DNA of 64,000 bases from an uncultured Planctomycetales bacterium (GTDB lineage: Bacteria; Omnitrophota; Gorgyraeia; Zapsychrales; JANLHA01). Shown here piece by piece: positions 1 to 64,000 of this stretch. Made by a program: the position numbers and the translations under genes. Positions within the stretch are counted from its first letter, which is position 1, and each line of letters opens with the position of its first letter. The stretch lies in assembly GCA_964474085.1 (NCBI GenBank), contig CAYYRJ010000009.1, forward strand, positions 13,570 to 77,569, given 5' to 3'. The notes beneath the pieces were generated by a model, which did not search any database, had not been told where the DNA came from, and saw only the letters and a list, made by a program, of their open reading frames with translations.

Positions 1-144
1 AATGATCCGCTCAAACCCTTGTTGCTTTAAATACCGCAGAATTTTGTTTAAAAACGGCTCATCCCCGACGGTCGCCATTGTTTTTTGCGCCTGACCGATT
101 GTTGAACGCAGTCGTGTGCCCAAGCCACCACAAAGAATAACCAT
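1..144 (-). CDS. Sugar-1-phosphate nucleotidyltransferase, N-terminal fragment (HddC/ManC-like); gene continues past the window start
   Basis: My translation of the minus strand from ATG at 142-144 gives MVILCGGLGTRLRSTIGQAQKTMATVGDEPFLNKILRYLKQQGFERII, the G-x-G-T-R-L pyrophosphorylase loop. Not in the ORF track because it is under 60 aa inside the window. An alternative in-frame ATG at 163-165 lies inside the family-1 repeat. Confidence 0.5.
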   Translation of the reverse strand, partial: MVILCGGLGTRLRSTIGQAQKTMATVGDEPFLNKILRYLKQQGFERII

Positions 145-162
145 GTCCGTTTTTGACAAGTC

Positions 163-360
163 CATTTAACCCAAATTTTGCATTACAACCTAGCGCGCGA
201 CGATCCGTCGCGCACAAAAAGAAAAGTGCAAAATTTGCCTCCGGTTGTCCCACAGGGACAAGGTTAACCCCGCACGTCTCGACGTTGTCGAGACATGCGG
301 CCCTTTGGGCGGATTTTGCTTTGGCCAAGCAGGAGCTTGGCTAATGCAAAATCCGGGTTT
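163..360. repeat. Family-1 structured repeat, copy A (about 198 nt)
   Basis: About 89% identical to the reverse complement of 15462-15690. Carries hairpins gcgcgacg/cgtcgcgc, ttgtccc/gggacaa and cgcacgtctcgac/gtcgagacatgcg, a nested stem cggattttgc...gccaagc-agga-gcttggc...gcaaaatccg, and complementary 5' and 3' ends. Confidence 0.8.
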
Positions 361-1357
361 AAGAAACCAATCCTGTGTTAGGTTGATAAAAAATAATTTG
401 GCTGCCTAAAGTTTCAAATTTAAATGGGATTTCGAGCAGATTTTTAAGCCGCTGACGAATTTTAGGCTGCAGCTCTGGGGCCGCAAATATTAAAACAAAT
501 CCGCCGCCGCCGGCGCCCAAAAGTTTTCCGCCCAAAGCCCCCGCATCTTTTGCTGTATTATAAATCTCGTCGATATGAGGTGTTGAAATTTTCTCCGAAA
601 GACTACGCTTTAATTGCCACGACTCATCAAGCAACTTTCCAAAGTCCAGAATATCGCCGCTTTTAAGGACAGCGAGCGCGTGTGTTGTTAAACCATAAAT
701 TTCATTAAGCTCCTTAACCTTGCTGGGAGTATTTTTAATCTGATGCGCCGCAATCTCGGACGCCGTGCGCGAGAATCCGGTAAAAAACATCATCAAATGC
801 GACTGTAACTCTTTGAGTCTTTCTGACCCGACGGTAACAAGCCGTACCTGAAGATGATTCGGGCCCCCAAACTCAATAAAATTAAACCCTCCGTACGCGG
901 CCAAAGTCTGGTCTTGGCAGCCGACATTCTCTTTGATCAAATCTTGTTCAATATGAATCGCTTCACGGGCCAATTGTTCCTTCGTCGGCATAATTCCTTT
1001 AAGCGCGTAAAGGCCGTTTAAAAGCCCGACGGTAAAAGAAGAACTCGAGCCTAAACCTGTTCGCGCCGGCAAATCCCCGTCATGATGAATTTCAATGCCG
1101 TCGTGAATATTTAAAAATTTCAAGACTTCGCGCACTGAAGGATGATCAATATCTTCGACTTTCTGCACATGTTCGGTCACCGAATAAATAATACGCGATT
1201 TATGCTCAAAAAACGGAGGCAAATAGCGGCAGGTAATATAACAATATTTGTCAATCGTCGTCGCTAAAACAGCGCCTTTGTGTTCTTGATACCACGCCGG
1301 ATAATCCGTTCCGCCGCCAAAAAACGACACGCGAAAGGGTGTACGAGAAATGATCAT
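359..1357 (-). CDS. GHMP-family sugar kinase, probably D-glycero-D-manno-heptose 7-phosphate kinase (HddA-like)
   Basis: PARTGLGSSSS ATP-binding motif and C-terminal GGKLLGAGGGGF glycine loop typical of GHMP kinases. Sits next to the HddC-like fragment. Confidence 0.65.
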   Translation of the reverse strand: MIISRTPFRVSFFGGGTDYPAWYQEHKGAVLATTIDKYCYITCRYLPPFFEHKSRIIYSVTEHVQKVEDIDHPSVREVLKFLNIHDGIEIHHDGDLPARTGLGSSSSFTVGLLNGLYALKGIMPTKEQLAREAIHIEQDLIKENVGCQDQTLAAYGGFNFIEFGGPNHLQVRLVTVGSERLKELQSHLMMFFTGFSRTASEIAAHQIKNTPSKVKELNEIYGLTTHALAVLKSGDILDFGKLLDESWQLKRSLSEKISTPHIDEIYNTAKDAGALGGKLLGAGGGGFVLIFAAPELQPKIRQRLKNLLEIPFKFETLGSQIIFYQPNTGLVS

Positions 1358-2874
1358 ACAAGCACCTTGGGTTCTAAAATCTTTCGTTTGAGTTTGATTT
1401 TTGTCGAGCGCAGCGTTTCTTCAACAGCAAGGTCTCCAAATTTTTTTTCGAGCAAATTTAAAAACTGCGGCGAAGTATGATACTGCATCCAGGCTTTATC
1501 CCTAAATTCCAAAACTTGATCGGCTGTTAAATATTTGGTCGGTAAAGGCTGAGCATTATAAGAATGTTGCGAAAATCCCGAATACGAATCCGGCAATTTC
1601 CATCCCGCCTTGCGCGCCTGTCCGTGCAGAGGACTGCCCGGATAAGCCATCGCCGAATAAAAGTTCGCTTCTTCCGTATTCATTTCAAGAGCTAAATCAA
1701 GCGTCATTTGCATGCTGGGAATATCATCTTCGGGAAGACCAAAGATATAATTGGCAATGACGTTAATATCGTGCGCCCGGATTTTTTTGACGACATCGCG
1801 GATGTCGACGTCTTCAAAACGGCCCTTGGTCACATCTTTACGCACGCGCGTGTTTCCGCTTTCAATGCCTAACGCCAGCCAATTGACACCGGCTTTTTTT
1901 AAAATGTCCAGATACTGTTCCTTGACCGTATCTACCCGCGAATAGCACCAAATATTAAATTTGTACCCTCGCTCAATGATCAGCTCACAAAGCTTCACAA
2001 AATGATTCGCGTTAAGGACAAACAGCTCGTCGGCGATTTTGATATTGGTAATTCCTTCATCAGCAAAGAAATCAAACTGCTTAATAATAAATTCCGGGTC
2101 CCAATAGCGGAAAACAGCGCTGCCGTCGGAGAATTCATTCTCCTGACGATTAATGATATTAATCATACAAAAAGAACATTTCATCGGACACCCTAAACTC
2201 GTATAAAGCGCGACAAAAGGCTGGCGCTTGATATGATTCGAATAGGAATGCCATAATGATGTCCGATAACGTTTCAAGGGCAACCGGTCCCAGGCAATGC
2301 CCGGAAGATCGTGGGGCAAGTTTTCTTTCGGCACAATCGGCGAAGGCGGATTCAAAATAATTTGGCCATCGGCCCGATACCCTAACCCTAAAACTTTATC
2401 GAGATTATCCTCAAGGTTAGTGCGAAGCAAATTTGAAATCGTATAGACCCCTTCGTTCTGGCAAACAAAATCAATATAACTGTGCCGCTCAAGAACTTCC
2501 CGCGGCAAAGCGGCGATATGCCCGCCGACAAAAAGGATTTTTGTTTCGGGAAGGTGCTTCTTGACAAGATCCGCTAAAGCAATCGCACCATCCATATTTT
2601 GAGAGCTCGCCGAAGGCTGCTGACCGTAAACAACAAAGCACGTCACTTTCGGATTAAGATCAGAAATATATTGAGTTGATTCAGCGTCGGAAAAAGAAAG
2701 CGCTTCGCTGTCTAAAATCGCAGCGCGAAAACCTTCTTTTAAACAGTGTGACGTCAACATGCCAGCCCAAATCGGCGGCTCAATGGCCGAATACACTGTA
2801 CTTAAATCCTGATAAACTTTATACGACGCATTCGCTTGGACAAAAAGAATATCGAGCTGTTTAAATGTTGGCAT
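1354..2874 (-). CDS. Class B (cobalamin-binding) radical SAM enzyme
   Basis: N-terminal B12-binding-like domain followed by a CPMKCSFC (CxxxCxxC) radical SAM cluster motif. 506 aa. Embedded in the nucleotide-sugar operon. Confidence 0.7.
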   Translation of the reverse strand: MPTFKQLDILFVQANASYKVYQDLSTVYSAIEPPIWAGMLTSHCLKEGFRAAILDSEALSFSDAESTQYISDLNPKVTCFVVYGQQPSASSQNMDGAIALADLVKKHLPETKILFVGGHIAALPREVLERHSYIDFVCQNEGVYTISNLLRTNLEDNLDKVLGLGYRADGQIILNPPSPIVPKENLPHDLPGIAWDRLPLKRYRTSLWHSYSNHIKRQPFVALYTSLGCPMKCSFCMINIINRQENEFSDGSAVFRYWDPEFIIKQFDFFADEGITNIKIADELFVLNANHFVKLCELIIERGYKFNIWCYSRVDTVKEQYLDILKKAGVNWLALGIESGNTRVRKDVTKGRFEDVDIRDVVKKIRAHDINVIANYIFGLPEDDIPSMQMTLDLALEMNTEEANFYSAMAYPGSPLHGQARKAGWKLPDSYSGFSQHSYNAQPLPTKYLTADQVLEFRDKAWMQYHTSPQFLNLLEKKFGDLAVEETLRSTKIKLKRKILEPKVLV

Positions 2875-3793
2875 ATTGGTTCCTTTTAATGATCTGATAC
2901 GCTTTAACCAACTCTGTAATTCCCGCCGCTAATGATACCTCAGGCTTAAATCCGGTTTTTTCAATCTTGTCATTGCTGACAATATAATCGCGCTTATCCG
3001 GATCTTCACCGATGGTCGCCTCAACGAAATAAAAATCTTTGACCTGCTTTTGGATTTCTTGGCAAAGCCCAAGCTTGCTGATATTCGCATCACTTAATCC
3101 GACGTTGTAAGCCTGATTTTTCATCTTGTCAAAATTGTGAAGGCTATGGCTAAACGCTTTGGCCACGTCGCGCACATGAATAAAGTTGCGATTAAAATGC
3201 GCTTCAAACAAAACAACAAACCGGTCATACACGGCGCGATAGACAAAATCATTGACGAGCAAATCCAAACGCATCCGAGGCGAAACGCCGAAAGCCGTCG
3301 CCAAACGCAAAGTGATCCCGTTTCCGGCCGCAAGAATCGCTTGCTCAGCTTCGACCTTAAGCTTTCCGTAAAGCGAGATTGGCCTAAGCGGCGTTTCTTC
3401 GGTGCAATGCTTACCCTTTTCGCCGATGCCATAACCGCTGTTGGTCGTCGGAAAAATAACCATCTGATCTTTACTGCGCAATTGCAAAATCATGGTGACC
3501 GCATCCAACAAAATCGACTGCGCACCAACCGGGTCCTTGGCGCACAATGGCGCCCCTGTCAAGCACGCCAGCGGAAAAATCGCGTCGGCATCCTTGAGAA
3601 GCCTGGTCATCAAATTTTTGTCGCGCGTATCTCCTCGGACAATTGTCAATTTAGGATGATAACAGACGTCTAAAAGCGACGTTTGGTTATACATAAAATT
3701 ATCGAGCGCAACAACCTCATGGCCTTCTACCAAAAATCGCGGAATCATCACAGAACCCAAGTACCCGGCCGCGCCGGTAATTAAAATTTTCAT
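2861..3793 (-). CDS. NAD-dependent nucleoside-diphosphate-sugar epimerase/dehydratase (SDR family)
   Basis: ITGAAGYLGS Rossmann motif and YGKLK (YxxxK) catalytic motif. Confidence 0.75.
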   Translation of the reverse strand: MKILITGAAGYLGSVMIPRFLVEGHEVVALDNFMYNQTSLLDVCYHPKLTIVRGDTRDKNLMTRLLKDADAIFPLACLTGAPLCAKDPVGAQSILLDAVTMILQLRSKDQMVIFPTTNSGYGIGEKGKHCTEETPLRPISLYGKLKVEAEQAILAAGNGITLRLATAFGVSPRMRLDLLVNDFVYRAVYDRFVVLFEAHFNRNFIHVRDVAKAFSHSLHNFDKMKNQAYNVGLSDANISKLGLCQEIQKQVKDFYFVEATIGEDPDKRDYIVSNDKIEKTGFKPEVSLAAGITELVKAYQIIKRNQYANI

Positions 3794-3842
3794 AAAACAA
3801 TATCCTTTCTTAACATTCTTACTTTAATAATAATTTTATGGT

Positions 3843-3955
3843 TCGCTATAAGCCCTTCGGCTCAAAGGAACGGTCCCTGGTTGATGTCCCGCCTAACGGC
3901 GGGAGAAAATCAGGGCTGCGTTCAATTCGCCTTTAGGCTTATAGCAAACCAAGCA
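3843..3955. repeat. Family-4 structured repeat, copy a
   Basis: Conserved core cgaattgaacgcagccc.gattttctcccgccgttaggcggga..atc.acc.gggaccgttc..ttgagcc, shared with 63901-64000 in reverse complement. Closing stem gctataagcc/ggcttatagc is unique to this copy. Confidence 0.75.
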
Positions 3956-3972
3956 CCCCCAGATCACATCCA

Positions 3973-4878
3973 TTAAATCGTCCGGTTAATTCCTTCTTTT
4001 AATCCCACCTTCGGTTTCCAACCCAACGCTTTGATGCGGCTGCTGTCTAAAAGTTTTCGCATCGCTCCGTTGGGTTTAGAAGAATCAAAAACAATCTTTC
4101 CCTCATACTCAAGGGCAGAAGCAATCAATTTTGCCAAATCTTTTATCGCAATATCTTCGCCAACCCCGACATTGATCAACTCTTGGCTCTCGTAATTTTC
4201 CATCAAAAAAACACACGCACTCGCAAAATCTTCGCTAAACAAAAACTCGCGTTTAGGTTTTCCCGTTCCCCAAAGTGTTACGGACTTTTCATTCTTGGCG
4301 ACGGCCTGCGAAAATTTTCCTATCAGCGCGCCCAAAACATGGCTGTTTTCGGCATCCGTATCTGCCGCCGGCCCATAAAGGGTCGCCGGAACCATGGCAA
4401 TGGCGTTAAACCCGTATTGCCGGCGATACGCGCGGCACATTTCAACACCCGCAATTTTAGCGACCGCATAAGGCTGGCTCGTCGCCTCCAGAGCGCCGGT
4501 CAAAAAATATTCTTCTTTGATCGGTTGGGGAGAATTCTTCGGATAAACGCAGGAGCTGGCGATATACAGAAGTTTTTTTACTTTGGCTTTGTAAGCTGTG
4601 TGAATGATATTGTTTTGACTTTGCAGATTTGCGTAAATAAACTCCGCGCAAAATTCCTGATTGGCCTTAATCCCGCCGGAAAGCGTGGAAGCTAAAAAAA
4701 CATATTGCGGTTTAACTTTTTTAAAAAAACTTTCAACCTGCCGCTGATTAAAAACATCCCACTTCTCAGGCCCGGCGGAAATCACATTTTTAAAGCCTTG
4801 GCTGGTTAAATAATCATAAAGAGAATGTTCAACGATGTCGTTGTGTCCGACGATGAGAATACGCGATTGCTTTTTCAT
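3973..4878 (-). CDS. GDP-L-fucose synthase (Fcl/GMER)-like 3,5-epimerase/4-reductase, probable GDP-(deoxy)heptose reductase
   Basis: Aligns along its full length to Fcl (ASSCVYPK, YAVAK catalytic Ser/Tyr/Lys). The N-terminal dinucleotide loop is VGHNDIVEHSL instead of GHRGMVGSA. Confidence 0.65.
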   Translation of the reverse strand: MKKQSRILIVGHNDIVEHSLYDYLTSQGFKNVISAGPEKWDVFNQRQVESFFKKVKPQYVFLASTLSGGIKANQEFCAEFIYANLQSQNNIIHTAYKAKVKKLLYIASSCVYPKNSPQPIKEEYFLTGALEATSQPYAVAKIAGVEMCRAYRRQYGFNAIAMVPATLYGPAADTDAENSHVLGALIGKFSQAVAKNEKSVTLWGTGKPKREFLFSEDFASACVFLMENYESQELINVGVGEDIAIKDLAKLIASALEYEGKIVFDSSKPNGAMRKLLDSSRIKALGWKPKVGLKEGINRTI

Positions 4879-5411
4879 TTCAAATTATAATAATTCCCGT
4901 GCTCAATAAGCAGTGTCGAGCGGCCATCTTTTCGCTCAAAAGCATATTTATAGGCTGGAAAAATTTCTTCGGGCTCCTCCAGCTCGACAACTTCAATTGT
5001 TGAAAATAATTTTCGAAAAGCATCCGCGTAATTGCCGATATGTTGATGCCCCGGATGAACCGGCGCGTCAGGCCCGGTCGCCACACGAATAAGCGTCTTG
5101 GGCATCAGCGTCCCACCGCTAATCGCTGGAATTTTGTCGAGCATGTTCGTCATATCAGACGTCGCCAAGAGCAAAAAATTCTGGCGCGGATAAACACTGA
5201 TAGGAATATAGCCAGCTAACGCCATACCGATAGTAAACTGCATTTGAAAACTTTCATTAATCGGCATCTCAAGCGTGCGGTCCTTAGGACAATCGCGCAG
5301 CGTCTGGAACATAAACGTCCCCGGACCGGCAACCGTCTGCCCGACGAACATCGCCTTATCTTGTGTGGCCAACCATTCCATCGTCCGTTTTAATTCGTCG
5401 AAATATTTCAT
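4875..5411 (-). CDS. ThDP-dependent enzyme, Pyr-domain subunit (E1-beta / transketolase-C-like, minimal)
   Basis: Start corrected to internal ATG at 5409-5411 (MKYFDELK...), which has an upstream GAGG. Resembles the pyrimidine-binding domain of E1 beta / transketolase. Only 179 aa, with no C-terminal TK_C domain. Confidence 0.5.
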   Translation of the reverse strand: MKYFDELKRTMEWLATQDKAMFVGQTVAGPGTFMFQTLRDCPKDRTLEMPINESFQMQFTIGMALAGYIPISVYPRQNFLLLATSDMTNMLDKIPAISGGTLMPKTLIRVATGPDAPVHPGHQHIGNYADAFRKLFSTIEVVELEEPEEIFPAYKYAFERKDGRSTLLIEHGNYYNLK

Positions 5412-5421
5412 TTCAAAAACC

Positions 5422-6054
5422 TCAAAATTTGATAAGTTTCCCCAACCCCGAATGCGGATAGCCGTTGACGTATTTAAAATAAATAATTTTTGCTTCGTAT
5501 TTAGTGCCTTTAAACCACGGGTCTGGACTGCCCCAAACTTCACGGGTATTAGTCATCACGCTGACCCCATTATCGCAAACGATAAACTTGACCGGCAAAT
5601 CAAAGTTATAGGCATATTTAACCGCTTCGAAGAAAATGCCTGTTTCCGAGGACATTTCTCCGCAAAAAAGAAACGCACAGCCCTTTTTATTCTGGTTTTT
5701 AAGCGCCCAGGCGACTCCCGTGGCTGTTCCCATAAGACTGCCAACGATGCCGGAACACAAAACGTTATACTCCGGGAAACACAGCGAAATACTTTTTCCC
5801 TCGACAATCGCTTGCTTGACCATATCGCGCGGCACACCTTTAAGCAAAGCCAATTCATGCGAATCCCAAAAGCCAAACACATAATCGTCATCGCCAATAT
5901 TTTCTTCACGAAAAATCCGGATCAGCTCATCCTCGCGGCCAGCGCGCAAATGGACCGGAGCACGGATCGCACCGGTCGCAAAAATTTCAGCAATTTCCTG
6001 TTCAAATTTTATAATGTCGTCTTTGGTCAATTGTGTTTTCATGATGGGGGTCAT
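5422..6054 (-). CDS. ThDP-dependent enzyme, PP-domain subunit (E1-alpha / transketolase-N-like, minimal)
   Basis: ThDP-binding region GSLMGTATGVAWAL...CGEMSSETGIFFEA...FIVCDNGVSVMT resembles the E1-alpha GDG...N motif. 210 aa. Confidence 0.55.
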   Translation of the reverse strand: MTPIMKTQLTKDDIIKFEQEIAEIFATGAIRAPVHLRAGREDELIRIFREENIGDDDYVFGFWDSHELALLKGVPRDMVKQAIVEGKSISLCFPEYNVLCSGIVGSLMGTATGVAWALKNQNKKGCAFLFCGEMSSETGIFFEAVKYAYNFDLPVKFIVCDNGVSVMTNTREVWGSPDPWFKGTKYEAKIIYFKYVNGYPHSGLGKLIKF

Positions 6055-6084
6055 TATGAAATACCTTTAGATTTTTGGCAATGT

Positions 6085-7050
6085 TTATCCTGTTTTTCTT
6101 AATTTGCCGCTATAGCCTTCTGCTTTAAACCAATCGAGCGTTTCTTGCAAACCTTGCTCAATATCTACTTTCGGTTGCCAGTTCAAATATTTTTTAGCCA
6201 GCGTAATATCCGGACAACGTTGTTTGGGGTCATCCACCGGAAGCGGACGATAAATCAATTTACTTTTTGCTCCCGAAAGTTTTAGAATCAACTTTGCAAA
6301 TTCAAGAATCGTAAATTCCGCAGGGTTTCCGATATTGACCGGTTCATGGACATCGCTATACAATAATCTCACAATCCCGTCGATCAAATCCGAATAAAAA
6401 CAAAAGGACCGCGTTTGTTTTCCGCTGCCATAAATCGTCAGCGATTGATGATGCAATGCCTGATCAATAAAATTTGGGACAACCCGTCCGTCCTTAACCT
6501 GCATCCGCGGACCGTAAGTATTAAAAATACGAACAATGGCAGTATTGACTTTGTGGGTGCGATGATACGCCATGGTCATCGCTTCCGCAAAACGCTTGGC
6601 TTCATCATAAACCCCGCGCGGACCGATGGTGTTAACATGGCCCCAATACGTTTCTTTTTGCGGATGCTCCAGCGGATCACCATAAATTTCAGAAGTCGAT
6701 GCGACTAAAAAACGCGCCTTTTTTAATTTTGCCAATACCAAACAATTTTCTGTGCCATATGATCCTACCTGCATGGTAGGGATCGGATATTTTAAATAAT
6801 CGACAGGGCTTGCGGGAGACGCAAAGTGCAAAATATAGTCAACGTCTCCGGCAATGGCAAAAGGCCGGCTGACATCTTTTTTGATAAAATCAAAATCCCT
6901 GGTTTTCTTTAAATGCGCGATGTTGCGCAAACGGCCGGTGAGCAAATTATCGACGGCAATAACCTTGCATCCGTCGGCTAAAAGCCGATCGCACAGATGG
7001 CTCCCCAAAAATCCCGCCCCGCCCGTCACAACTGCTACCTTTTTCTTCAT
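6085..7050 (-). CDS. UDP-glucuronate decarboxylase (UDP-xylose synthase)
   Basis: [16 protein letters not shown]...DNLLTGR...KKDV is typical of UXS/ArnA-decarboxylase-like SDRs. Lies immediately downstream of ugd. Confidence 0.8.
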
Positions 7051-7064
7051 AAAAAACCCTTCTA

Positions 7065-7100
7065 AACTCCCCCTCCCCCCTCTTTAGATAAAGAGGGGGA
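7065..7100 (-). terminator. GC-rich hairpin between the dehydrogenase and UXS genes (possible intra-operon attenuator or processing site)
   Basis: Perfect 10-bp stem cccccctcttt/aaagaggggg with a 5-nt loop. The T-run on the minus strand lies about 20 nt further 3', so it is not a textbook intrinsic terminator. Confidence 0.3.
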
Positions 7101-7118
7101 TTAAGGGGGCATTTGAAA

Positions 7119-8438
7119 TCAAAGTTTAATAATTTTCTTACTCTTCACACCATCAAAGACATTGCGCGTATCGAAAATCATTTTTGCCGACTTTAAAATC
7201 AGCTTGTAATTCACGTCGCTGTGATCTGTGGCGATCACAACACAATCAAACCCGGCGATATCCTTTGCTGTCAAAACAATTGACGCCAAATCGATCGTCC
7301 CAATTTTAAGATACGGAATAATCGGGTCAAAATACGAAACCCTAACCCCCTGAGCCTTAAAAAGTTCAATTAACCGAAGCGGCGGAGATTTGCGCAAGTC
7401 CTTCACATCTTTTTTATACGTCACCCCGACGACAAGAATCTTAGAATAAGCGAATTCTTTCTTTTGCTTTTCCAAAAGCTCTTTGATCCGCCCCAGCGCA
7501 TAAGAGGGCATATACGAATTGGTATCCGCCGAAAGCCGGATGTACTTGGAATTAAACCCATACTTCTTAGCTTTCCAATGCAAGTACAGAGGATCGTCGG
7601 GAATACAATGGCCACCGACGCCTAAGCCGGGATAAAAAGGCATAAACCCAAACGGTTTTGTTTTAGCTGCCGCAATGACTTCCCAAATGTCAATATGGAG
7701 CTTATGGCACATCATCGCCAGCTCATTGATCCAGCCGATATTAACAATGCGAAAAGAGTTTTCCAATAACTTGGTCATCTCAGCCGCGTCGGCAGATGAG
7801 ACCAAATGGACTTCTTTAATAATCGTCTGGTACAAAAATTTCGTCAGCTCTCCGCTTTTTTCGTCAATGCCGCCGACGATCTTCGGAATTTGTGTGACGC
7901 TGTATTTTTTGTTGCCCGGATCAATACGTTCCGGAGAAAACGATAAAAACAAATTCTTGCCAACAACAAGACCCGACTTTTCTAAAACCGGTTTGACCAA
8001 CTCGCGTGTGGTTCCCGGATAGGTCGTGCTTTCTAAAATAACGAGCGTATCTTTCTTGATATACTGGCCAACGGTTTTGACGGCATTGACAATAAAAGAA
8101 ACATCCGGCGTATATTTACGACGCAGCGGGGTTGGGACACAAATGATAATCACGTCCGCCATCTTTAAATGCGAAAAGTCGCTCGAGGCTGTCAATCGCC
8201 CATTATCAACAACGCGAACCAGATCCGCCGGTGCGATGTCGGCAATATAATTTTTCTTTGTCTTAACGCGCAGGACACGATCCGTGTCCATGTCAAGGCC
8301 AAAAACCTTAAAACCCGCCTTGGCAAAACTCACCGCCAAAGGCAAACCCACATAGCCAAGACCTAAAACAGCGACGAGTGCTTTTTTATTTAGGATTTTT
8401 TCGCTCAAAACTTTTGACATTCGTTTATCCTCTTTCAC
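7119..8438 (-). CDS. Nucleotide-sugar dehydrogenase, UDP-GlcNAc/ManNAc 6-dehydrogenase family (WecC/WbpA/TviB-like)
   Basis: VLGLGYVGLPLA N-terminal NAD fold and GLGVGGHCIP active-site Cys motif. Confidence 0.75.
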   Translation of the reverse strand: MKEDKRMSKVLSEKILNKKALVAVLGLGYVGLPLAVSFAKAGFKVFGLDMDTDRVLRVKTKKNYIADIAPADLVRVVDNGRLTASSDFSHLKMADVIIICVPTPLRRKYTPDVSFIVNAVKTVGQYIKKDTLVILESTTYPGTTRELVKPVLEKSGLVVGKNLFLSFSPERIDPGNKKYSVTQIPKIVGGIDEKSGELTKFLYQTIIKEVHLVSSADAAEMTKLLENSFRIVNIGWINELAMMCHKLHIDIWEVIAAAKTKPFGFMPFYPGLGVGGHCIPDDPLYLHWKAKKYGFNSKYIRLSADTNSYMPSYALGRIKELLEKQKKEFAYSKILVVGVTYKKDVKDLRKSPPLRLIELFKAQGVRVSYFDPIIPYLKIGTIDLASIVLTAKDIAGFDCVVIATDHSDVNYKLILKSAKMIFDTRNVFDGVKSKKIIKL

Positions 8439-9758
8439 CTAAACTGCGCCGCGGCCGATACCAAAATATTCAAATCCCAAATCAACCAAATTGTCATTTT
8501 TATATAAATTGCGTCCATCAAAAATCATCGGCTGGCGCATCAAGTTTTTCAGACGTTTAAAATCGACCTGACGAAACTCTTCCCATTCCGTTAAAACAAC
8601 CAAACAATCAACACCCTTAGCCGTGGCATAAACATCCTTGCAAAAACTGATGTCTTTAAAAATCTTTTTTGCATTCTCGATAGCCTGTGGATCATAGGCC
8701 TTTATCTTGGCCCCTTCAGCCTGCAGGCGCGCAAGGATATCCACCGATGGAGCATTGCGCATATCATCTGTGTTAGGTTTAAAAGCCAACCCCAAAACAC
8801 CAATTGTTTTGCCTTTGATGATCCACAATTTATCTTCAATCAAGCGCACAAAAGCAGCCTTTTGTTCTTCATTCGTCGTGCGGACTGCTTTTAAAAGATT
8901 AAAGTCATATCCGCTTTTTTCGCTCAAACGGATAAACGCATCAACATCTTTGGGAAAACAGCTGCCGCCAAAACCAATTCCGGCATTAAGAAAACTAGCT
9001 CCAATCCTCTTGTCATACCCCATCCCTTCGGTCACTTTAAGAATATCGGCACCGACCTTGTCACAAATCTGGGACAAAGCATTTGCAAAAGAAATCTTCG
9101 TCGCTAAAAAAGAATTGGACGCATGCTTGATGATTTCGGCAGAGGTGATGTTGGTCACAACAATACGCGTCTTAAGCGGTTTATAAATTTCTTTCAAAAG
9201 CTCTTCAGCTTTTTTGGACTCGACCCCAATGACCACGCGATCCGGGTTCATAAAATCTGCAATCGCCGAACCTTCGCGCAAAAATTCCGGGTTGGAAGCC
9301 ACATCAAAAGAAAATTTGTGTCCACGCTGCTTAAATTGTTTTGGCAAATTCATTTCGATCGTATGCTCAATGCGCTTGCCGGTTTCCGCCGGGACAGTAG
9401 ACTTTTCAACGATCAGTTTATACGAGTCCATGCTGACCGCAATCTGACGGGCGACATTCTCGACATAAGTCAAATCCGCATCCCCGTTTTTTTTCGACGG
9501 CGTTCCAACAGCAATAAAAATCACCTGCGAACGCTTTGTCGCATCTTTGATTGTTGGGCAGAAAAAAAGTTTTTTCTTTTTTATCTGCTTGGTCATCAGC
9601 TCCTGAAGACCCGGCTCGTAAATTGTGGCAATCCCTTTTCGCAATTTTCTTAATTTTTCAAGATCATTGTCAACACAATAAACGGTGTGTCCAATCGCCG
9701 AAAGACATACGCCTGTGACTAACCCAACATACCCTGTCCCGACAATCCCGATATTCAT
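8439..9758 (-). CDS. ugd: UDP-glucose 6-dehydrogenase
   Basis: MNIGIVGTGYVGLVTG..., GFGGSCFPKD catalytic Cys motif, 439 aa. Confidence 0.85.
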   Translation of the reverse strand: MNIGIVGTGYVGLVTGVCLSAIGHTVYCVDNDLEKLRKLRKGIATIYEPGLQELMTKQIKKKKLFFCPTIKDATKRSQVIFIAVGTPSKKNGDADLTYVENVARQIAVSMDSYKLIVEKSTVPAETGKRIEHTIEMNLPKQFKQRGHKFSFDVASNPEFLREGSAIADFMNPDRVVIGVESKKAEELLKEIYKPLKTRIVVTNITSAEIIKHASNSFLATKISFANALSQICDKVGADILKVTEGMGYDKRIGASFLNAGIGFGGSCFPKDVDAFIRLSEKSGYDFNLLKAVRTTNEEQKAAFVRLIEDKLWIIKGKTIGVLGLAFKPNTDDMRNAPSVDILARLQAEGAKIKAYDPQAIENAKKIFKDISFCKDVYATAKGVDCLVVLTEWEEFRQVDFKRLKNLMRQPMIFDGRNLYKNDNLVDLGFEYFGIGRGAV

Positions 9759-9785
9759 ATTTCTTTCCTTTCTAAGAATTGCCGC

Positions 9786-11891
9786 TTATCGCAACCCTGT
9801 CCCGGCTTTGACGCGGTTAAACCCTGAATTAAAATCAATGGCGACATCCGGAAATTCTTTAAGCGTAAAAACAAGCCAGATCGCATCTCCCTCAGTGGCC
9901 TTGTGATTAAAACTTAACTTCATATCCCATTCGTGAAGATCCCGAACAATCGCATACTGCTGCTCCTTATTGTGTCCGCGGTCTTCATCCCAACGCTGAT
10001 AAATTTCGAAATACCACTTTTGATTAATCCGGTAATTTAATTGACTGGTAATCTGATCATCCACCGCACGGTCAAAACGCTTGCCAAAGCTCAAAGACCA
10101 TTTATTCCCGGGATCATTAAAATAAATATCAAAATTCGAAGAACTGATGTGGTCTTTAATTGTGTCATAATTCGTCTCCGCATAAAACGTCACCCATTTA
10201 TTAGGCTTCAAATCCGTCTTAGTCGTCACATTATTAAAGCCGCCTTTGCGCCTATCTTCCTTAAGATAAAAATCCGACGAGACTAACACCCGCGCAAGAT
10301 CAGCGCTTTTGCCGTTGCGCTTTGTCTGCAGCTTGTTTTCAAAGCCAAACGTCATCCCATGACTGCGCGTTAAACTGTCGATGGCATCAAATTGCACCAG
10401 CTTGGAGGATTCAATGCTCGGGTCGTGCGTATAAAAATAAGCCACCGACGGAGTAATCACATGGCGCAAACGATTAATGTCCAAATTCAAGAAATTCGTT
10501 TTTACATCATACACGCGGAAAAATTTTGTGCTGACATTCGCGCCGGTCTTAAAAATCCCGCGCACCGTATTGTTGTCCGTTTTATCAAGCGTCTTTGAAT
10601 AAAACGTTTGCTCTCCGCCGACAAAAGGACGAATCTCAAAGAATTTAATTTTAAACGGATACGAAATCTCATTGTCCGTGTCAAAACGCATTGTTTCATA
10701 ACGATGCGCACTGGGAACAGGCTCAAGTTTGGCAAGATTTGAATAAGTCGTATTATTTTTCCAATAAAAACCGCTCTCCAAAATTTTGCGGCCCGGCAAA
10801 AGATAATTGATTTCCGGCAAACGGTCAATAGCCGACGTAAAACGATTCACACGAACATCAGCTCGCAAACTCATTGTTCCGGCTTTCGAAAAACCACGCG
10901 TCAGAAGAAAATACGTCGGCGGGTTCGTGTCCTGATCATACTCTCTTTTAAAAAAATCTTTTAAAAATTCAGCATCGCTGATTTTGTAATACTGCCAAAT
11001 AGCATGCGTGGATTTGTCAATGTTCCATTTATTGCGCCACTCGCCCTTAAAACGTTCCTTCTCGATGATCGGAGTGCCGTTCTCCTTGTTAAAATCAAAA
11101 AAGAACTTCCTGTCACTCAAACGTTCTTGGGTATAATAAATTTTCATAAACCCGTTTCCAAACCGCGTGTCATTATAGTTAAAATCCGCGCCTTCCCCAA
11201 AACCTCGTCGACTGCGATTGTCAAGATGCAAAACGGTGTTCACATGATCGTTCCAGTAATGGCGCCATTTCGTAAGCACAAAAGCGCCCCAATCCTTCGA
11301 ATACCCCGGCGTAATAATAAACATCGGCTCTTTGTGTTTTAAGTCCTGCGTATAGCGCGGCAGAAAAAAAACCGGGACTTTTCCAAAGACGATTGACAAG
11401 TTGCGCGCGGTCGCTTTGTCGCCCTGAAAAATATCGACCTTCCGCGAACGCAGCTTAAAATGCGGATGGTCCAAATCGCACGTCGTGATATATCCGTCTT
11501 TAAGAATAATATGATTTTCGCCTTCTTTCGAAATTTGTCGGCCGGCGCCATAAAAAGGGTCTGAGGTGACATGTGCCTGGACAAAATCACCTTTCATCGT
11601 CGCAAAATTATAAATCAATTTTTCGCCGGTTAACCGTGAACCATCGCGCAAAAGAACAACATGCCCCTGAGCTATCCCAATATTTTGCGAGCGGTCAAAT
11701 TCCAAAGAGTCACACGACAGCGTCACGCCATCCCGCTTGACAACGACATTGCCGGTTGCGGTTACTTTTGTGTCGGTGACAGAATACTGCATCTGGTCCC
11801 CATTGATTTCGACAGGGGTTGCTTGCTCTTGGGCAAAGCCTGGCATCACAAAGACGAGGGAAAAATAAAAAATTAAAAAAATACGTTTCAT
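9786..11891 (-). CDS. lptD: LPS-assembly outer-membrane protein LptD (OstA family)
   Basis: Signal peptide, N-terminal OstA-like domain (GNVVVKRDGVTLSCDSLEFD...GHVVLLRDGSRLTGEKLIYN) and a long C-terminal beta-barrel-like region. 701 aa. Confidence 0.7.
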   Translation of the reverse strand: MKRIFLIFYFSLVFVMPGFAQEQATPVEINGDQMQYSVTDTKVTATGNVVVKRDGVTLSCDSLEFDRSQNIGIAQGHVVLLRDGSRLTGEKLIYNFATMKGDFVQAHVTSDPFYGAGRQISKEGENHIILKDGYITTCDLDHPHFKLRSRKVDIFQGDKATARNLSIVFGKVPVFFLPRYTQDLKHKEPMFIITPGYSKDWGAFVLTKWRHYWNDHVNTVLHLDNRSRRGFGEGADFNYNDTRFGNGFMKIYYTQERLSDRKFFFDFNKENGTPIIEKERFKGEWRNKWNIDKSTHAIWQYYKISDAEFLKDFFKREYDQDTNPPTYFLLTRGFSKAGTMSLRADVRVNRFTSAIDRLPEINYLLPGRKILESGFYWKNNTTYSNLAKLEPVPSAHRYETMRFDTDNEISYPFKIKFFEIRPFVGGEQTFYSKTLDKTDNNTVRGIFKTGANVSTKFFRVYDVKTNFLNLDINRLRHVITPSVAYFYTHDPSIESSKLVQFDAIDSLTRSHGMTFGFENKLQTKRNGKSADLARVLVSSDFYLKEDRRKGGFNNVTTKTDLKPNKWVTFYAETNYDTIKDHISSSNFDIYFNDPGNKWSLSFGKRFDRAVDDQITSQLNYRINQKWYFEIYQRWDEDRGHNKEQQYAIVRDLHEWDMKLSFNHKATEGDAIWLVFTLKEFPDVAIDFNSGFNRVKAGTGLR

Positions 11892-12823
11892 CTGTTTTTT
11901 TCTACGCCTTGACTTAACAAAACCTGCGCACCGATAATGCCTGCATCATCCCCGAGTTTGGCGCAAACGATTTTGACCATCTTCGCCTGCACTTTCATCG
12001 CCCGTTTTTGTATGACCGCATTGATCGTCGAAAAAAGAAACCGGCGATTATTTGAAACCCCGCCGCCGATAATAATCAAAGGCGGATTCAACAAATTCAC
12101 AACTCCCACCAAACCATTGCCGATATGCGTCGCTGTTTCTTCAAAAAACTTGAGCGCCCTTTTATCTTTCTTCAGAGCCAAAGCATAAACGTCCGGGATC
12201 GTTAAAGTTTTATCGCCAAAAATTGCCGCGATTTTTTCTAAAAGTGGACCATTGCCCACGTAACGTTCAAAACATCCATACCCGCCGCAATTGCAGGAGG
12301 GCCCCTCTTCATTAATCGGCATATGCCCAATTTCGCCGGCCACAAACCCTTCTCCCCGATACATTTTACCGCCTAAAATAAGTCCGCCGCCGACTCCCGT
12401 CCCTAAAGTCATACACAAAAGATCATTTTTTCCGATCCCCGCGCCAAACTTCCATTCGCCTAACGTAATCATGTTGACATCATTTTCCAGAACTGTCGGC
12501 TTATGAAATTCTTTTTCAAAAATTTTGCGCAAATAAATATTTTTCCATCCCGGGACATTCGGCAAAAAAATAACAAGGCCTTTGAAAGGATCGACCGCCC
12601 CGGGAAGGCCGATGCCAATGCCCGAAATTTGAGAGTAAGTTATTTGAGCGTCTTTGAGTAATGTATGGATATAAGTGAAGATGGCCGAAATAAGCTGCTG
12701 TGGATTACGATTGTAAGGCTTTGTGGGCATGACACTTCGCGCTAAAATCTTGCCTCTGGCATCAACGATACCAAGCTTAACGTTTGTTCCGCCAACATCG
12801 ATGCCTAAACTTAAATTTTTCAT
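11888..12823 (-). CDS. ROK-family sugar kinase (glucokinase / N-acetylglucosamine kinase-like)
   Basis: LGIDVGGTNVKLGIV N-terminus and the CNCGGYGCFERY zinc motif of ROK kinases. Confidence 0.75.
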   Translation of the reverse strand: MKNLSLGIDVGGTNVKLGIVDARGKILARSVMPTKPYNRNPQQLISAIFTYIHTLLKDAQITYSQISGIGIGLPGAVDPFKGLVIFLPNVPGWKNIYLRKIFEKEFHKPTVLENDVNMITLGEWKFGAGIGKNDLLCMTLGTGVGGGLILGGKMYRGEGFVAGEIGHMPINEEGPSCNCGGYGCFERYVGNGPLLEKIAAIFGDKTLTIPDVYALALKKDKRALKFFEETATHIGNGLVGVVNLLNPPLIIIGGGVSNNRRFLFSTINAVIQKRAMKVQAKMVKIVCAKLGDDAGIIGAQVLLSQGVEKNR

Positions 12824-12842
12824 GTCCCGTCCTATATTATCA

Positions 12843-12923
12843 GCCGATGCAGTCGTCCTTTTAAGGCGAATAGCGCCATAGAGGCGCCAAGCAATTGAGC
12901 CGAAAAAGGACGATTGCGTCGGC
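12843..12923. repeat. Family-2 structured repeat, copy a
   Basis: Core ttttaaggcgaatagcgccatagaggcgccaagcaattgagccgaaaaa enclosed by a roughly 21-bp stem gccgatgcagtcgtccttttt / aaaaaggacgattgcgtcggc with two G-T mismatches. Confidence 0.8.
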
Positions 12924-12936
12924 TAAACAATCATCT

Positions 12937-13060
12937 AGAGCGGCCCTTTGGGCCCTACGGTTTTGCGTAGGCCAAGCAGAAGCTTGGCTAATGCAAAATC
13001 CGGGTTGATTCTAACCTAAACGACAGGGGCTTTCAAGCTGATTAACCCGGATTTTGCATT
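12937..13060. repeat. Partial family-1 copy (3' module) with its own closing inverted repeat
   Basis: gcggccctttgggc...ggccaagcagaagcttggctaatgcaaaatccgggtt matches the 3' third of family 1. It is followed by aacccggattttgcatta, the exact complement of taatgcaaaatccgggtt. Confidence 0.7.
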
Positions 13061-13094
13061 AAAAAATGAAATACAAAATTTGGGATTAAAGCGA

Positions 13095-14111
13095 TTATTT
13101 GCCATAAACCCCAAAAGCACAAACCCGGTTGCGCCCGCCCTTTTTGGCGCGATACAAAGCCCAATCCGCTTTATCGATAAGTTCATTGACTTTTTTGCCG
13201 TCCTGCGGATAAACCGCAATCCCGATGCTGACGGTTGCCTTAGTCGACGTGTCAAATGCTTTGATCGTTGCCTGTTCAACGGCGAAACGGATACGCTCTG
13301 CAACACTCCCTGCAGAGACAAAATCCGTATCCGGCAACACAACGCAAAATTCCTCTCCGCCAAAGCGGCCGATAATATCAATTTCACGAATATTCGCTTT
13401 AATGATGGAAGCGATTTCCCGCAAAATCTGATCTCCCGTCAAATGCCCGTACTGATCATTAAAATGTTTAAAAAAATCAACGTCCACCATCAAAAACGCC
13501 ATGTGCGTCTTGTAAATCTGCGCTCGATTGCGCTCCTCTTCAAAGCGTTCGAGGACATACCGACGAGTATGAACCTCCGTCAAACTGTCGGTGATCGCAA
13601 GCCGTTCAATGTCTTGATAAAGCCGCACACGCCGAAGCGCCAAAGCAAATTGATTGGCCAAAATCACAACTTTTTCCTGTTGGCTTTCAGCCACATCACT
13701 TAAAGCCAAAACTCCAAGCTTGCGTCGCTGACCGCTCAAAGTCAGAAGCAGATACCCTCCCAGTTCTTTGTCCTTAATTTGCTCTTGCGCCAGCGGGTCG
13801 AGCAAGAGGCAATCGCCAAAATGCACACTTTCTCGGAGCTTGACTTTAAAGGCATAAAAAGTTTTTTCTTCCGAAAAACTTTTGGTCATCTCGCGCGTCA
13901 GATCATAAAGCGTAAAAATTTCTGCAACTTCGGTTTCCAAAACTTTTCGCCGCTCATCCAAACCTTTTTTGATCCGCAACAATTCTTCATGCTGGCTCTT
14001 AAAAAGCACAAGAGCATCCGTTTCTCGCCGTAAGATGTTTGCAATCGCCCAGCGCACGACAAAAATCACCACGGCTGTAAAAACAAAAAGTAAACTCACC
14101 ATAAAAATCAT
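13095..14111 (-). CDS. Diguanylate cyclase (GGDEF domain) with N-terminal TM and coiled-coil region
   Basis: RFGGEEFCVVLPDT GG(D/E)EF active-site motif and RYVLERFEEE upstream motifs. Confidence 0.8.
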   Translation of the reverse strand: MIFMVSLLFVFTAVVIFVVRWAIANILRRETDALVLFKSQHEELLRIKKGLDERRKVLETEVAEIFTLYDLTREMTKSFSEEKTFYAFKVKLRESVHFGDCLLLDPLAQEQIKDKELGGYLLLTLSGQRRKLGVLALSDVAESQQEKVVILANQFALALRRVRLYQDIERLAITDSLTEVHTRRYVLERFEEERNRAQIYKTHMAFLMVDVDFFKHFNDQYGHLTGDQILREIASIIKANIREIDIIGRFGGEEFCVVLPDTDFVSAGSVAERIRFAVEQATIKAFDTSTKATVSIGIAVYPQDGKKVNELIDKADWALYRAKKGGRNRVCAFGVYGK

Positions 14112-14117
14112 TTTATT

Positions 14118-15419
14118 CTATGCCTCTTTGGCAAAAACAACCTGATTGCGGCCGGATGCCTTGGCCTCATAAAGCGCCGCGTCCGCTTTCTGGACAAGAT
14201 CTTCTTTGGTATGCGCATCAACGGGGAAAGACGCAACTCCCAGAGAAACCGTAATGTTCGTTTTTTCGCGGCGCAAAATAATCGTTTGTGCCGCAATTCG
14301 TTTGCGGACCTCTTCAGCCAATTGGCCAGCTCTTCGCTTGGAACAATCCGGCAAAAGCACGCAAAACTCTTCCCCGCCATAACGGCAAACAATTTCTCCC
14401 GGCGCGCTAAACATATCCAAAAGAATAAGCGCAATGGTCTTAAGGACAATGTCCCCGGCGGTATGCCCAAAGCGATCATTGTATTTTTTAAAATAATCCA
14501 AATCGATCATCAGAAAAGACAACTGGCTTTCACTTCGCAAATGCCGGCTGATTTCAGCGTTTAACCGCTCAAGCAAATGCCGGCGCAAATACAAACCCGT
14601 CAAACTATCGCGGATCGCCAAATCCTCAACACGTTCATAAAGCTGCGCATTTTCTAAAGCGACCGCGCCAATGGCCCCGACCGTATTTAAAAAACGCAAA
14701 TCTTCCGTCGAAAAATGATGCTCGCTGTTACTATCGACCCGCAGCAATCCTACCGTCATTTCTCCGACGGACAATGGGACACTCATCAGGGAACGCACGT
14801 CCCGATGGTCCTGCGTTTGGACCTGCTGGGCATCAAAACGAAAATCGGTCTTTGTGTCTTCGATAAAAAGCGGTTTTAAGTTTTTGACCACCCATTGATC
14901 ATAGCTATCGCCTCTTTTGGCCTTGAGATTTAACGGCTCTTGATTGCGCAAGGACGCACCGATAGCCAGCTGGCGGTTGTTATTATTAAAAAAATAGACA
15001 ATAACCGTCATCTGCGGGTGTTTATAAACGCCATTAACTTCACTGGCAATCATTTGAGCGGTATCCGCAAGCGTAAAAGAGGCGCAGAGTTTTTCGGTCA
15101 GATTTTTTAGCAAGGCATAATTCGTAATCTTAATTTGCAAAGCATTATTAGCTTGCCGTTTCTGGACAATGTCCGCCTGCAAAAGATTAAGCCGCTCTTC
15201 GCATTCGCCGCGCTCTAAAGCAACAAGCATTTGACGGTTTGACAGAGAAATATACGAATAGACAAGATACCCGACGATAATCGATAAAGAAAATGCCAGA
15301 AAAATAAAAAACCGGGAGGCAAAATACCCTGCATAAAAAAAGAATCCAACGAGCGAAAACAACAACAGAATTATAAAAAAATGGGGTGATTGAGCGATTC
15401 GGCAAATTAATTTTTTCAT
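14118..15419 (-). CDS. Membrane-anchored GAF-GGDEF diguanylate cyclase
   Basis: Two N-terminal TM helices, a GAF-like middle region, and the RYGGEEFCVLLPDC GGDEF motif. Confidence 0.8.
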   Translation of the reverse strand: MKKLICRIAQSPHFFIILLLFSLVGFFFYAGYFASRFFIFLAFSLSIIVGYLVYSYISLSNRQMLVALERGECEERLNLLQADIVQKRQANNALQIKITNYALLKNLTEKLCASFTLADTAQMIASEVNGVYKHPQMTVIVYFFNNNNRQLAIGASLRNQEPLNLKAKRGDSYDQWVVKNLKPLFIEDTKTDFRFDAQQVQTQDHRDVRSLMSVPLSVGEMTVGLLRVDSNSEHHFSTEDLRFLNTVGAIGAVALENAQLYERVEDLAIRDSLTGLYLRRHLLERLNAEISRHLRSESQLSFLMIDLDYFKKYNDRFGHTAGDIVLKTIALILLDMFSAPGEIVCRYGGEEFCVLLPDCSKRRAGQLAEEVRKRIAAQTIILRREKTNITVSLGVASFPVDAHTKEDLVQKADAALYEAKASGRNQVVFAKEA

Positions 15420-15461
15420 TTTTTTCTCGTTAAATCACAAAAGCATCCCGTGCCTTAAGAA

Positions 15462-15690
15462 ATAAGGTTTAAAAAAAGACCCGTATTTTAACCCGGCTTT
15501 TGCATTAGCCTCGCTCCAACGAGGCCAAGCAAAAGCCGCCCAAAGGGCCGCATGTCTCGACACCGTCGAGACGTGCGGGGTTAACCTTGTCCCTGCGGGA
15601 CAACCAAAGGCAAATTTTGCATTTCCATTTTTGTGCGCGACGGATCGTCGCGCACAAGGTTGTAATGCAAAATTTGGGTTTAAGAGCGAG
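15462..15690. repeat. Family-1 structured repeat, copy B (inverted relative to copy A)
   Basis: Its reverse complement aligns to 163-360 at about 89%. Substitutions in the nested stem are compensatory: cggCttttgc/gcaaaaGccg versus cggAttttgc/gcaaaaTccg, and gcctcg/cgaggc versus gccaagc/gcttggc. Confidence 0.8.
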
Positions 15691-15698
15691 ATTAAAAA

Positions 15699-16802
15699 TC
15701 AGACAATCGTGTTTTCGGTCTTCTTGTCAAAAAAGTGGGCCTTGCTCATGTCCAGGACAAGGTCCATGTCGCGGTTAATTTCAGGACGGTCATGTGCATC
15801 AACGCGGGCAATAAAAGTATGTCGGCCGGTATTTAAATGAACCAGCACCTCAGAACCCATCGGCTCGACAACCTCGCAGGTGGCCACAATCGTATTTTCG
15901 GCCGTCGCCTGGGAAACAAAAAGCTTATCGTAAATATCCTGCGCCCGGATGCCAAAAACAATTTCTTTTCCTTCATAAGCGCTTATCTTTTTATACATAT
16001 CCTCGACGATCTTAACCTGAAACCGGCCTTCGTCAAAATAATATTTCCCGTCTTTGCTAATAATCCGGCCTTCCATAAAATTCATGGGGACTGACCCGAT
16101 AAAGCCCGCAACAAATTTATTCGCCGGCCGATCATAAGTAACAATCGGGTCAGCACATTGCAAAATCCGTCCGTCTTTCATCACCGCAATCCGATCGCCT
16201 AAGGTCATGGCTTCCGTCTGGTCATGCGTGACATAAATAAAAGTTGTTTGCAGCCGCAGACGCAGCTTATGAATCTCACTGCGCATTTGCACGCGCATTT
16301 TAGCGTCAAGATTGCTCAAAGGTTCGTCAAAAAGAAACACGCAAGGTTTTCGTACGATCGCGCGGCCTAAAGCCACCCGCTGATGTTCCCCGCCGGAAAT
16401 CTCACGCGGACGACGGTCCAAATATTTTTTAATTCCAAGGATCTCTGCAACTTCGTTGACCCGTCGGGTAATTTCTGCTTTCGGCAATTTACGAAGCTTA
16501 AGACCAAAAGCCATGTTTTCAAAAACCGTCATGTGCGGATAAAGCGCGTAATTCTGAAAGACCATGGCAATATTACGGTCTTTAGGGGGGACGTGATTAA
16601 CACAGCGATCACCGATCCAAATCTCGCCGGATGTCGCTTGTTCTAAACCGGCAATCATTCGCAAGGTCGTGGACTTGCCGCAACCTGAGGGGCCGACTAA
16701 AACCAAAAATTCTTTTTTTTCAATCGTAAAACTGACATTGTCGACGGCCAGAGATCCGCTGGGATAAAGCTTGCTGACATTCTTTAGACTGATCTGCACC
16801 AT
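15699..16802 (-). CDS. ABC transporter ATP-binding protein, MalK/UgpC/MsmK-like sugar-import ATPase
   Basis: Walker A GPSGCGKST, signature ISGGEHQRVAL, Walker B FLFDEPLSNLD, and a C-terminal TOBE-like domain. No adjacent permease or SBP. Confidence 0.85.
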   Translation of the reverse strand: MVQISLKNVSKLYPSGSLAVDNVSFTIEKKEFLVLVGPSGCGKSTTLRMIAGLEQATSGEIWIGDRCVNHVPPKDRNIAMVFQNYALYPHMTVFENMAFGLKLRKLPKAEITRRVNEVAEILGIKKYLDRRPREISGGEHQRVALGRAIVRKPCVFLFDEPLSNLDAKMRVQMRSEIHKLRLRLQTTFIYVTHDQTEAMTLGDRIAVMKDGRILQCADPIVTYDRPANKFVAGFIGSVPMNFMEGRIISKDGKYYFDEGRFQVKIVEDMYKKISAYEGKEIVFGIRAQDIYDKLFVSQATAENTIVATCEVVEPMGSEVLVHLNTGRHTFIARVDAHDRPEINRDMDLVLDMSKAHFFDKKTENTIV

Positions 16803-16811
16803 AATGTAAGC

Positions 16812-17753
16812 TTATACGCCCAAAAGCGCACGGATCGTGGTTCGGGCCGTATCCATGATGCCCTTTGATTTGGTGTAAAGCTTGTCGTATTCATTACTAA
16901 AAACGATATATTCCTGCTCAAACTCTTTGTCGCTTTGGGTGTCGAGCTTTTTAGGTTCCTTGATCTCCCGCCACAACAAAGAGAGCATCCGCTCAATACG
17001 CTCAATCTGGTCAATGCATCCTCTGTAATGCCGAAAAGATTTGCTGTCAGAAAGCGTCCCTAAAAAAGTTTTGGAAATATCATATCGCCATTTGGCTTCT
17101 TGATAATTCCACGAGCGAATCAAAAAATTCAACGTCTGCTCGTAAGCAAAATTCCTGTTTTTGATAATAAGCTCACGCAAAACCGAAGTCTTGATATTCA
17201 AAAATTCAGATCGCGCCCGATTAAGCGGAAAAGACCGGATACTTTTTGATATCTCGGGAAACCAATTGGCCAAAAGCGAATATGTCCCATACGTATCGAC
17301 AAGACTTTTAGCGCTGTATTGATTACCGGTACGAAAATCCCCGATGACAATGTCCGCGCTTGTCGTTTTGATAAACTCGGTCAAATTGCTATAAAACTCA
17401 ACGTCCTGCTCGACATAATCGATATCGCCGGGGATCTGGACGATCCGATCCGCTTCAGGATAATTATCAAGAATATGTCCCCAGCCGGCTAACCAGCTCT
17501 GACAGGTGTCGACCGACCAAGTTTGCACAACCTCCAAACTCGGATATCTTGGGTCCTTGATAAACGAGACCGCATCCTGCCGAATAATCGTATCCCGCGG
17601 GATAACGACAATCGGTTTAGGATCAATTTCCTTGCAACGATCCACGGTCCACCAAAAATACCACTCGCACTTTTTATTATTCTCATATCCCATATAGGGA
17701 AAAATAATGAGCGGTTTTGAATTTATAGCTTTCGCAACAGGTGGTTTACTCAT
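16812..17753 (-). CDS. Hypothetical protein, 313 aa; no function assignable
   Basis: ORF with no motif I can assign with confidence. Lies between the ABC ATPase and a GPH symporter, suggesting a role in sugar or compatible-solute handling. Confidence 0.4.
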   Translation of the reverse strand: MSKPPVAKAINSKPLIIFPYMGYENNKKCEWYFWWTVDRCKEIDPKPIVVIPRDTIIRQDAVSFIKDPRYPSLEVVQTWSVDTCQSWLAGWGHILDNYPEADRIVQIPGDIDYVEQDVEFYSNLTEFIKTTSADIVIGDFRTGNQYSAKSLVDTYGTYSLLANWFPEISKSIRSFPLNRARSEFLNIKTSVLRELIIKNRNFAYEQTLNFLIRSWNYQEAKWRYDISKTFLGTLSDSKSFRHYRGCIDQIERIERMLSLLWREIKEPKKLDTQSDKEFEQEYIVFSNEYDKLYTKSKGIMDTARTTIRALLGV

Positions 17754-17774
17754 ATTTTAAACCCCAGCAAGTTG

Positions 17775-19280
17775 TTATGTTTTTCCTCGTCGATTTTCTA
17801 ACTGTTTGCGGATATCGTAGGCCTTGTCTTCAGAGATTTCAAAGGTCATAATAACGAAAATCGCAATCAAGGAGGTTACAATCGGAATCCCCACATCACA
17901 GACGCGCATATAAAATAAAGCGTGCGCCGACTGATTGAGCCCTAATTTAACATCAAATCCCGTCGCGTTCATTAAAACGCCGCCTAAAATTGACGCTCCG
18001 GCGATGCCAAGCTTTTGTATCCACCAATAAATCCCGCTAAACATCCCTTCGCGACGCGTACCGGTTTGAAGTTCGTCAAGATCGCACACATCGGCAATCA
18101 TCGAACAAACAATTGTAAAAAGTGATCCCAAATGAAACGCCAAAAATGGCGCGGCAACCAAAAGCAAATACGGATATCTTGGATCATACCCAATCCATTT
18201 TAAAACATATCCAAAAATCGCCAGCGACATCGTAATCAAAAAAGCTTTCTTTTTTCCAAGTTTAGAGGATATCCATGCCGTTAAAGGAATCGCAAGAAAA
18301 GCGGTACAAACCGAACTTAAAGTTCCAAAAGCGCCCAATAAAGCTCCGCCGTTCTGATACATCAAATCCATCGTCGGTTGACCGCCAAAAACATAGAAAA
18401 AAACAACATACGCCGTGAAAGACGAGGCAAGCATAAATCCGTTAAAGATCAAAAACGTCACAATAACCAACTGAACAAACGGCCCGCACTGAAAAGACGT
18501 CACGCAATTGCCCCAAAGATCTTTGATAACACTTGCATAACCCTTTTCTTTAGGCGGTCTGGGCAAATTTCCGTAAATCTCTTTATTAAAAATAGCCGGA
18601 AGCACCCCAAAGGCTGTGATAAATATCCCGACGATAATCGCAATGACACGAACCGCATGCGTAATATCCGCAAAAGGAGAATTAAAATGAACAATCGTCC
18701 AATTCCAGATTTTAAGATCAATGACTTTGGATGTCATGATCAGCGGGATCCAAGGGACTATCATCCACACCGGTTGTGCAAAAAAACTAGCGTAAGCCTG
18801 CAGGCGCGTGCGTTCGTGATAGTCAGGTGTCATTTCATAACCTAAAGCAAGCCACGGAATCGAATAACAGGCAAAAGTCAGAACAAAAAGACACTGAATA
18901 CCTAAAACATACCAAAAATAATAATTTTCACTGCGACCCGGATAAAGCTGAAACATCGCGGCCAACAAAATTCCCGACGTGACTGCCCCAAATAATATCC
19001 AAGGCCGACGTCGTCCATGGCGCGTGCGCGTATTATCCGAACCATACCCGATCAAAGGATCTGAAAAAGCATCGAGAGCACGTGGGATAGCCCCAATAAA
19101 TCCAACCAAAGCAGGATTGACACCCAACCCCAGGTTCAAAACTAGAATCAATTGTCCGGCGGCCGCAGCAGCAAATTGATTGACAAAGGACCCCATGCCA
19201 TAAATGATTTTTTGAAAAAGAGGAACGCGATCCGCAGCGGCTGTCGTATGGTGGGTTGACTGATCTTTCACTTGTGCCAT
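17775..19280 (-). CDS. MFS transporter, glycoside-pentoside-hexuronide (GPH):cation symporter family (MelB-like)
   Basis: 12-TM profile, N-terminal GYGSDNTRTRHGRRRPW motif (the D-x-x-x-R-x-G-R-R-P GPH signature), 501 aa. Confidence 0.8.
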   Translation of the reverse strand: MAQVKDQSTHHTTAAADRVPLFQKIIYGMGSFVNQFAAAAAGQLILVLNLGLGVNPALVGFIGAIPRALDAFSDPLIGYGSDNTRTRHGRRRPWILFGAVTSGILLAAMFQLYPGRSENYYFWYVLGIQCLFVLTFACYSIPWLALGYEMTPDYHERTRLQAYASFFAQPVWMIVPWIPLIMTSKVIDLKIWNWTIVHFNSPFADITHAVRVIAIIVGIFITAFGVLPAIFNKEIYGNLPRPPKEKGYASVIKDLWGNCVTSFQCGPFVQLVIVTFLIFNGFMLASSFTAYVVFFYVFGGQPTMDLMYQNGGALLGAFGTLSSVCTAFLAIPLTAWISSKLGKKKAFLITMSLAIFGYVLKWIGYDPRYPYLLLVAAPFLAFHLGSLFTIVCSMIADVCDLDELQTGTRREGMFSGIYWWIQKLGIAGASILGGVLMNATGFDVKLGLNQSAHALFYMRVCDVGIPIVTSLIAIFVIMTFEISEDKAYDIRKQLENRRGKT

Positions 19281-19457
19281 TAAACTACCTCCAAATTGTT
19301 TATGAATGAAGCTCCAGGGCTTTATGGCCGTGGTCTTTCACGTTTCGAGATTCCGTTTAAGCGAATCCCGCCAGAAGAGCATCCCATCTACGTCTTAACA
19401 GAACGTGGTCTTCTGTTGCGGGATAAAACTCGCCGCCTAATTGTAAAGCAAGGCTGC

Positions 19458-19485
19458 ATTATAACAAAAAAACCACCCTGCACAA
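19458..19485 (-). promoter_or_regulatory. Sigma-70-like promoter for the GPH transporter gene
   Basis: On the minus strand: TTGTGC, a 16-nt spacer, then TATAAT. Followed by a roughly 170-nt leader before the ATG. Confidence 0.35.
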
Positions 19486-19540
19486 GAATTAACGCGGGAA
19501 GACGAATTACAGAAAATTTTAATTTCGACACTTACTGCCA

Positions 19541-19816
19541 TTAGCTTTTTTTCTTATTTGATAGTCGCAAAAGAGTGCTAAGCGCAATCGCACCCCAAAC
19601 GACCTCAAGCGCGAAAGCAGGCCAAGCCTGTTTTACAAAAACACTAAAAGCAACGGCGATCGCGCCACCTAAATTCATCCATTGATAAAGGAGGCTATCG
19701 ACCTTAATTTTCCCAGAGGAAATACCGTAATAGGCAATAACAAAAGTAATCATCCCAGCCCAACCTAAAGCTTCAATAATAAAAGTCATCAAGTGCTCCA
19801 ACAAAATCAGAACCAT
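19541..19816 (-). CDS. Small membrane protein (about 3 TM), unknown function
   Basis: 91 aa, hydrophobic segments. Its start overlaps the upstream 72-aa ORF. Confidence 0.45.
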   Translation of the reverse strand: MVLILLEHLMTFIIEALGWAGMITFVIAYYGISSGKIKVDSLLYQWMNLGGAIAVAFSVFVKQAWPAFALEVVWGAIALSTLLRLSNKKKS

Positions 19817-20034
19817 TATTTTTTAAAATCAAACAAATCCTCTGTGCGATATTGGATATCGCTAAGACAAGAATTAAGGGCAAGCACAATCTTTTGTTGA
19901 ATATTGGAAGTCACAAAACGACCTGCCCGCGCTTTTTGCACCTGCTTAAAGGTCAGCTGCTTTGTCGACGAACGAACAAGATCCTCATTGGTTAATTTGT
20001 GCGCTTTTAAAATTTCATCCAGAAGCTGTGGCAA
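19816..20034 (-). CDS. Small protein with putative helix-turn-helix (TTG start)
   Basis: 72 aa. The segment LTNEDLVRSSTKQLTFKQVQKARAGRFVTSNIQQKIVLAL resembles an XRE-like HTH. Starts 2 nt after the accD stop. Confidence 0.3.
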   Translation of the reverse strand: MPQLLDEILKAHKLTNEDLVRSSTKQLTFKQVQKARAGRFVTSNIQQKIVLALNSCLSDIQYRTEDLFDFKK

Positions 20035-20036
20035 TT

Positions 20037-20903
20037 TTATTTTTCAGCTTTGACAGAGGTAGACGCTTGGGAATAGCTGATCAGCTGGCCGAGAGTGCTT
20101 TTCATCTCTTTGCGCTCGACGATCATGTCGATAAGCCCATGGGCTAAAAGAAATTCGGCGCGCTGAAAACCGCTGGGAAGTTTTTGACGTATGGTCTGTT
20201 CAATAACGCGCGGGCCGGCAAAACCAATCAGCGCCTTGGGCTCTGCCATAATAATATCGCCGACCCCGGCAAAAGAGGCCATAATCCCGCCCATCGTCGG
20301 ATCGGTTAAAACAGAAACGTACAGTAATCCCGCTTGATGGTGTCTGGCCAAGGCTGCGCAGGTTTTGGCCATTTGCATCAAAGAAAACATCCCTTCATAC
20401 ATCCGCGCCCCGCCGCCGGAACCGGAAACAATAATCACAGGAAGCTTTTTTTTAATCGCGTATTCGATCATCCGAGCAATCCGCTCACCGACAACCGAAC
20501 CCATCGAGCCCATGATAAAACGCGAATCCGTAACGGCAATGCCGGTCATTTTTCCGTCGATCTTACCAACACCGGTAATGACAGCATCTTTAAGGCCCGT
20601 GGCTTCTTGATCAGCGGCCAATTTATCTTTATAGGTTTTAAGGCCTTTAAAATCCAGCGGATCTTCCGACGTCAAATCCCCGTCATGCTCTTCGAATGTT
20701 CCTTCATCGATCAAAAGCTCAAGCCGTTGCGGCGCCGTCAATGGAAAATGATACCCGCAGTTAGGGCACACGTTTTTGTTACTTTTTAAACCTTTGACAT
20801 AGGAGGGCGATTCGCATTCTGGGCATTTGGACCAAATTCCTTCGGGAATATTACGTTTGCGCAAACTGACAAGCGTATATTTACTTTTTCCAAAAAGTGA
20901 CAT
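20037..20903 (-). CDS. accD: Acetyl-CoA carboxylase carboxyltransferase subunit beta
   Basis: N-terminal zinc ribbon CPECESPSYVKGLKSNKNVCPNCGYH plus a carboxyltransferase domain. Confidence 0.9.
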   Translation of the reverse strand: MSLFGKSKYTLVSLRKRNIPEGIWSKCPECESPSYVKGLKSNKNVCPNCGYHFPLTAPQRLELLIDEGTFEEHDGDLTSEDPLDFKGLKTYKDKLAADQEATGLKDAVITGVGKIDGKMTGIAVTDSRFIMGSMGSVVGERIARMIEYAIKKKLPVIIVSGSGGGARMYEGMFSLMQMAKTCAALARHHQAGLLYVSVLTDPTMGGIMASFAGVGDIIMAEPKALIGFAGPRVIEQTIRQKLPSGFQRAEFLLAHGLIDMIVERKEMKSTLGQLISYSQASTSVKAEK

Positions 20904-20923
20904 AAAAACTTTTCCTTATGAAA

Positions 20924-22222
20924 TTAAATAATCCGATGCGACGTCAGGCCCGAAAGGACCTTGGGATAAAAATATGTTGTCTTAGGCGGCATTTTTTCTC
21001 CGTTTAAAGCCACCGCCTTAAGTTGCTGGATTTTAACCGGATTCATGATAAAACCGGCCTCTGCCAAGCCCTCATCGACTTTGGTGATCACCTCAATCGC
21101 ATCTTTTGTATACAAAATGTCCTCGGACTTAACGCCCAGCTTGTCAAAAACAAAATATTTGAGAATCGTCGCATCCAGCCGCCGATAATCGCGCGAGCCT
21201 TCGGTAATCGTTTTGTCGATCAAAGCCTTATTTTTGAGCCGCAAAAGCATGTAGCCTTCTTTTGTATAAAGCCCAAACGCATGTTCATTAACGCCAGCTT
21301 TCGTCAGAAGCACCATAAAATCATTTTTGGACTTGATGCGATCCATCCGAAAGAATTCTTCCAAAAACGATAACTCGCCGGGAAGTTTGGTCACAATCCG
21401 ATGCATCGGAAAAATTTTCAAATCTTTCGAATCAATATTCGTAAAATACGTCATCACATAGTTAAACGGCTCATCGCCTGTGGGTTTGGCAATTTGCGTT
21501 AACTTTTGACGGCGGATTTCGCAGGCGACTTCATAGCGATGATGGCCGTCGGCAATAAAAAGCGATTGGCCGCCTAAGGTGGCGACAATTTGGCTGACAA
21601 GCTTTGGATCGTCTAATTTCCAGAACAAATGCTTGACGCCATCATCGTCCGTCACATCAAAAAGCGGTTTGGTCACAGCCAAATGTGTGATAAAAATCTT
21701 TTCAACCTTTCGCTCGCGGTCCGAAAAGCACACAAAAATTGGGCTCAAGTTAGCTCCGACGCTTGTCCAAAGCTTAAACCGGTCTTCTTTGGCGGCGGCG
21801 TGCGTTTTTTCATGCGGAAAAACTTTGGAATCTTTATCATCCGCAATTTTCATCGCCGCAATAAAACCCAACCGACTGTGGCGCTCGCCAGCAATTTTGT
21901 ATTCCTGACGATAATAATAAATGCACGGATTCTCATCCTGCACCAAAACACCGCTTTCTAACCACTGATTTAATATTTCGTGAGCGCGGGTGTACTTATT
22001 TTGGCTGGTATTGTCACCGGGCTTGTCCTTGCCATGCTCCAGACGAATAAAATTATATTCACTGCGGGTATAAAAGCCATCCTGCTGGGTCGCTGAAATA
22101 ACGTCATACGGTGGGCACATCACCTTCGACGGATTGCTGATTTTTTCGGGGTTGTAATGAATCCCTTTAAACGCTTTGATTTCGGTCATATGATAAAAAA
22201 TCTGCTTTGAGCAGATTGGCAT
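20924..22222 (-). CDS. DUF1015-family protein
   Basis: FIADGHHRYE motif and an overall 430-aa architecture characteristic of DUF1015. Confidence 0.7.
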   Translation of the reverse strand: MPICSKQIFYHMTEIKAFKGIHYNPEKISNPSKVMCPPYDVISATQQDGFYTRSEYNFIRLEHGKDKPGDNTSQNKYTRAHEILNQWLESGVLVQDENPCIYYYRQEYKIAGERHSRLGFIAAMKIADDKDSKVFPHEKTHAAAKEDRFKLWTSVGANLSPIFVCFSDRERKVEKIFITHLAVTKPLFDVTDDDGVKHLFWKLDDPKLVSQIVATLGGQSLFIADGHHRYEVACEIRRQKLTQIAKPTGDEPFNYVMTYFTNIDSKDLKIFPMHRIVTKLPGELSFLEEFFRMDRIKSKNDFMVLLTKAGVNEHAFGLYTKEGYMLLRLKNKALIDKTITEGSRDYRRLDATILKYFVFDKLGVKSEDILYTKDAIEVITKVDEGLAEAGFIMNPVKIQQLKAVALNGEKMPPKTTYFYPKVLSGLTSHRII

Positions 22223-22325
22223 CTTTCTTTTTAATTAGTTTTTTACGTTTAACAATGCGCCCATAATAGCAAAAATGAGCCCAAAACGGTACGAAATTCT
22301 TAGGAATCTTTTGTCGCCTGACCTG

Positions 22326-22610
22326 CTACTTTTTACTCTCAGCTTTCGCCGCAGGCGCACTCGCACAGCCGCAACCACCGGAGTGGCAATGCCCGCCGCG
22401 GGTACTTTTAGCCGGAGATGATGACTTATTCTTATAATCGGTTTCGTAAAAGCCGGTTCCTTTAAAAATAATCCCACTGCCTCCGCCGATGTGACGGACC
22501 AAAGACATCTTGGCGCATTTGGGACATTTTTTCAGTTTCTTTTCGGTCATCGACTGCAAAGCATCAAAAACATGCCCGCAGGACTCGCATTCATATTGGT
22601 AGGTTGGCAT
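22326..22610 (-). CDS. FmdB-family zinc-ribbon protein
   Basis: MPTYQYECESCGH...CPKC with a CxxC...CxxC arrangement, and a Gly/Cys-rich C-terminal tail. Confidence 0.7.
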   Translation of the reverse strand: MPTYQYECESCGHVFDALQSMTEKKLKKCPKCAKMSLVRHIGGGSGIIFKGTGFYETDYKNKSSSPAKSTRGGHCHSGGCGCASAPAAKAESKK

Positions 22611-22629
22611 ACTAATCTCCGTTAAAAAA

Positions 22630-22729
22630 TTCTCCTGAACTTGCCGCTTTGGGCATCCCTTTTTCGGCTCAATTGTTTGGCGCCTCTATGGCGCAATTCG
22701 CCTTAAAAGGGCTGCCCAAATCAGCAAGC
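22630..22729. repeat. Family-2 structured repeat, copy b (reverse orientation)
   Basis: Core ggctcaattgtttggcgcctctatggcgcaattcgcctt inside a stem cttgccgctttgggcatccctttt / aaaagggctgcccaaatcagcaag with 3 mismatches. Confidence 0.8.
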
Positions 22730-22742
22730 TTAAATAACAAAT

Positions 22743-23870
22743 TTACTTAAACACATTCTTAAATTTATCCGCCAAAGAATCTGGCGAAACTTTTTCGCCG
22801 GTCAGCTTTGCAAATTCCTCGAGCAATTTGCGCTGCTCGCCCGTCAAATGCTCGGGCACATTGACCATGACCTTCACATATTGCTCACCCTGCCCGCCGC
22901 CGTGCAAATCCGGCATCCCTTTTCCCTTCAAACGAAACGTGCGTCCGCTTTGCGTTCCGGCGGGAATTTTCATCGCGACATTTCCGCTTAAAGTCGGCAC
23001 CGAGAGCTCGCCGCCTAAAGCCGCAACAACAAAACTGACCGGTAATTCAAAATGCAAATCATTACCGTTTCGTTCATAAAGCGAATGCCGACGCACAAGA
23101 ATATAAAGATACAAATCCCCCGGCCCAGCGGCCCCGACTTCCCCTTCGCCTTTGACCCGCAAACGCGTGTCATTGTCTACTCCGGCGGGAATATTCACAT
23201 CAATATTGCGGGTCACTTTCACAACGCCCTGACCGTGGCACTGCGGACAAAACTCGGTAATGATTTTTCCCTCTCCTCGGCAATCGGAACAGGTCTGAGC
23301 CATGCGGAAAAATCCATTAGACATGACCACTTGGCCTTGACCTTTGCAGGTTGTACACGTTTTGGCCTTGCTACCGGGCTTAGCCCCGCTACCGTTACAC
23401 GTCGTACAATGCTCATGACGGGGAACTTTGATTTTTTTCTTCAGTCCGCTGTAAGCCTCTTCGAGGGTGATTTCAACTTCGTATTGGATGTCGCGTCCCC
23501 GACGGGCACGGGTAGAACGGCCGCCGCCGCCACCCATCATACTTTCACCAAAAAGACTGCCTAAAATATCCCCTAGGCCCGACTCGCCAAAAATACTGCT
23601 AAAGTCCGCGCCCTTGAAAATATCTTCAGACGTATAGCGCTGATCAATACCCGAATGCCCGTACTGATCATACATTTGACGTTTTTGCGGGTCAGACAAA
23701 ACCCCGTAAGCTTCGGAAATTTCTTTAAAGCGTTCTTCAGCTTCTTTTTTTTCAGCTTCAGGAACACGATCAGGATGAAATTTCAGCGCCATCGAGCGAT
23801 ACGCTTTTTTAATCTCGGTAGCGTCCGCGCCCTTAGCAACTCCAAGAATTTCGTAGTAGTCTTTTTTCAT
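22743..23870 (-). CDS. dnaJ: Chaperone DnaJ
   Basis: J-domain (YYEILGV...HPDR), G/F region and four CxxCxGxG zinc-finger repeats. Confidence 0.9.
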   Translation of the reverse strand: MKKDYYEILGVAKGADATEIKKAYRSMALKFHPDRVPEAEKKEAEERFKEISEAYGVLSDPQKRQMYDQYGHSGIDQRYTSEDIFKGADFSSIFGESGLGDILGSLFGESMMGGGGGRSTRARRGRDIQYEVEITLEEAYSGLKKKIKVPRHEHCTTCNGSGAKPGSKAKTCTTCKGQGQVVMSNGFFRMAQTCSDCRGEGKIITEFCPQCHGQGVVKVTRNIDVNIPAGVDNDTRLRVKGEGEVGAAGPGDLYLYILVRRHSLYERNGNDLHFELPVSFVVAALGGELSVPTLSGNVAMKIPAGTQSGRTFRLKGKGMPDLHGGGQGEQYVKVMVNVPEHLTGEQRKLLEEFAKLTGEKVSPDSLADKFKNVFK

Positions 23871-25786
23871 TACTTGTCGCTGTCCGCCTTAAAATCCGCG
23901 TCGATGACATCGTCATCTTTACCGGCTGGCTTTTCTGTTGCTTGTTCTTGCTCTGGCGCAGGACCCGCAGCCGATTCTGCCGTCGGACCATGCGAAGCTT
24001 GCTGGCTGGCCGTCGATTTATAAACTTCTTCCGCTAACTTGTGACTCACCTTTTGCAAAGCTTCCATCGCAGACTTGATCTTTGCTTGATCCTTAGCCGT
24101 CACCGCTTCTTTCAAAACAGCTAATTCTTTTTCTATGCTTTCTTTGTCAGAGGCGGAAACTTTGTCGCCGTAATCCTTTAGCGACTTTTCCGTCGAATAA
24201 ACCAAGGTATTGGCGTGATTGATCAGTTCAATTTCTTCGCGCTGTTTTTTGTCGTCTTGCGCAAACTTTTCGGCGTCCTTGATCATTTTGTCAATCTCTT
24301 CTTGCGACAATTTCGTTGGCGCCGTAATTTTGATCGTCTGTTCTTTACCAGTGCCCGTGTCCTTGGCGGTGACGTGAACAATCCCGTTGGTATCGATATC
24401 AAAGGTGACTTCAATCTTAGGGACCCCACGCGGCGCCGGTGGAATACCGACTAAATCAAAACGTCCCAACTCGGTGTTCGCATTGGCCAGTTCGCGCTCG
24501 CCCTGCAAAACACGGATCGTGACCGCCGGCTGATTGTCCGCAGCCGTCGAGTAAACTTGCGATTTCTTTGTTGGAATCGTTGTGTTGCGCTCGATGAGCT
24601 TGTTAAAAAGCCCGCCCTCAACTTCAATCCCTAATGAAAGCGGAGTAACATCTAAAAGCAAAACTTCTTTGGCTTCCCCTTTGATAATCCCCGCCTGGAT
24701 CGCAGCGCCCATAGCAACGCATTCCATCGGGTCAATGCCGCGCTCGATCGCTTGGCCAACTTCTTTTTCGACAAACTTTTGAACAATCGGCATGCGAGTC
24801 GGTCCGCCGACAAGAATAATTTTGTCGACCTTAACTTCACTGCCTAACTTGGTCGTCGCATCTTTCATCGCCTGCAAAATCGGACCCCGGCAGCGATCAA
24901 TCAAAGGCGAAATCAGCTGTTCTAACTTGGCGCGATCCAAAGTCATGGTTAAATGTTTCGGCCCACTGGCATCTGCTGTAATAAAGGGAAGGTTGATTTC
25001 CGTTGAGACAGTACTCGAAAGTTCGACCTTGGCTTTTTCAGCGGCTTCGCGCAACCGTTGAAAGGCCATTTTGTCATTTTTTAGATCAATCCCAGACTCA
25101 GCTTTAAACTGATTGATGATATGGTCAATGAGCGCATTGTCCATGTCCGTTCCGCCTAACTGATTGTCGCCGCTGGTCGACAAAACTTCAAACGTCGCCG
25201 CTTTGTGGTCAGCGTCCCAGCCCATTTCCAAAATCGTAACGTCCAAAGTCCCGCCGCCTAAGTCAAAGACCATGATCTTCTGTTCTTTGCCTGCCTTATC
25301 CAAGCCATACGCTAAACACGCGGCTGTTGGTTCATTGATAATGCGCAGGACTTTAAGCCCCGCAATCTCCCCGGCATCCTTGGTCGCCTGACGCTGATTG
25401 TCATTAAAATACGCCGGAACGGTAATAACCGCCTCATCGACCGTGTCGCCCAAATATTTTTCGGCGTCTGCTTTGATCTTTTGCAAAATAAACGAACTGA
25501 CCTGTTGAGGGCTGTAATCTTTGCCCAAAACAGTAAATTTATGATTCGTTCCCATTTTGCGCTTGGCCGCGTAAATCGTGCCTTGCGAATTAATCGGCGC
25601 CTGACGACGTGCCGGTTCACCAACTAAACGCTGACCATCTTTAGTAAACGCCACAAAAGACGGAAACGCCTTGCCTGACGCGACCCCCGCGCCTTCTGCC
25701 GACGGAATAATAACCGGTCGGCCGCCTTCTAACACCGCCGCGGCGGAATTAGAAGTCCCTAAATCAATCCCTATTGCTTTTGCCAT
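23870..25786 (-). CDS. dnaK: Chaperone DnaK (Hsp70)
   Basis: [23 protein letters not shown] and other canonical Hsp70 motifs. 638 aa. Confidence 0.95.
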
Positions 25787-25877
25787 TTTTGTATCCTCCT
25801 AATTATTTTGGGGTTAGTGGCTCGTGGTTAGTGACTAAAAAATAAAAACTCGCACTAACGACTAATCACTAACATTT

Positions 25878-26423
25878 TTAATTTTCTTTTTTAATGGCGA
25901 CTTTCACCTTTGACGTGCGGACAATGCGCTCGCCTAACAAATACCCTTTTTGTAATTCTTCGATAACTGTGCCTTCTTCTTGTTCCGACGGCTCCTGCAT
26001 CAAAATCTCGTGGCTGTGCGGATCAAACGGTTTACCCAGCGCGTCAATCGGCTTAACATTGTTTTTACGCAAAAGCTCATGAATCCGCGCCATGACCATT
26101 TCAACACCTTTTAAAAAAGCCTGATAATCCTGATGATTCGCATTGGCCGCAATGACAACACGATCCAAATCGTCCATGATCGTCAAAAAATCAGCGATCA
26201 AACTTTCATTGGCGTATTTAACAAATTCGCTGCGCTCGCGGTCTGCGCGCTTGCGGGCATTGTCAAACTCAGCAACCAAGCGCACATATTTTTCCTTCGA
26301 CTCCGCAAGTTCTTTGAGGAGCTTTTCATGTTCCAAAAGGCTTAACGTAACCGTCTGCGCTGTTTCTTGCGGTAAGACCGTTTCGTTGTCACTATTTGCG
26401 TGTTCATCGTTGATTTGCGTCAT
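25878..26423 (-). CDS. grpE: Nucleotide exchange factor GrpE
   Basis: Coiled-coil N-terminus plus a C-terminal GrpE beta-domain. Positioned between hrcA and dnaK. Confidence 0.85.
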   Translation of the reverse strand: MTQINDEHANSDNETVLPQETAQTVTLSLLEHEKLLKELAESKEKYVRLVAEFDNARKRADRERSEFVKYANESLIADFLTIMDDLDRVVIAANANHQDYQAFLKGVEMVMARIHELLRKNNVKPIDALGKPFDPHSHEILMQEPSEQEEGTVIEELQKGYLLGERIVRTSKVKVAIKKEN

Positions 26424-26434
26424 TTTTAAATCCT

Positions 26435-27166
26435 TTAAACAATTTCTTCCATCAGTTTTGTTAAATAATTAAGCGTCGAAACAACCCTCGAATAATCCAT
26501 GCGGGTCGGGCCCAAAACCGCAATGCGCCCACTCGGCCCGCTGTGCATCTTATAAGAGGAAACAGCCAATGAACATTGCTCAATATCCGAGCACGAAAGC
26601 TCATGGCCGATATAAATCTTAATCCGCTGCTCTAGGTTACGGTTAATGACCTGTAGCAAATTTTCCTTTTCTTCAAGCGCGGCAAGAATACAGCCGATTT
26701 TTTTGACATCCTGATAATCCGGATATTCCACGACATAACTGGTGCCGCGGCAAAAAAACTTTCCACTCCAGCCGTCAACGGAAATAATACTCGTATAATG
26801 CGTCAAATCCGAAATGACCTGCGAAGTCTTTTCAAGAGCCGCTTCCAAGTCACGCATTTTTTGCTCATATTCGCGCTTGATCCGGAATTTTTCTTCTTCC
26901 AAAAGCTGGATTTCGTTCATCAGGTTGTCGACGTAATAACGATACCCTTCCTCGGTCGGTAAACGGCCGGCGGATGTGTGCGGGTGCGTCAACAGTCCGT
27001 CCTCTTCTAATTCAGCCAAAATATTTCGAATTGTCGCCGGCGAAAGATCCAAATCATGAACATCGACAATATAACTAGAACTGACCGGAGTAATTGTCTT
27101 GATGTAAGAATTGACAACGATCCCCAGGATTCTGTCTTTTCGTTCTTTGTAAATGGCTTCTTTCAT
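26435..27166 (-). CDS. hrcA: Heat-inducible transcription repressor HrcA
   Basis: Start reset to ATG at 27164-27166, which has an AGGAG RBS (MKEAIYKERKDRIL...). It has the winged-helix N-terminus typical of HrcA. The CIRCE operator lies immediately upstream. Confidence 0.85.
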   Translation of the reverse strand: MKEAIYKERKDRILGIVVNSYIKTITPVSSSYIVDVHDLDLSPATIRNILAELEEDGLLTHPHTSAGRLPTEEGYRYYVDNLMNEIQLLEEEKFRIKREYEQKMRDLEAALEKTSQVISDLTHYTSIISVDGWSGKFFCRGTSYVVEYPDYQDVKKIGCILAALEEKENLLQVINRNLEQRIKIYIGHELSCSDIEQCSLAVSSYKMHSGPSGRIAVLGPTRMDYSRVVSTLNYLTKLMEEIV

Positions 27167-27191
27167 AATGGTTTCGCCTCTCCTTACTGAA

Positions 27192-27218
27192 TTAGCACTC
27201 ATTCCCAACGATTGCTAA
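27192..27218 (-). promoter_or_regulatory. CIRCE operator (HrcA binding site)
   Basis: The minus strand reads TTAGCAATC-GTTGGGAAT-GAGTGCTAA, which is the TTAGCACTC-N9-GAGTGCTAA consensus with one mismatch. Sits 25 nt upstream of the hrcA ATG. Confidence 0.85.
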
Positions 27219-27266
27219 TTTGTGGGACATTATAAACAAGGCCCGGAATCTTGTCAACTTATTGTT

Positions 27267-27959
27267 CTATTGGGATTTTTTACTATCACGCTCAAGCGCC
27301 GAAACGATCACAATGAGCTCTTGAAGATACGACTCGGCGGCGGTGACATTATGTTCCAGTTCCAAAAGCGGCAGCTTTGAATAACCCTGCGAATGAAATT
27401 CTAGTCCTACAACACCTTCATTAATTTGTAAGGACAAAAGCGGATGGCCGCGAACATCGCGACTCTTATATTTTCTAAACATTTTTAAAATTTTAGGATC
27501 ATCAAAAAAACGGTTGGCCCAATCCGGATTATTCGTATAAGCATGAAACTCGGACAACTCCTTGGGCAATCGCACCTGTCCTTGCAAGGTCCCCCAGCGT
27601 GAATTACTCACATCTTCAAGCGATTGAATATTAGAACGAATCTGGGTGCGGACCCGCTCAGAAAAAGTCAGCGTTAATTTTTGATTCGATTTGACCTTCA
27701 GGTACCCTAAATGCGTCGTCGTCTCTGCCCGTAAACCGGCAAGTTCAATATCTTCATAAACGCAATCGTAGCCGCGATATTTAAAATGGATCCGAAAAGA
27801 ATTGTCATTCTCTAAAATAGGCACAAGCTGCCCTTCAAAAAAATGCGCCATGGATTTTAAATACTCGCTTCGCGCAACTTTTGTCGTCGGGACATGATTG
27901 ACTAAATAAACGATAATTCCGACAAAAAGTAAAAACGTAATAATAACAAGCGGCATCAT
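27267..27959 (-). CDS. Hypothetical membrane-anchored protein
   Basis: Single N-terminal TM and no recognisable motifs. Located between clpB and the CIRCE-hrcA junction. Confidence 0.45.
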
Positions 27960-30538
27960 GAACGTTTTGTCACCTCAAATTTCAAAACCCCTTTAAGCGC
28001 TGTCACAACAATATGGTCCTTCTCTTTAACCGATCCGTCCAAAAGCATAAGCGCAATCGGGTCCTGTACCATTTTTTGTATCGCACGATTTAAAGGCCGC
28101 GCGCCATAAACCGGATCATATCCGGCCTGCGCCAAAATTTCTTTCGCCTTCTCATCAAGTTCAATGGATATATTACGATCTGCCAAACGCAAAGCAAGGC
28201 TTTTTATCTGAATATCGACGATCCTGGTAATATCCTCCTGGGAGAGACGATTAAAAATAATCCGCTCGTCGATCCGGTTTAAAAATTCCGGGCGAAAAGA
28301 GCTTTTAAGCGCCTGGTCAATGCGACGGGCGATTTCTTTTTTGTCTTCAATGTCCGCAATCACCTCGGACCCAGTATTCGAGGTCATGATAATAATCGTA
28401 TTTTTGAAATTGACAATCCTCCCCTGCCCGTCGGTCAAACGCCCATCGTCTAAAATTTGCAACAGCGCGTTAAAAACATCACTGTGCGCTTTTTCGATCT
28501 CATCAAACAAAACAACCGCATACGGCCGACGGCGAACCGCTTCAGTCAACTGGCCGCCTTCTTCATACCCGACGTAACCCGGCGGCGCCCCGATCAACCG
28601 CGAGACACTGTGTTTTTCCATATATTCGCTCATATCGATGCGGATAACCGCCTGCTCATTGTCAAACAAAAACCACGCCAAAGATTTGGCCAGTTCAGTT
28701 TTTCCAACTCCCGTGGGGCCAACAAACAAAAAAGTCCCGATAGGACGATTGGGATTGCTTAAACCTGTGCGGCTGCGGCGAATCGCAGAAGCTATCAACT
28801 CAATGGCCTGATCCTGACCAACGACGCGGCCTTTGAGGACTTTTTCGATCGTGACGAGCTTTTCGGTTTCCCCTTGCATAAGCTTTGTGATCGGGATTTG
28901 AGTCCACTTTGAAACGATTTGCGCGATATCCTCCTCGTCGACTTCTTCCTTTAAGAGCAATCCTGTTTTTTGCAATCGCGAGAGCTCTTTATTTTGGACG
29001 ACAAGATCTTTTTCCAAATTAACCAAAAGCCCGTAGCGGATTTCCGCCACGCGGTCTAAATTACCGACCTTCTCAGCCTTGGCCTCTTCTAATTTTAAAG
29101 ACTCAATTTGCGACTTGATCGCGCGGATTTTATTGATGACATCCTTTTCCCCTTGCCAGCGCAGGCGCAATTTTTTGTTTTCATTCTTGAGCTCTTCTAA
29201 TTCACTTTCCAATTTTTTTAAACGCTCGACAGAAAGCTCGTCTTTTTCTTTTTTTAACGCCTGTCGCTCAATCTCCAGCTGGCGGATGCGCCGCTCATTA
29301 ACGTCGAGCTCTTGGGGCATGCTGTCGATTTCAATACGCAAACGGGACGCGGCTTCGTCAATCAAATCAATGGCCTTATCCGGCAAAAAACGTTCCGTAA
29401 TATAACGGTTGGACATCGTTGCCGCCGCAATCAAGGCCGAGTCCTGAATCCGTACGCCGTGATGCACTTCGTAACGTTCCTTAAGCCCGCGCAAAATCGC
29501 AATCGTGTCCTCCACGCTTGGTTCATTGACCATGACCGGTTGAAAACGCCTCTCGAGGGCCGAATCTTTTTCAATATATTTACGATATTCTTTAAGCGTT
29601 GTTGCTCCGATACAACGCAGCGCCCCGCGGGCTAAAGCCGGTTTGAGAAGATTCGAGGCGTCCATCGAGCCTTCGGAAGCGCCAGCGCCGACAATGGTGT
29701 GAAGCTCATCGATAAAAAGAATGACCTCGCCGCTTTTGGATTCAATTTCTTTAAGGACCGCCTTTAGACGCTCCTCGAACTCACCGCGGAATTTGGCTCC
29801 CGCCACCAATGCCCCCATATCCAGAGACATCACTTTTTTATTTTTAAGGCCTTCTGGCACGTCCTCCGAAAAAATCCGAAGGGCCAAACCTTCAGCAATG
29901 GCTGTTTTTCCGACACCCGGTTCGCCAATTAAAACCGGATTGTTCTTTGTCCGACGGGAAAGTACTTGAATCACGCGACGGATTTCTTCGTCGCGACCGA
30001 TCACGGGATCCAATTTTCCTTTGCTGGCTAAATCCGTCAAATCCCGCGCGTACTTTTGCAGGGCCTGATATTTTCCTTCGGCGTTAGCATCCGTCACGTT
30101 TTGTCCGCCGCGGATATTTTTTAGAATCTTCAAAAGGCCCTCTTCGTCAATGCCGTGACGATGTAATTCCTGGCTTACAGTTGTCTCCCGGTCCCGATAA
30201 AGAGCCAGCAAGATATGTTCCTGCGAGGTAAAATCGTCCTTCATTTGAGCGGCAATTTTTTGCGAGTCGGTTAGAATTTTATTTAAACGATTGGAAATAA
30301 ACGGGGCTTGACCTTCAACTTGCGGGAATTTTCGCATTTCACCGTCGAGAATATTTAACAGCCCCTTGGAGGAAATCCCGACCTGTTCTAAAATCGGGAC
30401 AACCAAGCCCTGCTCATCTTTTAACAGAGCGTAAGAAAGATGCCCCGGTTCAATCTGCTGATGATTGCGCTCTTGGGCAATTTGCAAAGCCGTCTGGATC
30501 GCTTCCTGGCTTTTGACCGTAAATTTATCAAACTGCAT
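27956..30538 (-). CDS. clpB: Chaperone ClpB (AAA+ disaggregase)
   Basis: Two AAA+ modules (GEPGVGKT and GPTGVGKT Walker A), a long middle coiled coil, 860 aa. Confidence 0.95.
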
Positions 30539-30550
30539 AAAATTCTCCCT

Positions 30551-31831
30551 TCAAACTTTTAGACTAAATTTTTGCAATAGTCCTGCAAATTTTTTGGGCA
30601 ATGAAGCCGACAATCGCACCGCATCAGCGTCGTAGGCGATCGCATGGACATGCCCTTCTTTATGCGCAAGATTAACCAAGTCCATACGATCAAGCGGCAG
30701 CGCAACTTCTATGGTTTCCATCAAAGAAGCAAGCTGAAATTCAATTTCAGCTAACAAACCAGAAATATTTTCTGCGCTTAAGGCCGAAATTGCAACTGGA
30801 TTTTTAAACGACTGTTTGATTTGTGAAACAACGCTTCTGTCGCTTAACTGGTCGATCTTGTTTAAAACAGTAATCATTGGCTTGTCATGCGCGTCAAGCT
30901 CACGCAAGACCGCCATGACGGAATCATAAAGATTACGAAATTTTGGGTGGCTGACATCTAAAACATGAACAAGCAAATCCGCGCTGGCCGTTTCTTCCAG
31001 AGTTGCTTTAAACGATTCGATCAAATGGTGCGGCAATTCGTGCAAAAACCCGACGGTATCCGAAAGAATAATTTTTTGGTGATTGGGCAAAACCAATTGG
31101 CGCGACAAAGAATCCAGCGTTGTAAAAAGTCCATTGTGCGTCACCTGCCCGGCATGAGTCAGGGTGTTTAAAAGAGTGGATTTGCCTGCATTCGTGTAGC
31201 CTACAAGCGAAACAAGCGGCACCCCGTCGTCCTGGCGTTTTTTCCGCCGCAACAAACGGTCCTCACTCACATCTTTTAAATCGTGACGTAAACGATCCAC
31301 CCGTTCACGGATTTTGCGCCGGTCCATCTCAAGTTTTGTTTCGCCCGGGCCCATCGTGCCGATGCCGCCGCCTAAACGGGACATTTCAATTCCATGACCG
31401 ACTAAACGCGGCAAAAGGTATTCCAACTGCGCAAGCTCAACCTGCATTTTGCCTTCCTGGCTTTTGGCCCGTCGGGCAAAAATGTCTAAAATCAACTGCG
31501 TGCGGTCAATGACCTTTTTGCCAATCGCTTCTTCAAGATTACGCAATTGATTACCCTTTAAATCATGATTAATAATCACCGTGTTAATATCTTTGGCGAC
31601 GCACAGATCGGTAATTTCCTTGACCTTGCCTTCGCCTAAAAACAAACTCGGAGTAATCTGGTCAAGCCGGGTCAAAACTTTGTCGACGACAACGCCGTAA
31701 CAGGCGGTGACTAATTCTTCCATCTCAAGGGCCAAATCGTCAAACGTCCAATTGCTGCGCTCTGTTTTAAGCTGGACGACGACCAACAAAACTTTTTCGA
31801 GTGATTTCATATTTTCCTTAATATCCGCCAT
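30551..31831 (-). CDS. hflX: GTPase HflX
   Basis: GGIGTMGPGETKLE motif and G-domain GYTNAGKSTL. Start reset to ATG at 31829-31831; the ORF track used an upstream TTG. Confidence 0.9.
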   Translation of the reverse strand: MADIKENMKSLEKVLLVVVQLKTERSNWTFDDLALEMEELVTACYGVVVDKVLTRLDQITPSLFLGEGKVKEITDLCVAKDINTVIINHDLKGNQLRNLEEAIGKKVIDRTQLILDIFARRAKSQEGKMQVELAQLEYLLPRLVGHGIEMSRLGGGIGTMGPGETKLEMDRRKIRERVDRLRHDLKDVSEDRLLRRKKRQDDGVPLVSLVGYTNAGKSTLLNTLTHAGQVTHNGLFTTLDSLSRQLVLPNHQKIILSDTVGFLHELPHHLIESFKATLEETASADLLVHVLDVSHPKFRNLYDSVMAVLRELDAHDKPMITVLNKIDQLSDRSVVSQIKQSFKNPVAISALSAENISGLLAEIEFQLASLMETIEVALPLDRMDLVNLAHKEGHVHAIAYDADAVRLSASLPKKFAGLLQKFSLKV

Positions 31832-31940
31832 GTGCAAATTTTATTTACTGACTTGAGAAGTCCTTTTAAGGCGAATGGCGCCATAGAGGCGCAAAACAAT
31901 TGAGCCTAAAAGGACTTCCCAAGTCGGCTTAACTTGCACA
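31831..31940. repeat. Family-2 structured repeat, copy c
   Basis: Core ttttaaggcgaatggcgccatagaggcgcaaaacaattgagcctaaaa inside stem gacttgagaagtcctttt / aaaaggacttcccaagtc, extended by tgtgcaa...ttgcaca. Spans from the hflX ATG (31831) to the miaA stop. Confidence 0.8.
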
Positions 31941-32861
31941 TCGCGTTAATATATTTAATATTGGTCCGGCGAGATCTTCGGCGTTGTCTTTATCATCAGC
32001 CTCTAGCCAGTTAATCCGTTTATCCTTACGAAACCACGTCAATTGCCGTTTGGCCAAATTACGCGTATTTTTCTTTATCAATTCTTTTGCGGCCGCAAGA
32101 TCGTATTGACCGTTTAAATAGGCCAGAATTTCGCCCACGCCAATCATCCGGCTGGCGGTCAAACTCAATTTCCGGCCCCGGATTGCCTTAACTTCGTCAA
32201 CCAAACCGTCAGAAAACATTTTTTCGACACGCCTGTTGATCCGCTCATAGAGCTTTTCACGTTCCCGATCAAGTCCAAAAATCACGACGGGACAATGCCC
32301 CCAAAGTCCACAGCGTTTTTTTTGCAACTCTGATATCGGGATTTTTGTCGACTCAAAAACTTCCAAAGCCCGGACAATGCGCCGGCTGTCATTAGCATGA
32401 ATCTTGGATGCGGCCTGAGAGTCAATATTTTTTAACTGCTGATACAAAACGCCGGGGCCCTGTGTTGAGGCGATCTTTTGCAGCTTTTGGCGCAAATCCA
32501 TATCCACCCCTTGAGTTTCAAAAATCCCGTCGAGCAAAACCTGCACATACATCCCGCTACCTCCGACGACAAGAGGATGTTTTCCTTTTGCCATAATCGT
32601 GTCGATAGCCAAACGCGCCGCCTTATTAAACATCGCCACATCAAATTTTTCCTCAACACAAACAACATCCAACAAATGATGGGCAACACTTTTACGTTCA
32701 TCTAAGGAAGGCTTGCTCGTCGCAATCGAAATTTCTCGATAAACCTGCATCGAATCGCACGAAACAATTTCGCAAGGCAAATGACGCGCCAGCGCCAGGG
32801 CAACATCCGTTTTTCCGACCGCTGTTGCTCCGACTAAAAAAATTATGGTTTGGGGATTCAC
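31929..32861 (-). CDS. miaA: tRNA dimethylallyltransferase
   Basis: P-loop GATAVGKT and DSMQVY motif. Confidence 0.9.
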   Translation of the reverse strand: MNPQTIIFLVGATAVGKTDVALALARHLPCEIVSCDSMQVYREISIATSKPSLDERKSVAHHLLDVVCVEEKFDVAMFNKAARLAIDTIMAKGKHPLVVGGSGMYVQVLLDGIFETQGVDMDLRQKLQKIASTQGPGVLYQQLKNIDSQAASKIHANDSRRIVRALEVFESTKIPISELQKKRCGLWGHCPVVIFGLDREREKLYERINRRVEKMFSDGLVDEVKAIRGRKLSLTASRMIGVGEILAYLNGQYDLAAAKELIKKNTRNLAKRQLTWFRKDKRINWLEADDKDNAEDLAGPILNILTRCAS

Positions 32862-32867
32862 GCGTTG

Positions 32868-33641
32868 TTAAGGATAAATATGGGTAGGGTAACCCTGGTT
32901 GCTCAAATGCTCTTGCATACGGTTGGCTTCATTCAAACTTTTTAACTCTCCGACACGCACACGATAAAACACACGGCCCTCGTTGTCCTGTGTTTCGACA
33001 AGATAAGCGTACTCGCCTTTTTGCTTTAGCTCGTCGGCCAAAGCCATCGCCCGGTTTTGGTCAAGAAAAGAACCGACCTGAATAGCAAAATACCGCTTTT
33101 CTTCCAAGAGCTGACGCGCGCTGTGCGCTTCAAAACTTTTTGGAAAATCACGAATAATCTTTTTAAGATACCCTTGCGCTTTGTCCCAGCGAGAAAGTTT
33201 AAAATTAGCGCGGGCCAGCTTCAAATAAATGACGCTCAAAAATTCCGAATGCGGCCTCTTGGATAAAAACTGTTCGGACTGCCGCAGGTCCTCTTCAAAA
33301 TTTTGTTCCATCCCCAAAGAATCGATAATACCAAGCCATGCTTTGTCATACAGATTATCCGTCGGGGAAGAATGCAAAACATTCTCGAATTCGCTTCTGG
33401 CTTGTTGATAATGCGCCAATCCCAGCTGGCTAATTCCTAAATAATAGCGGACTTGTGCGATCTGAGGACTGGCAGGATTTTCGGCAATAAAGCTTTCGGC
33501 CAAAGTTTTTGCTTTTTCAAAATCTTTGTTCATGATCGCGGTTTCAATATCACTTTGCGCGGTAAAGCCGCACAACAAACAAAAACTCAGAAGCAAAAAG
33601 ACACTTAAAAGGGTGTGAGAATATAAAAACGATTTTCGCAT
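32868..33641 (-). CDS. TPR-repeat / SPOR-domain protein (septal peptidoglycan binding)
   Basis: Signal/TM N-terminus, TPR-like repeats, and a C-terminal SPOR domain (YAIQVGSF...YRVRVG). Confidence 0.65.
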   Translation of the reverse strand: MRKSFLYSHTLLSVFLLLSFCLLCGFTAQSDIETAIMNKDFEKAKTLAESFIAENPASPQIAQVRYYLGISQLGLAHYQQARSEFENVLHSSPTDNLYDKAWLGIIDSLGMEQNFEEDLRQSEQFLSKRPHSEFLSVIYLKLARANFKLSRWDKAQGYLKKIIRDFPKSFEAHSARQLLEEKRYFAIQVGSFLDQNRAMALADELKQKGEYAYLVETQDNEGRVFYRVRVGELKSLNEANRMQEHLSNQGYPTHIYP

Positions 33642-33717
33642 GCAGACATGATAACAAAAACAGGAGGGTTTATCTATGGGAATTTCATTAGAAAAAATCT
33701 TAAGCTTGTCGGGAACG

Positions 33718-33749
33718 TTTAAATTCAGGCCGCGCGGCCTGAATTTAAA
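33718..33749. terminator. Palindromic hairpin downstream of the metB-like gene
   Basis: tttaaattcaggccgcg/cgcggcctgaatttaaa forms a perfect 16-bp palindrome between convergently terminating transcription units. Confidence 0.45.
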
Positions 33750-33758
33750 GCAGAAAGA

Positions 33759-34901
33759 CTACTTTCCCTTAAGCCCGCTGGCAAGATCGTCAATCAGGTC
33801 TTTATAGTCTTCGATGCCGACTGAGACGCGAATCGTTTCACGCGTAATCCCCGAAGCTTTAAGCCCAGCCTCGCCCATCGAGGAGTGGCTCATCGACCAG
33901 GGATGTTCGATCAAAGACTCGACCCCGCCTAACGATTCGGCGAGAGAAAAAATTTTTAATTTCTTAAAAAACTTGTTGAGCTCAACTTTCTTCGTGTCCA
34001 GCTCAAAGGCGAGCATGCCACCAAAACCTTTCATCTGTTTGCGAATCAAGTCTTGCTGAGGATGGCTGATCAAACCAGGATAATAAACTTTCTTGACATT
34101 TTTGTGGCCTTCCAGGAATTTGGCAATGCTAAGTGCATTGGCCTGATGCGCTTGCATGCGGTAACTGATCGTTTTGACCCCGCGCAAAACCAGCCACGCG
34201 TCAAACGGCGATTCTGCCACACCCAAAGCATTAACCAAATAACGGATCCGCTCCCCAAGCGCCTTATCATTATAAACAATTGCGCCACCAACGACATCGC
34301 TATGGCCGTTAATATATTTTGTCGTCGAGTGCACAATCAAATCCGCGCCAAAATCAAATGGGCGCTGAAAATACGGCGACAAAAAAGTATTATCCACTGC
34401 CGTTAAAATCTTTTTGGACTTCGCAAGTTTAATCACAGCGTCAAGATCAACAATATTAAGCAAAGGATTCGACGGCGTTTCGATCCAGATCATTTTGGTC
34501 TTCGGTAAAATCGCTGACTTCACTTTAGCCAAATCGCGCATATTAACGAAAGAAAACGACAAGCCCATCTGCGGCAACACTTGGTTAAAAAGCCGATAGG
34601 TGCCGCCGTAAATATCGTCCCCCGTCACAATATGATCGCCGGCTTTGCACAGAAACAATGCGGCCGTGATCGCAGCCATCCCCGTTGCCGTCGCCGAACA
34701 ACCGATGCCGCCTTCCAAGCTGGCAATATTCTCTTCAAGCGCGCTGCGGGTGGGGTTGCCGCTTCGAGTATAATCGTAGCCTTTGTTTTTTCCCAAAGCG
34801 TCAAAATAAAAAGTTGAAGTCGGATAAATCGGGGTCGTGACCGAATTATAACTATTATCTTTATAAACGCCTGTATGAACAGATTGTGTGCGTATATCCA
34901 T
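33759..34901 (-). CDS. PLP-dependent transsulfuration enzyme (cystathionine gamma-synthase/lyase, MetB/MetC family)
   Basis: Cys/Met-metabolism PLP fold with the lysine motif HSTTKYINGHSDVVGG. Confidence 0.8.
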   Translation of the reverse strand: MDIRTQSVHTGVYKDNSYNSVTTPIYPTSTFYFDALGKNKGYDYTRSGNPTRSALEENIASLEGGIGCSATATGMAAITAALFLCKAGDHIVTGDDIYGGTYRLFNQVLPQMGLSFSFVNMRDLAKVKSAILPKTKMIWIETPSNPLLNIVDLDAVIKLAKSKKILTAVDNTFLSPYFQRPFDFGADLIVHSTTKYINGHSDVVGGAIVYNDKALGERIRYLVNALGVAESPFDAWLVLRGVKTISYRMQAHQANALSIAKFLEGHKNVKKVYYPGLISHPQQDLIRKQMKGFGGMLAFELDTKKVELNKFFKKLKIFSLAESLGGVESLIEHPWSMSHSSMGEAGLKASGITRETIRVSVGIEDYKDLIDDLASGLKGK

Positions 34902-34980
34902 GGTTTAGGATTCTCCTTGATTATTTTCTAACGCTAAAACTGTTAGACACGATAAACTGCTGACGAGGATTTGTCAATTG

Positions 34981-35114
34981 TGATCTTTTGTCGGTTGTTA
35001 ACAAAGCCTTCGTCGCTCGAACAGTCCTCGCTCTAGTCGCTTACTCTTATTGAAAACTTTAGGTAAGCGCCTAGGCTGCGGAACTCGCTTTGGAAGGCAT
35101 TGTTAACAACCGAC
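34981..35114. repeat. Family-3 long-hairpin repeat, copy a (subfamily 1)
   Basis: Arms ccttcgtcgctcgaacagtcctcgc and ggctgcggaactcgctttggaagg flank an inner stem gtcgcttac/gtaagcgcc. Outer stem tcggttgttaacaa/ttgttaacaaccga is unique to this copy. Confidence 0.8.
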
Positions 35115-35119
35115 CAGAT

Positions 35120-35794
35120 CTATTTATTTGCCACAAAAACAAAACCATTCGCCTTGCCGCTTAAAGGGTCTACTGCCCTAGACGTCATTTTTTCTTTTTC
35201 TTCGGGCAAGCATTCCTCTTCACATTTAGCCACCAATTTCCACGTCGGTTTTGAACGATGATGCACCTTGGCCAGCGGCTCCTGGCCTAAAAAACAGCCC
35301 TTGGCAAAAGAGACAAAATCGGTTTCGCTGACATTAAGAAGCATTTCATCTTTATAATCAACGCCCAAAAGGGCCATATTATTTTTCAGACGAAAACGGG
35401 TAAATTCCTCGTCGCTAACCGAAGCTGGCAAGTCGTCGGCTGTCAAAACAAGCTGACCGCACTTTTGCGCAATGACAAACTCCGTCGGACTTGGGCGATA
35501 CGAGCCTTCCAAATCAAAATAGACAAACAAATTCTCCTGGCTGAGCACTGTCTTGCTTAAACGGGCAAAACGTTCCAAATGCAAAAGAACTGCAGGCAAA
35601 AATGCCTCTTCGATAACCAGCAAAAACTTTTCATCGCTGACGCGGACTTGGTCAAAAGTGGCAATGATACGGCCATGAATATTAACAAAAGCGTTTTGCG
35701 GTTTATCGAGCGAATTTGTCGTTAACCCGTTTAAAAATGCTTGCGGGCAAGGCGCGACACTTAATACTTTTTTTGTTGTTTTATAAAGACGCAT
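35120..35794 (-). CDS. YgfZ/GcvT-like folate-binding Fe-S cluster assembly/repair protein
   Basis: C-terminal KGCFLGQE matches the K-G-C-[FY]-x-G-Q-E signature of the YgfZ (COG0354) family. Confidence 0.6.
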   Translation of the reverse strand: MRLYKTTKKVLSVAPCPQAFLNGLTTNSLDKPQNAFVNIHGRIIATFDQVRVSDEKFLLVIEEAFLPAVLLHLERFARLSKTVLSQENLFVYFDLEGSYRPSPTEFVIAQKCGQLVLTADDLPASVSDEEFTRFRLKNNMALLGVDYKDEMLLNVSETDFVSFAKGCFLGQEPLAKVHHRSKPTWKLVAKCEEECLPEEKEKMTSRAVDPLSGKANGFVFVANK

Positions 35795-36572
35795 TTATTT
35801 GACCACAGGCTTTTAGATAATCGCGAATAATCTGTTTATGGTCAAAAGCAAAGTTGTACTTTAAAATTTTATCCGCGCTGATAATCTGCGCGCCCTTAGC
35901 ATCATCGCCGGATCGCAGCGTGCCTTTTCCCTGTGCCACAAAAACGGTCGCAATCGTCTGAAAGCGCGGATCCCGGCAAGGGTCGGAATAGGTGTGAAAT
36001 TGTTTTAAATTTTTTAACTCTAAATTTGTTTCTTCTTTCGTCTCGCGCACTGCGGCATGTTCAAGCGATTCACCGTTATCGACAAACCCGCCGGGCAAAG
36101 CAAACCCAAACGGCGGATTGGTCCGTTCAATGACAACGAGGCCGCCTTTATAATGGATAATAATGTCCACCGTCGAGTAGGGGCCGCAGCTTAAATCTTC
36201 CTGTACATGGCGAATATACCCATAAACTTGGCTTTCAAATAAAAGCAAAGTCTGTTTGTCTTCAACGGCCAAAACCATTGTCTTGATCGCCCCCGGATAA
36301 GCACGGCAAAAACGCAAAATTTCCTGTGCCAAAATTTTAGCCACTGCGATAGGCGGAAATTCTTCCTTTATCCCTACAGCGGGAAAAACAACTTTTGTTT
36401 TTTTCTCTCTCTTAGCTTTAATAAAAATATTTCGAAACGCCCGGCGCAGCGAAAGCTCCGTTGGCTTTCCTTTTATTAATGTCGAAATAAAAGATGGGTC
36501 TTTTGGAAACTTGAGGGCATCAGCTAAAACAATCTTAAACTCCGTGGCTTTGACTAACACTTTTCTCTCCAA
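35781..36572 (-). CDS. NUDIX hydrolase with an N-terminal domain of unknown function
   Basis: Nudix box GGFVDNGESLEHAAVRETKEETNLEL in the C-terminal half. Confidence 0.7.
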   Translation of the reverse strand: MERKVLVKATEFKIVLADALKFPKDPSFISTLIKGKPTELSLRRAFRNIFIKAKREKKTKVVFPAVGIKEEFPPIAVAKILAQEILRFCRAYPGAIKTMVLAVEDKQTLLLFESQVYGYIRHVQEDLSCGPYSTVDIIIHYKGGLVVIERTNPPFGFALPGGFVDNGESLEHAAVRETKEETNLELKNLKQFHTYSDPCRDPRFQTIATVFVAQGKGTLRSGDDAKGAQIISADKILKYNFAFDHKQIIRDYLKACGQINASL

Positions 36573-37992
36573 TCTCCCGCGCTAAGGCCAACGCCTGCTC
36601 TTTGGTTTTTACTTTTCCTGTCGCTTGCGCTTCTTCGACGGCTTTGAGAATTTTCCCAAACAAAGCCGAAGGTTTAAGCTTTAACTTTTTGATCAAGTCG
36701 TTTCCGTCGATCAAACGGACAAACGGTTTTTCTTTTTTGGCCGCAAAAAAACGACGGATAATTTCCAGACAAATTTTTTGATGATGTTCTTCATCCTCTT
36801 TCGTCGACAAAACTCCGCGCGTCGAACGCTGGTCAGCCATGGACAAAAGCGCAATCGACGCGGCTTCTTCTTTGGTGTCCCTCAAATAACGAAACCACGC
36901 TTTGTCACTGGGATTTTTAAAATTCGACAAGTAGCCCGGACGCAAATGCCAAAGGACCATATCTTCTAAAATGATCCGCTCCTTAGTCGAAAGTTTAAGG
37001 AGCTTGGCAACAGAGCGCACGATACCTTTACCGACATGTTCGTGCCCATGAAAAGACATGCGGTCTTTTTCTTTTTTGCGTGTCGCGGGCTTTCCGATAT
37101 CATGCAAAAGTGCGGCAAGCTTTAGAATTCCCCGTCGAGTACGGGTCCCGGCTAAAGGCTCATTGAGATACTCAATAATTTCCAAATTATTTTTATGTTC
37201 TTCCAAAACCTTTTCTAATTGCACGACGGTTTCCAAAGAATGCGGCCAGACGTCAAGATGATGATACCCACCTTGGGTTATGCCATACATCACAGTGATC
37301 TGCGGAATCACTTTTTTTAAAAGCCCGATCTTATCTAAAAGCGCCAGATTTTCGGCAGCAGAAGGCGATTGCAAAACTTTAAAAAGTTCATCTAAAATCC
37401 GCTCCCGGGCAACTTGACCAAGCAAGTCAGCGTCTTTTTTAATTTGCCCTAAAGTTTTCGTTTCAACATTAAACCCCAACTGCGCACGCAAACTAAACGC
37501 GCGCAAAAGCCGCAAAGGGTCTTCCACAAATATTTTGTTCCCAACCATGCGAATCCGTCGGGCTTTAAGATCTTTGAGAGCTCCGCAAAAATCTCGGACA
37601 ACTTCCGTAAAATTCTCTAAAAGGTCAAGGTCGTTGAGTTTAACGGTTAATGTATTGAGCGTAAAATCGCGGTGCAAAATGTCGGCTTTAAGGGTTGGCG
37701 CACGAAAATCCGCAAAATCATAGGTGGAAATTTTGCCCTGTTGTTTTTTGACAACACGCCCGCAGCCGCGCTCTTTGTCGAGCAGAACAAACGCGCCCTT
37801 GATCTGTTTGGCAAAAGTTTTCGAAAACGAAACCGCATTTTTTGCTAGGGCAAAGTCAAAGTCTTGGCCAGTTTTACCGACGAGCGCATCGCGCAAAAAG
37901 CCGCCGACCAAAAAAAGATCAACATTCTTTTGGCGGGCGAGTTTTTGCAAAATTACCAAATGAGGATATTCGGCCAAAGTTGGCATAGGCAA
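36535..37992 (-). CDS. cca: CCA-adding tRNA nucleotidyltransferase / poly(A) polymerase family with HD domain
   Basis: Pol-beta head LFLVGGFLRDALVGK...DFDFAL and an HD motif HDIGK. Confidence 0.8.
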   Translation of the reverse strand: MPMPTLAEYPHLVILQKLARQKNVDLFLVGGFLRDALVGKTGQDFDFALAKNAVSFSKTFAKQIKGAFVLLDKERGCGRVVKKQQGKISTYDFADFRAPTLKADILHRDFTLNTLTVKLNDLDLLENFTEVVRDFCGALKDLKARRIRMVGNKIFVEDPLRLLRAFSLRAQLGFNVETKTLGQIKKDADLLGQVARERILDELFKVLQSPSAAENLALLDKIGLLKKVIPQITVMYGITQGGYHHLDVWPHSLETVVQLEKVLEEHKNNLEIIEYLNEPLAGTRTRRGILKLAALLHDIGKPATRKKEKDRMSFHGHEHVGKGIVRSVAKLLKLSTKERIILEDMVLWHLRPGYLSNFKNPSDKAWFRYLRDTKEEAASIALLSMADQRSTRGVLSTKEDEEHHQKICLEIIRRFFAAKKEKPFVRLIDGNDLIKKLKLKPSALFGKILKAVEEAQATGKVKTKEQALALAREIGEKSVSQSHGV

Positions 37993-37997
37993 GAAAA

Positions 37998-38408
37998 TTA
38001 TTCGGTAGCGCTAAAAATAGAAGCTTTCTTTAAAACTTCCTCGTCGACAAAAATCGGCGCTTTGGCACGCACGGCAAGGGCAACGCCATCGGAAGGACGG
38101 GCGTCCACGGTTTTTATCTTGCCGTCTTTGTCTTTTAAAAGGATCTTGGCATGAAAAGTGCTGTTAACTAATTTATCAATAACCAGCGAATCAACTTTTG
38201 CGCCCAAACTGTCGATCGACAAAAACAATAGATCATGCGTCATCGGACGGGGCGTTTCGACGTTGGAGAGTTTCATCTTGATGCTGGAGGCCTCCAAAAA
38301 ACCTATGACAATAGGAAATTGCCGCTCGCCGTCTTTTTCCTTAAGGACAATGATCTGGTCCTGTCGTTTTTCATCAATAATAATTTTGCTTAATTCGACT
38401 TGTATCAT
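37998..38408 (-). CDS. Bifunctional nuclease (BFN/DUF151) domain protein
   Basis: RPSDGVALAVRAKAPIFV motif typical of the DUF151 family. 136 aa. Confidence 0.6.
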   Translation of the reverse strand: MIQVELSKIIIDEKRQDQIIVLKEKDGERQFPIVIGFLEASSIKMKLSNVETPRPMTHDLLFLSIDSLGAKVDSLVIDKLVNSTFHAKILLKDKDGKIKTVDARPSDGVALAVRAKAPIFVDEEVLKKASIFSATE

Positions 38409-38412
38409 ATCT

Positions 38413-38895
38413 TTAAACTCCTTTTTTCTTTAAGGAGGATTTTTCACGCTCCAAAATAACCTTAAGTTCATTCATAAACTGATTGACGTCGCGAAACTGC
38501 CGATAGACAGAAGCAAAACGCACATAAGCAACTTCGTCGAGCGAAGCAAGCTTTTCCATAATAATTTCGCCGATGGCCGTCGCGCTGACTTCACGCTCGT
38601 ATTTTTTTTGTATCGTTCTTTCAATCTCAGCTGTGATTTGTTCAATCTTATCGACGCTAATCGGGCGCTTTTCGCAAGCCTTGACCAAACCGGCAATGAT
38701 TTTTGTCCGGTCAAACGCCTGTCTGCGGTTATCGCGTTTGATCACCATCAGCGGCACTTGCTCGATGTATTCGTAGGTCGTAAAACGCTTCTGGCATTTG
38801 AGGCATTCCCGACGCCGGCGGATAGATTTTCCTTCCGCGCACAAACGCGAATCAACGACCTTGGTTTCCTTATAATGACAGGCGGGACATTTCAT
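38413..38895 (-). CDS. nrdR: Transcriptional repressor NrdR
   Basis: N-terminal zinc ribbon MKCPACHYKETKVVDSR...CLKC plus an ATP-cone. Confidence 0.9.
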   Translation of the reverse strand: MKCPACHYKETKVVDSRLCAEGKSIRRRRECLKCQKRFTTYEYIEQVPLMVIKRDNRRQAFDRTKIIAGLVKACEKRPISVDKIEQITAEIERTIQKKYEREVSATAIGEIIMEKLASLDEVAYVRFASVYRQFRDVNQFMNELKVILEREKSSLKKKGV

Positions 38896-38914
38896 TGCTG
38901 TTCTCGTTTCTAAT

Positions 38915-39030
38915 AATGGCGGTTAGGGATGAGCTTCCAAAGCGAGTTCCGCAGCCTAGGCGCTTACCTAAAGCTCTCAATAAGGGTAAGCGACTAGTGC
39001 GAGGACTGTTTGAGCGACGAAGGTCACTCC
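38915..39030. repeat. Family-3 long-hairpin repeat, copy b (subfamily 1, reverse orientation)
   Basis: Core nearly identical to copy a in reverse complement. Unique outer stem aatggcggttagg/cctaaccgccat. Confidence 0.8.
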
Positions 39031-39045
39031 TAACCGCCATCGCAA

Positions 39046-40284
39046 TCATAAATTCGGATACAACACAAATTCCTTGGTCAATTTTAAAACATCTGCCTTA
39101 ACTTGAGCCAGTTTCACTTCATCGCTATGATTGACGATTGCCGCATCAATCAAGTCTGCGACCTGCTGCATTTGTTTTTCTCGCATCCCGCGTGTCGTTA
39201 GGGCGGGTGTGCCGATACGAATTCCGCTGGTCACCATAGGACTGGCTGTATCAAAGGGAATCAAGTTTTTGTTAACCGTAATATTGACCTTATCCAAAAT
39301 TTCAGACGCTTCTTTGCCGGTGACATTTTTAGGACGCAGATCCACCATAAAAAGATGATTATCGGTCCCTCCGGCGACAATTCGAAAACCCAAGCTACCC
39401 AGCGCCAAAGACAAAGCTTTACTATTTTTGATCACCTGGGCCTGATATGTTTTAAACTCCGGCTCAAGCGCTTCCTTAAAAGCCACCGCCTTGGCTGCAA
39501 TAACATGCATCAAGGGCCCGCCTTGAATGCCAGGAAAAATTGCCGAGTCAATGCGTTTGGCAAATTGTTCCCTGCATAGAATCATCCCGCCCCGAGGTCC
39601 GCGCAATGTTTTGTGCGTTGTCGTCGTGACAAACTCGGCATACGGCACAGGATTCGGGTGAAGCCCGGCAGCGACAAGACCGGCGATATGCGCCATGTCC
39701 ACAAAAAGACAAGCGCCGACACTATCACAAATTTCTCTAAACTTCTTAAAATCCAGCGTCCGCGAATACGCGGATGCGCCGGCAATAATCATCTTCGGTT
39801 TGTGTTCCTTGGCCAAAGCGGTCACGTCATTCATATCGATCATTTCCGTCGACGGATTGACTTTGTAAGTGACCACATTATAGGTTCGTCCCGAAAAATT
39901 CATTTTATGCCCATGCGTCAAGTGTCCGCCACAAGCCAAATCCAGCGCTAAGACCGTGTCTCCGGGATTGATAGCAACATTGTACACAGCATTATTGGCT
40001 TGAGAACCGGAATGCGGCTGGACATTGACATGCTCTGCGCCAAAAAGTTTCTTTGCCCGGTCAATGGCCAATTGCTCAACGACGTCAACATGCTCGCAAC
40101 CGCCGTACCAGCGTTTGGAAGGATAGCCTTCCGCATATTTATTGGTCATGACCGACCCTTGCGCTTGCAATACCGCCTGAGAAACAATATTTTCCGACGC
40201 AATTAATTCTAAATTATCCCGCTGACGAGCTAATTCATTTTTAATCGCCTGAAAAACTTCAGGGTCAACATTTTTTAAATCCAT
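39046..40284 (-). CDS. glyA: Serine hydroxymethyltransferase
   Basis: Canonical SHMT sequence. Start reset to ATG at 40282-40284 ([11 protein letters not shown]...) with an AAGAGG RBS. The longer ORF-track start would lie inside repeat 2d. Confidence 0.95.
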
Positions 40285-40307
40285 GCTCTGCCTCTTTCTA
40301 AAATTAT

Positions 40308-40390
40308 TCCGTAAATTACTGATTAAGGAAGTCCTTTTTAGGCTCAATTGTTTCGCGCCTCTATGGCGCTATTCGCCTTAAAAGGACTTC
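40308..40390. repeat. Family-2 structured repeat, copy d (reverse orientation)
   Basis: Core ggctcaattgtttcgcgcctctatggcgctattcgcctt inside a perfect 20-bp stem ctgattaaggaagtccttttt / aaaaggacttccttaatcag. Confidence 0.85.
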
Positions 40391-40434
40391 CTTAATCAGC
40401 TTAAACCTTACCTTATCAATTCATCGTTTTAAAT

Positions 40435-40899
40435 TTATATTTTTTTCCCTAATGACTTTCGTTCAATCGCTTTGATCTGCTTAACACGGCGCAAATGACG
40501 GCCACCTTCAAATTCGGTATTGAGCCACACCTTGATAATGCCCTCAAGCTCGTCGGGATTGACAAACTTTGCGCCTAAAACCAAAACATTAGCATTATTA
40601 TGCGCACGCGAAAGCACGGCAGCTTCTTTCGTATAACAAAGCGCCGCATAAGACCCAACGACTTTATTGGCTGCAATCGAATGCCCAATACCCGTCATGC
40701 ACGCCAAAATTCCGCGACTGCCCTTTGTCTTTGCCACATTCATAGCTACTTTGCAAGAGATCGGCGGATAATCACAGATCTCACCGACCTCATAAGAACC
40801 TACATCGACAATCGTGTGCCCCAGCGTTTTCAAATAAGAAATGATCCGCTCTTTAAGGTCAAACCCGCGATGATCCGCGCCGATAAAAATTTTCATCAA
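40435..40899 (-). CDS. rpiB: Ribose-5-phosphate isomerase B
   Basis: MKIFIGADHRGFDLK..., active-site C (GICD), 154 aa, LacAB/RpiB fold. Confidence 0.85.
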   Translation of the reverse strand: MMKIFIGADHRGFDLKERIISYLKTLGHTIVDVGSYEVGEICDYPPISCKVAMNVAKTKGSRGILACMTGIGHSIAANKVVGSYAALCYTKEAAVLSRAHNNANVLVLGAKFVNPDELEGIIKVWLNTEFEGGRHLRRVKQIKAIERKSLGKKI

Positions 40900-40905
40900 T
40901 TTTTC

Positions 40906-41988
40906 CTATAGTAATTTTACAAGTTTAGCGACAGCGCTTTTGATCATCACCGCGCACTCTTCATACGTCTCAAAAGATTTTCCCATCGGGTCGGGAATAT
41001 CCAAATCCCCGTCGTAACCGGGCCTCTCCTGCAAAAATTCGCGCAGCTGATACACTCTTTTTTCAACCGCCGGCACGCGCTCTAAAACTTGCTGGCGATG
41101 ACTGCGGGTCATAACCAAAATCAAGTCCGACTTGCGAAGCAAAATACTGCCAATCGGTTGCGACTGATGTTTGGAAGCATCAATCCCTTCTTTGCGCAAA
41201 ACGTTTAACGTTTCCGTGCTCGCCGAGGTATGAAAATAAACAGCTGTTCCGGCAGAAACAACTTCAACATCGTCTTTGCCTTTTAACATATCTTTGAGCA
41301 AATATTCGGCCATCACTGACCGGCAGCTATTACCCGTACAAACAAAAAGAACACGTTTTTTTTGCGTAATCCGGTCGACATCCTCTTGTGTAATCGGACC
41401 CTGCCGCAAAACAACCGGCGCCTCTTTTGTAAAATCCACAACCGATGAAGCCAGACCAAATTTGGCTTCACCTCCATCGATAGCCAAATCAACTAACCCG
41501 TCAAGATCCTTAAGCGCCGCCTCACACGTCGAAGGCGGCGGGTTGCCAGCAAAATTAGCCGATGGAGCTGCAACCGTACATTGCGATTCTTCAACAAGAC
41601 TTAAAGCGATTTTATTCTGAGGAATACGAACGCCAATCGTGCGTCCCTCTTCAAACGAGGGGACAACAACCGTCAAAGGGCCCGGCCAGCACTCATCAAT
41701 CAACTTATAAACTTCCGGCGACTTAATCGGCGTATAGTTGGGCAATAGACTTTTTTGAGAAATATGGATCGAAAACGGCTTGTCCCCGTCACGGCGCTTG
41801 ACGTCCCGCAAGCGGGCCATTGCTTTAGGGTTATTAAAATCCGCGGCAATCCCATACACCGTTTCCGTCGGAAAAACAACCAACCCGCCCTGACGGATGA
41901 CTCCCGCACAATGAGCGATGCGGTCTGTTTCAGGTGTTTCGGGATTGATTTTTATAATTTGCGTTTTCACAATTTTTATCAAGATCAT
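40906..41988 (-). CDS. Fusion protein: L-threonylcarbamoyladenylate synthase (TsaC/Sua5/YwlC domain) + low-molecular-weight protein phosphatase (YwlE-like)
   Basis: N-terminal GGLVVFPTETVYGIAAD (YrdC fold). C-terminal LFVCTGNSCRSVMAEY is the CX5R(S/T) LMW-PTP P-loop. Start taken as ATG at 41986-41988, because the longer ORF start lies inside repeat 3c. Confidence 0.7.
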   Translation of the reverse strand: MILIKIVKTQIIKINPETPETDRIAHCAGVIRQGGLVVFPTETVYGIAADFNNPKAMARLRDVKRRDGDKPFSIHISQKSLLPNYTPIKSPEVYKLIDECWPGPLTVVVPSFEEGRTIGVRIPQNKIALSLVEESQCTVAAPSANFAGNPPPSTCEAALKDLDGLVDLAIDGGEAKFGLASSVVDFTKEAPVVLRQGPITQEDVDRITQKKRVLFVCTGNSCRSVMAEYLLKDMLKGKDDVEVVSAGTAVYFHTSASTETLNVLRKEGIDASKHQSQPIGSILLRKSDLILVMTRSHRQQVLERVPAVEKRVYQLREFLQERPGYDGDLDIPDPMGKSFETYEECAVMIKSAVAKLVKLL

Positions 41989-41995
41989 CTTTAAC

Positions 41996-42123
41996 GAGGC
42001 TATTGCGGTAACCTTCGTCGCTCGAACAGTCCTCGCGCACACCGCTTACTCTAAATTTAAAAGACAAACAGGTAAGCGGCGTGGCTGCGGAACTCGCTTG
42101 GGAAGGTCACCGCAACAGCCTCG
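41996..42123. repeat. Family-3 long-hairpin repeat, copy c (subfamily 2)
   Basis: Same conserved arms. Inner stem is cacaccgcttac/gtaagcggcgtg. Unique outer stem gaggctattgcggtaacc/ggtcaccgcaacagcctc. Confidence 0.8.
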
Positions 42124-42138
42124 CAATTAAAAATTCCC

Positions 42139-42612
42139 TTAATTCTCCAAAACCCGCTTGCGCTGATCGTCGGAAAAGTCCTCAAGCTTTTTGGCTAGCC
42201 CTTGATCAGCCAAAGCCAAAATCCGTATCGCCAAAAGCGCCGCATTCTTAGCCCCGTTTTTTCCGATGGCAACAGCGCCGACCGGCACTCCGGGAGGCAT
42301 TTGCACCGTCGAAAGAAGTGAATCCAAACCATTTAAAACAGATTCAATCGGAACACCTAAAACCGGCAGGTTCGTATGCGCCGCGACAACGCCAGCCAAG
42401 GCCGCTGCACCGCCGGCACCGCAAATAATAACCTGTATCCCTTTTGACTTTGCGTTTTCGGCATATGCGGCTGTCTCACGCGGAGTCCGATGCGCAGACA
42501 AAACCTTGATTTCATAGCCGACTCCAAAATCTTTCAAAATCTTAGCCGCCTCTTCCATCGTCGGAAGATCTGACTTGCTGCCCATCATGAGTGCAACCTG
42601 AATTTTTTGCAT
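42139..42612 (-). CDS. purE: N5-carboxyaminoimidazole ribonucleotide mutase
   Basis: Start reset to ATG at 42610-42612 with an AAGGAGG RBS ([16 protein letters not shown]...). Confidence 0.9.
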
Positions 42613-42625
42613 CTGATATCCTCCT

Positions 42626-43945
42626 TTACCGGCCGATTGCATCTGCGGATCTTAACGAATCTCTTTTTACCGCTTTGGCGGCAATATCTCGGCGGAAAAA
42701 CATGTGGTCAAACTTTATTTTTTCAACGGCTATATAAACTTTTTTGATCGCTTCCTTAATATTAGTGCCTAAACTAACAACGCCCAAAACCCGCCCCCCT
42801 GCTGTAACAATCTTATCCCCATCTTTTTTGGTCCCAGCGTGAAAAACAAAAGTATCTTTTTCTTCTGTCGCTGCGGGCAAACCTTTAATCTCGTAACCTG
42901 TTTGATATTTCCCAGGATAACCGCCAGAGCTCATCACAACGCAAACACAAGGACGCTTGTCCCATGCAAGTTCAATTTCATTGAGTCGACCTTCGCAGCT
43001 GGCAAGAATCAGTTCGATAAGATCGTTTTTTAGGCGCGGCAAAACCGCCTGCGTTTCCGGATCGCCAAAACGGACATTGTACTCCAAAACCTGCGGCCCC
43101 TGCGAGGTTATCATAAGTCCCGCGTAAAGGACCCCGCGAAACGGCATGCCCTCACGGGCCATCCCGCGCACCGTCGGCTCAATGACGCGCGCTTCAATTT
43201 TTCGCAAAAGCGTGTCAGTCACAACCGGTGCCGGACAGTAGGCGCCCATGCCGCCGGTGTTAGGCCCCAAATCATCGTCAAAAATTCTTTTATGATCTTG
43301 CGCAGATTCCAAAATCAGATAATCTTCGCCGTCACAAATCGCCAGAATTGAAACCTCTTCGCCCACCAAAAAGTCTTCAATAACAATCTTTGTCCCCGCC
43401 TGTGCAAAAATTTTATCTTTCATCATCTGTTCAACGGCGACCAACGCCTCCTGCAAAGTATTACAAATGACAACGCCTTTCCCAGCGGCCAACCCGTCGG
43501 CTTTAACAACGAGCGGAAATTGCGCGTGATTTAAAAACGCGCAAGCATCTTCAATACGATCAAAATTCATAAATGTTGCCGTCGGGATATTGCAGCGGAG
43601 CATAAATTCTTTAGAAAAAGTCTTGCTGCCCTCCAGCTGTGCGGCCATCTGGCTTGGGCCAAAAATCTTGAGTTTCGCTTTTTCGAACTGATCGACAATC
43701 CCCGCCGTCAAAGGCGCTTCAGGGCCCACCACCGTCAAATCAATCTTTTCTTTTTTTGCAAATTTTAAAAGACCGGCGATATCATCGCTGTTAATGTCAA
43801 CGCACAAAGCGCAGGATGCGATCCCCGCATTGCCCGGAGCACAATACAACTTTTCAAGCCGCGGACTCTGAGCAAGCTTCCAAGCTAAAGCATGCTCGCG
43901 AGCACCAGAACCGATGAGCAGAACTTTTAATTTTTTTTCCATCAT
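42626..43945 (-). CDS. purD: Phosphoribosylamine--glycine ligase
   Basis: ATP-grasp fold. N-terminus [17 protein letters not shown]. Confidence 0.9.
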
Positions 43946-44943
43946 ACAAACCGTATTTTTTGTGAAGGATCTTTAACGACTTGGCCGATTTCGAAATTTT
44001 CAACGCCCTGTTTTTTTAATAGAGCGCGTATTTTTGCTGCATTTTTTGCCGGCACAACTAAAACCATTCCGACACCCATGTTAAATGTACGAAACATTTC
44101 CACCTCAGCAACACGGCCTTTTTCCTGGATTTTTTTAAATATCGCCGGAACCGGCCAACTGCCGCGGACAATTTGAAAACATTTTCCCTGCGGTAAAATC
44201 TTCGTCATCTTTTCATAAAACGCACCCCCGGTCACATGCGCAATCCCATGAACCGTGTGTTTAGCCAAAACAGCCAAAACTGGCTTAACATAAATTCTCG
44301 TCGGCACAAGCAGCTCTTTAGCTAAAACTTTTTGTTCTTCAGCCGAAAAAACTTTGCGCGCCAGGCTAAAGCCGTTAGAATGCAAACCGCTGGACGCCAA
44401 ACCAATCACAACATCCCCAATCCGAATCTTAGAACCGTCAATAATATTTTTCTTTTCAACAACCCCGACGGTAAAACCAGCTAAGTCGTACTCATCTTGC
44501 CTGTAAAGCCCGGGCATTTCCGCTGTCTCGCCGCCCACCAAAGCACAGCCAGCCTGCCGACAACCTTCGGTAATTCCTTTCACGACTTCGATTAAAAGCT
44601 TAGGATGCACCTTGCCGCAAGCAATATAATCCAAAAAGAAAAGCGGTTTAGCGCCGACACAAAGCACATCATTGACATTCATGGCAACAAGGTCAATGCC
44701 AACCGTGTCGTGGATATTGGCACTTTTAGCGATCAGAAGTTTTGTCCCCACACCATCCGTCGAGGAAACCAGAACGGGATTTTTATATTTGCCGCCTAAC
44801 TCAAAAAGTCCGCCAAAAGACCCTTTGCGCGACAAAGCCCCCTTAACCATTGTCGACTTGACCAAAGCGCCAATGCCATCGACGAAACGATTTGCTTCGT
44901 CGATATCCACACCGCTGTCTTTATACGTTAATCCGTTTTTCAT
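43942..44943 (-). CDS. purM: Phosphoribosylformylglycinamidine cyclo-ligase (AIR synthetase)
   Basis: YKDSGVDIDEAN N-terminus and the PurM fold. Confidence 0.9.
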   Translation of the reverse strand: MKNGLTYKDSGVDIDEANRFVDGIGALVKSTMVKGALSRKGSFGGLFELGGKYKNPVLVSSTDGVGTKLLIAKSANIHDTVGIDLVAMNVNDVLCVGAKPLFFLDYIACGKVHPKLLIEVVKGITEGCRQAGCALVGGETAEMPGLYRQDEYDLAGFTVGVVEKKNIIDGSKIRIGDVVIGLASSGLHSNGFSLARKVFSAEEQKVLAKELLVPTRIYVKPVLAVLAKHTVHGIAHVTGGAFYEKMTKILPQGKCFQIVRGSWPVPAIFKKIQEKGRVAEVEMFRTFNMGVGMVLVVPAKNAAKIRALLKKQGVENFEIGQVVKDPSQKIRFV

Positions 44944-44952
44944 ATTAATTTC

Positions 44953-45084
44953 GAGTGGTTGTTAAAGTATCCTTCCTAAGCGAGTTCCGCAGCCACGCCG
45001 CTTACCTGTATGCCTTTAAAATTCAGAGCAAGTGGCGTGCGCGAGGACTGTTTGAGCTAAGGAAGGATGCTTTAACAGCCACTC
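44953..45084. repeat. Family-3 long-hairpin repeat, copy d (subfamily 2, reverse orientation)
   Basis: Conserved arms in reverse complement. Unique outer stem gtggttgttaaagtatccttcc/ggaaggatgctttaacagccac, about 22 bp with two T/C differences. Confidence 0.8.
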
Positions 45085-45093
45085 ATAAACATT

Positions 45094-45996
45094 CTAAATC
45101 AAATTCTTCTTTATATACTCTACCCCGTTTTCAAAAATCTTAGCCCCTTGGCCAAACTTTTCGCGCGACGCCAATCGCGTCCACGACGGATGTTGAAGCG
45201 AAAGAAAATGTCTTTCCGGATGCGGCATCAGCCCCAAAATCCGTCCTGTCGCATCCGTAATCCCGGCGATATTATCAATCGCACCATTGGGATTCGCAGG
45301 ATAAACCGGAGTATCCCCATTTTCATCACAATAGCGAAAAATAACTTGCCCGCTGTCTTTTAAACGACTCAAAACATTTTCATCTAAAGCAACAAATTTC
45401 CCCTCCGCATGCGCCACCGGTAAATAGATCACTTCATTTAAGCCTTGCGTCCAAACACAATGTCCGTCGGGCTTTAAGTAAATCCAACGGTCTTCAAATT
45501 TTCCGGAATCATTATGCGTCAGCGTTACAGTTTGCGAAAAGACTATCTGCTCGACAGCGGGTGACGCGAAGGGGAGTTCCCTTGCCTTTCCGAAAGAATT
45601 AAGGAAGGCAGGATCCCGCAACGGCAGCGCAAGTCCCGCAACGCGGGGGACCCGCTGAAAAAACGTCCCAGGCAAAATTCCTGCTCGCACCAAAACCTGA
45701 AACCCATTGCAAATCCCGATAATAAGTTTTCCGTCGGCAATAAAACGCTTTATTTCTTCTCCCAGACGCAGACGAAGTTCATTGGCCAAAATGCGTCCCG
45801 AGATAATATCATCCCCATAACTAAACCCGCCGGCAAGCGCGAGGATCTGATAATTCTCTAATTTCTTTTCACCGCTGACAAGCCGATTAATGTGGACTCG
45901 CTCAACGTGAGCACCAGAACTTTCAAAAGCGAAAGCTGTCTCCACATCGCAATTGGTTCCTGCGGTACGCAAAACTAGGACTTTGGGGTGAACCAT
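45094..45996 (-). CDS. purQ: FGAM synthase glutamine amidotransferase subunit (PurQ-like, long form)
   Basis: Class-I GATase with GICNGFQ catalytic Cys. 300 aa, which is longer than typical PurQ. Confidence 0.8.
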   Translation of the reverse strand: MVHPKVLVLRTAGTNCDVETAFAFESSGAHVERVHINRLVSGEKKLENYQILALAGGFSYGDDIISGRILANELRLRLGEEIKRFIADGKLIIGICNGFQVLVRAGILPGTFFQRVPRVAGLALPLRDPAFLNSFGKARELPFASPAVEQIVFSQTVTLTHNDSGKFEDRWIYLKPDGHCVWTQGLNEVIYLPVAHAEGKFVALDENVLSRLKDSGQVIFRYCDENGDTPVYPANPNGAIDNIAGITDATGRILGLMPHPERHFLSLQHPSWTRLASREKFGQGAKIFENGVEYIKKNLI

Positions 45997-46688
45997 TTTT
46001 TGGGATTAATCAGGTTATCAAAATCTTGTTTAATATAAAAATCCTTAATTTCTTTGGCAACATCCTCGGCGGTATCGACTACTTTAAACATATCCAGATC
46101 GGCAAGGTCAATATTTTTTTCGGCGGCCATGGTATTTTTTAACCACTCCAACAAACCTTTCCAGTATTCTTTTCCGACGAGAATAACGGGAAATCGCTCA
46201 ATGCGCTGCGTCTGGATCAAAGTCAAACTTTCAAAAAGCTCATCCATCGTCCCAAACCCGCCGGGAAAAATCACGAACGCTTTGGCATATTTGACAAACA
46301 TGACCTTGCGGCAAAAAAAGTAATGAAAATTGATAAGCGTTTTGGCAAACGGATTGGGCTTCTGTTCAAAGGGAAGGTCAATGTTAAGCCCGACGGATTC
46401 GCCTTCAGCTTCCGCAGCTCCTTTGTTGCCGGCTTCCATGATCCCAGGACCCCCGCCGGTAATCACAGCAAATCCTTCTTTGACCAGCAACGACGCCGTT
46501 TGCTCAGCAAGCTTGTAAAAATGGTCTGTTTTTTTAGTGCGGGCAGAACCAAAAATACTAACTGCGTCTCCGACTTTGGACATTTCATCAAATCCCTCGA
46601 CAAATTCGGCCATAATCCGAAAAACGCGCCAAGGGTCTTCCATTTTGGTCAATTCATTATCTGTTCTTCTACGCCTTTTATTTACCAT
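45975..46688 (-). CDS. LOG-family (TIGR00730) nucleotide phosphoribohydrolase-like protein
   Basis: GGGPGIMEA and PGGFGTMDEL motifs of the LOG/YvdD family. Overlaps purQ by 22 nt. Confidence 0.8.
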   Translation of the reverse strand: MVNKRRRRTDNELTKMEDPWRVFRIMAEFVEGFDEMSKVGDAVSIFGSARTKKTDHFYKLAEQTASLLVKEGFAVITGGGPGIMEAGNKGAAEAEGESVGLNIDLPFEQKPNPFAKTLINFHYFFCRKVMFVKYAKAFVIFPGGFGTMDELFESLTLIQTQRIERFPVILVGKEYWKGLLEWLKNTMAAEKNIDLADLDMFKVVDTAEDVAKEIKDFYIKQDFDNLINPKKWFTPKS

Positions 46689-46718
46689 ACGGAAAATCTC
46701 CTTAATTTGCCGCTAAAA

Positions 46719-49616
46719 TTACCAGCACAGCGGTTTTTGCCAGGCTTCTTTCAAATCGTCGATATGGGCATTAACGCAAACTTTTTTGTCCAGTCCATAA
46801 ATTAAAAATTCACTCGTTTCTTCAACGCGCCCAATGCAGGCACACGGCAAACCTTTCAATGCTTTTTCAAACAGCTTTTGCTTCCCCGGCTCAATCTCGA
46901 CGACAAAACGCGAATGCGATTCGGAAAATAAAACAAAATCATTGCGAGTCATTTTTCCTTTAAGCGGCACTTGATCCAAACGCACCGTTACACCAAACCC
47001 ACCGCTAAAAGCCATTTCAGCTAAAGCAACGGCTAACCCGCCCTCCGAACAATCATGAATCGAAGAAACCAAACGGGCCCCAACGGCCGCCGACAAAGTT
47101 TCAAAAGTTTTTAAAGCGCTCGAAAAATTGACTTGCGGGACAGTGTTGCCGATCGCATGGTGATTGTCAAAATAAATCGAACCACCTAATTCCGGCAAGG
47201 TGTTTCCGACGACATAAATAAGATTGCCGCTCTTTTTAAAATCCATCGTCAGACAGCGGTTGACATCGTCCACAATACCGATTGCAGAAATTAAAATTGT
47301 GCCCGGGATCGCAATTGTTTCTTTTCCGACGGCAAATTCATTATACAAACTGTCCTTACCTGAAATAAACGGCGTCCCGAAGGCCATTGCTGCTTTATAA
47401 CAACCTTCTGCACAACGAACAAGTCCACCTAAACGATCCGGTTTATCGGGGTTCCCCCAACAAAAATTATCCAAAAGCGCCAGCTCTTTGAGGTCTCCTC
47501 CGACGCTGATAATCTGGCGTATCGCTTCATCGATACAACCGGCCGCCATCCAAAACGGATCAATTTTTCCATAACGAAAATTGACCCCATTGGAAATTGC
47601 GACCGCTTTTTTACCGCCGAGTTTTGGCAAAATGACTGCAGCATCAGACGGTCCGTCGGCATGTTTTCCGACTAAAGGTTTAATAATGCTGCCCCCCTGA
47701 ACCTCATGATCGTACTGACGGATGATCCACTCTTTCGAACAAACGTTCAAATGCGACAGCGCTTCAAAAAGCGACTCATTCAAATCTTTGGGGCAAGCAA
47801 ATTTGGGCTCTTGATGTTTAGGTATTTCCCAGAGCGCTTCTTTGGTAATGTCCGGTATCCCGTCGTGCAAAAACGCCATGTCCATATCGCAAACACAGAC
47901 GTCCTGAAAGAAAAGCTTGAGTTTTTGATCATTGTCAAACGCGCCGATAACAGTCGCCTCCACATTTTCGTCGCTAAAAATCTTTAAAAGTTTTTGTGCA
48001 TTCTTCGGCGGCACTGACATGACCATGCGTTCCTGCGATTCAGAAATCCAGATTTCCGAATAGGACAAGCCCTGATATTTTAACGGGACCTTTTCCAGAT
48101 AAACGCTCGCGCCTAAATGCTGGGCCATTTCTCCGACGGCACTTGAAAGTCCGCCAGCCCCGCAATCAGTGATAGCCGAATAAAGTCCTGCGTCACGCGC
48201 TTTCAAAAGAACATCGAGCACTTTTTTCTCTTGAATAGGATGCCCAATCTGAACGGCACCGCTGGAGACAACCTCGCTTTCATCAGTAAGCTCTCCAGAG
48301 GAAAACGTCGCGCCATGAATCCCGTCGCGGCCGGTTCGCCCGCCGGCAACAACAATCAAATCGCCTGTATGGGTTTTCTTTTTTTCCATGCCCTTAGGGA
48401 TCACGCCGACCGTGCCGCAAAAAACAAGCGGATTACCCACAAACCCCTGATCAAACAAAACCGCTCCATTGACCGTCGGAATCCCCATTTTGTTGCCATA
48501 ATCGCGCACCCCGCTGACGACCCCTTTCATAACACGTTTAGGGTGCAAAGTTCCAGCGGGCAAATCTTTTAAATCCGTGTCCGGCGGAGCAAAACAAAAA
48601 ACATCCGTATTGCAAATCGGTTTGGCGCCCAGACCGGTTCCCAAAATATCACGGATGACCCCGCCGATACCGGTGTTAGCTCCGCCAAAAGGCTCCAAAG
48701 CGCTAGGATGATTATGCGTTTCGACTTTGAAACACACATGATCGTCTTTATCAAACTTGATCACCCCGGCGTTGTCATGAAAAACCGAAACACACCAAGA
48801 CTTATTAAGAGAATGCGTCGCTTTGGCAATCGTCGATTTAAGCAAATTGCGAATGATCGTCGTCTTAAACTTTGTACCTTGTTTAACGCGATAACGGATA
48901 TTGCCGCGAAATGTTTTGTGATGGCAATGCTCACTCCAAGTTTGCGCAACAGTTTCTAATTCACAATCCGTTGGATTTCGCCCCAACTTTTTAAAATGAT
49001 TTTGTATCGCCTGCATCTCGTGCAAATTTAAAAACAACTGTCCTTGTTTACTGATTTGCAAAAGTTTGTTTTGATCGGCAGCCAAAATCTCAACACAAGC
49101 GACATTGACCTGCTTTGAAACGCTCGTCTCGACTTTAAGAGGCGCAACAAAACCTTTAACAACATGCTGGATGAGTTTATTGGAAAGGACTTTTTCAACG
49201 ATCGTTTTAAGTTCGGCTTCGGAAAGTTTGCCTTTAAAGTGATACTGACGGGCCGTGCGGACACTTTGTGCTGTTTCGATGCCAAGATCACGAATACCTT
49301 TAAGCGTCGATTCCTCGACAGGATCCATGACCCCAGCATTATGCGCAATTTCAACGACATGATCGCTTTCCTGAAAACCAATGGCGTATTCATGCGCTGG
49401 ACAAAAATAATATTCCTGGGTCACTTTGTCGGTCAACAGTTCAGCGGCGATGAGTTCAACCTGTAAAGCGCTTAACTCTCCGCTTAAAATATACACCTGC
49501 ACAATGCGGACTTCCTGAAGGGGACGCAAAACAATATCCGCGACATCTTTTTTAATGCCTTCTGCCGCAGGATCAAAAATTCCCGCTTTATCTTTGATTT
49601 GTACACGCCAAAGCAT
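46719..49616 (-). CDS. purL: FGAM synthase PurL fused to two N-terminal PurS-like domains
   Basis: 965 aa. Two PurS-like roughly 80-aa repeats (WRVQIKDKAGIFDP... and HVVEIAHNAGVMDP...) precede a small-type PurL body. Confidence 0.85.
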   Translation of the reverse strand: MLWRVQIKDKAGIFDPAAEGIKKDVADIVLRPLQEVRIVQVYILSGELSALQVELIAAELLTDKVTQEYYFCPAHEYAIGFQESDHVVEIAHNAGVMDPVEESTLKGIRDLGIETAQSVRTARQYHFKGKLSEAELKTIVEKVLSNKLIQHVVKGFVAPLKVETSVSKQVNVACVEILAADQNKLLQISKQGQLFLNLHEMQAIQNHFKKLGRNPTDCELETVAQTWSEHCHHKTFRGNIRYRVKQGTKFKTTIIRNLLKSTIAKATHSLNKSWCVSVFHDNAGVIKFDKDDHVCFKVETHNHPSALEPFGGANTGIGGVIRDILGTGLGAKPICNTDVFCFAPPDTDLKDLPAGTLHPKRVMKGVVSGVRDYGNKMGIPTVNGAVLFDQGFVGNPLVFCGTVGVIPKGMEKKKTHTGDLIVVAGGRTGRDGIHGATFSSGELTDESEVVSSGAVQIGHPIQEKKVLDVLLKARDAGLYSAITDCGAGGLSSAVGEMAQHLGASVYLEKVPLKYQGLSYSEIWISESQERMVMSVPPKNAQKLLKIFSDENVEATVIGAFDNDQKLKLFFQDVCVCDMDMAFLHDGIPDITKEALWEIPKHQEPKFACPKDLNESLFEALSHLNVCSKEWIIRQYDHEVQGGSIIKPLVGKHADGPSDAAVILPKLGGKKAVAISNGVNFRYGKIDPFWMAAGCIDEAIRQIISVGGDLKELALLDNFCWGNPDKPDRLGGLVRCAEGCYKAAMAFGTPFISGKDSLYNEFAVGKETIAIPGTILISAIGIVDDVNRCLTMDFKKSGNLIYVVGNTLPELGGSIYFDNHHAIGNTVPQVNFSSALKTFETLSAAVGARLVSSIHDCSEGGLAVALAEMAFSGGFGVTVRLDQVPLKGKMTRNDFVLFSESHSRFVVEIEPGKQKLFEKALKGLPCACIGRVEETSEFLIYGLDKKVCVNAHIDDLKEAWQKPLCW

Positions 49617-49723
49617 ACTGTGGGGGGACGACTGCGCTGTTACATTAATCTTTATAATGCTTACTTTCGAAAAAGCGCAGTGCTGTACTGTGTTCCACTA
49701 TAAATAATTTAGGTAACACAGTG

Positions 49724-50428
49724 CTACCGGCTGACTCTACTTAGAACCTCTTGGTAGGCTTCTTCGATATTACCTAAATCCCGACGGAAACGATCTTTAT
49801 CAAGTTTCTGCCCGGTCTTGGCATCCCAAAGCCGGCACGTGTCCGGCGATATTTCATCGGCCAAAATGACCTTGCCCTTGTAGCGGCCAAATTCTAATTT
49901 AAAATCAACGAGTTTAATATTTAACAGAGAAAAGAACGTGAGCATAAGCTCATTGATTTTTAACGTATATTTTTTGATCTGCTCAACTTCCTCGTCGGTA
50001 GCAAGTTTAAGCGCCCGGATATGCGTTTCATTGATCATCGGATCATTGAGTTTGTCTTCTTTATAGCAGAATTCAAGAACCGGACAGGCTAAAGGTGTTC
50101 CCTCTTCAAGCCCCAAAATGCGCGACAAAGAACCGGCCGCGACATTGCGGACAATGACCTCCAAAGGGACAATCGACACACGCTTGACTAACATCTCGCG
50201 ATCACTTAATGTTTTTTCAAAATGCGTCGGGATTCCTTGAGTAATCAAATATTCAAAAATTCTCGTCGAGATTTTGTTATTGATAATGCCCTTGTCCTGA
50301 ATCGATCCCTTTTTGGCCGCGTTAAAAGCGGTCGCGTCATCCTTAAAATACTGGATCAACAGGTCAGGATTGTCCGTTGTATACAGAATTTTTGCCTTGC
50401 CTTCGTATATTTTTTCACGTTTTTCCAT
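49724..50428 (-). CDS. purC: SAICAR synthetase
   Basis: MEKREKIYEGKAKILY N-terminus and SAICAR_synt fold. 234 aa. Confidence 0.9.
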   Translation of the reverse strand: MEKREKIYEGKAKILYTTDNPDLLIQYFKDDATAFNAAKKGSIQDKGIINNKISTRIFEYLITQGIPTHFEKTLSDREMLVKRVSIVPLEVIVRNVAAGSLSRILGLEEGTPLACPVLEFCYKEDKLNDPMINETHIRALKLATDEEVEQIKKYTLKINELMLTFFSLLNIKLVDFKLEFGRYKGKVILADEISPDTCRLWDAKTGQKLDKDRFRRDLGNIEEAYQEVLSRVSR

Positions 50429-50448
50429 AAATTCCCCTCACAAAAATA

Positions 50449-51744
50449 CTATTTGAGTCCCACACGCTTGAAGATAAAGTCCCGATGGCGGGTATAATAC
50501 TTAATGTCAAAACAAGCATCAATTTCACTGGGCTTAAGGAACTTGCGCACCTTGCGGTCGCGATAAAGCACTTCCTTAAAATCAGAAGTATCTTGCCAAA
50601 CCTGCATCGCGCAATGTTGAATAATTTCATACGCTTCTTCGCGGGTAATGCCTTTTTTCATGAGTTCCAAAAGCACACGCTGCGAATAAATCAACCCATT
50701 GGTCTTTGTTAAACTGGCGATCATGTTCTTTGGATACACCAAAAGCCCGTCGATAATCGGAATAAATTTGTTAAGCATATAATTGAGAATCGCAGTACTA
50801 TCAGGCAAAATAATCCGTTCAACCGACGAATGGCTGATATCGCGCTCATGCCAAAGCGCAATGTTTTCAAAGGCAGCCATCGCATTGGAACGCAAAAGAC
50901 GAGACAACCCGGAAATGCGCTCGCAGGTCACCGGATTGCGTTTATGCGGCATCGCCGAGGAACCGATTTGCCCTTTAAAAAATGGCTCTTCAACTTCCAA
51001 AACTTCGGTCTTTTGCAATAAACGGATTTCCGTCGCAAATTTATTTAACGACGCTCCGATCAAAGCCAAGGTGGTTACAAATTGACAATGAATATCCCGC
51101 TGAATAATCTGGGTGGCGATATTCGCCGGCTTTAAGCCTAACTGCTCGCAGACAAATTCCTCGACGTGCGGATCAATGTTTGCATATGTCCCAACCGCAC
51201 CAGAAAGTTTTCCGACGCGCATATTTTCGCGGGCTTGCTCCATGCGCTCCAAATTTCTTTTCATCTCGTCGTACCAAACAGCAAGCTTTAGACCAAAGGT
51301 CATAGGTTCCGCATGAACCCCGTGCGTGCGGGCGATGCAATTGGTGTCCTTATATTTTTTGGCTTTAATTTTTAAAACCATCAGAAGCTTACGAATATCG
51401 GCAATCAAAATATCGCTGGCCTCAACACATTGGACAGACAGTGTTGTGTCCAATAAATCCGACGAGGTTAATCCCATGTGCAGGTAACGAGCTTCGGGCC
51501 CCAGATACGAACCGACATTATTGATAAAAGCAACGATATCGTGCTTAGTTCTTTCTTCTAGTTTTTGAATTTCTTCGATATTAAATTTGGCGCTCTTTTT
51601 GATTTTTTCAAGCGACTTTTTAGGAATGTTGCCTAGCTTGCACATCGCCTCGCAGGCTAAGATTTCAATGTTCAACATAATCTGGAATTTATGTTCATCC
51701 GTCCAAATGCTGCCCATTTTGGATAAAGTATAACGTTCAATCAT
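50449..51744 (-). CDS. purB: Adenylosuccinate lyase
   Basis: Start reset to ATG at 51742-51744 (MIERYTLSKMGSIW...) with an AAGGAG RBS. Fumarate lyase signature GSSAMPHKRNP. Confidence 0.9.
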   Translation of the reverse strand: MIERYTLSKMGSIWTDEHKFQIMLNIEILACEAMCKLGNIPKKSLEKIKKSAKFNIEEIQKLEERTKHDIVAFINNVGSYLGPEARYLHMGLTSSDLLDTTLSVQCVEASDILIADIRKLLMVLKIKAKKYKDTNCIARTHGVHAEPMTFGLKLAVWYDEMKRNLERMEQARENMRVGKLSGAVGTYANIDPHVEEFVCEQLGLKPANIATQIIQRDIHCQFVTTLALIGASLNKFATEIRLLQKTEVLEVEEPFFKGQIGSSAMPHKRNPVTCERISGLSRLLRSNAMAAFENIALWHERDISHSSVERIILPDSTAILNYMLNKFIPIIDGLLVYPKNMIASLTKTNGLIYSQRVLLELMKKGITREEAYEIIQHCAMQVWQDTSDFKEVLYRDRKVRKFLKPSEIDACFDIKYYTRHRDFIFKRVGLK

Positions 51745-51903
51745 CGCGTTTTCTCCTTTTTTTCTTGATAAAACGCAAGTAATATACCAGAAGAAAAATT
51801 TGAAATCAATTGAAAAGAAAAAACAACCCCTGCAATTCGTCCGTAAAGCCAATAATTATATATATTTAGATAAAATATCAACACGCAGAAAAACCCACAA
51901 AAT

Positions 51904-52332
51904 TTACTTTGTTTTGGCTGGCTTTTCTAGTTTTTTGACATTATCTTCAAAATATTTTTGCGAAACCTGCATAACCTCTGTCATCAATTGCGGGGTTAAG
52001 GCCAAATTTTTGACACCCACAGGACTTTTGTAAAAAGCGATCAGCTCTGTCAACTCGGCTGGGGTAAAATGTTTGGCATAAACAGGGACTATATTATCAA
52101 TAATGACATCCGGTTTTAAAAGATCGCGCAACTCTTGCTGCGAATCAGCGGGGGCACGGCTGATAATGTCCTCAAAAATGCGAATCAAACTCGTTCGCAT
52201 CCCGTTGGCCTCCAAAAGCCGACGGACCAATTCCTTGGTTTCAGAAGTAACAGGCACGGCTGGAACCTGCGCAAAAGCAATCGATGAAACACAAACAAAA
52301 ACCAACAGGCTGATCCAAAGAATTTTTTTCAT
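51904..52332 (-). CDS. Secreted DUF2059-like protein
   Basis: Start at MKKILWISLL with a signal peptide. Carries a TPAELTELIAFYKSPVG motif resembling DUF2059. Confidence 0.45.
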   Translation of the reverse strand: MKKILWISLLVFVCVSSIAFAQVPAVPVTSETKELVRRLLEANGMRTSLIRIFEDIISRAPADSQQELRDLLKPDVIIDNIVPVYAKHFTPAELTELIAFYKSPVGVKNLALTPQLMTEVMQVSQKYFEDNVKKLEKPAKTK

Positions 52333-52411
52333 AATTTCCTCCTTATGACGACTTATTTTTTTTGTATCATAGCACAGAATAAAAAAATCCCACATCTAAG
52401 CCGCATTTTGA

Positions 52412-53551
52412 TTGCGCCAGTTTTGCCTATATGTTACGATGTTGCCCATGTTAAACAAGATCAAAAAACAAATCGACCGAAGCCTTGAACGCTTTTTAGA
52501 CAAAATCAAAATTGACTACAAACTACATTTAGTCGATCCTATCCTCTATGAAAGTATCCGCGAATTTTCACTGCGCGACGGCAAACGGATCCGTCCGATT
52601 CTTTTAGCCTTAAGCTACAAAGGTTACCGCACAGACACAGCGCCTATGTCACCGTCGATTTATTATGCTTCGACGTGCATTGAGCTTTTGCATAACTTTA
52701 TGCTTATCCACGATGACATCATTGACCGCTCGGACCTTCGCCGTGGAAAACCGACACTGCACCGACTTTTAGAAAAAGCGGCGGATATCCCCGAGCACAA
52801 ACGCTTAGGCTGCGATTTGAGCATCGTTGCCGGAGACATCGTTTATGCTTTGGCGATCGATGCCTTTTTATCAATCAACGAGGATCTTAAGCGCAAAGAA
52901 CGGGCGCTCAAATATTTTATCCAAACTGCTGTTTTTACCGCAATGGGCGAGTTTGCCGATACGCTTCACGGTGTAAGAGGACTTAACAGAGTCAGCGAAA
53001 AAGATGTATTTTTAAATTACACCCTAAAAACCGCACGCTACACGTTTGACTGCCCTCTTGTCGTCGGAGCTATTTTAGCCGGCGCAGACAACAAAGACAT
53101 TAAAGCGCTCTCGAAACTGGGGCTTTTGATCGGCCAGGCTTTTCAAATCCAGGATGATGTGATCGGAATTTTTGACACCGAAAAAAATATCGGCAAATCA
53201 ATTTTAAGCGACCTAACAGAATCTAAAAAAACGATTTTAGTCTGCCATGCCTACCGCGTTCTCAAAGGAAAAGCCCGGGAGAAATTCCTGAAAATCTTTT
53301 TGAAGAATAAAAAAACCTACGCTGATCTCATCGCCGTGCGTCAAATTTTTGTTGAAGCAAAAAGTCTAAGTTATAGCTTAGAACAAATCAATATTCGCTT
53401 AGATCAAGCGCTTAAAATTTTGCGCAATTTAAAAATGGCGCCCAAATACAAAAACCTTATCGAAAAATGCCTTTTCCAACTTTTTAAACACAGCGAAAAT
53501 TTAAACCAGCAGTATCAACAACCCAACACAGCTGCATCCGCAAAAAAATAA
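52412..53551 (+). CDS. Polyprenyl diphosphate synthase (trans-isoprenyl diphosphate synthase family)
   Basis: First Asp-rich motif LIHDDIIDRSDLRRGKPT and second motif FQIQDDVIG. The true start may be ATG at 52439. Confidence 0.8.
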   Translation: MRQFCLYVTMLPMLNKIKKQIDRSLERFLDKIKIDYKLHLVDPILYESIREFSLRDGKRIRPILLALSYKGYRTDTAPMSPSIYYASTCIELLHNFMLIHDDIIDRSDLRRGKPTLHRLLEKAADIPEHKRLGCDLSIVAGDIVYALAIDAFLSINEDLKRKERALKYFIQTAVFTAMGEFADTLHGVRGLNRVSEKDVFLNYTLKTARYTFDCPLVVGAILAGADNKDIKALSKLGLLIGQAFQIQDDVIGIFDTEKNIGKSILSDLTESKKTILVCHAYRVLKGKAREKFLKIFLKNKKTYADLIAVRQIFVEAKSLSYSLEQINIRLDQALKILRNLKMAPKYKNLIEKCLFQLFKHSENLNQQYQQPNTAASAKK

Positions 53552-53552
53552 C

Positions 53553-55532
53553 CTATTGTTTGTTAAGCTTTTTTGCTTGTTCGATCAAATCAAGCAACAG
53601 CGGATCCCGAGGATAAAACCGCAGTCCCATTTGCCAGACTTCAATGGCTGCTTGAAATTTTTCGTAATTCCCCAATAGCTTGCCTAATTCTTCATAAGCA
53701 AATTTGTAACGCGGATTGATTTTTATAGCCCTCTGGTAACAACCGCGGGCCCTTTGCGGATCATTTGCTGAATAGAAAAACCCTCCCAACTGCACCATCA
53801 GCTCCGGGGAAACAGCATCACGAATCATCTTATCCGCAAGAAGCTTGGCTTTTTGCTCGTCTTTTAAATGAAAATAAAGATTGATCAGTTCAAATCGTGT
53901 TTTGTCATCACTTGGATCAATCGCCAAATTTTGAAGGTATAATTTTTCGGCCTGCGCCTTTTGATCCTGCGCGATCAAAATCTCAGACAAATTCAAGCGG
54001 GCTTCAAGAGTTCGCGGGTCAAGTTCAATCGCTTTCTTAAATGCGTCGGCCGCGTTCGACAAATTTCCGCTATCTTTCAACGCAACACCCAAATTGTTAT
54101 ATATGATTGAATCAAAAAGAGGGTTGACATTAATCACACTCTGAAAACTGGAAACAGCTTTAGAAAAATCTTTTTTTGCAAGATACACAAGGCCGATATT
54201 ATTAAAACTCACACAGCTTTTGGGATCAAGGATGGCAGACTTTTTTAATTGACTCAAGGCCATATCGAGTTGACCACTGCGTAAATACGCAGCCCCAAGA
54301 TTATCGTAAGCGCGTGCTTCCTGAGGAGTTTTTTTGATCTGATAATTCCAAACCGAAAAAGCGTCCTGCCAAACTTTGCACTGGTAAAATGTTTTTGCAG
54401 CCAGTCCAACGCTTAACGCCACACAAAGAATCACAAAAGGCATCCGCCAGCGGGAATTTTGGACTTTCAAAAAATTCAAACGATGTTCAAGGACATTTCC
54501 CAAAAGAAAACAAAAACCCAGACACGGCAAATACATAAACCGGTCGGCGACAATACTGACATCGACTTTCCCGTCGAAACGCAAAATAAAAAACACGGAA
54601 CAGACATAAAACAAAATCGAAAAAACAAACCATTTTTGTTTTCGCAAAAAGAAAAGAAGGGTAATAATCACAACAAACGCCAAAAAAGAAATCGAATATT
54701 GAGGGTTCTGCAATGTTGCCGGAAGGGGCAATTGATAAAGCGGCAAAAGCTCGACAGGAAAGAAAAACTTTCCAATATAAAAAACGAAAGTCCAAATCCA
54801 AATAAACAATGTCTCAACCGAAGCCGTGTGAGGCACCCTGGCATTCAAAAGAAATGTAATCGCAGCGACAGGAACAACAACCAAAAAAAACGGGATCTTG
54901 TTAAGTAAGGAGTGCAGACTTATCTTTTTTCCTTTGACCCATTCACAGGCTAAAAGGACTAACGGCAAACTTAACGCCATGGCCTTTGAAAGGATGCTTG
55001 CCGTTGCCAAAAAAACGGCAAGCCAATAAAATCGCCGCTTATGTTCATCAACATATTTTAAATACGCACACAGCGCTGCCAAATAAAAGAACGCATAAAG
55101 TACATCTTTCCGCTCAACAATCCAAGCCACCGACTCGACGTGAATAGGATGAATCGCAAAAATCAATGTCGACAAAATACACGCTAAAAACCCAAGCCCC
55201 AGACGCAAGCCCAGCACATATACAAAAAACACAACCCACAGATGCAGACACAAATTTGTCACGTGATAAACAACAGGATTGTATTGAAAAAAATGATATT
55301 CGCAGGCAAAAGACAACACGGTTAATGGGCTATACGTCGCAAAAACAGTCGAAGAAAATATTCGCTTGATCCCTTCAAAACTTAAAAATCTAACATCCAG
55401 ATTCCGCAACAAATACTGTTCCTCATCCCAATAGGTAAAACCATTATTTATGCTGGGCGCATAAGCTACCACAGCCATAAAAAAGACCGCTGCCAATATC
55501 CAAAACTTTTTTGTCCCCTGGGAAAGATTCAT
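53553..55532 (-). CDS. TMTC-like polytopic membrane protein with C-terminal TPR repeats (putative PMT-type glycosyltransferase)
   Basis: About 11 N-terminal TM helices followed by about 8 TPR repeats. 659 aa. Confidence 0.6.
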   Translation of the reverse strand: MNLSQGTKKFWILAAVFFMAVVAYAPSINNGFTYWDEEQYLLRNLDVRFLSFEGIKRIFSSTVFATYSPLTVLSFACEYHFFQYNPVVYHVTNLCLHLWVVFFVYVLGLRLGLGFLACILSTLIFAIHPIHVESVAWIVERKDVLYAFFYLAALCAYLKYVDEHKRRFYWLAVFLATASILSKAMALSLPLVLLACEWVKGKKISLHSLLNKIPFFLVVVPVAAITFLLNARVPHTASVETLFIWIWTFVFYIGKFFFPVELLPLYQLPLPATLQNPQYSISFLAFVVIITLLFFLRKQKWFVFSILFYVCSVFFILRFDGKVDVSIVADRFMYLPCLGFCFLLGNVLEHRLNFLKVQNSRWRMPFVILCVALSVGLAAKTFYQCKVWQDAFSVWNYQIKKTPQEARAYDNLGAAYLRSGQLDMALSQLKKSAILDPKSCVSFNNIGLVYLAKKDFSKAVSSFQSVINVNPLFDSIIYNNLGVALKDSGNLSNAADAFKKAIELDPRTLEARLNLSEILIAQDQKAQAEKLYLQNLAIDPSDDKTRFELINLYFHLKDEQKAKLLADKMIRDAVSPELMVQLGGFFYSANDPQRARGCYQRAIKINPRYKFAYEELGKLLGNYEKFQAAIEVWQMGLRFYPRDPLLLDLIEQAKKLNKQ

Positions 55533-55546
55533 TTAAAACGCCTCCG

Positions 55547-56650
55547 TCAAATTAATTTTACAGAGATTTCATCAAGCAACAAACGTCCGCGTCCGGTGGC
55601 TTGCAAATGATTCTTTTGCATCACTAAGAGTTCTTGTTCGACTAATACTTGAATCTGCTGGCAAACATCTTGCGGCAACAGACAATTAAACTGCCTTTCT
55701 AGCGACGAAAGTTCAACACCGCGATTCATCCGCAACCCAAAAACAAGAGCTTCCCTCAAGCGCTTTTCGCCCGATAAAATTTCCTGACCGTCTTGAGGAC
55801 TTTGGTTAGACTCGACATTTTTTAAATATTGCGCAAGGCGATCCGTATTCCAACTCCGTCGGCCGTCGTGATGGCTATGAGCGCTCATCCCTAAACCGAT
55901 GTAATTTCCGCTTTCCCAATAATTTATATTATGCTTTGACTCAAATCCCTTTCGGCTAAAATTGCTCACCTCATACTGCAACAAGCCGGATTCTTCCAAA
56001 AGCGATGTGACCAGTTGGTACTGCGCAGCTTGATTTTCATTGTCCTGCTCAAGGATTTTTTGCACATAAAATTTGCTGTTTGGCTCGACGGTCAATGTAT
56101 AAATCGAAACATGTTCGCTGCCTAATCCCAAAAGTGTTTGAACATCTTGTTTGATTTCTTCCAATGTCTGGTTAGGGAAAGAATACATCAAGTCCACATT
56201 GATATTTTTAAATCCTGCGCGGCGCAAATCATTAAACGCACTTAAAGCTTTAAACGAGTCATGCGCACGCCCTAAAGACTTTAAATACCCATCATTAAAT
56301 GTTTGTATCCCTAAACTCACACGGCTGACGCCTAAATCAAACAATGCTTTGGATTTTTCTAAATCAAGGTTCTCCGGATTTGCTTCTATCGTAATCTCAC
56401 AATCTTCGACGAGAAAAAAATTTCGCCGAAGAAACGAAAACAACTTGTGCAATTGCGACACAGTCAAAAGACTTGGTGTCCCGCCGCCTAAATAGATTGT
56501 CTTGATCATTTGCCCCTGATAAACAGCCGCCTCTTTGGTCAAGGCCTGCACGTAGTCATCCATCCGGTTTTCTTGTCCAATAGAAACAGCAAAAGAACAA
56601 TAAAAACATTTGCGCTGACAAAACGGAATGTGAAGATAAATAGAGGTCAT
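55547..56650 (-). CDS. hemW: Radical SAM heme chaperone / coproporphyrinogen III oxidase-like (HemW/HemN family)
   Basis: HIPFCQRKCFYCSF CxxxCxxC motif near the N-terminus and a HemN_C-like tail. Confidence 0.8.
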   Translation of the reverse strand: MTSIYLHIPFCQRKCFYCSFAVSIGQENRMDDYVQALTKEAAVYQGQMIKTIYLGGGTPSLLTVSQLHKLFSFLRRNFFLVEDCEITIEANPENLDLEKSKALFDLGVSRVSLGIQTFNDGYLKSLGRAHDSFKALSAFNDLRRAGFKNINVDLMYSFPNQTLEEIKQDVQTLLGLGSEHVSIYTLTVEPNSKFYVQKILEQDNENQAAQYQLVTSLLEESGLLQYEVSNFSRKGFESKHNINYWESGNYIGLGMSAHSHHDGRRSWNTDRLAQYLKNVESNQSPQDGQEILSGEKRLREALVFGLRMNRGVELSSLERQFNCLLPQDVCQQIQVLVEQELLVMQKNHLQATGRGRLLLDEISVKLI

Positions 56651-56773
56651 AAAAAATTTAAAAAATATTGTTTCGCGCGTAATTTAGAAATATTTTCGCA
56701 GGTGTTTATAATTATTACTAGGATAATTTCTTTCAATAAATATTTATCAATTTTCTCGTCGAGAAATAATTCA

Positions 56774-56805
56774 TTTTGATTTTTTTATTTCTAAAAAAAT
56801 CAAAA
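56774..56805. promoter_or_regulatory. 13-bp A/T-rich inverted repeat (putative operator or bent-DNA element)
   Basis: ttttgattttttt-atttct-aaaaaaatcaaaa in the AT-rich divergent region upstream of the leader ORF promoter. Confidence 0.3.
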
Positions 56806-56818
56806 AAATATCTTAAAA

Positions 56819-56846
56819 TTGTTAAGAAAATTTTTGCATCTATTAT
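56819..56846 (+). promoter_or_regulatory. Sigma-70-like promoter
   Basis: TTGTTA, a 16-nt spacer, then TATTAT. Lies about 65 nt upstream of the tiny ORF. Confidence 0.35.
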
Positions 56847-56911
56847 GTGCTGTGTTAATATTAAACCATAAATACAAATCAACATCTTTATCTCTGAGAA
56901 AGGAGAAAACG

Positions 56912-56962
56912 ATGGCAACAAAGAAAAAAGCAGCCAAGAAAAAGACAGCAAAGAGAAAGTAA
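56912..56962 (+). CDS. 16-aa lysine-rich leader-type peptide MATKKKAAKKKTAKRK
   Basis: Strong RBS AAAGGAGAAAAC 5 nt before the ATG. A terminator-like hairpin follows about 30 nt downstream. The next gene's ATG is at 57131. Confidence 0.35.
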   Translation: MATKKKAAKKKTAKRK

Positions 56963-56991
56963 ATTTCTCAAAGCTAAGATTTACCAGTAAA

Positions 56992-57024
56992 CCCCTCGGC
57001 GTTAAACCCGGGGGGTTTTGGTTT
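56992..57024 (+). terminator. Intrinsic-terminator-like hairpin with U-tract (candidate attenuator)
   Basis: ccccucgg-cguuaaac-ccggggg, a 7-bp GC stem with one bulge, followed by GUUUUGGUUU. Confidence 0.4.
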
Positions 57025-57130
57025 ATGACTTTAAGGGCCGCTAACGTGAGGCCCCAAAGAATGTCAAAGCCCTCCATAGCGAGGCGAAATGTTTCTTGTC
57101 CCAAAATCCTCTTGCCTTTATACTAAACGC

Positions 57131-59452
57131 ATGCCTAAATCCGGTTCAAAAAATAGCCTTATAAAAATATTTTTTTTCTTGGGTCTTTTGTTATGCGCGG
57201 CTTTTTATGATGTTGTTTTCCTAAACAAAACATTAAAAGTCACGACGGCCAATTCGCAAGCTCTGCCAAATGGTGTTTACGGTCAAGAGCACAACAAGCC
57301 CCGCTTTATTCCGGCCAATGGCACCGATGCGCCTGTTTCAGAAGAGCCGATTTATGAATTTATAAAGCAAAATCTCCGACGAGGAATCTTGCCTTTATGG
57401 AATCCCCATCAAGCCTGCGGCTACTCTTTGATCGGAATGCTTGAGGTGGGGATTTTTTATCCGCTGACTCTAATCGTCTATTTACTGCCTAATATCGTGT
57501 CCATTGACATTTTGATTTTAAGCCGTCTTCTGCTCGCCGGTTTGTTTACGTTTTGGTTTATGCGCCGTATCGGCTTTAAAGATCCGCCCGCTTTTTGCAG
57601 TGCACTCGTTTTCATGTTAAGCGGGCCGATGGTTTTGTTGCAATACTGGACAGCCAACGTGGATCTTTTACTTCCTTTGCTGCTTATCGCGCTTAACCGC
57701 CTTATTATTAGAGAAGCCAGCCGTCATTCTCTTGCAACATTAGCACTGGTCATCAGCTTAACGATTTTTGCCGGCCATCCGGAACACGTTTTTTTTGTCA
57801 ATGTTGTTGGTTTTGTTTTTTTTGTTTTTCAAACATTTTCCCTAAGTTCAAAAAATAATTACAAAAAATTATTTCTCTCTTATACAGGCGCTTACCTGCT
57901 AGGAGCGGCACTTGCATCAATCGTCCTTTTTCCTTTCTTGAGAAATCTCGTCGGAGAATTCTGGAGCGGCCATCCTGCGGGCACAGGCCTTTTGATGGAA
58001 GAACAAAGGGACCGTGCTTTAAGCTTAGCTTTGCCACATTTTTTCCAAAAAGAAAACCTTACCTTTGATTTTACGTTTGCCGGCTGGTGGGGCGGATATT
58101 TAGGGACGCTGCCTTTGGCTTTGACTTTTTTAAGTCTTTTTAATAACCACAAAAAAGGGCTCAATTATTTTTTTATGCTCCTTTTACTGCTGATTCTCAG
58201 CAAAGCTTATGGCCTGCCATTTATTAACTGGATCGGCCACCTGCCAATATTTGATACATGCCGCTATGCGATTCATACGCCACCCTTAGCAGCGTTTTGC
58301 GTCGCTGTTTTAAGCGGGATGGGCTTTCGTTCGATAACCAGTTCTAAAAAGTTATTCTTTAAAGCACTTATTTTTACTCTCGGCCTTTTAATAATCGTCG
58401 GCACTCATCTTTATATTCTTCGCCATGCCACGCATTTTCATATTTCACTAGCTGCAAGCGTCTTTGCTTTTTTTCTGCTTCTGATATTCCAAATTATCCT
58501 AGTACTTAAGGACCGACGCCTCTTAAAAAGGAAATCTTTAAGCATTGTCCTTTTGGTCCTTATCTTTTTAGAATTATTTCTCTACATTCACCGCGAACAT
58601 CCCAAACGGTTTGACTCTTTTGCCAAAGTGCCTTACATCGAATTTTTAAAATCACGCAATGAACCTGCGCGCAGCTACGGCATCTTTTGGGCATTTTACC
58701 CAAATACAGCAACTGGTTTTGGCGTTGATGACTTAGGTTATTTTTTAGGACTTGTCCCGACGAGATTTGTAGACTTTGTCAACGCTCTGGTCATCGAAAA
58801 CCATTTCCAAAAAGATTTGCGGCCTCCCGCCTTGCGTGCGATGCCCATTGAAAACAAGCGCCATTACATACTCGATCTGCTGGGCGTTCGTTACATTGTC
58901 GCACCACCAAAAATGAATTTAGAAAATCTGCTTAAACTGACAGCTGTCTATCAAAAAGAAGTTGTTATTTTTGAACGTCCAACCGCATTCCCGCGCGCTT
59001 ACGTTGTACACCGCGCAATTTTCGAACCCGACAAAACAAAATCTCTGAATTTAATCGGACGTCTTAGTACCGCCGGCCGACAAGGCATTATTATCAGCGA
59101 TCCTGACAACCAAAACCTTTCGGCACAGCTTAACAACACACCCATCGAAGATGCTTCAATCGTCAAAATGAACCACGAAAACCCTAACGAAATTTTTCTG
59201 ACCGCGCGAATGGAACATCCCGGTTTTGTTGTCCTCACGCAATCGTATCACCCCGATTGGAAAGTTACGATCGACGGGAAGAATGCAAAAGTTTTTCAAA
59301 CAAATTATCTTATGCGTAGCGTCTTTGTCCCCGAAGGAATACACGAAATCCAATTTAAATTTATACCGTTGTCGTTCTATGCAGGAGTGATGGTAAGTTT
59401 TATCTCATTGTTTTTTCTTGTCGGCCTATTAACCTTCCCTGAAAAAAAATAA
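57131..59452 (+). CDS. Large polytopic membrane protein, YfhO/ArnT-like putative glycosyltransferase
   Basis: Start taken at ATG 57131 (MPKSGSKNSLIKIFFFLGLL). About 13 TM helices with a WNPHQACGYSLIG motif and a roughly 250-aa C-terminal soluble domain. 773 aa. Confidence 0.5.
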   Translation: MPKSGSKNSLIKIFFFLGLLLCAAFYDVVFLNKTLKVTTANSQALPNGVYGQEHNKPRFIPANGTDAPVSEEPIYEFIKQNLRRGILPLWNPHQACGYSLIGMLEVGIFYPLTLIVYLLPNIVSIDILILSRLLLAGLFTFWFMRRIGFKDPPAFCSALVFMLSGPMVLLQYWTANVDLLLPLLLIALNRLIIREASRHSLATLALVISLTIFAGHPEHVFFVNVVGFVFFVFQTFSLSSKNNYKKLFLSYTGAYLLGAALASIVLFPFLRNLVGEFWSGHPAGTGLLMEEQRDRALSLALPHFFQKENLTFDFTFAGWWGGYLGTLPLALTFLSLFNNHKKGLNYFFMLLLLLILSKAYGLPFINWIGHLPIFDTCRYAIHTPPLAAFCVAVLSGMGFRSITSSKKLFFKALIFTLGLLIIVGTHLYILRHATHFHISLAASVFAFFLLLIFQIILVLKDRRLLKRKSLSIVLLVLIFLELFLYIHREHPKRFDSFAKVPYIEFLKSRNEPARSYGIFWAFYPNTATGFGVDDLGYFLGLVPTRFVDFVNALVIENHFQKDLRPPALRAMPIENKRHYILDLLGVRYIVAPPKMNLENLLKLTAVYQKEVVIFERPTAFPRAYVVHRAIFEPDKTKSLNLIGRLSTAGRQGIIISDPDNQNLSAQLNNTPIEDASIVKMNHENPNEIFLTARMEHPGFVVLTQSYHPDWKVTIDGKNAKVFQTNYLMRSVFVPEGIHEIQFKFIPLSFYAGVMVSFISLFFLVGLLTFPEKK

Positions 59453-59489
59453 ACCCCCGCTTGCTTTCGCAAACAGGGGTTTAAAAAAT
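59451..59489. terminator. Bidirectional intrinsic terminator
   Basis: aaaccccc-gcttgc-tttc-gcaaac-a-ggggttt hairpin, flanked by T-runs on both strands. Lies between convergent genes. Confidence 0.5.
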
Positions 59490-59495
59490 AATCTT

Positions 59496-59765
59496 TTATT
59501 TCTTATTGCGATTAGCTAACTTTTTTGTTTTCTCGTCACGTTTAGTGCGTTCTTGGCCTTTACGCTTCTTAGCTTGAACAGCCGAATACTTTTCAGGAAG
59601 ATGATACTTCATCCAACCTTCCGCATAAAGTCTTAGCCACTCATCGGTTGCACGTTCAATACCGATTGAATAACCCGCTTTTTGACTCTCAATCCACAAA
59701 TGCCGGTTGATCTCCTCAATCACGCGCTTGTCTTTGAGCAAATCACGAAGTTCATCAATTTTCAT
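59496..59765 (-). CDS. Small hypothetical protein with a basic C-terminal tail
   Basis: 89 aa. The C-terminus AKKRKGQERTKRDEKTKKLANRNKK is Lys/Arg-rich. Confidence 0.45.
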   Translation of the reverse strand: MKIDELRDLLKDKRVIEEINRHLWIESQKAGYSIGIERATDEWLRLYAEGWMKYHLPEKYSAVQAKKRKGQERTKRDEKTKKLANRNKK

Positions 59766-59850
59766 AAAGCCCTCCCTAAAAGAACGTTGCCTGCAAACTC
59801 AGAAATATGAAAGTCAGTATACCGTACTTATTTTGGAACATAAATAAAAA

Positions 59851-60564
59851 TTATAACAATCTGCGATTAGCCACAGCCCAATGCGAAAAAACTATTCCTA
59901 ATTCATATAAGGCCAAAAGCGGAATTGTCAAAATAATTTGGCTGACAACATCCGGAGGAGTCAATATTGCGGCAACGATCAGAATAATCACGATCGCATA
60001 ACGACGTTTTTCGCGCAAGAATTGCGGTGTTGCAATGCCCAAGCGTGTCAAAAATGCCAGAATAAGCGGCAATTCAAACGTAACACCCGACGAGATTATT
60101 ATCGTCCCAACGAAAGAAATGTAATTATCCACCGTAATCATCGGAACCATCCAGGGTGAAGAAAAACTCATTAAAAATTTAAGCGAAATCGGCAAAATCA
60201 CAAAATAACCAAACCCGATGCCGGCAAAAAAGAACACAAGCGACAAGGGGCCAAATACATAAACATACTTTTTTTCTTGGTCTGTTAAGCCCAAAGAAAC
60301 AAATTTCCAAATTTGGTAAAGAATAACCGGCAACGATAAAAGAAAGCCGCCAATCATCGAAAGGGTCATGCGGGCATTAAAAGCTTCAGCAGGAGAGGTA
60401 AAAACAATTTTTCCGACAGGAGAAACGATAAGTCCAATCAGAGGATCAATAAAATTCCAGACTAAAATCGTCGCCAGCACGAAAGCGCCGATCGCTTTAA
60501 GCAAACGATCGCGCAATTCCTGCAAATGACTAAAGAATGAAACAAAAATTTCAGGTTGGGACAT
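59851..60564 (-). CDS. tatC: Sec-independent protein translocase subunit TatC
   Basis: Start reset to ATG at 60562-60564 (MSQPEIFVSFFSHLQELRDRL...). Six TM helices. The ORF-track N-terminal extension runs through tatA. Confidence 0.85.
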   Translation of the reverse strand: MSQPEIFVSFFSHLQELRDRLLKAIGAFVLATILVWNFIDPLIGLIVSPVGKIVFTSPAEAFNARMTLSMIGGFLLSLPVILYQIWKFVSLGLTDQEKKYVYVFGPLSLVFFFAGIGFGYFVILPISLKFLMSFSSPWMVPMITVDNYISFVGTIIISSGVTFELPLILAFLTRLGIATPQFLREKRRYAIVIILIVAAILTPPDVVSQIILTIPLLALYELGIVFSHWAVANRRLL

Positions 60565-60580
60565 CAGCGCAGCACGTGTT

Positions 60581-60754
60581 TTATGACTTTTTTTCGTCGG
60601 AATCTTTTTTTTCGTCCTCGCCTTTAAGGGCTTTCTGAAATTCACGAATCGCTTTGCCTAATGAACTGCCGATTTCAGGAAGACGCTTAGAGCCGAAAAG
60701 AAACAGGATCACAACCAAGATCAAAAGTATTTCTAAAAACCCTAAATTGCCCAT
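60581..60754 (-). CDS. tatA: Twin-arginine translocase subunit TatA/E
   Basis: My translation: MGNLGFLEILLILVVILFLFGSKRLPEIGSSLGKAIREFQKALKGEDEKKDSDEKKS. Canonical TatA (TM, FG.KLP, amphipathic helix). Absent from the ORF track because it is under 60 aa. Confidence 0.8.
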   Translation of the reverse strand: MGNLGFLEILLILVVILFLFGSKRLPEIGSSLGKAIREFQKALKGEDEKKDSDEKKS

Positions 60755-60784
60755 AACGATAACTCCCTTAAAAAAATTTTTATA

Positions 60785-61384
60785 TTAATCCGGTTTGACC
60801 TGATAGTAATCACGGCTAAACTCCGTGAGTTTTTTGTCAACTGGCTCAACGTAAGAAACAACATCCAGCGCCGATGTCACCTTCACGGTTCCGACTCTTT
60901 TATCTGCCTCAAAAACCCCTAAGCGGACTCCTTTCGTCACGCCGTTTAAAACACCCAGCGTAACCATCGCATTCCCAGACTTGCGGTTGATCCATAAGGA
61001 ACCTTCTTTGCGGTCAGCCTCGCTTTCTCCGTGAACTTTTTCGGAAGCACGGACAACTTTTTCTAAATCAAGAACCCGGCCGACCTGCTGCTGCAATTCT
61101 TCTTTTTGGCTTGTAGCCGCTTGTTTTTCGGTACTTACCAGCAGAAGTTTTTCATTTAGGTCTTTGACTTCAACTTCCTTTGCGCTTTGTGCATTGACGG
61201 TCAAGTACAATAAAAAAACCGCCCCTAAAAATGAAACAAAAATAAAAACAAGACCCGTAAAAATTTGTTTTTTCCCGTCGGGAAAAGCCGGCGGTTTAGA
61301 CGCCAAAACAGCGGCCTTTGGCGCCCCTTTAGGTGCCGGCACAATAGGTTGCGCATCTTTTTTCCCAAAAGAAGGAAATTTCAT
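60785..61384 (-). CDS. Hypothetical membrane-anchored protein with coiled-coil region
   Basis: Pro/Ala-rich N-terminus, one TM helix and a coiled coil. No assignable domain. Confidence 0.45.
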   Translation of the reverse strand: MKFPSFGKKDAQPIVPAPKGAPKAAVLASKPPAFPDGKKQIFTGLVFIFVSFLGAVFLLYLTVNAQSAKEVEVKDLNEKLLLVSTEKQAATSQKEELQQQVGRVLDLEKVVRASEKVHGESEADRKEGSLWINRKSGNAMVTLGVLNGVTKGVRLGVFEADKRVGTVKVTSALDVVSYVEPVDKKLTEFSRDYYQVKPD

Positions 61385-61480
61385 AGCGTTATCTTATCAC
61401 AACTTTAAACTGCGGCTGACAACAAAAATACCGTTTATCCTAGCAACAGAAAACCCTATCTATAGAGATGGGGTGGCGCT

Positions 61481-62755
61481 TCACTTTCTGCCCAGCAAGG
61501 CAAACATCTTGGTTTTGTAGGCCTCCACTCCAGGCTGATTAAACGGATTGACCCCCATCAGATAACCGGTCAGGGCGACGGATTTTTCATAAAAATAAAA
61601 TAACTGGCCTAAAGTATACGCGTCAAATTTAGGCAGAGTGATTGTCATGTTCGGGACCCCGCCCTCGAAATGCGCCATAGCCGTGGCCTTGTAGGCCTGC
61701 TCATTGACCCAATCTAAATTTTTTCCGGCGACACAATTAAAATTGTCCTGATTCTTTTTGTCTTTAGGAACAAGTATTTTGCATCCGGTGTCTTTCACAA
61801 CGAGAAACGTCTCAAAAAGATTTCGTTCCCCTTCCTGAATCAACTGGCCCATCGAGTGCAGATCGGCCGTAAAATTAACCGACGCAGGAAAAATCCCTTT
61901 GCCCTCTTTGCCTTCGCTTTCGCCAAAAAGCTGTTTCCACCACTCGCCGATAAAATCCATCTCTTCATAAAAAAACGCCTTTATTTCAATGACCTTCTTT
62001 TGCTTATACAAAAGATAGCGGCTGGCTGCATATTGCCAAGCCATATTTTTTTCCAAGTCCGCTTGCCCAAGTTCTTTTTCGGCATCAGCGGCACCCTTAA
62101 TTAGAGAAGCTATGTCAATACCGGCCATAGCCAGCGGCACTAAGCCTACCGGAGCCAGAACAGAAAACCGCCCGCCGATATCATCGGCAATCGGATACGT
62201 GCGGTAGCCCTCATCATTAGCTATCGAGCGCAATGCGCCTTTTTTCTCGTCGGTAATGCAGATGATTCTTTGTTTTAACTGGGCGGCGGAATATTTGCTT
62301 TCCATAAATTTTTTGACGAGCCGAAACCCTAAAGCTGGCTCAGTCGTCGTGCCCGACTTAGAAATCACAAGCACGGCCACGCGCTTGTTTTTTAATTTCG
62401 CAAAGAGATTCTGAAAATACCCAGAGCTTAGGTTGTGCCCGGCGTAATAAACGGGAATCTTTTGCTCACGAGACAAAAAATCCAAGGCCGCGCGAATACC
62501 GATATAGGAACCGCCAATACCAATTGAAATAATGCAATCTGAATTCTTACGAACTTTTTCACCCAAAACTTTCAGTTGGGCTAAAAGTTTTTTGTCGGTT
62601 TGGCTTGGCAGATTCAGCCAGCCGGTAAACTCGCTTCCCTTGCCTTGGCGAGAATGCAAATCCTCGTGGGCTTTTTGCAATTGAGGGACAAGCGCCTGCA
62701 AATCTTTTTTTTCAACAAAACCTTTTAAATTTGCCAAATCTAAACTGATCTTCAT
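61481..62755 (-). CDS. pgi: Glucose-6-phosphate isomerase (short bacterial/archaeal type)
   Basis: SIGIGGSYIG and GGRFSVLAPVGL PGI motifs. 424 aa. Confidence 0.85.
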   Translation of the reverse strand: MKISLDLANLKGFVEKKDLQALVPQLQKAHEDLHSRQGKGSEFTGWLNLPSQTDKKLLAQLKVLGEKVRKNSDCIISIGIGGSYIGIRAALDFLSREQKIPVYYAGHNLSSGYFQNLFAKLKNKRVAVLVISKSGTTTEPALGFRLVKKFMESKYSAAQLKQRIICITDEKKGALRSIANDEGYRTYPIADDIGGRFSVLAPVGLVPLAMAGIDIASLIKGAADAEKELGQADLEKNMAWQYAASRYLLYKQKKVIEIKAFFYEEMDFIGEWWKQLFGESEGKEGKGIFPASVNFTADLHSMGQLIQEGERNLFETFLVVKDTGCKILVPKDKKNQDNFNCVAGKNLDWVNEQAYKATAMAHFEGGVPNMTITLPKFDAYTLGQLFYFYEKSVALTGYLMGVNPFNQPGVEAYKTKMFALLGRK

Positions 62756-62767
62756 ATCAATCCTTTC

Positions 62768-63883
62768 TTAGCTTTCACATTTGATCGGCTCTTCTATTGT
62801 GGCTCCACCTAAGACCACGTCCCCGTCATAAAAAACGACCGACTGACCCGGCGTCACCGATTTTTGCGGTTCATAAAAATCCAAACGAACTGAATCTTGA
62901 CCTAAATACGTCAACCGCGCTTTGACAAGTTCTGCATTATAACGAATACGGGCCGCAACCTCAATTGTCGTTTGAGGAATATCCATACTGACAGGATTAA
63001 AATTGCTGGCCAACAGTCCCGCAGAATACAACATCGACAAAGGCCCGACATAAACCGTGTTCGTTTCTTTTTCAATTTTATAAACATACACCGGCACGCC
63101 TAAAGCAATCCCTAACTTATCGCGCTGTCCGATCGTATAATTGGCAATTCCCTGATGCTGCCCGACAATTTCGCCATGCTCATTTTTAAATGGCCCAGGG
63201 ACAAAGACAGCGTTACCGACGCGCTGACGGATAAATTCTTTATACCCGCCGTCGGGGACAAAACAGATATCCTGACTCTCAGCTTTCTCGGCGGTGTTTA
63301 ACTGATATTTTCGTGCTAATTCGCGGACTTGGGCCTTATTCAAATCGCCTAAAGGAAACAGCACTTTGGGCAATGTTTCTTTGGCCATACTATAGAGAAA
63401 ATAGCTTTGGTCTTTGCGCTCGTCAACAGCTTTATAAAGTTCATACCGATTCTTTTGCGCATTAAAAACAATTTTTCCATAATGACCCGTCGCCAAAAAT
63501 TCGCCCCCCATCGCCATGACTTTCTTATAAAGCGAACCGAATTTCAAATGCTGATTGCAGCGCACACACGGATTAGGCGTGCGCCCGTTTAAATATTCAT
63601 TGGTAAAGTCCTCAATGATAAAATCATTGATGTCCGCCGCAAAATCCAAAACATAATGCGGGATATCCAAAATCTGCGCCGCCCGACGAGCATCCGTAAT
63701 GCCGTCGACCCCGCAGCAAGAAGGCTTTTTGCTGTTGGGATGCGATATGCTAAAGCACATCGTAACGCCCACAACATCATGCCCAGCCTCTTTCATAAGG
63801 CCGGCAACGACCGAGGAATCTACCCCACCGCTCATCGCGACAAAAACTTTTTTAGAATTCTTCTTATTCATATTAAGACTCAT
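62768..63883 (-). CDS. mnmA: tRNA-specific 2-thiouridylase MnmA
   Basis: PP-loop VFVAMSGGVDSSV plus catalytic Cys residues. Confidence 0.9.
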   Translation of the reverse strand: MSLNMNKKNSKKVFVAMSGGVDSSVVAGLMKEAGHDVVGVTMCFSISHPNSKKPSCCGVDGITDARRAAQILDIPHYVLDFAADINDFIIEDFTNEYLNGRTPNPCVRCNQHLKFGSLYKKVMAMGGEFLATGHYGKIVFNAQKNRYELYKAVDERKDQSYFLYSMAKETLPKVLFPLGDLNKAQVRELARKYQLNTAEKAESQDICFVPDGGYKEFIRQRVGNAVFVPGPFKNEHGEIVGQHQGIANYTIGQRDKLGIALGVPVYVYKIEKETNTVYVGPLSMLYSAGLLASNFNPVSMDIPQTTIEVAARIRYNAELVKARLTYLGQDSVRLDFYEPQKSVTPGQSVVFYDGDVVLGGATIEEPIKCES

Positions 63884-63900
63884 GTCTTCTTGAGAATTTA

Positions 63901-64000
63901 GGGTAAGTCCGAACGGCGAATTGAACGCAGCCCCGATTTTCTCCCGCCGTTAGGCGGGAATCTACCGGGGACCGTTCATTGAGCCGGCAGGACTTGCCCT
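63901..64000. repeat. Family-4 structured repeat, copy b (reverse orientation relative to copy a; reaches the window edge)
   Basis: Core matches the reverse complement of 3843-3955. Closing stem gggtaagtcc/ggacttgccc. The internal stem ccccg/cgggg replaces ccctg/caggg of copy a, a compensatory change. Confidence 0.75.

Follow-up and report, generated by a model that had tools for sequence, protein, structure and literature searches.

Family-2 is a previously undescribed palindromic repeat of about 100 bases that belongs to a small uncultured group of Omnitrophota. Its comparative pattern of gain, loss, inversion and strand-specific pairing points, with moderate confidence, to a non-autonomous mobile palindrome of the MITE or REPIN kind, whose selected asymmetric centre would be read by a protein on a folded single strand. 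The 64-kb window, that is, the whole stretch of DNA analysed, contains four exact matches to AAGGCGAATNGCGCCATAGAGGCGCNAANCAATTGAGCC, with 0 expected (100 shuffles), and 36 of the 39 core positions are the same in all four copies. Two copies lie on the plus strand and two on the minus strand, confirming the original observation of four conserved cores in both orientations, and scanning the entire window with a covariance model, filters disabled, returned no fifth copy. Each core sits on top of a stem of 18–26 bp, and the hairpins fold at -42 to -52 kcal/mol (z-scores -6 to -10, whichever strand is folded). The features are:

12842–12924, plus strand: Family-2 copy 1 (5′ arm 12842–12862, core 12863–12901, 3′ arm 12904–12924; 100.9 bits)
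22638–22730, minus strand: Family-2 copy 2 (core 22666–22704), in the dnaJ/zinc-ribbon (FmdB-like) spacer; 99.4 bits
31826–31945, strand not assigned: outer inverted repeat CGCCATGTGCAAATT ... AACTTGCACATCGCG, in which 31826–31840 pairs with 31931–31945, enclosing copy 3
31848–31927, plus strand: Family-2 copy 3, the inner hairpin (core 31868–31906), in the miaA/hflX spacer; 94.8 bits
40319–40399, minus strand: Family-2 copy 4 (core 40341–40379), in the rpiB/glyA spacer; 106.6 bits

The proteins encoded on either side (ROK/GGDEF, DnaJ/zinc-ribbon (FmdB-like), MiaA/HflX and RpiB/SHMT) agree with the gene context given earlier as ROK/GGDEF, dnaJ/fmdB, miaA/hflX and rpiB/glyA. Because all flanking genes are on the minus strand, two of the copies (2 and 4) have cores sense to their operons and two have antisense cores. 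One of the antisense cores is that of copy 1, in the spacer bounded by the GGDEF stop (13095) and the ROK start (12823), and is antisense to both genes; its stem has two G·T wobbles on the plus strand, and its orthologue L005 is identical. The other is that of copy 3, which together with the outer inverted repeat forms a composite element and belongs to a subfamily marked by G at the first variable position and by CTAAAAGG, with relatives L006, L008, L074 and L075. The arms of copy 4 are perfect over 20–21 bp.

The core is conserved outside the window as well, with 84 exact-core copies in total from the window and seven species-level Omnitrophota MAGs (30, 16, 14, 12, 5, 2 and 1 copies). The metagenome collection gave only four true matches, and no Family-2 core was found in viral contigs. 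The exact-pattern search makes the core look more invariant than it is, and copies located without the pattern differ by 1–6 changes; the core is thus conserved, not invariant. A shared core of about 55 nt breaks metagenome assemblies of these organisms. Most classifiable copies (50 of 60) lie between co-directional genes, typically a few to tens of nucleotides past a stop codon and before the next ribosome-binding site.

Alignment of 79 copies gave the stem consensus and its covariation. The unit is about 85–105 nt long and has no open reading frame, with arms of 18–33 bp (mean 23.7) that follow the consensus TTAGCCGATTTGGAAGTCCTTTT and its complement. Its centre consists of a 2×2 purine loop, a GGC/GCC helix and the junction strands GAAUN and NAAACAAUUGA, topped by a 5-bp apical helix with the loop AUAGA; as read from the sequence, purines predominate in this junction, which includes tandem G·A. 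The junction GCGA[AG]U / U[UC]GAGC is common to Family-2 and two or more sibling families of these genomes. All 20 outer-stem pairs vary on both sides, with 458 compensatory cells, and 97.7% of cells are paired compared with 76% in shuffles, none of 500 shuffles reaching the observed values. A constant centre with variable arms, in which the outer stem keeps pairing and not sequence, is therefore a real pattern, as had been proposed, and the two example stems quoted with that proposal were right as given. The further statement that stems are unrelated between copies needs correcting: GAAGTCCTTTT is common to copies 3 and 4, and a consensus runs through the 79 copies. The apical helix covaries in L064, and both helix and loop are replaceable. 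In one variant copy, two compensatory pairs (GTCCC/GGGAC) preserve the apical helix but GGCG/CGCC cannot form, which argues against the alternative hairpin suggested previously. The consensus 3′ flank is A-rich, not T-rich.

Orthologous loci separate constraint on the centre from change in the arms. In an orthologue found through its protein, identity is 88% in the core (46 of 52 positions), about 75% in the arms and 62% at third codon positions of rpiB, so the excess of the core over synonymous sites indicates constraint on the core. The neighbouring non-coding flank is 89% identical, and the arms therefore change faster than their surroundings. At the copy 4 site, L147/L148 is filled in the same orientation, its arms diverged yet compensated. 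The orthologues of copy 2 in L034 and L016 also have the same orientation, L132 carries a core with three substitutions at this site, and the dnaJ spacer of L133 holds a different hairpin.

Whole hairpins come and go at such spacers. L023 is filled and L030 empty with matching flanks, and the entire hairpin is missing from L030; the copy 3 site is empty in L039, and the copy 4 site is an 18-nt spacer in L149–L153. Since these empty sites lack the whole hairpin, the stems are part of the element. L023 and L030 also hold a half-deleted copy. Young subfamilies have near-identical arms, whereas old copies show diverged arms and ends, with variation at each of the 20 stem pairs. L046 holds a sibling family where L002, L025 and L067 hold Family-2. 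The outer repeat found around copy 3, with TTAA or TA flanks, encloses Family-2 at no fewer than 15 loci and encloses other contents in L006, L061 and L068. The flanks, where a target-site duplication would lie, read TTA...TAA or TTAA...TTAA, palindromic in themselves, and in the one close filled/empty pair the junction of the empty site carries just one TTA. Family-2 thus has two MITE traits, presence/absence polymorphism with clean boundaries and terminal inverted repeats without coding capacity. It had been argued from the constant centre and variable ends that this was not a mobile element carrying its own ends, an argument that is not supported: this polymorphism, young near-identical subfamilies with conserved arms, copy numbers from 1–5 up to 30 per MAG and replacement with a sibling family at the same site all favour a mobile element. 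The non-conserved ends of old copies are, however, unusual for a transposase substrate and count against a mobile element, as do palindromic flanks in which no target duplication is demonstrable and the fact that no autonomous parent element came to light.

More than half of the copies (44 of 84) fall into 16 orthologous sets, in which 17 of 34 pairs are inverted; among pairs whose neighbouring proteins are 90–98% identical the figure is 8 of 14, so that orientation at orthologous spacers is already 50:50, close species included. At the L049 locus, compared with copy 2, the entire hairpin has flipped and its arm mismatches have flipped with it; whole-hairpin inversion is demonstrated at this locus only, the remaining flipped pairs being uninformative. 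The inversions seen are between species, whereas an invertible DNA switch (inverton) would show both orientations in a single population and have its own invertase. Relative to co-directional genes, orientation is not fixed (29 sense, 21 antisense). A cis-regulatory RNA with fixed orientation was rejected on this split and on the inverted orthologous pairs.

Mismatches in the stem reveal which strand folds. On the core-sense strand, G·T outnumbers A·C by 89 to 15 under symmetric scoring, with 40 versus 6 in sense copies and 25 versus 3 in antisense copies. Restricting the count to mismatches one substitution away from a Watson–Crick orthologue (those derived in place) gave 31 versus 3 overall, 14 versus 1 in antisense copies and 14 versus 2 in sense copies. 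Because the G·T excess holds regardless of the direction of the neighbouring gene, the core-sense strand must fold into the hairpin, and pairing is selected on that strand even where it is antisense to the operon.

Searches for a partner or a known RNA family gave the following. A phmmer search of all six-frame segments from 0.9 Mb of copy flanks, with E. coli RayT as the query, found no RAYT-like protein at E ≤ 10. The motifs GTAG, CTAC, CGTC or GACG lying up to about 14 nt from a stem end numbered 11 instances in 79 copies, with at most four per tag and side and no fixed position; GTAG or CGTC occurred in 5 of 79, and the REP/REPIN tag (GTAG or CGTC at one palindrome end) is thus not a feature of Family-2. 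In two genomes (L033 and L040/L140) a small single-domain GIY-YIG gene (UPF0213) is found no more than 0.5 kb from a copy, whereas its orthologues in L136, L137 and L139 have no Family-2 copy nearby. Rfam gave 0 matches at gathering thresholds, in line with the reported absence of ribozyme signatures, and the weak matches were generic microRNA-precursor hairpins below half the gathering score. We found no terminator-like site at copies 1–3, no U-tract after the stem and no promoter-like site upstream of the hairpins.

On the mobile-palindrome reading, the inserted unit is the entire hairpin, two arms with the asymmetric centre, and copies land in short spacers within operons, where they may persist across species. 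After insertion the arms diverge quickly yet remain complementary, with purifying selection holding the centre. The hairpin often inverts in place, most likely through replication template switching across the inverted arms, which could also copy one arm from the other. A putative protein would read the asymmetric centre on the folded strand, in the simplest form as ssDNA or a cruciform arm, that is, as DNA rather than RNA.

Alternatively, Family-2 could be a cis-acting RNA module of operon mRNAs, an intercistronic stabiliser or processing site whose internal loop binds an RNA-binding protein; having spread originally by transposition, it would act as the core-sense transcript and be toggled on (sense) or off (antisense) by inversion. 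We regard this as possible but rather unlikely. Covariation with G·U intermediates is a classic RNA signature, the position of 50 of 60 classifiable copies between co-directional genes, after a stop and ahead of a ribosome-binding site, fits such a role, and the tandem G·A junction resembles many protein-binding RNA loops. Orientation is randomised even in close species, so the orientation seen today may be a poor guide to the one under which selection operated; should flips far outpace substitutions, this polarity would also follow from selection on core-sense RNA. A plain mRNA hairpin role nevertheless predicts the opposite polarity in antisense copies, where the wobble bias is equally strong (25 versus 3, and 14 versus 1 derived in place), and the 29:21 orientation split, the lack of an upstream promoter-like site or U-tract and the lack of an Rfam match also weigh against an RNA module. 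A self-cleaving ribozyme, riboswitch or intrinsic terminator, to which a compact conserved core and a stable helix beside genes might point, is scarcely credible given the absence of any Rfam family at threshold, the occurrence of both orientations, the A-rich sequence after the hairpin with no terminator call at copies 1–3, and an apical helix and loop that can be swapped.

The same data bear on two readings without a reader of the centre or without arms in the mobile unit. A functionless selfish or relic palindrome would have its arms kept paired by template switching and its cores kept alike by gene conversion among about 100 copies. Template switching can produce compensatory multi-base changes, stem extensions and loop inversions as single replication events without selection (PMC8794818), and the fast-changing arms (about 75% versus 89% for the flank) and frequent inversion agree with it. 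It is, however, a mutational process and not an element family, and alone predicts no polarity of G·T over A·C: arm-to-arm copying leaves perfect pairs, so fresh point mutations should yield G·T and A·C mismatches in equal numbers whichever strand is read, against the observed 89 versus 15 (31 versus 3 derived in place). Given a core better kept (88% identical) than synonymous sites (62%), and given that a 45-nt core would offer only about 20 nt of conversion homology on each side of a mutation, we consider a relic improbable. Insertion of a mobile 45-nt core into the loops of hairpins already present in spacers, as had been proposed, would account for arms that look copy-specific inside the window, for the central place of Family-2 in a larger palindrome whose outer repeat (GTGCAAGTT/AACTTGCAC) elsewhere has other contents, and for different families in the same spacer in different species. 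Orthologous empty sites lack any arms (L030 versus L023, L039 versus copy 3, L149–L153 versus copy 4), so the stem did not pre-exist; moreover, most copies have arms traceable to a single consensus, young copies have arm sequence in common and an arm-less core was found only as a deletion derivative. Core insertion is already contradicted for the inner arms and is very improbable overall.

Among known repeats, ERIC/IRU and Correia elements are imperfect palindromes of about 100–150 nt that lie in transcribed spacers in both orientations without coding capacity, with AT-rich TA-type flanks and presence/absence polymorphism, and the central part of ERIC is reported to be well conserved. Family-2 is unrelated to them in sequence, and its termini are unconserved in old copies. 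We know of no report of wobble polarity or randomised orthologous orientation in families of this type, and of no cognate IS for Family-2. Omnitrophota is an uncultured phylum about which little is known, and no family of interspersed palindromic repeats has been described from it. The study of such repeats, among them REP, ERIC, Correia and NTS, has time and again uncovered new enzymes and reshaped ideas about operon expression and genome dynamics. The comparative signals of Family-2 are unusually clean (covariation along a 20-bp stem; gain, loss and replacement; orientation; wobble bias) and make it possible to test whether template switching keeps hairpins perfect, whether ssDNA or RNA is the working form and, by phyletic profiling, which protein is the partner.

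There are precedents for reading a folded single strand: REP with RAYT, IS200/IS605 ends with TnpA, and NTS with Ssn. Like REP/REPIN–RAYT systems, Family-2 comprises high-copy intergenic palindromes that form long hairpins and are kept at orthologous sites in both orientations. The REPIN unit, however, is 20–40 nt long, its arms (REPs) are conserved and its spacer variable, the reverse of Family-2, and REP/REPINs carry a GTAG or CGTC tag and flank a RAYT gene, whereas Family-2 has no such conserved tag and no RAYT was found in the 0.9 Mb around its copies. REP repeats are read strand-specifically as folded ssDNA, with bulges and loops as recognition determinants (PMC8266576). NTS are hairpin repeats present in hundreds of copies around genes and recognised one-way as ssDNA by the GIY-YIG nuclease Ssn, which needs both sequence and structure (PMC11893778). 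They are about 28 nt long with a conserved and required stem sequence (PMC11893778), whereas the Family-2 stem keeps pairing only. The GIY-YIG gene adjoining a copy in two genomes, and not in three relatives, recalls Ssn, yet Ssn belongs to the cd10448 group and the Omnitrophota protein matches UPF0213 (BH0048-like). More speculatively, Family-2 and at least two siblings may be substrates of a candidate clade-specific folded-strand reader (nuclease, transposase or RNA-binding protein), a new partnership on a par with REP–RAYT or NTS–Ssn in which the recognition module would sit atop the hairpin, not in the stem, and turnover in place would be fast enough to toggle flanking cistrons on and off.

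Direct reading of the window bore out the sequences originally quoted at the four Family-2 sites. A 39-nt pattern (AAGGCGAATNGCGCCATAGAGGCGCNAANCAATTGAGCC) gave four mismatch-free matches in the window and none in 100 dinucleotide-preserving shuffles of it, and the inner 15-mer of the core returned the identical four sites. On either strand, the surrounding hairpins have folding energies of −42 to −52 kcal/mol (z-scores −6 to −10).

Family-2 copies in the window (39-nt pattern match, strand, hairpin)
12863–12901, plus strand: core 1, hairpin 12842–12924
22666–22704, minus strand: core 2, hairpin 22638–22730
31868–31906, plus strand: core 3, hairpin 31848–31927
40341–40379, minus strand: core 4, hairpin 40319–40399

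The neighbour genes first proposed for these copies (ROK/GGDEF, DnaJ/zinc-ribbon, MiaA/HflX and RpiB/SHMT) were confirmed by Pfam. All of them are minus-strand genes, which makes copies 2 and 4 sense to their operons and copies 1 and 3 antisense. Searching the window with R1, a covariance model of Family-2, with filters off revealed no Family-2 copy beyond the four, the weaker matches being sibling hairpin families. The window contained no tRNA or tmRNA, and exact-protein look-ups for its RpiB, ROK and GlyA returned no matches.

The layout of Family-2 was drawn from an alignment of 75–79 copies.

Elements of the Family-2 hairpin, from the base upwards
Outer stem: 18–33 bp, mean 23.7
Inner stem segment: CCUUUU/AAAAGG
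Loop beyond the inner segment: 2×2, purine-rich
Inner helix: GGC/GCC
Asymmetric internal loop: GAAUN opposite NAAACAAUUGA, possible tandem G·A adjoining the helix
Apical helix: 5 bp, GCGCC/GGCGC, loop AUAGA

Standard pairs filled 97.7% of cells in an alignment that was itself fitted to the structure; column shuffling lowered this to 76%, and sliding the partners along the alignment to 51% or less. In the same model-fitted alignment, changes on both sides were found at 20 of 20 outer-stem pairs (458 cells). A plain MAFFT alignment analysed with RNAalifold agreed: 19 of 28 pairs were compensatory. The apical helix is supported by a divergent copy (7885–7990 of the related contig L064) in which it is swapped to GTCCC/GGGAC, with a new loop and both junction strands kept. 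This variant cannot form the alternative GGCG/CGCC hairpin proposed for the core, yet it compensates the apical helix, and that alternative was therefore rejected. The statement in the original prediction that stems share no sequence between copies beyond the cctttt/aaaagg base also fell, as most derive from a consensus, TTAGCCGATTTGGAAGTCCTTTT.

No Rfam family was matched at any threshold, whether by gathering scores, by E-value over the whole window or by E-value for copy 4 alone. A kink-turn was rejected on reading the sequence, the tandem G·A lying directly against the GGC/GCC helix without a 3-nt bulge. The antisense core contains TCAANNNNTT, a possible resemblance to an IHF site, but the next purine position is variable.

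Searching by exact pattern overstates the invariance of the core, and copies detected by other routes do vary: one or two changes in the loop at the related loci L017-3158 and L067-3760, and six in 52 nt in the contigs L147/L148. In contig L132 (1377–1479; ENA ERZ4216102), flanks identical to window 22590–22770 enclose a copy with three substitutions, in the core only (GGCGTAT; CCCAACAATTCAGCC), at a coverage of only around 3×, at which error is possible; at that coverage, two of them fall on both sides of the proposed A·G pair. Between window copy 4 and L147, identity was 88% in the core and around 75% in the arms. At the same locus, the glyA 5′ flank was 89% identical and rpiB third codon positions 62%. 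Given 88% for the core against 62% for rpiB third positions, the centre is under purifying selection, although not invariant. The arms change at almost the rate of synonymous sites, yet stay paired.

Scanning GTDB representatives (one genome per species) with CGAATNGCGCCATAGAGGCGC yielded 78 loci, all but one chance match from seven MAGs, four labelled Candidatus Omnitrophota and three being TPA assemblies labelled ‘Planctomycetales’. Exact-core copies per assembly numbered 30, 16, 14, 12, 5, 2 and 1. The window shares 92%, 88%, 85%, 80% and 76% DNA identity with loci from five of the seven MAGs, which places it in the same genus-level group, yet in none of those assemblies. A gapped junction pattern had no matches in viral contigs and 53 in the JGI metagenome collection, of which only four (L079, L080, L093 and L110) were true copies; the others arose by chance or belong to a conserved stretch of 57 nt that is unrelated. 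That stretch, GGCGAATGGCAAAGGCGTAGGGCATCCCAGCCAACC...AAACAATTGAGCC, recurs without a flanking stem in peat and soil metagenomes (L087, L089, L092, L096, L108, L112, L114, L117, L120 and L125) and could be coding sequence or a conserved element of another kind. A literature search for palindromic repeats in Omnitrophota found none described. Family-2 is a real repeat, common within its clade, and has no earlier description in the libraries searched.

Numerous contigs, from both MAGs and Logan, end exactly at the shared core of around 55 nt plus inner stem (L010, L020, L031, L043, L050, L053, L059 and L060), from which we conclude that Family-2 fragments assemblies of these organisms; an orientation polymorphism could add to the breakage. 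The end of contig L146 is the rpiB stop.

Family-2 genomes hold at least two sibling families with a common junction, GCGA[AG]U/U[UC]GAGC.

Further hairpin-forming repeats in the window
35015–35088, minus strand: second repeat family core, hairpin around 125–140 nt
38942–39015, plus strand: second repeat family core, hairpin around 125–140 nt
42020–42097, minus strand: second repeat family core, hairpin around 125–140 nt
44980–45057, plus strand: second repeat family core, hairpin around 125–140 nt
3860–3930 (hairpin around 3839–3951), minus strand: single hairpin with the Family-2 junction, taaaGGCGAATtg ... ccTTTGAGCCgaa
12940–13075, directly right of copy 1: two further hairpin-forming repeats, ggccctttgggcc... 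and aatgcaaaatccggg ... cccggattttgcatt

The second repeat family, also present in L017 and L046, has the architecture of Family-2, with a copy-specific outer stem of 22–25 bp, both orientations, a conserved interior (AA GCGAGTTCCGCAGCC ... GCGAGGACTGTTYGAGC GAC) and a covarying inner helix. The single hairpin has a larger apical domain, different from that of Family-2, and points to a superfamily united by the junction motif. R1 matches the repeats at 12940–13075 weakly.

Orthologous spacers bear on how the hairpins arose. L023 carries a copy that L030, with matching flanks, lacks, and what is absent there is the entire hairpin, TTAGCC...GGCTAA. In L039, the hflX/miaA spacer measures around 20 nt and has no stem. 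Between rpiB and glyA, L149–L153 (RpiB 77% identical) have a spacer of just 18 nt, which is filled in L147/L148 (RpiB 86% identical). As all three comparisons show empty sites without a hairpin, the arms were absent before the core arrived, and the earlier suggestion that the core inserts into pre-existing hairpin loops does not hold for the inner arms. Other evidence of mobility and turnover comes from a copy common to L023 and L030 that has lost everything past the start of the apical loop; from young subfamilies with nearly identical arms at different loci, such as the one to which window copy 3 belongs and, in JANPFV, a composite of 129 nt; and from element replacement, the proC/mtnP spacer holding a sibling-family element in CAZWOH and Family-2 in three other species, and the dnaJ spacer of a relative whose zinc-ribbon protein is identical holding an unrelated hairpin. 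An outer inverted repeat, CGCSRTGTGCAAGTT/AACTTGCACAYSGCG, encloses some copies, including window copy 3; it is flanked by TTAA or TA and has other contents elsewhere. A TA-type target duplication is possible, although flanks that are themselves palindromic would mask it. The outer repeat GTGCAAGTT...AACTTGCAC, present around some Family-2 copies, also surrounds unrelated inner hairpins (L006 1983–2067, L061 306–392 and L068 1239–1335) and resembles a palindromic family in its own right whose cargo varies.

By flanking protein clusters, 44 of 84 copies fell into 16 orthologous sets. Scored relative to the shared neighbour gene, orientation was inverted in 17 of 34 orthologous pairs and in 8 of the 14 with neighbouring proteins 90–98% identical, so orientation is already randomised at the smallest divergences sampled. 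At dnaJ, the copies of the window, L034 and L016 point the same way and that of L049 the other; at this site, arm mismatches (GCTGATTT paired with AAAGCGGC) move together with the core, indicating that the whole hairpin was inverted. The remaining flipped pairs have no shared arm mismatch and are therefore uninformative on this point. Multi-base compensatory changes, longer stems and inverted loops are documented products of replication template switching across inverted repeats (PMC8794818), and such switching across the arms would be the likeliest cause of flipping.

Non-Watson–Crick arm positions, scored symmetrically on the core-sense strand (that carrying the core in forward reading), comprised 89 G·T, 15 A·C and 60 others. 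Since a G·T read on one strand appears as A·C on its complement, this bias marks the strand that must fold. G·T exceeded A·C both in copies sense to genes (40 versus 6) and in antisense copies (25 versus 3). Restricting the count, on the model-fitted alignment, to mismatches one substitution away from a Watson–Crick orthologue, which arose or persisted in place, gave 31 versus 3 overall, 14 versus 1 in antisense copies and 14 versus 2 in sense copies. Were this simply a hairpin acting in mRNA, antisense copies would show the opposite bias, yet theirs is unchanged; transcription- or replication-linked deamination of the non-template or lagging strand is likewise at odds with a bias equal in sense and antisense copies; and arm-to-arm copying would give no bias at all. 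That leaves either a core-linked single-stranded form or a core-sense RNA with very fast flipping. We slightly favour DNA as the working form, because no promoter-like site precedes the hairpins and there are clear precedents for folded ssDNA repeats read strand-specifically (PMC8266576, PMC11893778). The core segments GGCGAAU and AAACAAUUGAGCC would underlie strand-specific binding of the folded hairpin.

Clustering 530 flanking ORFs returned syntenic housekeeping groups only, with no recurrent REPtron-like neighbour; proC, pyrC, pyrB and a nucleoside phosphorylase-like gene are each flanked by two copies. No homologue of E. coli RayT was found in 0.9 Mb of fetched DNA, GTAG/CGTC tags are absent from Family-2, and no consistent sites pointed to a promoter or terminator role. 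Querying with E. coli YhbQ (GIY-YIG) identified two small single-domain UPF0213-type genes, in JANPFV and JACKFI.

GIY-YIG (UPF0213-like) genes with a Family-2 copy within 0.1–0.5 kb
L033, around 259–570, reverse strand
L040/L140, 3001–3312

Both represent one orthologous locus, ispE-tRNA-Gln-GIY-YIG-glmU-prs, and three further orthologous loci (L136, L137 and L139) have no Family-2 copy nearby. The adjacency, real in two genomes and not conserved, makes this gene a weak lead as a partner. In JACKFI, a HepT/MNT toxin–antitoxin pair is inserted beside it.

In the way it works, Family-2 resembles REP/REPIN elements, ERIC/Correia-type MITEs and NTS repeats, without the defining sequence features of any of the three. 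Unlike them, it combines a selected asymmetric centre on fast-evolving arms with junction-sharing sibling families, an orientation randomised at orthologous sites and a strand-specific wobble bias.

Follow-up and report, generated by a model that had tools for sequence, protein, structure and literature searches.

Four gene spacers in the DNA analyzed here (a stretch of 64,000 nt from an uncultured member of the Omnitrophota, referred to below as the window) are occupied by related long hairpins. The initial annotation interpreted them as a protein-binding or catalytic RNA motif, in which a conserved internal loop is held between variable helices. The question raised by this locus is whether the hairpins act as RNA or whether they are DNA elements that behave independently of the transcripts in which they lie.

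Long hairpins c1–c4

The four hairpins, originally given as approx. 125 nt long, proved to be real: each spans about 127 nt, with an asymmetric, conserved core flanked by variable stems. With a covariance model derived from homologues found elsewhere, they scored 92–108 bits, and no fifth full copy was detected in the window. Folding of either strand yielded long hairpins with z of about −4.5 to −10.

Copy c1 (34989..35115, + strand; 94.2 bits with model R1; fold z = −7.4/−8.6) has its 5′ core at 35015..35031 (GCTCGAACAGTCCTCGC) and its 3′ core at 35074..35088 (GGCTGCGGAACTCGC), both on the + strand, and lies antisense in the spacer between an unknown 224-aa gene (stop at 35120) and a gene encoding a Cys/Met PLP enzyme (start at 34901). 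Copy c2 (38915..39041, − strand; 92 bits), whose cores are located on the − strand at 38999..39015 (5′; GCTCAAACAGTCCTCGC) and 38942..38956 (3′; GGCTGCGGAACTCGC), separates the stop of glyA (SHMT; 39046) from the start of nrdR (38895) and is sense to both genes. Copy c3 (41995..42123, + strand; 97.3 bits) is placed between the purE stop (42139) and a gene for a Sua5-LMWPc fusion protein, antisense to the genes, with cores matching the arms at 42020..42036 (5′, +) and 42083..42097 (3′, +). Copy c4 (44954..45083, − strand; 108.5 bits; fold z = −6.6/−10.1) occupies, in the sense orientation, the purQ/purM spacer (purQ stop at 45094, purM start at 44943); its 5′ core is found at 45041..45057 (−; GCTCAAACAGTCCTCGC) and its 3′ core, again an arm match, at 44980..44994 (−). 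PurQ itself carries an insert of a different family.

These gene neighborhoods agree with those originally assigned, and the copies indeed alternate in orientation (+, −, +, −) and fall into two subfamilies (c1/c2, 94% alike; c3/c4, 85% alike). The 3′ arm GGCTGCGGAACTCGCTTNGGAAGG was matched in all four copies, at 35074–35097 (+), 38933–38956 (−, one mismatch), 42083–42106 (+) and 44971–44994 (−). The 5′ arm CCTTCGTCGCTCRAACAGTCCTCGC, thought to be common to all of them, was matched at 35007–35031 (+), 38999–39023 (−) and 42012–42036 (+); in c4 only the inner part GCTCAAACAGTCCTCGC is intact, the outer part having diverged (CCTTCCTTAGCTC...). No arm matches were obtained in 100 shuffled sequences. 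The outer stems are not completely different, as had been claimed, since they can be weakly aligned (GGYTRTT...), as expected of diverged homologues. None of the four copies (4/4) is followed 3′ by a T-run, which rules out an intrinsic terminator. Several other hairpin families of the window have the junction GC TCAA.../...TTC GC(C) in common.

Conserved core and covarying stems

The element is an imperfect palindrome of approx. 125 bp (up to approx. 215 bp in one lineage) with the conserved core GC TCARACAG TCC-T-CGC ... GGC(T)G-C-GGA ACT(C) GC. Its parts are (i) an outer stem, P1, of 27–30 bp and of any sequence, (ii) an asymmetric junction, 5′-GC TCARACAG / ACT(C) GC-3′, (iii) a short irregular helix, P2 (TCC-T-CGC / GC(T)G-C-GGA), and (iv) a variable terminal hairpin, P3. 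The arms had been described as one large internal loop. A conserved asymmetric loop between covarying helices is indeed present, but it is not a single large one: the arms form GC/GC, followed by an 8-nt/4-nt asymmetric loop and an irregular helix of 6 bp, which contains a T·C mismatch and a bulged T. This helix is supported by compensatory double changes in two copies outside the pattern selection (C-G to T-A and C-G to G-C). The same two changes contradict an alternative pairing, CAGTC/GGCTG, proposed by RNAalifold on a MAFFT alignment, a procedure that missed the stems because their register varies. A single circularly permuted copy was found in L186.

The motif had been made dependent on stem-preserving covariation in a larger alignment, and such covariation is present. 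Of the 28 outer-stem pairs, 26 were changed on both sides in the set of 109 copies, and all four Watson-Crick pair types occurred at nearly every position. The outer helix reached a covariation score of 0.685; shuffles gave 0.153 and slid partners no more than 0.145. The Watson-Crick fraction was 0.80 when the two sides were taken from the same copy and 0.30 when they were taken from different copies. After insertion the stems drift, with the two arms remaining complementary.

Stem mismatches show strand symmetry, with G·T (3.7%) about as rare as A·C (4.6%); in an RNA helix, only G·U should be tolerated. Relative to flanking co-directional genes, 19 copies were in the sense and 14 in the antisense orientation. 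An apparent strand preference in fold energy (the complement was favoured in 70 of 98 copies) was discarded, because it is the fixed core that drives the fold energy; a count restricted to the stems was symmetric.

Distribution and probable mobility

The wider search for the core that the initial annotation had called for was performed with one pattern, in which 21 core bases were fixed. It revealed more than 115 loci in at least nine phyla: Omnitrophota, Planctomycetota, Actinomycetota (Coriobacteriia), Myxococcota, Bdellovibrionota, Gemmatimonadota, Dormibacteraeota, Latescibacteria and Eisenbacteria. Approx. 94–98 of the 118–121 matches (about 100 confirmed copies) possess a long, copy-specific outer stem, and the same copies conserve bases left free by the pattern (5′ GC, TC and A; 3′ T, C and GC). 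Occurrence across phyla is patchy, and genomes differ in the number of copies that they carry; decayed copies (41–64 bits) also occur, as expected of selfish DNA.

A young subfamily from freshwater metagenomes consists of near-identical copies, outer stems included, located in at least 30 flank contexts, and the whole hairpin with its outer stem moves as one unit. The termini of this subfamily are defined, (T)GCGGCCGTCGC...GCGACGGCCGC(A). No direct repeat was present at the ends of approx. 34 young copies, whose flanks merely extend the palindrome by 1–4 nt. Terminal inverted repeats are constant within the young subfamily, but not across lineages or among c1–c4. Like classical MITEs, the elements are small, non-coding, multi-copy and polymorphic in presence.

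Comparison of orthologous sites revealed gain or loss of copies between close relatives. Copy c2 is absent from L044 (approx. 91% identical), in which glyA and nrdR overlap as ATGA; in the window, a block of 147 nt (approx. 38899–39045) is inserted with ATGA on both sides. This is the only clean empty site, and its 4-bp ATGA repeat could, but need not, represent a target duplication. It shows no similarity between arms and flanks, contrary to an inverted target duplication in which the outer stem is copied from the host flanks, and that model was rejected. The c3 ortholog is present in L044. L115 carries a single arm of a c2-like copy, along with another, different copy in the opposite orientation. 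One copy distinguishes L073 from L064, and at each of two sites within hypF some relatives have a copy that others lack. These presence/absence cases are explained by hairpin-stimulated slippage, with loss of the copy, no less well than by insertion.

The interior of the element flips between the inverted arms, so that both orientations occur. Orthologous copies of c1 were identified in L115, L077 and L103, with the core flipped in two of the three, and L026 and L031 likewise differ by a flipped core at an orthologous site. The c1 site is occupied even in genomes only approx. 72% identical, among loci ascertained through an intact core; host selection, rather than selfish turnover, could be behind this occupancy.

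Insertion between and within genes

The typical site of the element, both in the window and in other low-GC genomes, is inside an operon, approx. 4–20 nt past the stop of the preceding gene. The majority of copies lie between genes, and in low-GC genomes they include stop codons. In-frame copies were found at two sites (A and B) of HypF, with the YrdC-like domain split at Pfam position 85/86, and also at the carA-carB junction, where the genes are fused through the hairpin. Such hairpins add 40–45 residues to proteins such as HypF. The peptide of the HypF insert, used as query in a protein search, yielded no candidates, too few words being in common. At hypF site B, the peptide AHGDSLA bears an ambiguous resemblance to EHGTPADSLA. 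Recurrent peptides (LRQSSP..AAELA or RVPQP..RGLSE) are encoded by the in-frame copies because the conserved DNA core is translated in stop-free frames, and preservation of the reading frame in the hypF copies suggests that they are simply translated.

These insertions also have consequences for annotation: the hairpins lengthen proteins (HypF), fuse neighboring genes (carA-carB), separate the translationally coupled glyA and nrdR, and give rise to spurious ORFs in MAGs of high GC content.

Partner genes, vehicles and catalogued relatives

Approx. 1.4 Mb of fetched loci (8–14 kb each) contained neither a transposase nor a recurrent partner gene near the copies; no RAYT, TnpA or IntI gene was seen in them, nor an insertion sequence that shares the ends of the element and could be its parent. 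When ORFs near the copies were clustered, first for the genome loci and then for those from metagenomes, nothing but housekeeping genes and spurious ORFs that traverse the repeat emerged. We saw no extended form in which the arms enclose a gene; single arms were rare and resembled truncations. Viral contigs and plasmids yielded no copies; the absence of the element from these obvious cross-phylum vehicles counts against its being mobile.

Rfam gave no match at the gathering score for the whole window and, for c1, only noise up to an E-value of 10. A full-text literature search with the core sequences returned primer coincidences and nothing relevant, and the repeat is apparently uncatalogued. 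When the core was compared by eye with other consensus sequences (IHF sites, LexA boxes, the hammerhead, hairpin and twister ribozyme cores, SRP RNA and RNase P RNA), no convincing match emerged.

Nature of the element

The hairpins behave like selfish mobile DNA and unlike a strand-specific RNA. In our opinion they probably represent a non-autonomous palindromic mobile DNA element, whose core would be a putative enzyme recognition module on folded DNA. Only the junction and P2 would be constrained in sequence, as the parts read by a trans-acting enzyme on single-stranded or cruciform DNA, and P1 and P3 would be needed merely as helices. Any effect of so stable an intercistronic hairpin on the host mRNA would be a by-product. 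Since no transposase or partner gene lies near the copies in the approx. 1.4 Mb of loci, the enzyme is one that we purely infer; the lack of an apparent target duplication in the young subfamily would point to a peel-and-paste enzyme of the HUH/Y1 type. Enzymes of this type are used by IS200/IS605 and RAYT systems. To our knowledge, the identity of a 30-nt core across phyla exceeds by far that of any described MITE or REP family, and this observation counts against a mobile element.

The RNA interpretation of the initial annotation was not supported by these comparisons. Its more plausible form assumes an intercistronic mRNA structure that benefits the host, such as a 3′-end protector or a phage T7-like processing site for RNase III/RNase E, the internal loop being bound by a conserved RNA-binding protein or nuclease. 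Such a role would fit the position of the copies in operons shortly after the upstream stop codon, the high stability of helices that are not terminators, and the long-lasting occupancy of the c1 site. Yet about half of the copies are antisense (19:14) and cores are flipped at orthologous sites, although the core is conserved and non-palindromic; moreover, G·U pairs are no commoner than A·C, copies are inserted in frame within coding sequences, Rfam contains no match, and c2 is dispensable in a close relative whose genes overlap directly. We consider this role quite unlikely. A self-cleaving or otherwise catalytic RNA, suggested by comparison with the hairpin ribozyme, has next to no probability. 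The conserved internal loop between variable helices does agree with it, and the permuted copy in L186 recalls the permuted types of small ribozymes, but the random orientation and strand-symmetric mismatches speak against catalysis, as do the lack of any Rfam family even at an E-value of 10 and the in-frame hypF copies, whose preserved frame suggests plain translation.

Orientation-independence and strand symmetry, together with a conserved core, free stems and a junction shared by several hairpin families of the window, are also what a domesticated DNA site would display, i.e. one in which the core, as duplex or extruded cruciform, binds a conserved host protein involved in nucleoid organization, replication, repair or recombination, and in which the elements persist through host use. 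E. coli BIMEs, for example, bind gyrase, IHF and Pol I. The patchy occurrence across phyla, the variable copy number and the polymorphic, decayed and in-frame copies are, however, marks of selfish spread, and no candidate protein was found; this makes a domesticated site unlikely. It is very improbable that the hairpins are remnants, i.e. degraded ends of insertion sequences or fragments of coding sequences, an origin that the initial annotation had considered damaging to its motif and of which we found no sign. The young subfamily does have defined termini and the in-frame copies do encode recurrent peptides, but the latter are mere translations of the core in stop-free frames, most copies are intergenic, with stops in low-GC genomes, and gene-bearing longer versions were not seen, the rare lone arms being truncation-like.

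If an enzyme does read the junction on folded DNA, the mobile element that we favour would belong to a widespread system of transposition or recombination that is not known to have been sought, and would provide a ready substrate with which to fish out this enzyme, e.g. from the cultured Bdellovibrio bacteriovorus YOA24. A broader view, which we regard as possible but doubtful, is that there exists a pan-bacterial class of structure-guided mobile hairpins, with free termini and a constrained internal junction, handled as folded ssDNA by a widely shared enzyme or by the host replication/repair machinery. The single circularly permuted copy would then hint at a circular intermediate. The GC TCAA.../...TC GC hairpin families of this genome would then form one superfamily served by the same machinery.

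Comparison with known palindromic elements

REPIN/REP elements, mobilized by RAYT (Y1 HUH), resemble those described here in several respects: they are hairpin palindromes of approx. 100 nt, multi-copy, intergenic, lacking obvious target duplication, as does our young subfamily, present in either orientation, and evolving in a population-like manner with compensatory changes. In REPs, however, conservation falls on the palindrome, together with a 5′ tetranucleotide, and is lineage-specific, whereas our elements have free termini and conserve only an internal asymmetric junction, which is the same in at least nine phyla; the conserved palindrome with its tetranucleotide, arranged in inverted doublets, was not found in them.

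Recognition of a folded single strand through bulges, mismatches and asymmetric loops, as proposed here, has parallels in the ends of IS200/IS605 elements, in their derivatives, the palindrome-associated elements (PATEs), and in the attC sites of integrons. IS200/IS605 elements generate no target duplication, but they have unlike hairpins at their left and right ends instead of one long palindrome. The attC sites carry RYYYAAC/GTTRRRY boxes at the base of the stem, which are lacking here: 87 aligned copies had no conserved sequence in this position, and the neighbors were housekeeping genes.

ERIC/IRU and the Correia elements of Neisseria, which are MITE-like and intergenic, are also imperfect palindromes of approx. 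125 bp that form long hairpins and are co-transcribed within operons in either orientation. They have conserved terminal inverted repeats, generate TA target duplications, and each family is confined to one bacterial group, in contrast to the elements described here, whose termini vary by lineage and whose young subfamily shows no visible target duplication. The small palindromic repeat families known to us are each limited to one lineage and defined by conserved ends; what is unusual in the present case is the combination of free ends with an internal junction of approx. 30 nt that is the same in phyla ranging from Omnitrophota to Actinomycetota and Myxococcota.

The Rickettsia palindromic elements are inserted in frame into unrelated protein-coding genes and also occur between genes (PMC10969869). 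Our elements are comparable to these by description: both are palindromes of approx. 100–150 bp and both enter reading frames, in our case at the two sites of HypF and between carA and carB. The Rickettsia elements have been described only from this genus and its close relatives, whereas those analyzed here are mostly intergenic and present in many phyla. In-frame insertion of palindromes, known from Rickettsia, is thereby extended to many more phyla.

Four hairpins with conserved arms in the window

Both of the conserved arms described in the initial annotation were located exactly at the positions reported there; 100 shuffled versions of the window gave no match. Reading and folding of the regions confirmed four hairpins, each of approx. 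127 nt, at 34989–35115 (c1, plus strand), 38915–39041 (c2, minus strand), 41995–42123 (c3, plus strand) and 44954–45083 (c4, minus strand). These copies folded far more stably than shuffled controls, with z values of −4.5 to −10 on either strand. The proposed division into two subfamilies also held, c1 and c2 being 94% and c3 and c4 85% alike over 90–101 nt.

The neighboring genes, all encoded on the minus strand, are those named previously: a Cys/Met PLP enzyme and an unknown protein of 224 aa (c1), SHMT and NrdR (c2), PurE and a Sua5-LMWPc fusion (c3), and PurQ and PurM (c4). Each of the four copies starts 4–15 nt downstream of the stop codon of the preceding gene. No T-run was found downstream of any of them (4/4), and they are therefore not terminators. 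Promoter-like hexamers, which are probably native promoters, are present on the minus strand just beyond the left ends of c1 (TTGACA-17-TATCGT, 34949–34977) and c3 (TTGATA-17-AATTAT, 41954–41982), in both cases upstream of the next gene.

Anatomy and covariation of the element

The structure of the element was drawn from 87 aligned and 109 model-aligned copies. An outer stem (P1) of 27–30 bp, which may have any sequence, is closed at the 3′ end by P1′ and leads to an asymmetric junction (GC|TCARACAG on the 5′ side and ACT(C)|GC on the 3′ side), i.e. a loop of 8 nt against 4 nt closed by two G-C pairs. Next to the junction lies P2, an irregular 6-bp helix with a bulged T and a T·C mismatch (TCC-T-CGC on the 5′ side, GGC(T)G-C-GGA on the 3′ side), followed by a variable terminal hairpin (P3), which accounts for the 30–60 nt (up to 90 nt in metagenomes) between the core blocks.

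The predicted arrangement of an asymmetric internal loop between covarying helices was borne out, since 26 of 28 P1 pairs were changed on both sides, and GC, CG, AU and UA pairs were all used at nearly every P1 position. The covariation score of P1 was 0.685, compared with 0.153 for shuffles and at most 0.145 for slid partners, and its arms were Watson-Crick complementary at 80% of positions within one copy vs 30% between different copies. P2 is invariant by construction in the pattern-selected copies; its pairing is supported by compensatory double changes in two copies detected only with the model, C-G to T-A in L032 (6450–6586) and C-G to G-C in L003 (710–841), which also argue against the alternative pairing suggested by RNAalifold.

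Distribution across bacteria

One genome per species was scanned with a pattern that fixes 21 core bases (CAGTCCTCGC, 30–60 nt, GGCTGCGGAAC), and at least 115 loci were obtained. About 94–98 of 118–121 matches are true copies, with a long outer stem that is different in each of them and with common bases outside the fixed positions (GC-TC-RR-A preceding the 5′ block, T-(C)-GC following the 3′ block); the remainder are chance matches inside genes. The hosts among the matches listed, assigned by record title, belong to the Omnitrophota, Planctomycetota, Coriobacteriia and other Actinomycetota, Polyangia/Enhygromyxa, Bdellovibrionota (including the cultured B. bacteriovorus YOA24), Gemmatimonadota, Dormibacteraeota, Latescibacteria and Eisenbacteria. 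The Omnitrophota MAG SZ_szas25bin.37 is close to the window (approx. 91% identity). The host loci span GC contents of 0.40 to 0.72, and the variable parts of the element track the host composition, while the core is unchanged. No copies were found in viral contigs or plasmids.

In the Coriobacteriia, other Actinomycetota and MAGs labelled Eubacteriales, the element is inserted in frame at two sites of hypF: after GPRLYLN (present in loci L003, L008, L032 and L084, absent from L062 and L049), and within the YrdC-like domain, where the Pfam model is split at 85/86 (present in L003, L032, L062 and L049, absent from L008). Another locus (L023) carries a copy in frame between carA and carB. The frames in use within genes contain no stops and correspond to LRQSSP..AAELA or, in the reverse orientation, RVPQP..RGLSE. 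From the preserved reading frame we infer that the in-gene copies are translated, as are the palindromic elements of Rickettsia (PMC10969869).

The PurQ ORF of the window (45094–45996, minus strand) contains an in-frame insert of approx. 37 residues (45545–45660) that splits Pfam GATase_5 at 109/110. At the DNA level, the insert is a decayed palindrome (CAGCGGGT...ACCCGCTG) of yet another family and includes GGGAACTCCCCTTCGCG, so the window genome also has a palindromic element translated within a housekeeping gene.

Evidence for mobility of the element

Several loci differ by the presence of a copy. In L044, which is otherwise collinear with the window (about 91–95% identity), c2 is absent: the glyA stop and nrdR start overlap there as ATGA, and the window has 147 nt between two copies of ATGA. 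In L115, this spacer contains a single arm of a c2-like copy and, after it, a different full copy that is oppositely oriented. In one Polyangia MAG, two contigs differ by one copy.

A metagenome scan for longer interiors revealed a young freshwater subfamily (L117–L223, e.g. L127, 5054–5143), a palindrome of approx. 215 nt with the termini (T)GCGGCCGTCGC...GCGACGGCCGC(A). Its copies are near-identical, including the outer stems, in at least 30 different flank contexts, which indicates that the hairpin spreads as a whole. Where outer stems differ, between lineages and among c1–c4, they have thus diverged after insertion with their complementarity preserved. Some copies have decayed. Lone arms are seldom found and resemble truncations. 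No direct repeat was visible at the ends of the young copies.

The junction motif is repeated in the interior of this subfamily (GC|TCAGAAAC ... TTTCC|TC|GC). In many copies, part of the left terminus is present as a direct repeat approx. 57 nt upstream, and other short repeats, e.g. CGCTCGTCCGGAGCGACCGAGCGGTTCC, recur downstream. A circularly permuted element was found at L186, 1945–2045 (outer stem, CTGCGGAACTC, the closed hairpin GGCCAAG-ATTA-CTTGGCC, TCAAACAGTCCTCGC, outer stem); this order is represented by one copy in data ascertained entirely for the standard order. Convergent pairs (plus then minus) 50–100 nt apart occur in L060 of a Polyangia MAG, as well as in L034, L073 and L088. 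Two such pairs in L060 (2351–2672 and 4952–5252) are mutually inverted and flank 2.3 kb including a hybrid histidine kinase gene.

Other hairpin families in the window

Besides the element, the window contains three or more hairpin families, two of which have its junction (GC|TCAA.../...TTC|GC(C)). Family F2 (approx. 87 nt; 12840–12926 and 31844–31931, minus strand; 22641–22727 and 40316–40402, plus strand) has a conserved interior, TCCTTTTTAGGCTCAATTGTTTSGCGCCTCTATGGCGCTATTCGCCTTAAAAGGA, variable outer stems and the junction GC|TCAA.../...TTC|GCC, as in the element. A covariance model built from element homologues elsewhere gave weak, orientation-dependent matches to it (E 0.003–0.03). The copy at 40316 appears to be missing from L044, since the 133 nt of the window around it (40308–40441) stand opposite only approx. 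43 nt. Family F4 (3834–3956, plus strand; about 63900–63990, minus strand) has arms that resemble those of the element (GGCTCAAAGGAACGGTCCCTG ... CAGGGCTGCGTTCAATTCGCC) and enclose the hairpin TCCCGCC-TAAC-GGCGGGA; it is probably a sister family within one superfamily. A further repeat family consists of two inverted copies of 157 nt, 92% complementary and 15 kb apart (165–321 and 15527–15683), and a partial third copy (12961–13006).

DNA or RNA, and what moves the element

The main alternatives to a mobile element are an intercistronic RNA hairpin beneficial to the host and a domesticated DNA site for a host protein. Host selection could be argued from the c1 site, which is occupied in genomes only approx. 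72% identical, but this comparison is biased because the loci were ascertained through an intact core. As to the first alternative, five results point to DNA rather than RNA: the mixed orientation, the flipped cores, the symmetric mismatches, the lack of any match to Rfam families and the absence of T-runs from c1–c4. Of 37 copies at low-GC loci, where genes are easily called, 33 are located between co-directional genes, 19 of these in sense and 14 in antisense orientation, and the element adjoins the upstream stop codon in either case. At the orthologous c1 site, the core has one orientation in the window and L115 and the opposite one in L077 and L103, with unchanged flanks; L026 and L031 likewise differ at an orthologous site. 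Such flips could arise by recombination or template switching between the two P1 arms. The non-Watson-Crick positions of P1 are strand-symmetric (G·T 3.7%, A·C 4.6%), as expected of recent transitions in palindromic DNA; an RNA helix would tolerate only G·U.

Clustering of ORFs near approx. 100 genome and approx. 70 metagenome copies revealed no partner gene, only housekeeping genes and spurious ORFs spanning the repeat. Recognition of a folded strand through its imperfections, combined with no apparent target duplication (as in the young subfamily), is the mode of action of IS200/IS605 TnpA, RAYTs and integron integrases. On this ground, an enzyme of the HUH/Y1 type is proposed, which might act on the hairpin or cruciform form.

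Comparison with known repeats

The element works like REPINs, RPE, ERIC and Correia elements and the palindrome-associated elements derived from IS200/IS605. It lacks the defining features of those families for which such features were testable. Its termini differ between lineages, although they are shared within the young freshwater subfamily, the loci analyzed contained no parent IS, and no Rfam family matches. The core is not a palindrome of the REP type, nor is it an attC-type box. A full-text literature search by sequence returned nothing relevant. The unusual feature of the element is that the sequence constraint falls on an internal asymmetric junction, which is identical in at least nine phyla.
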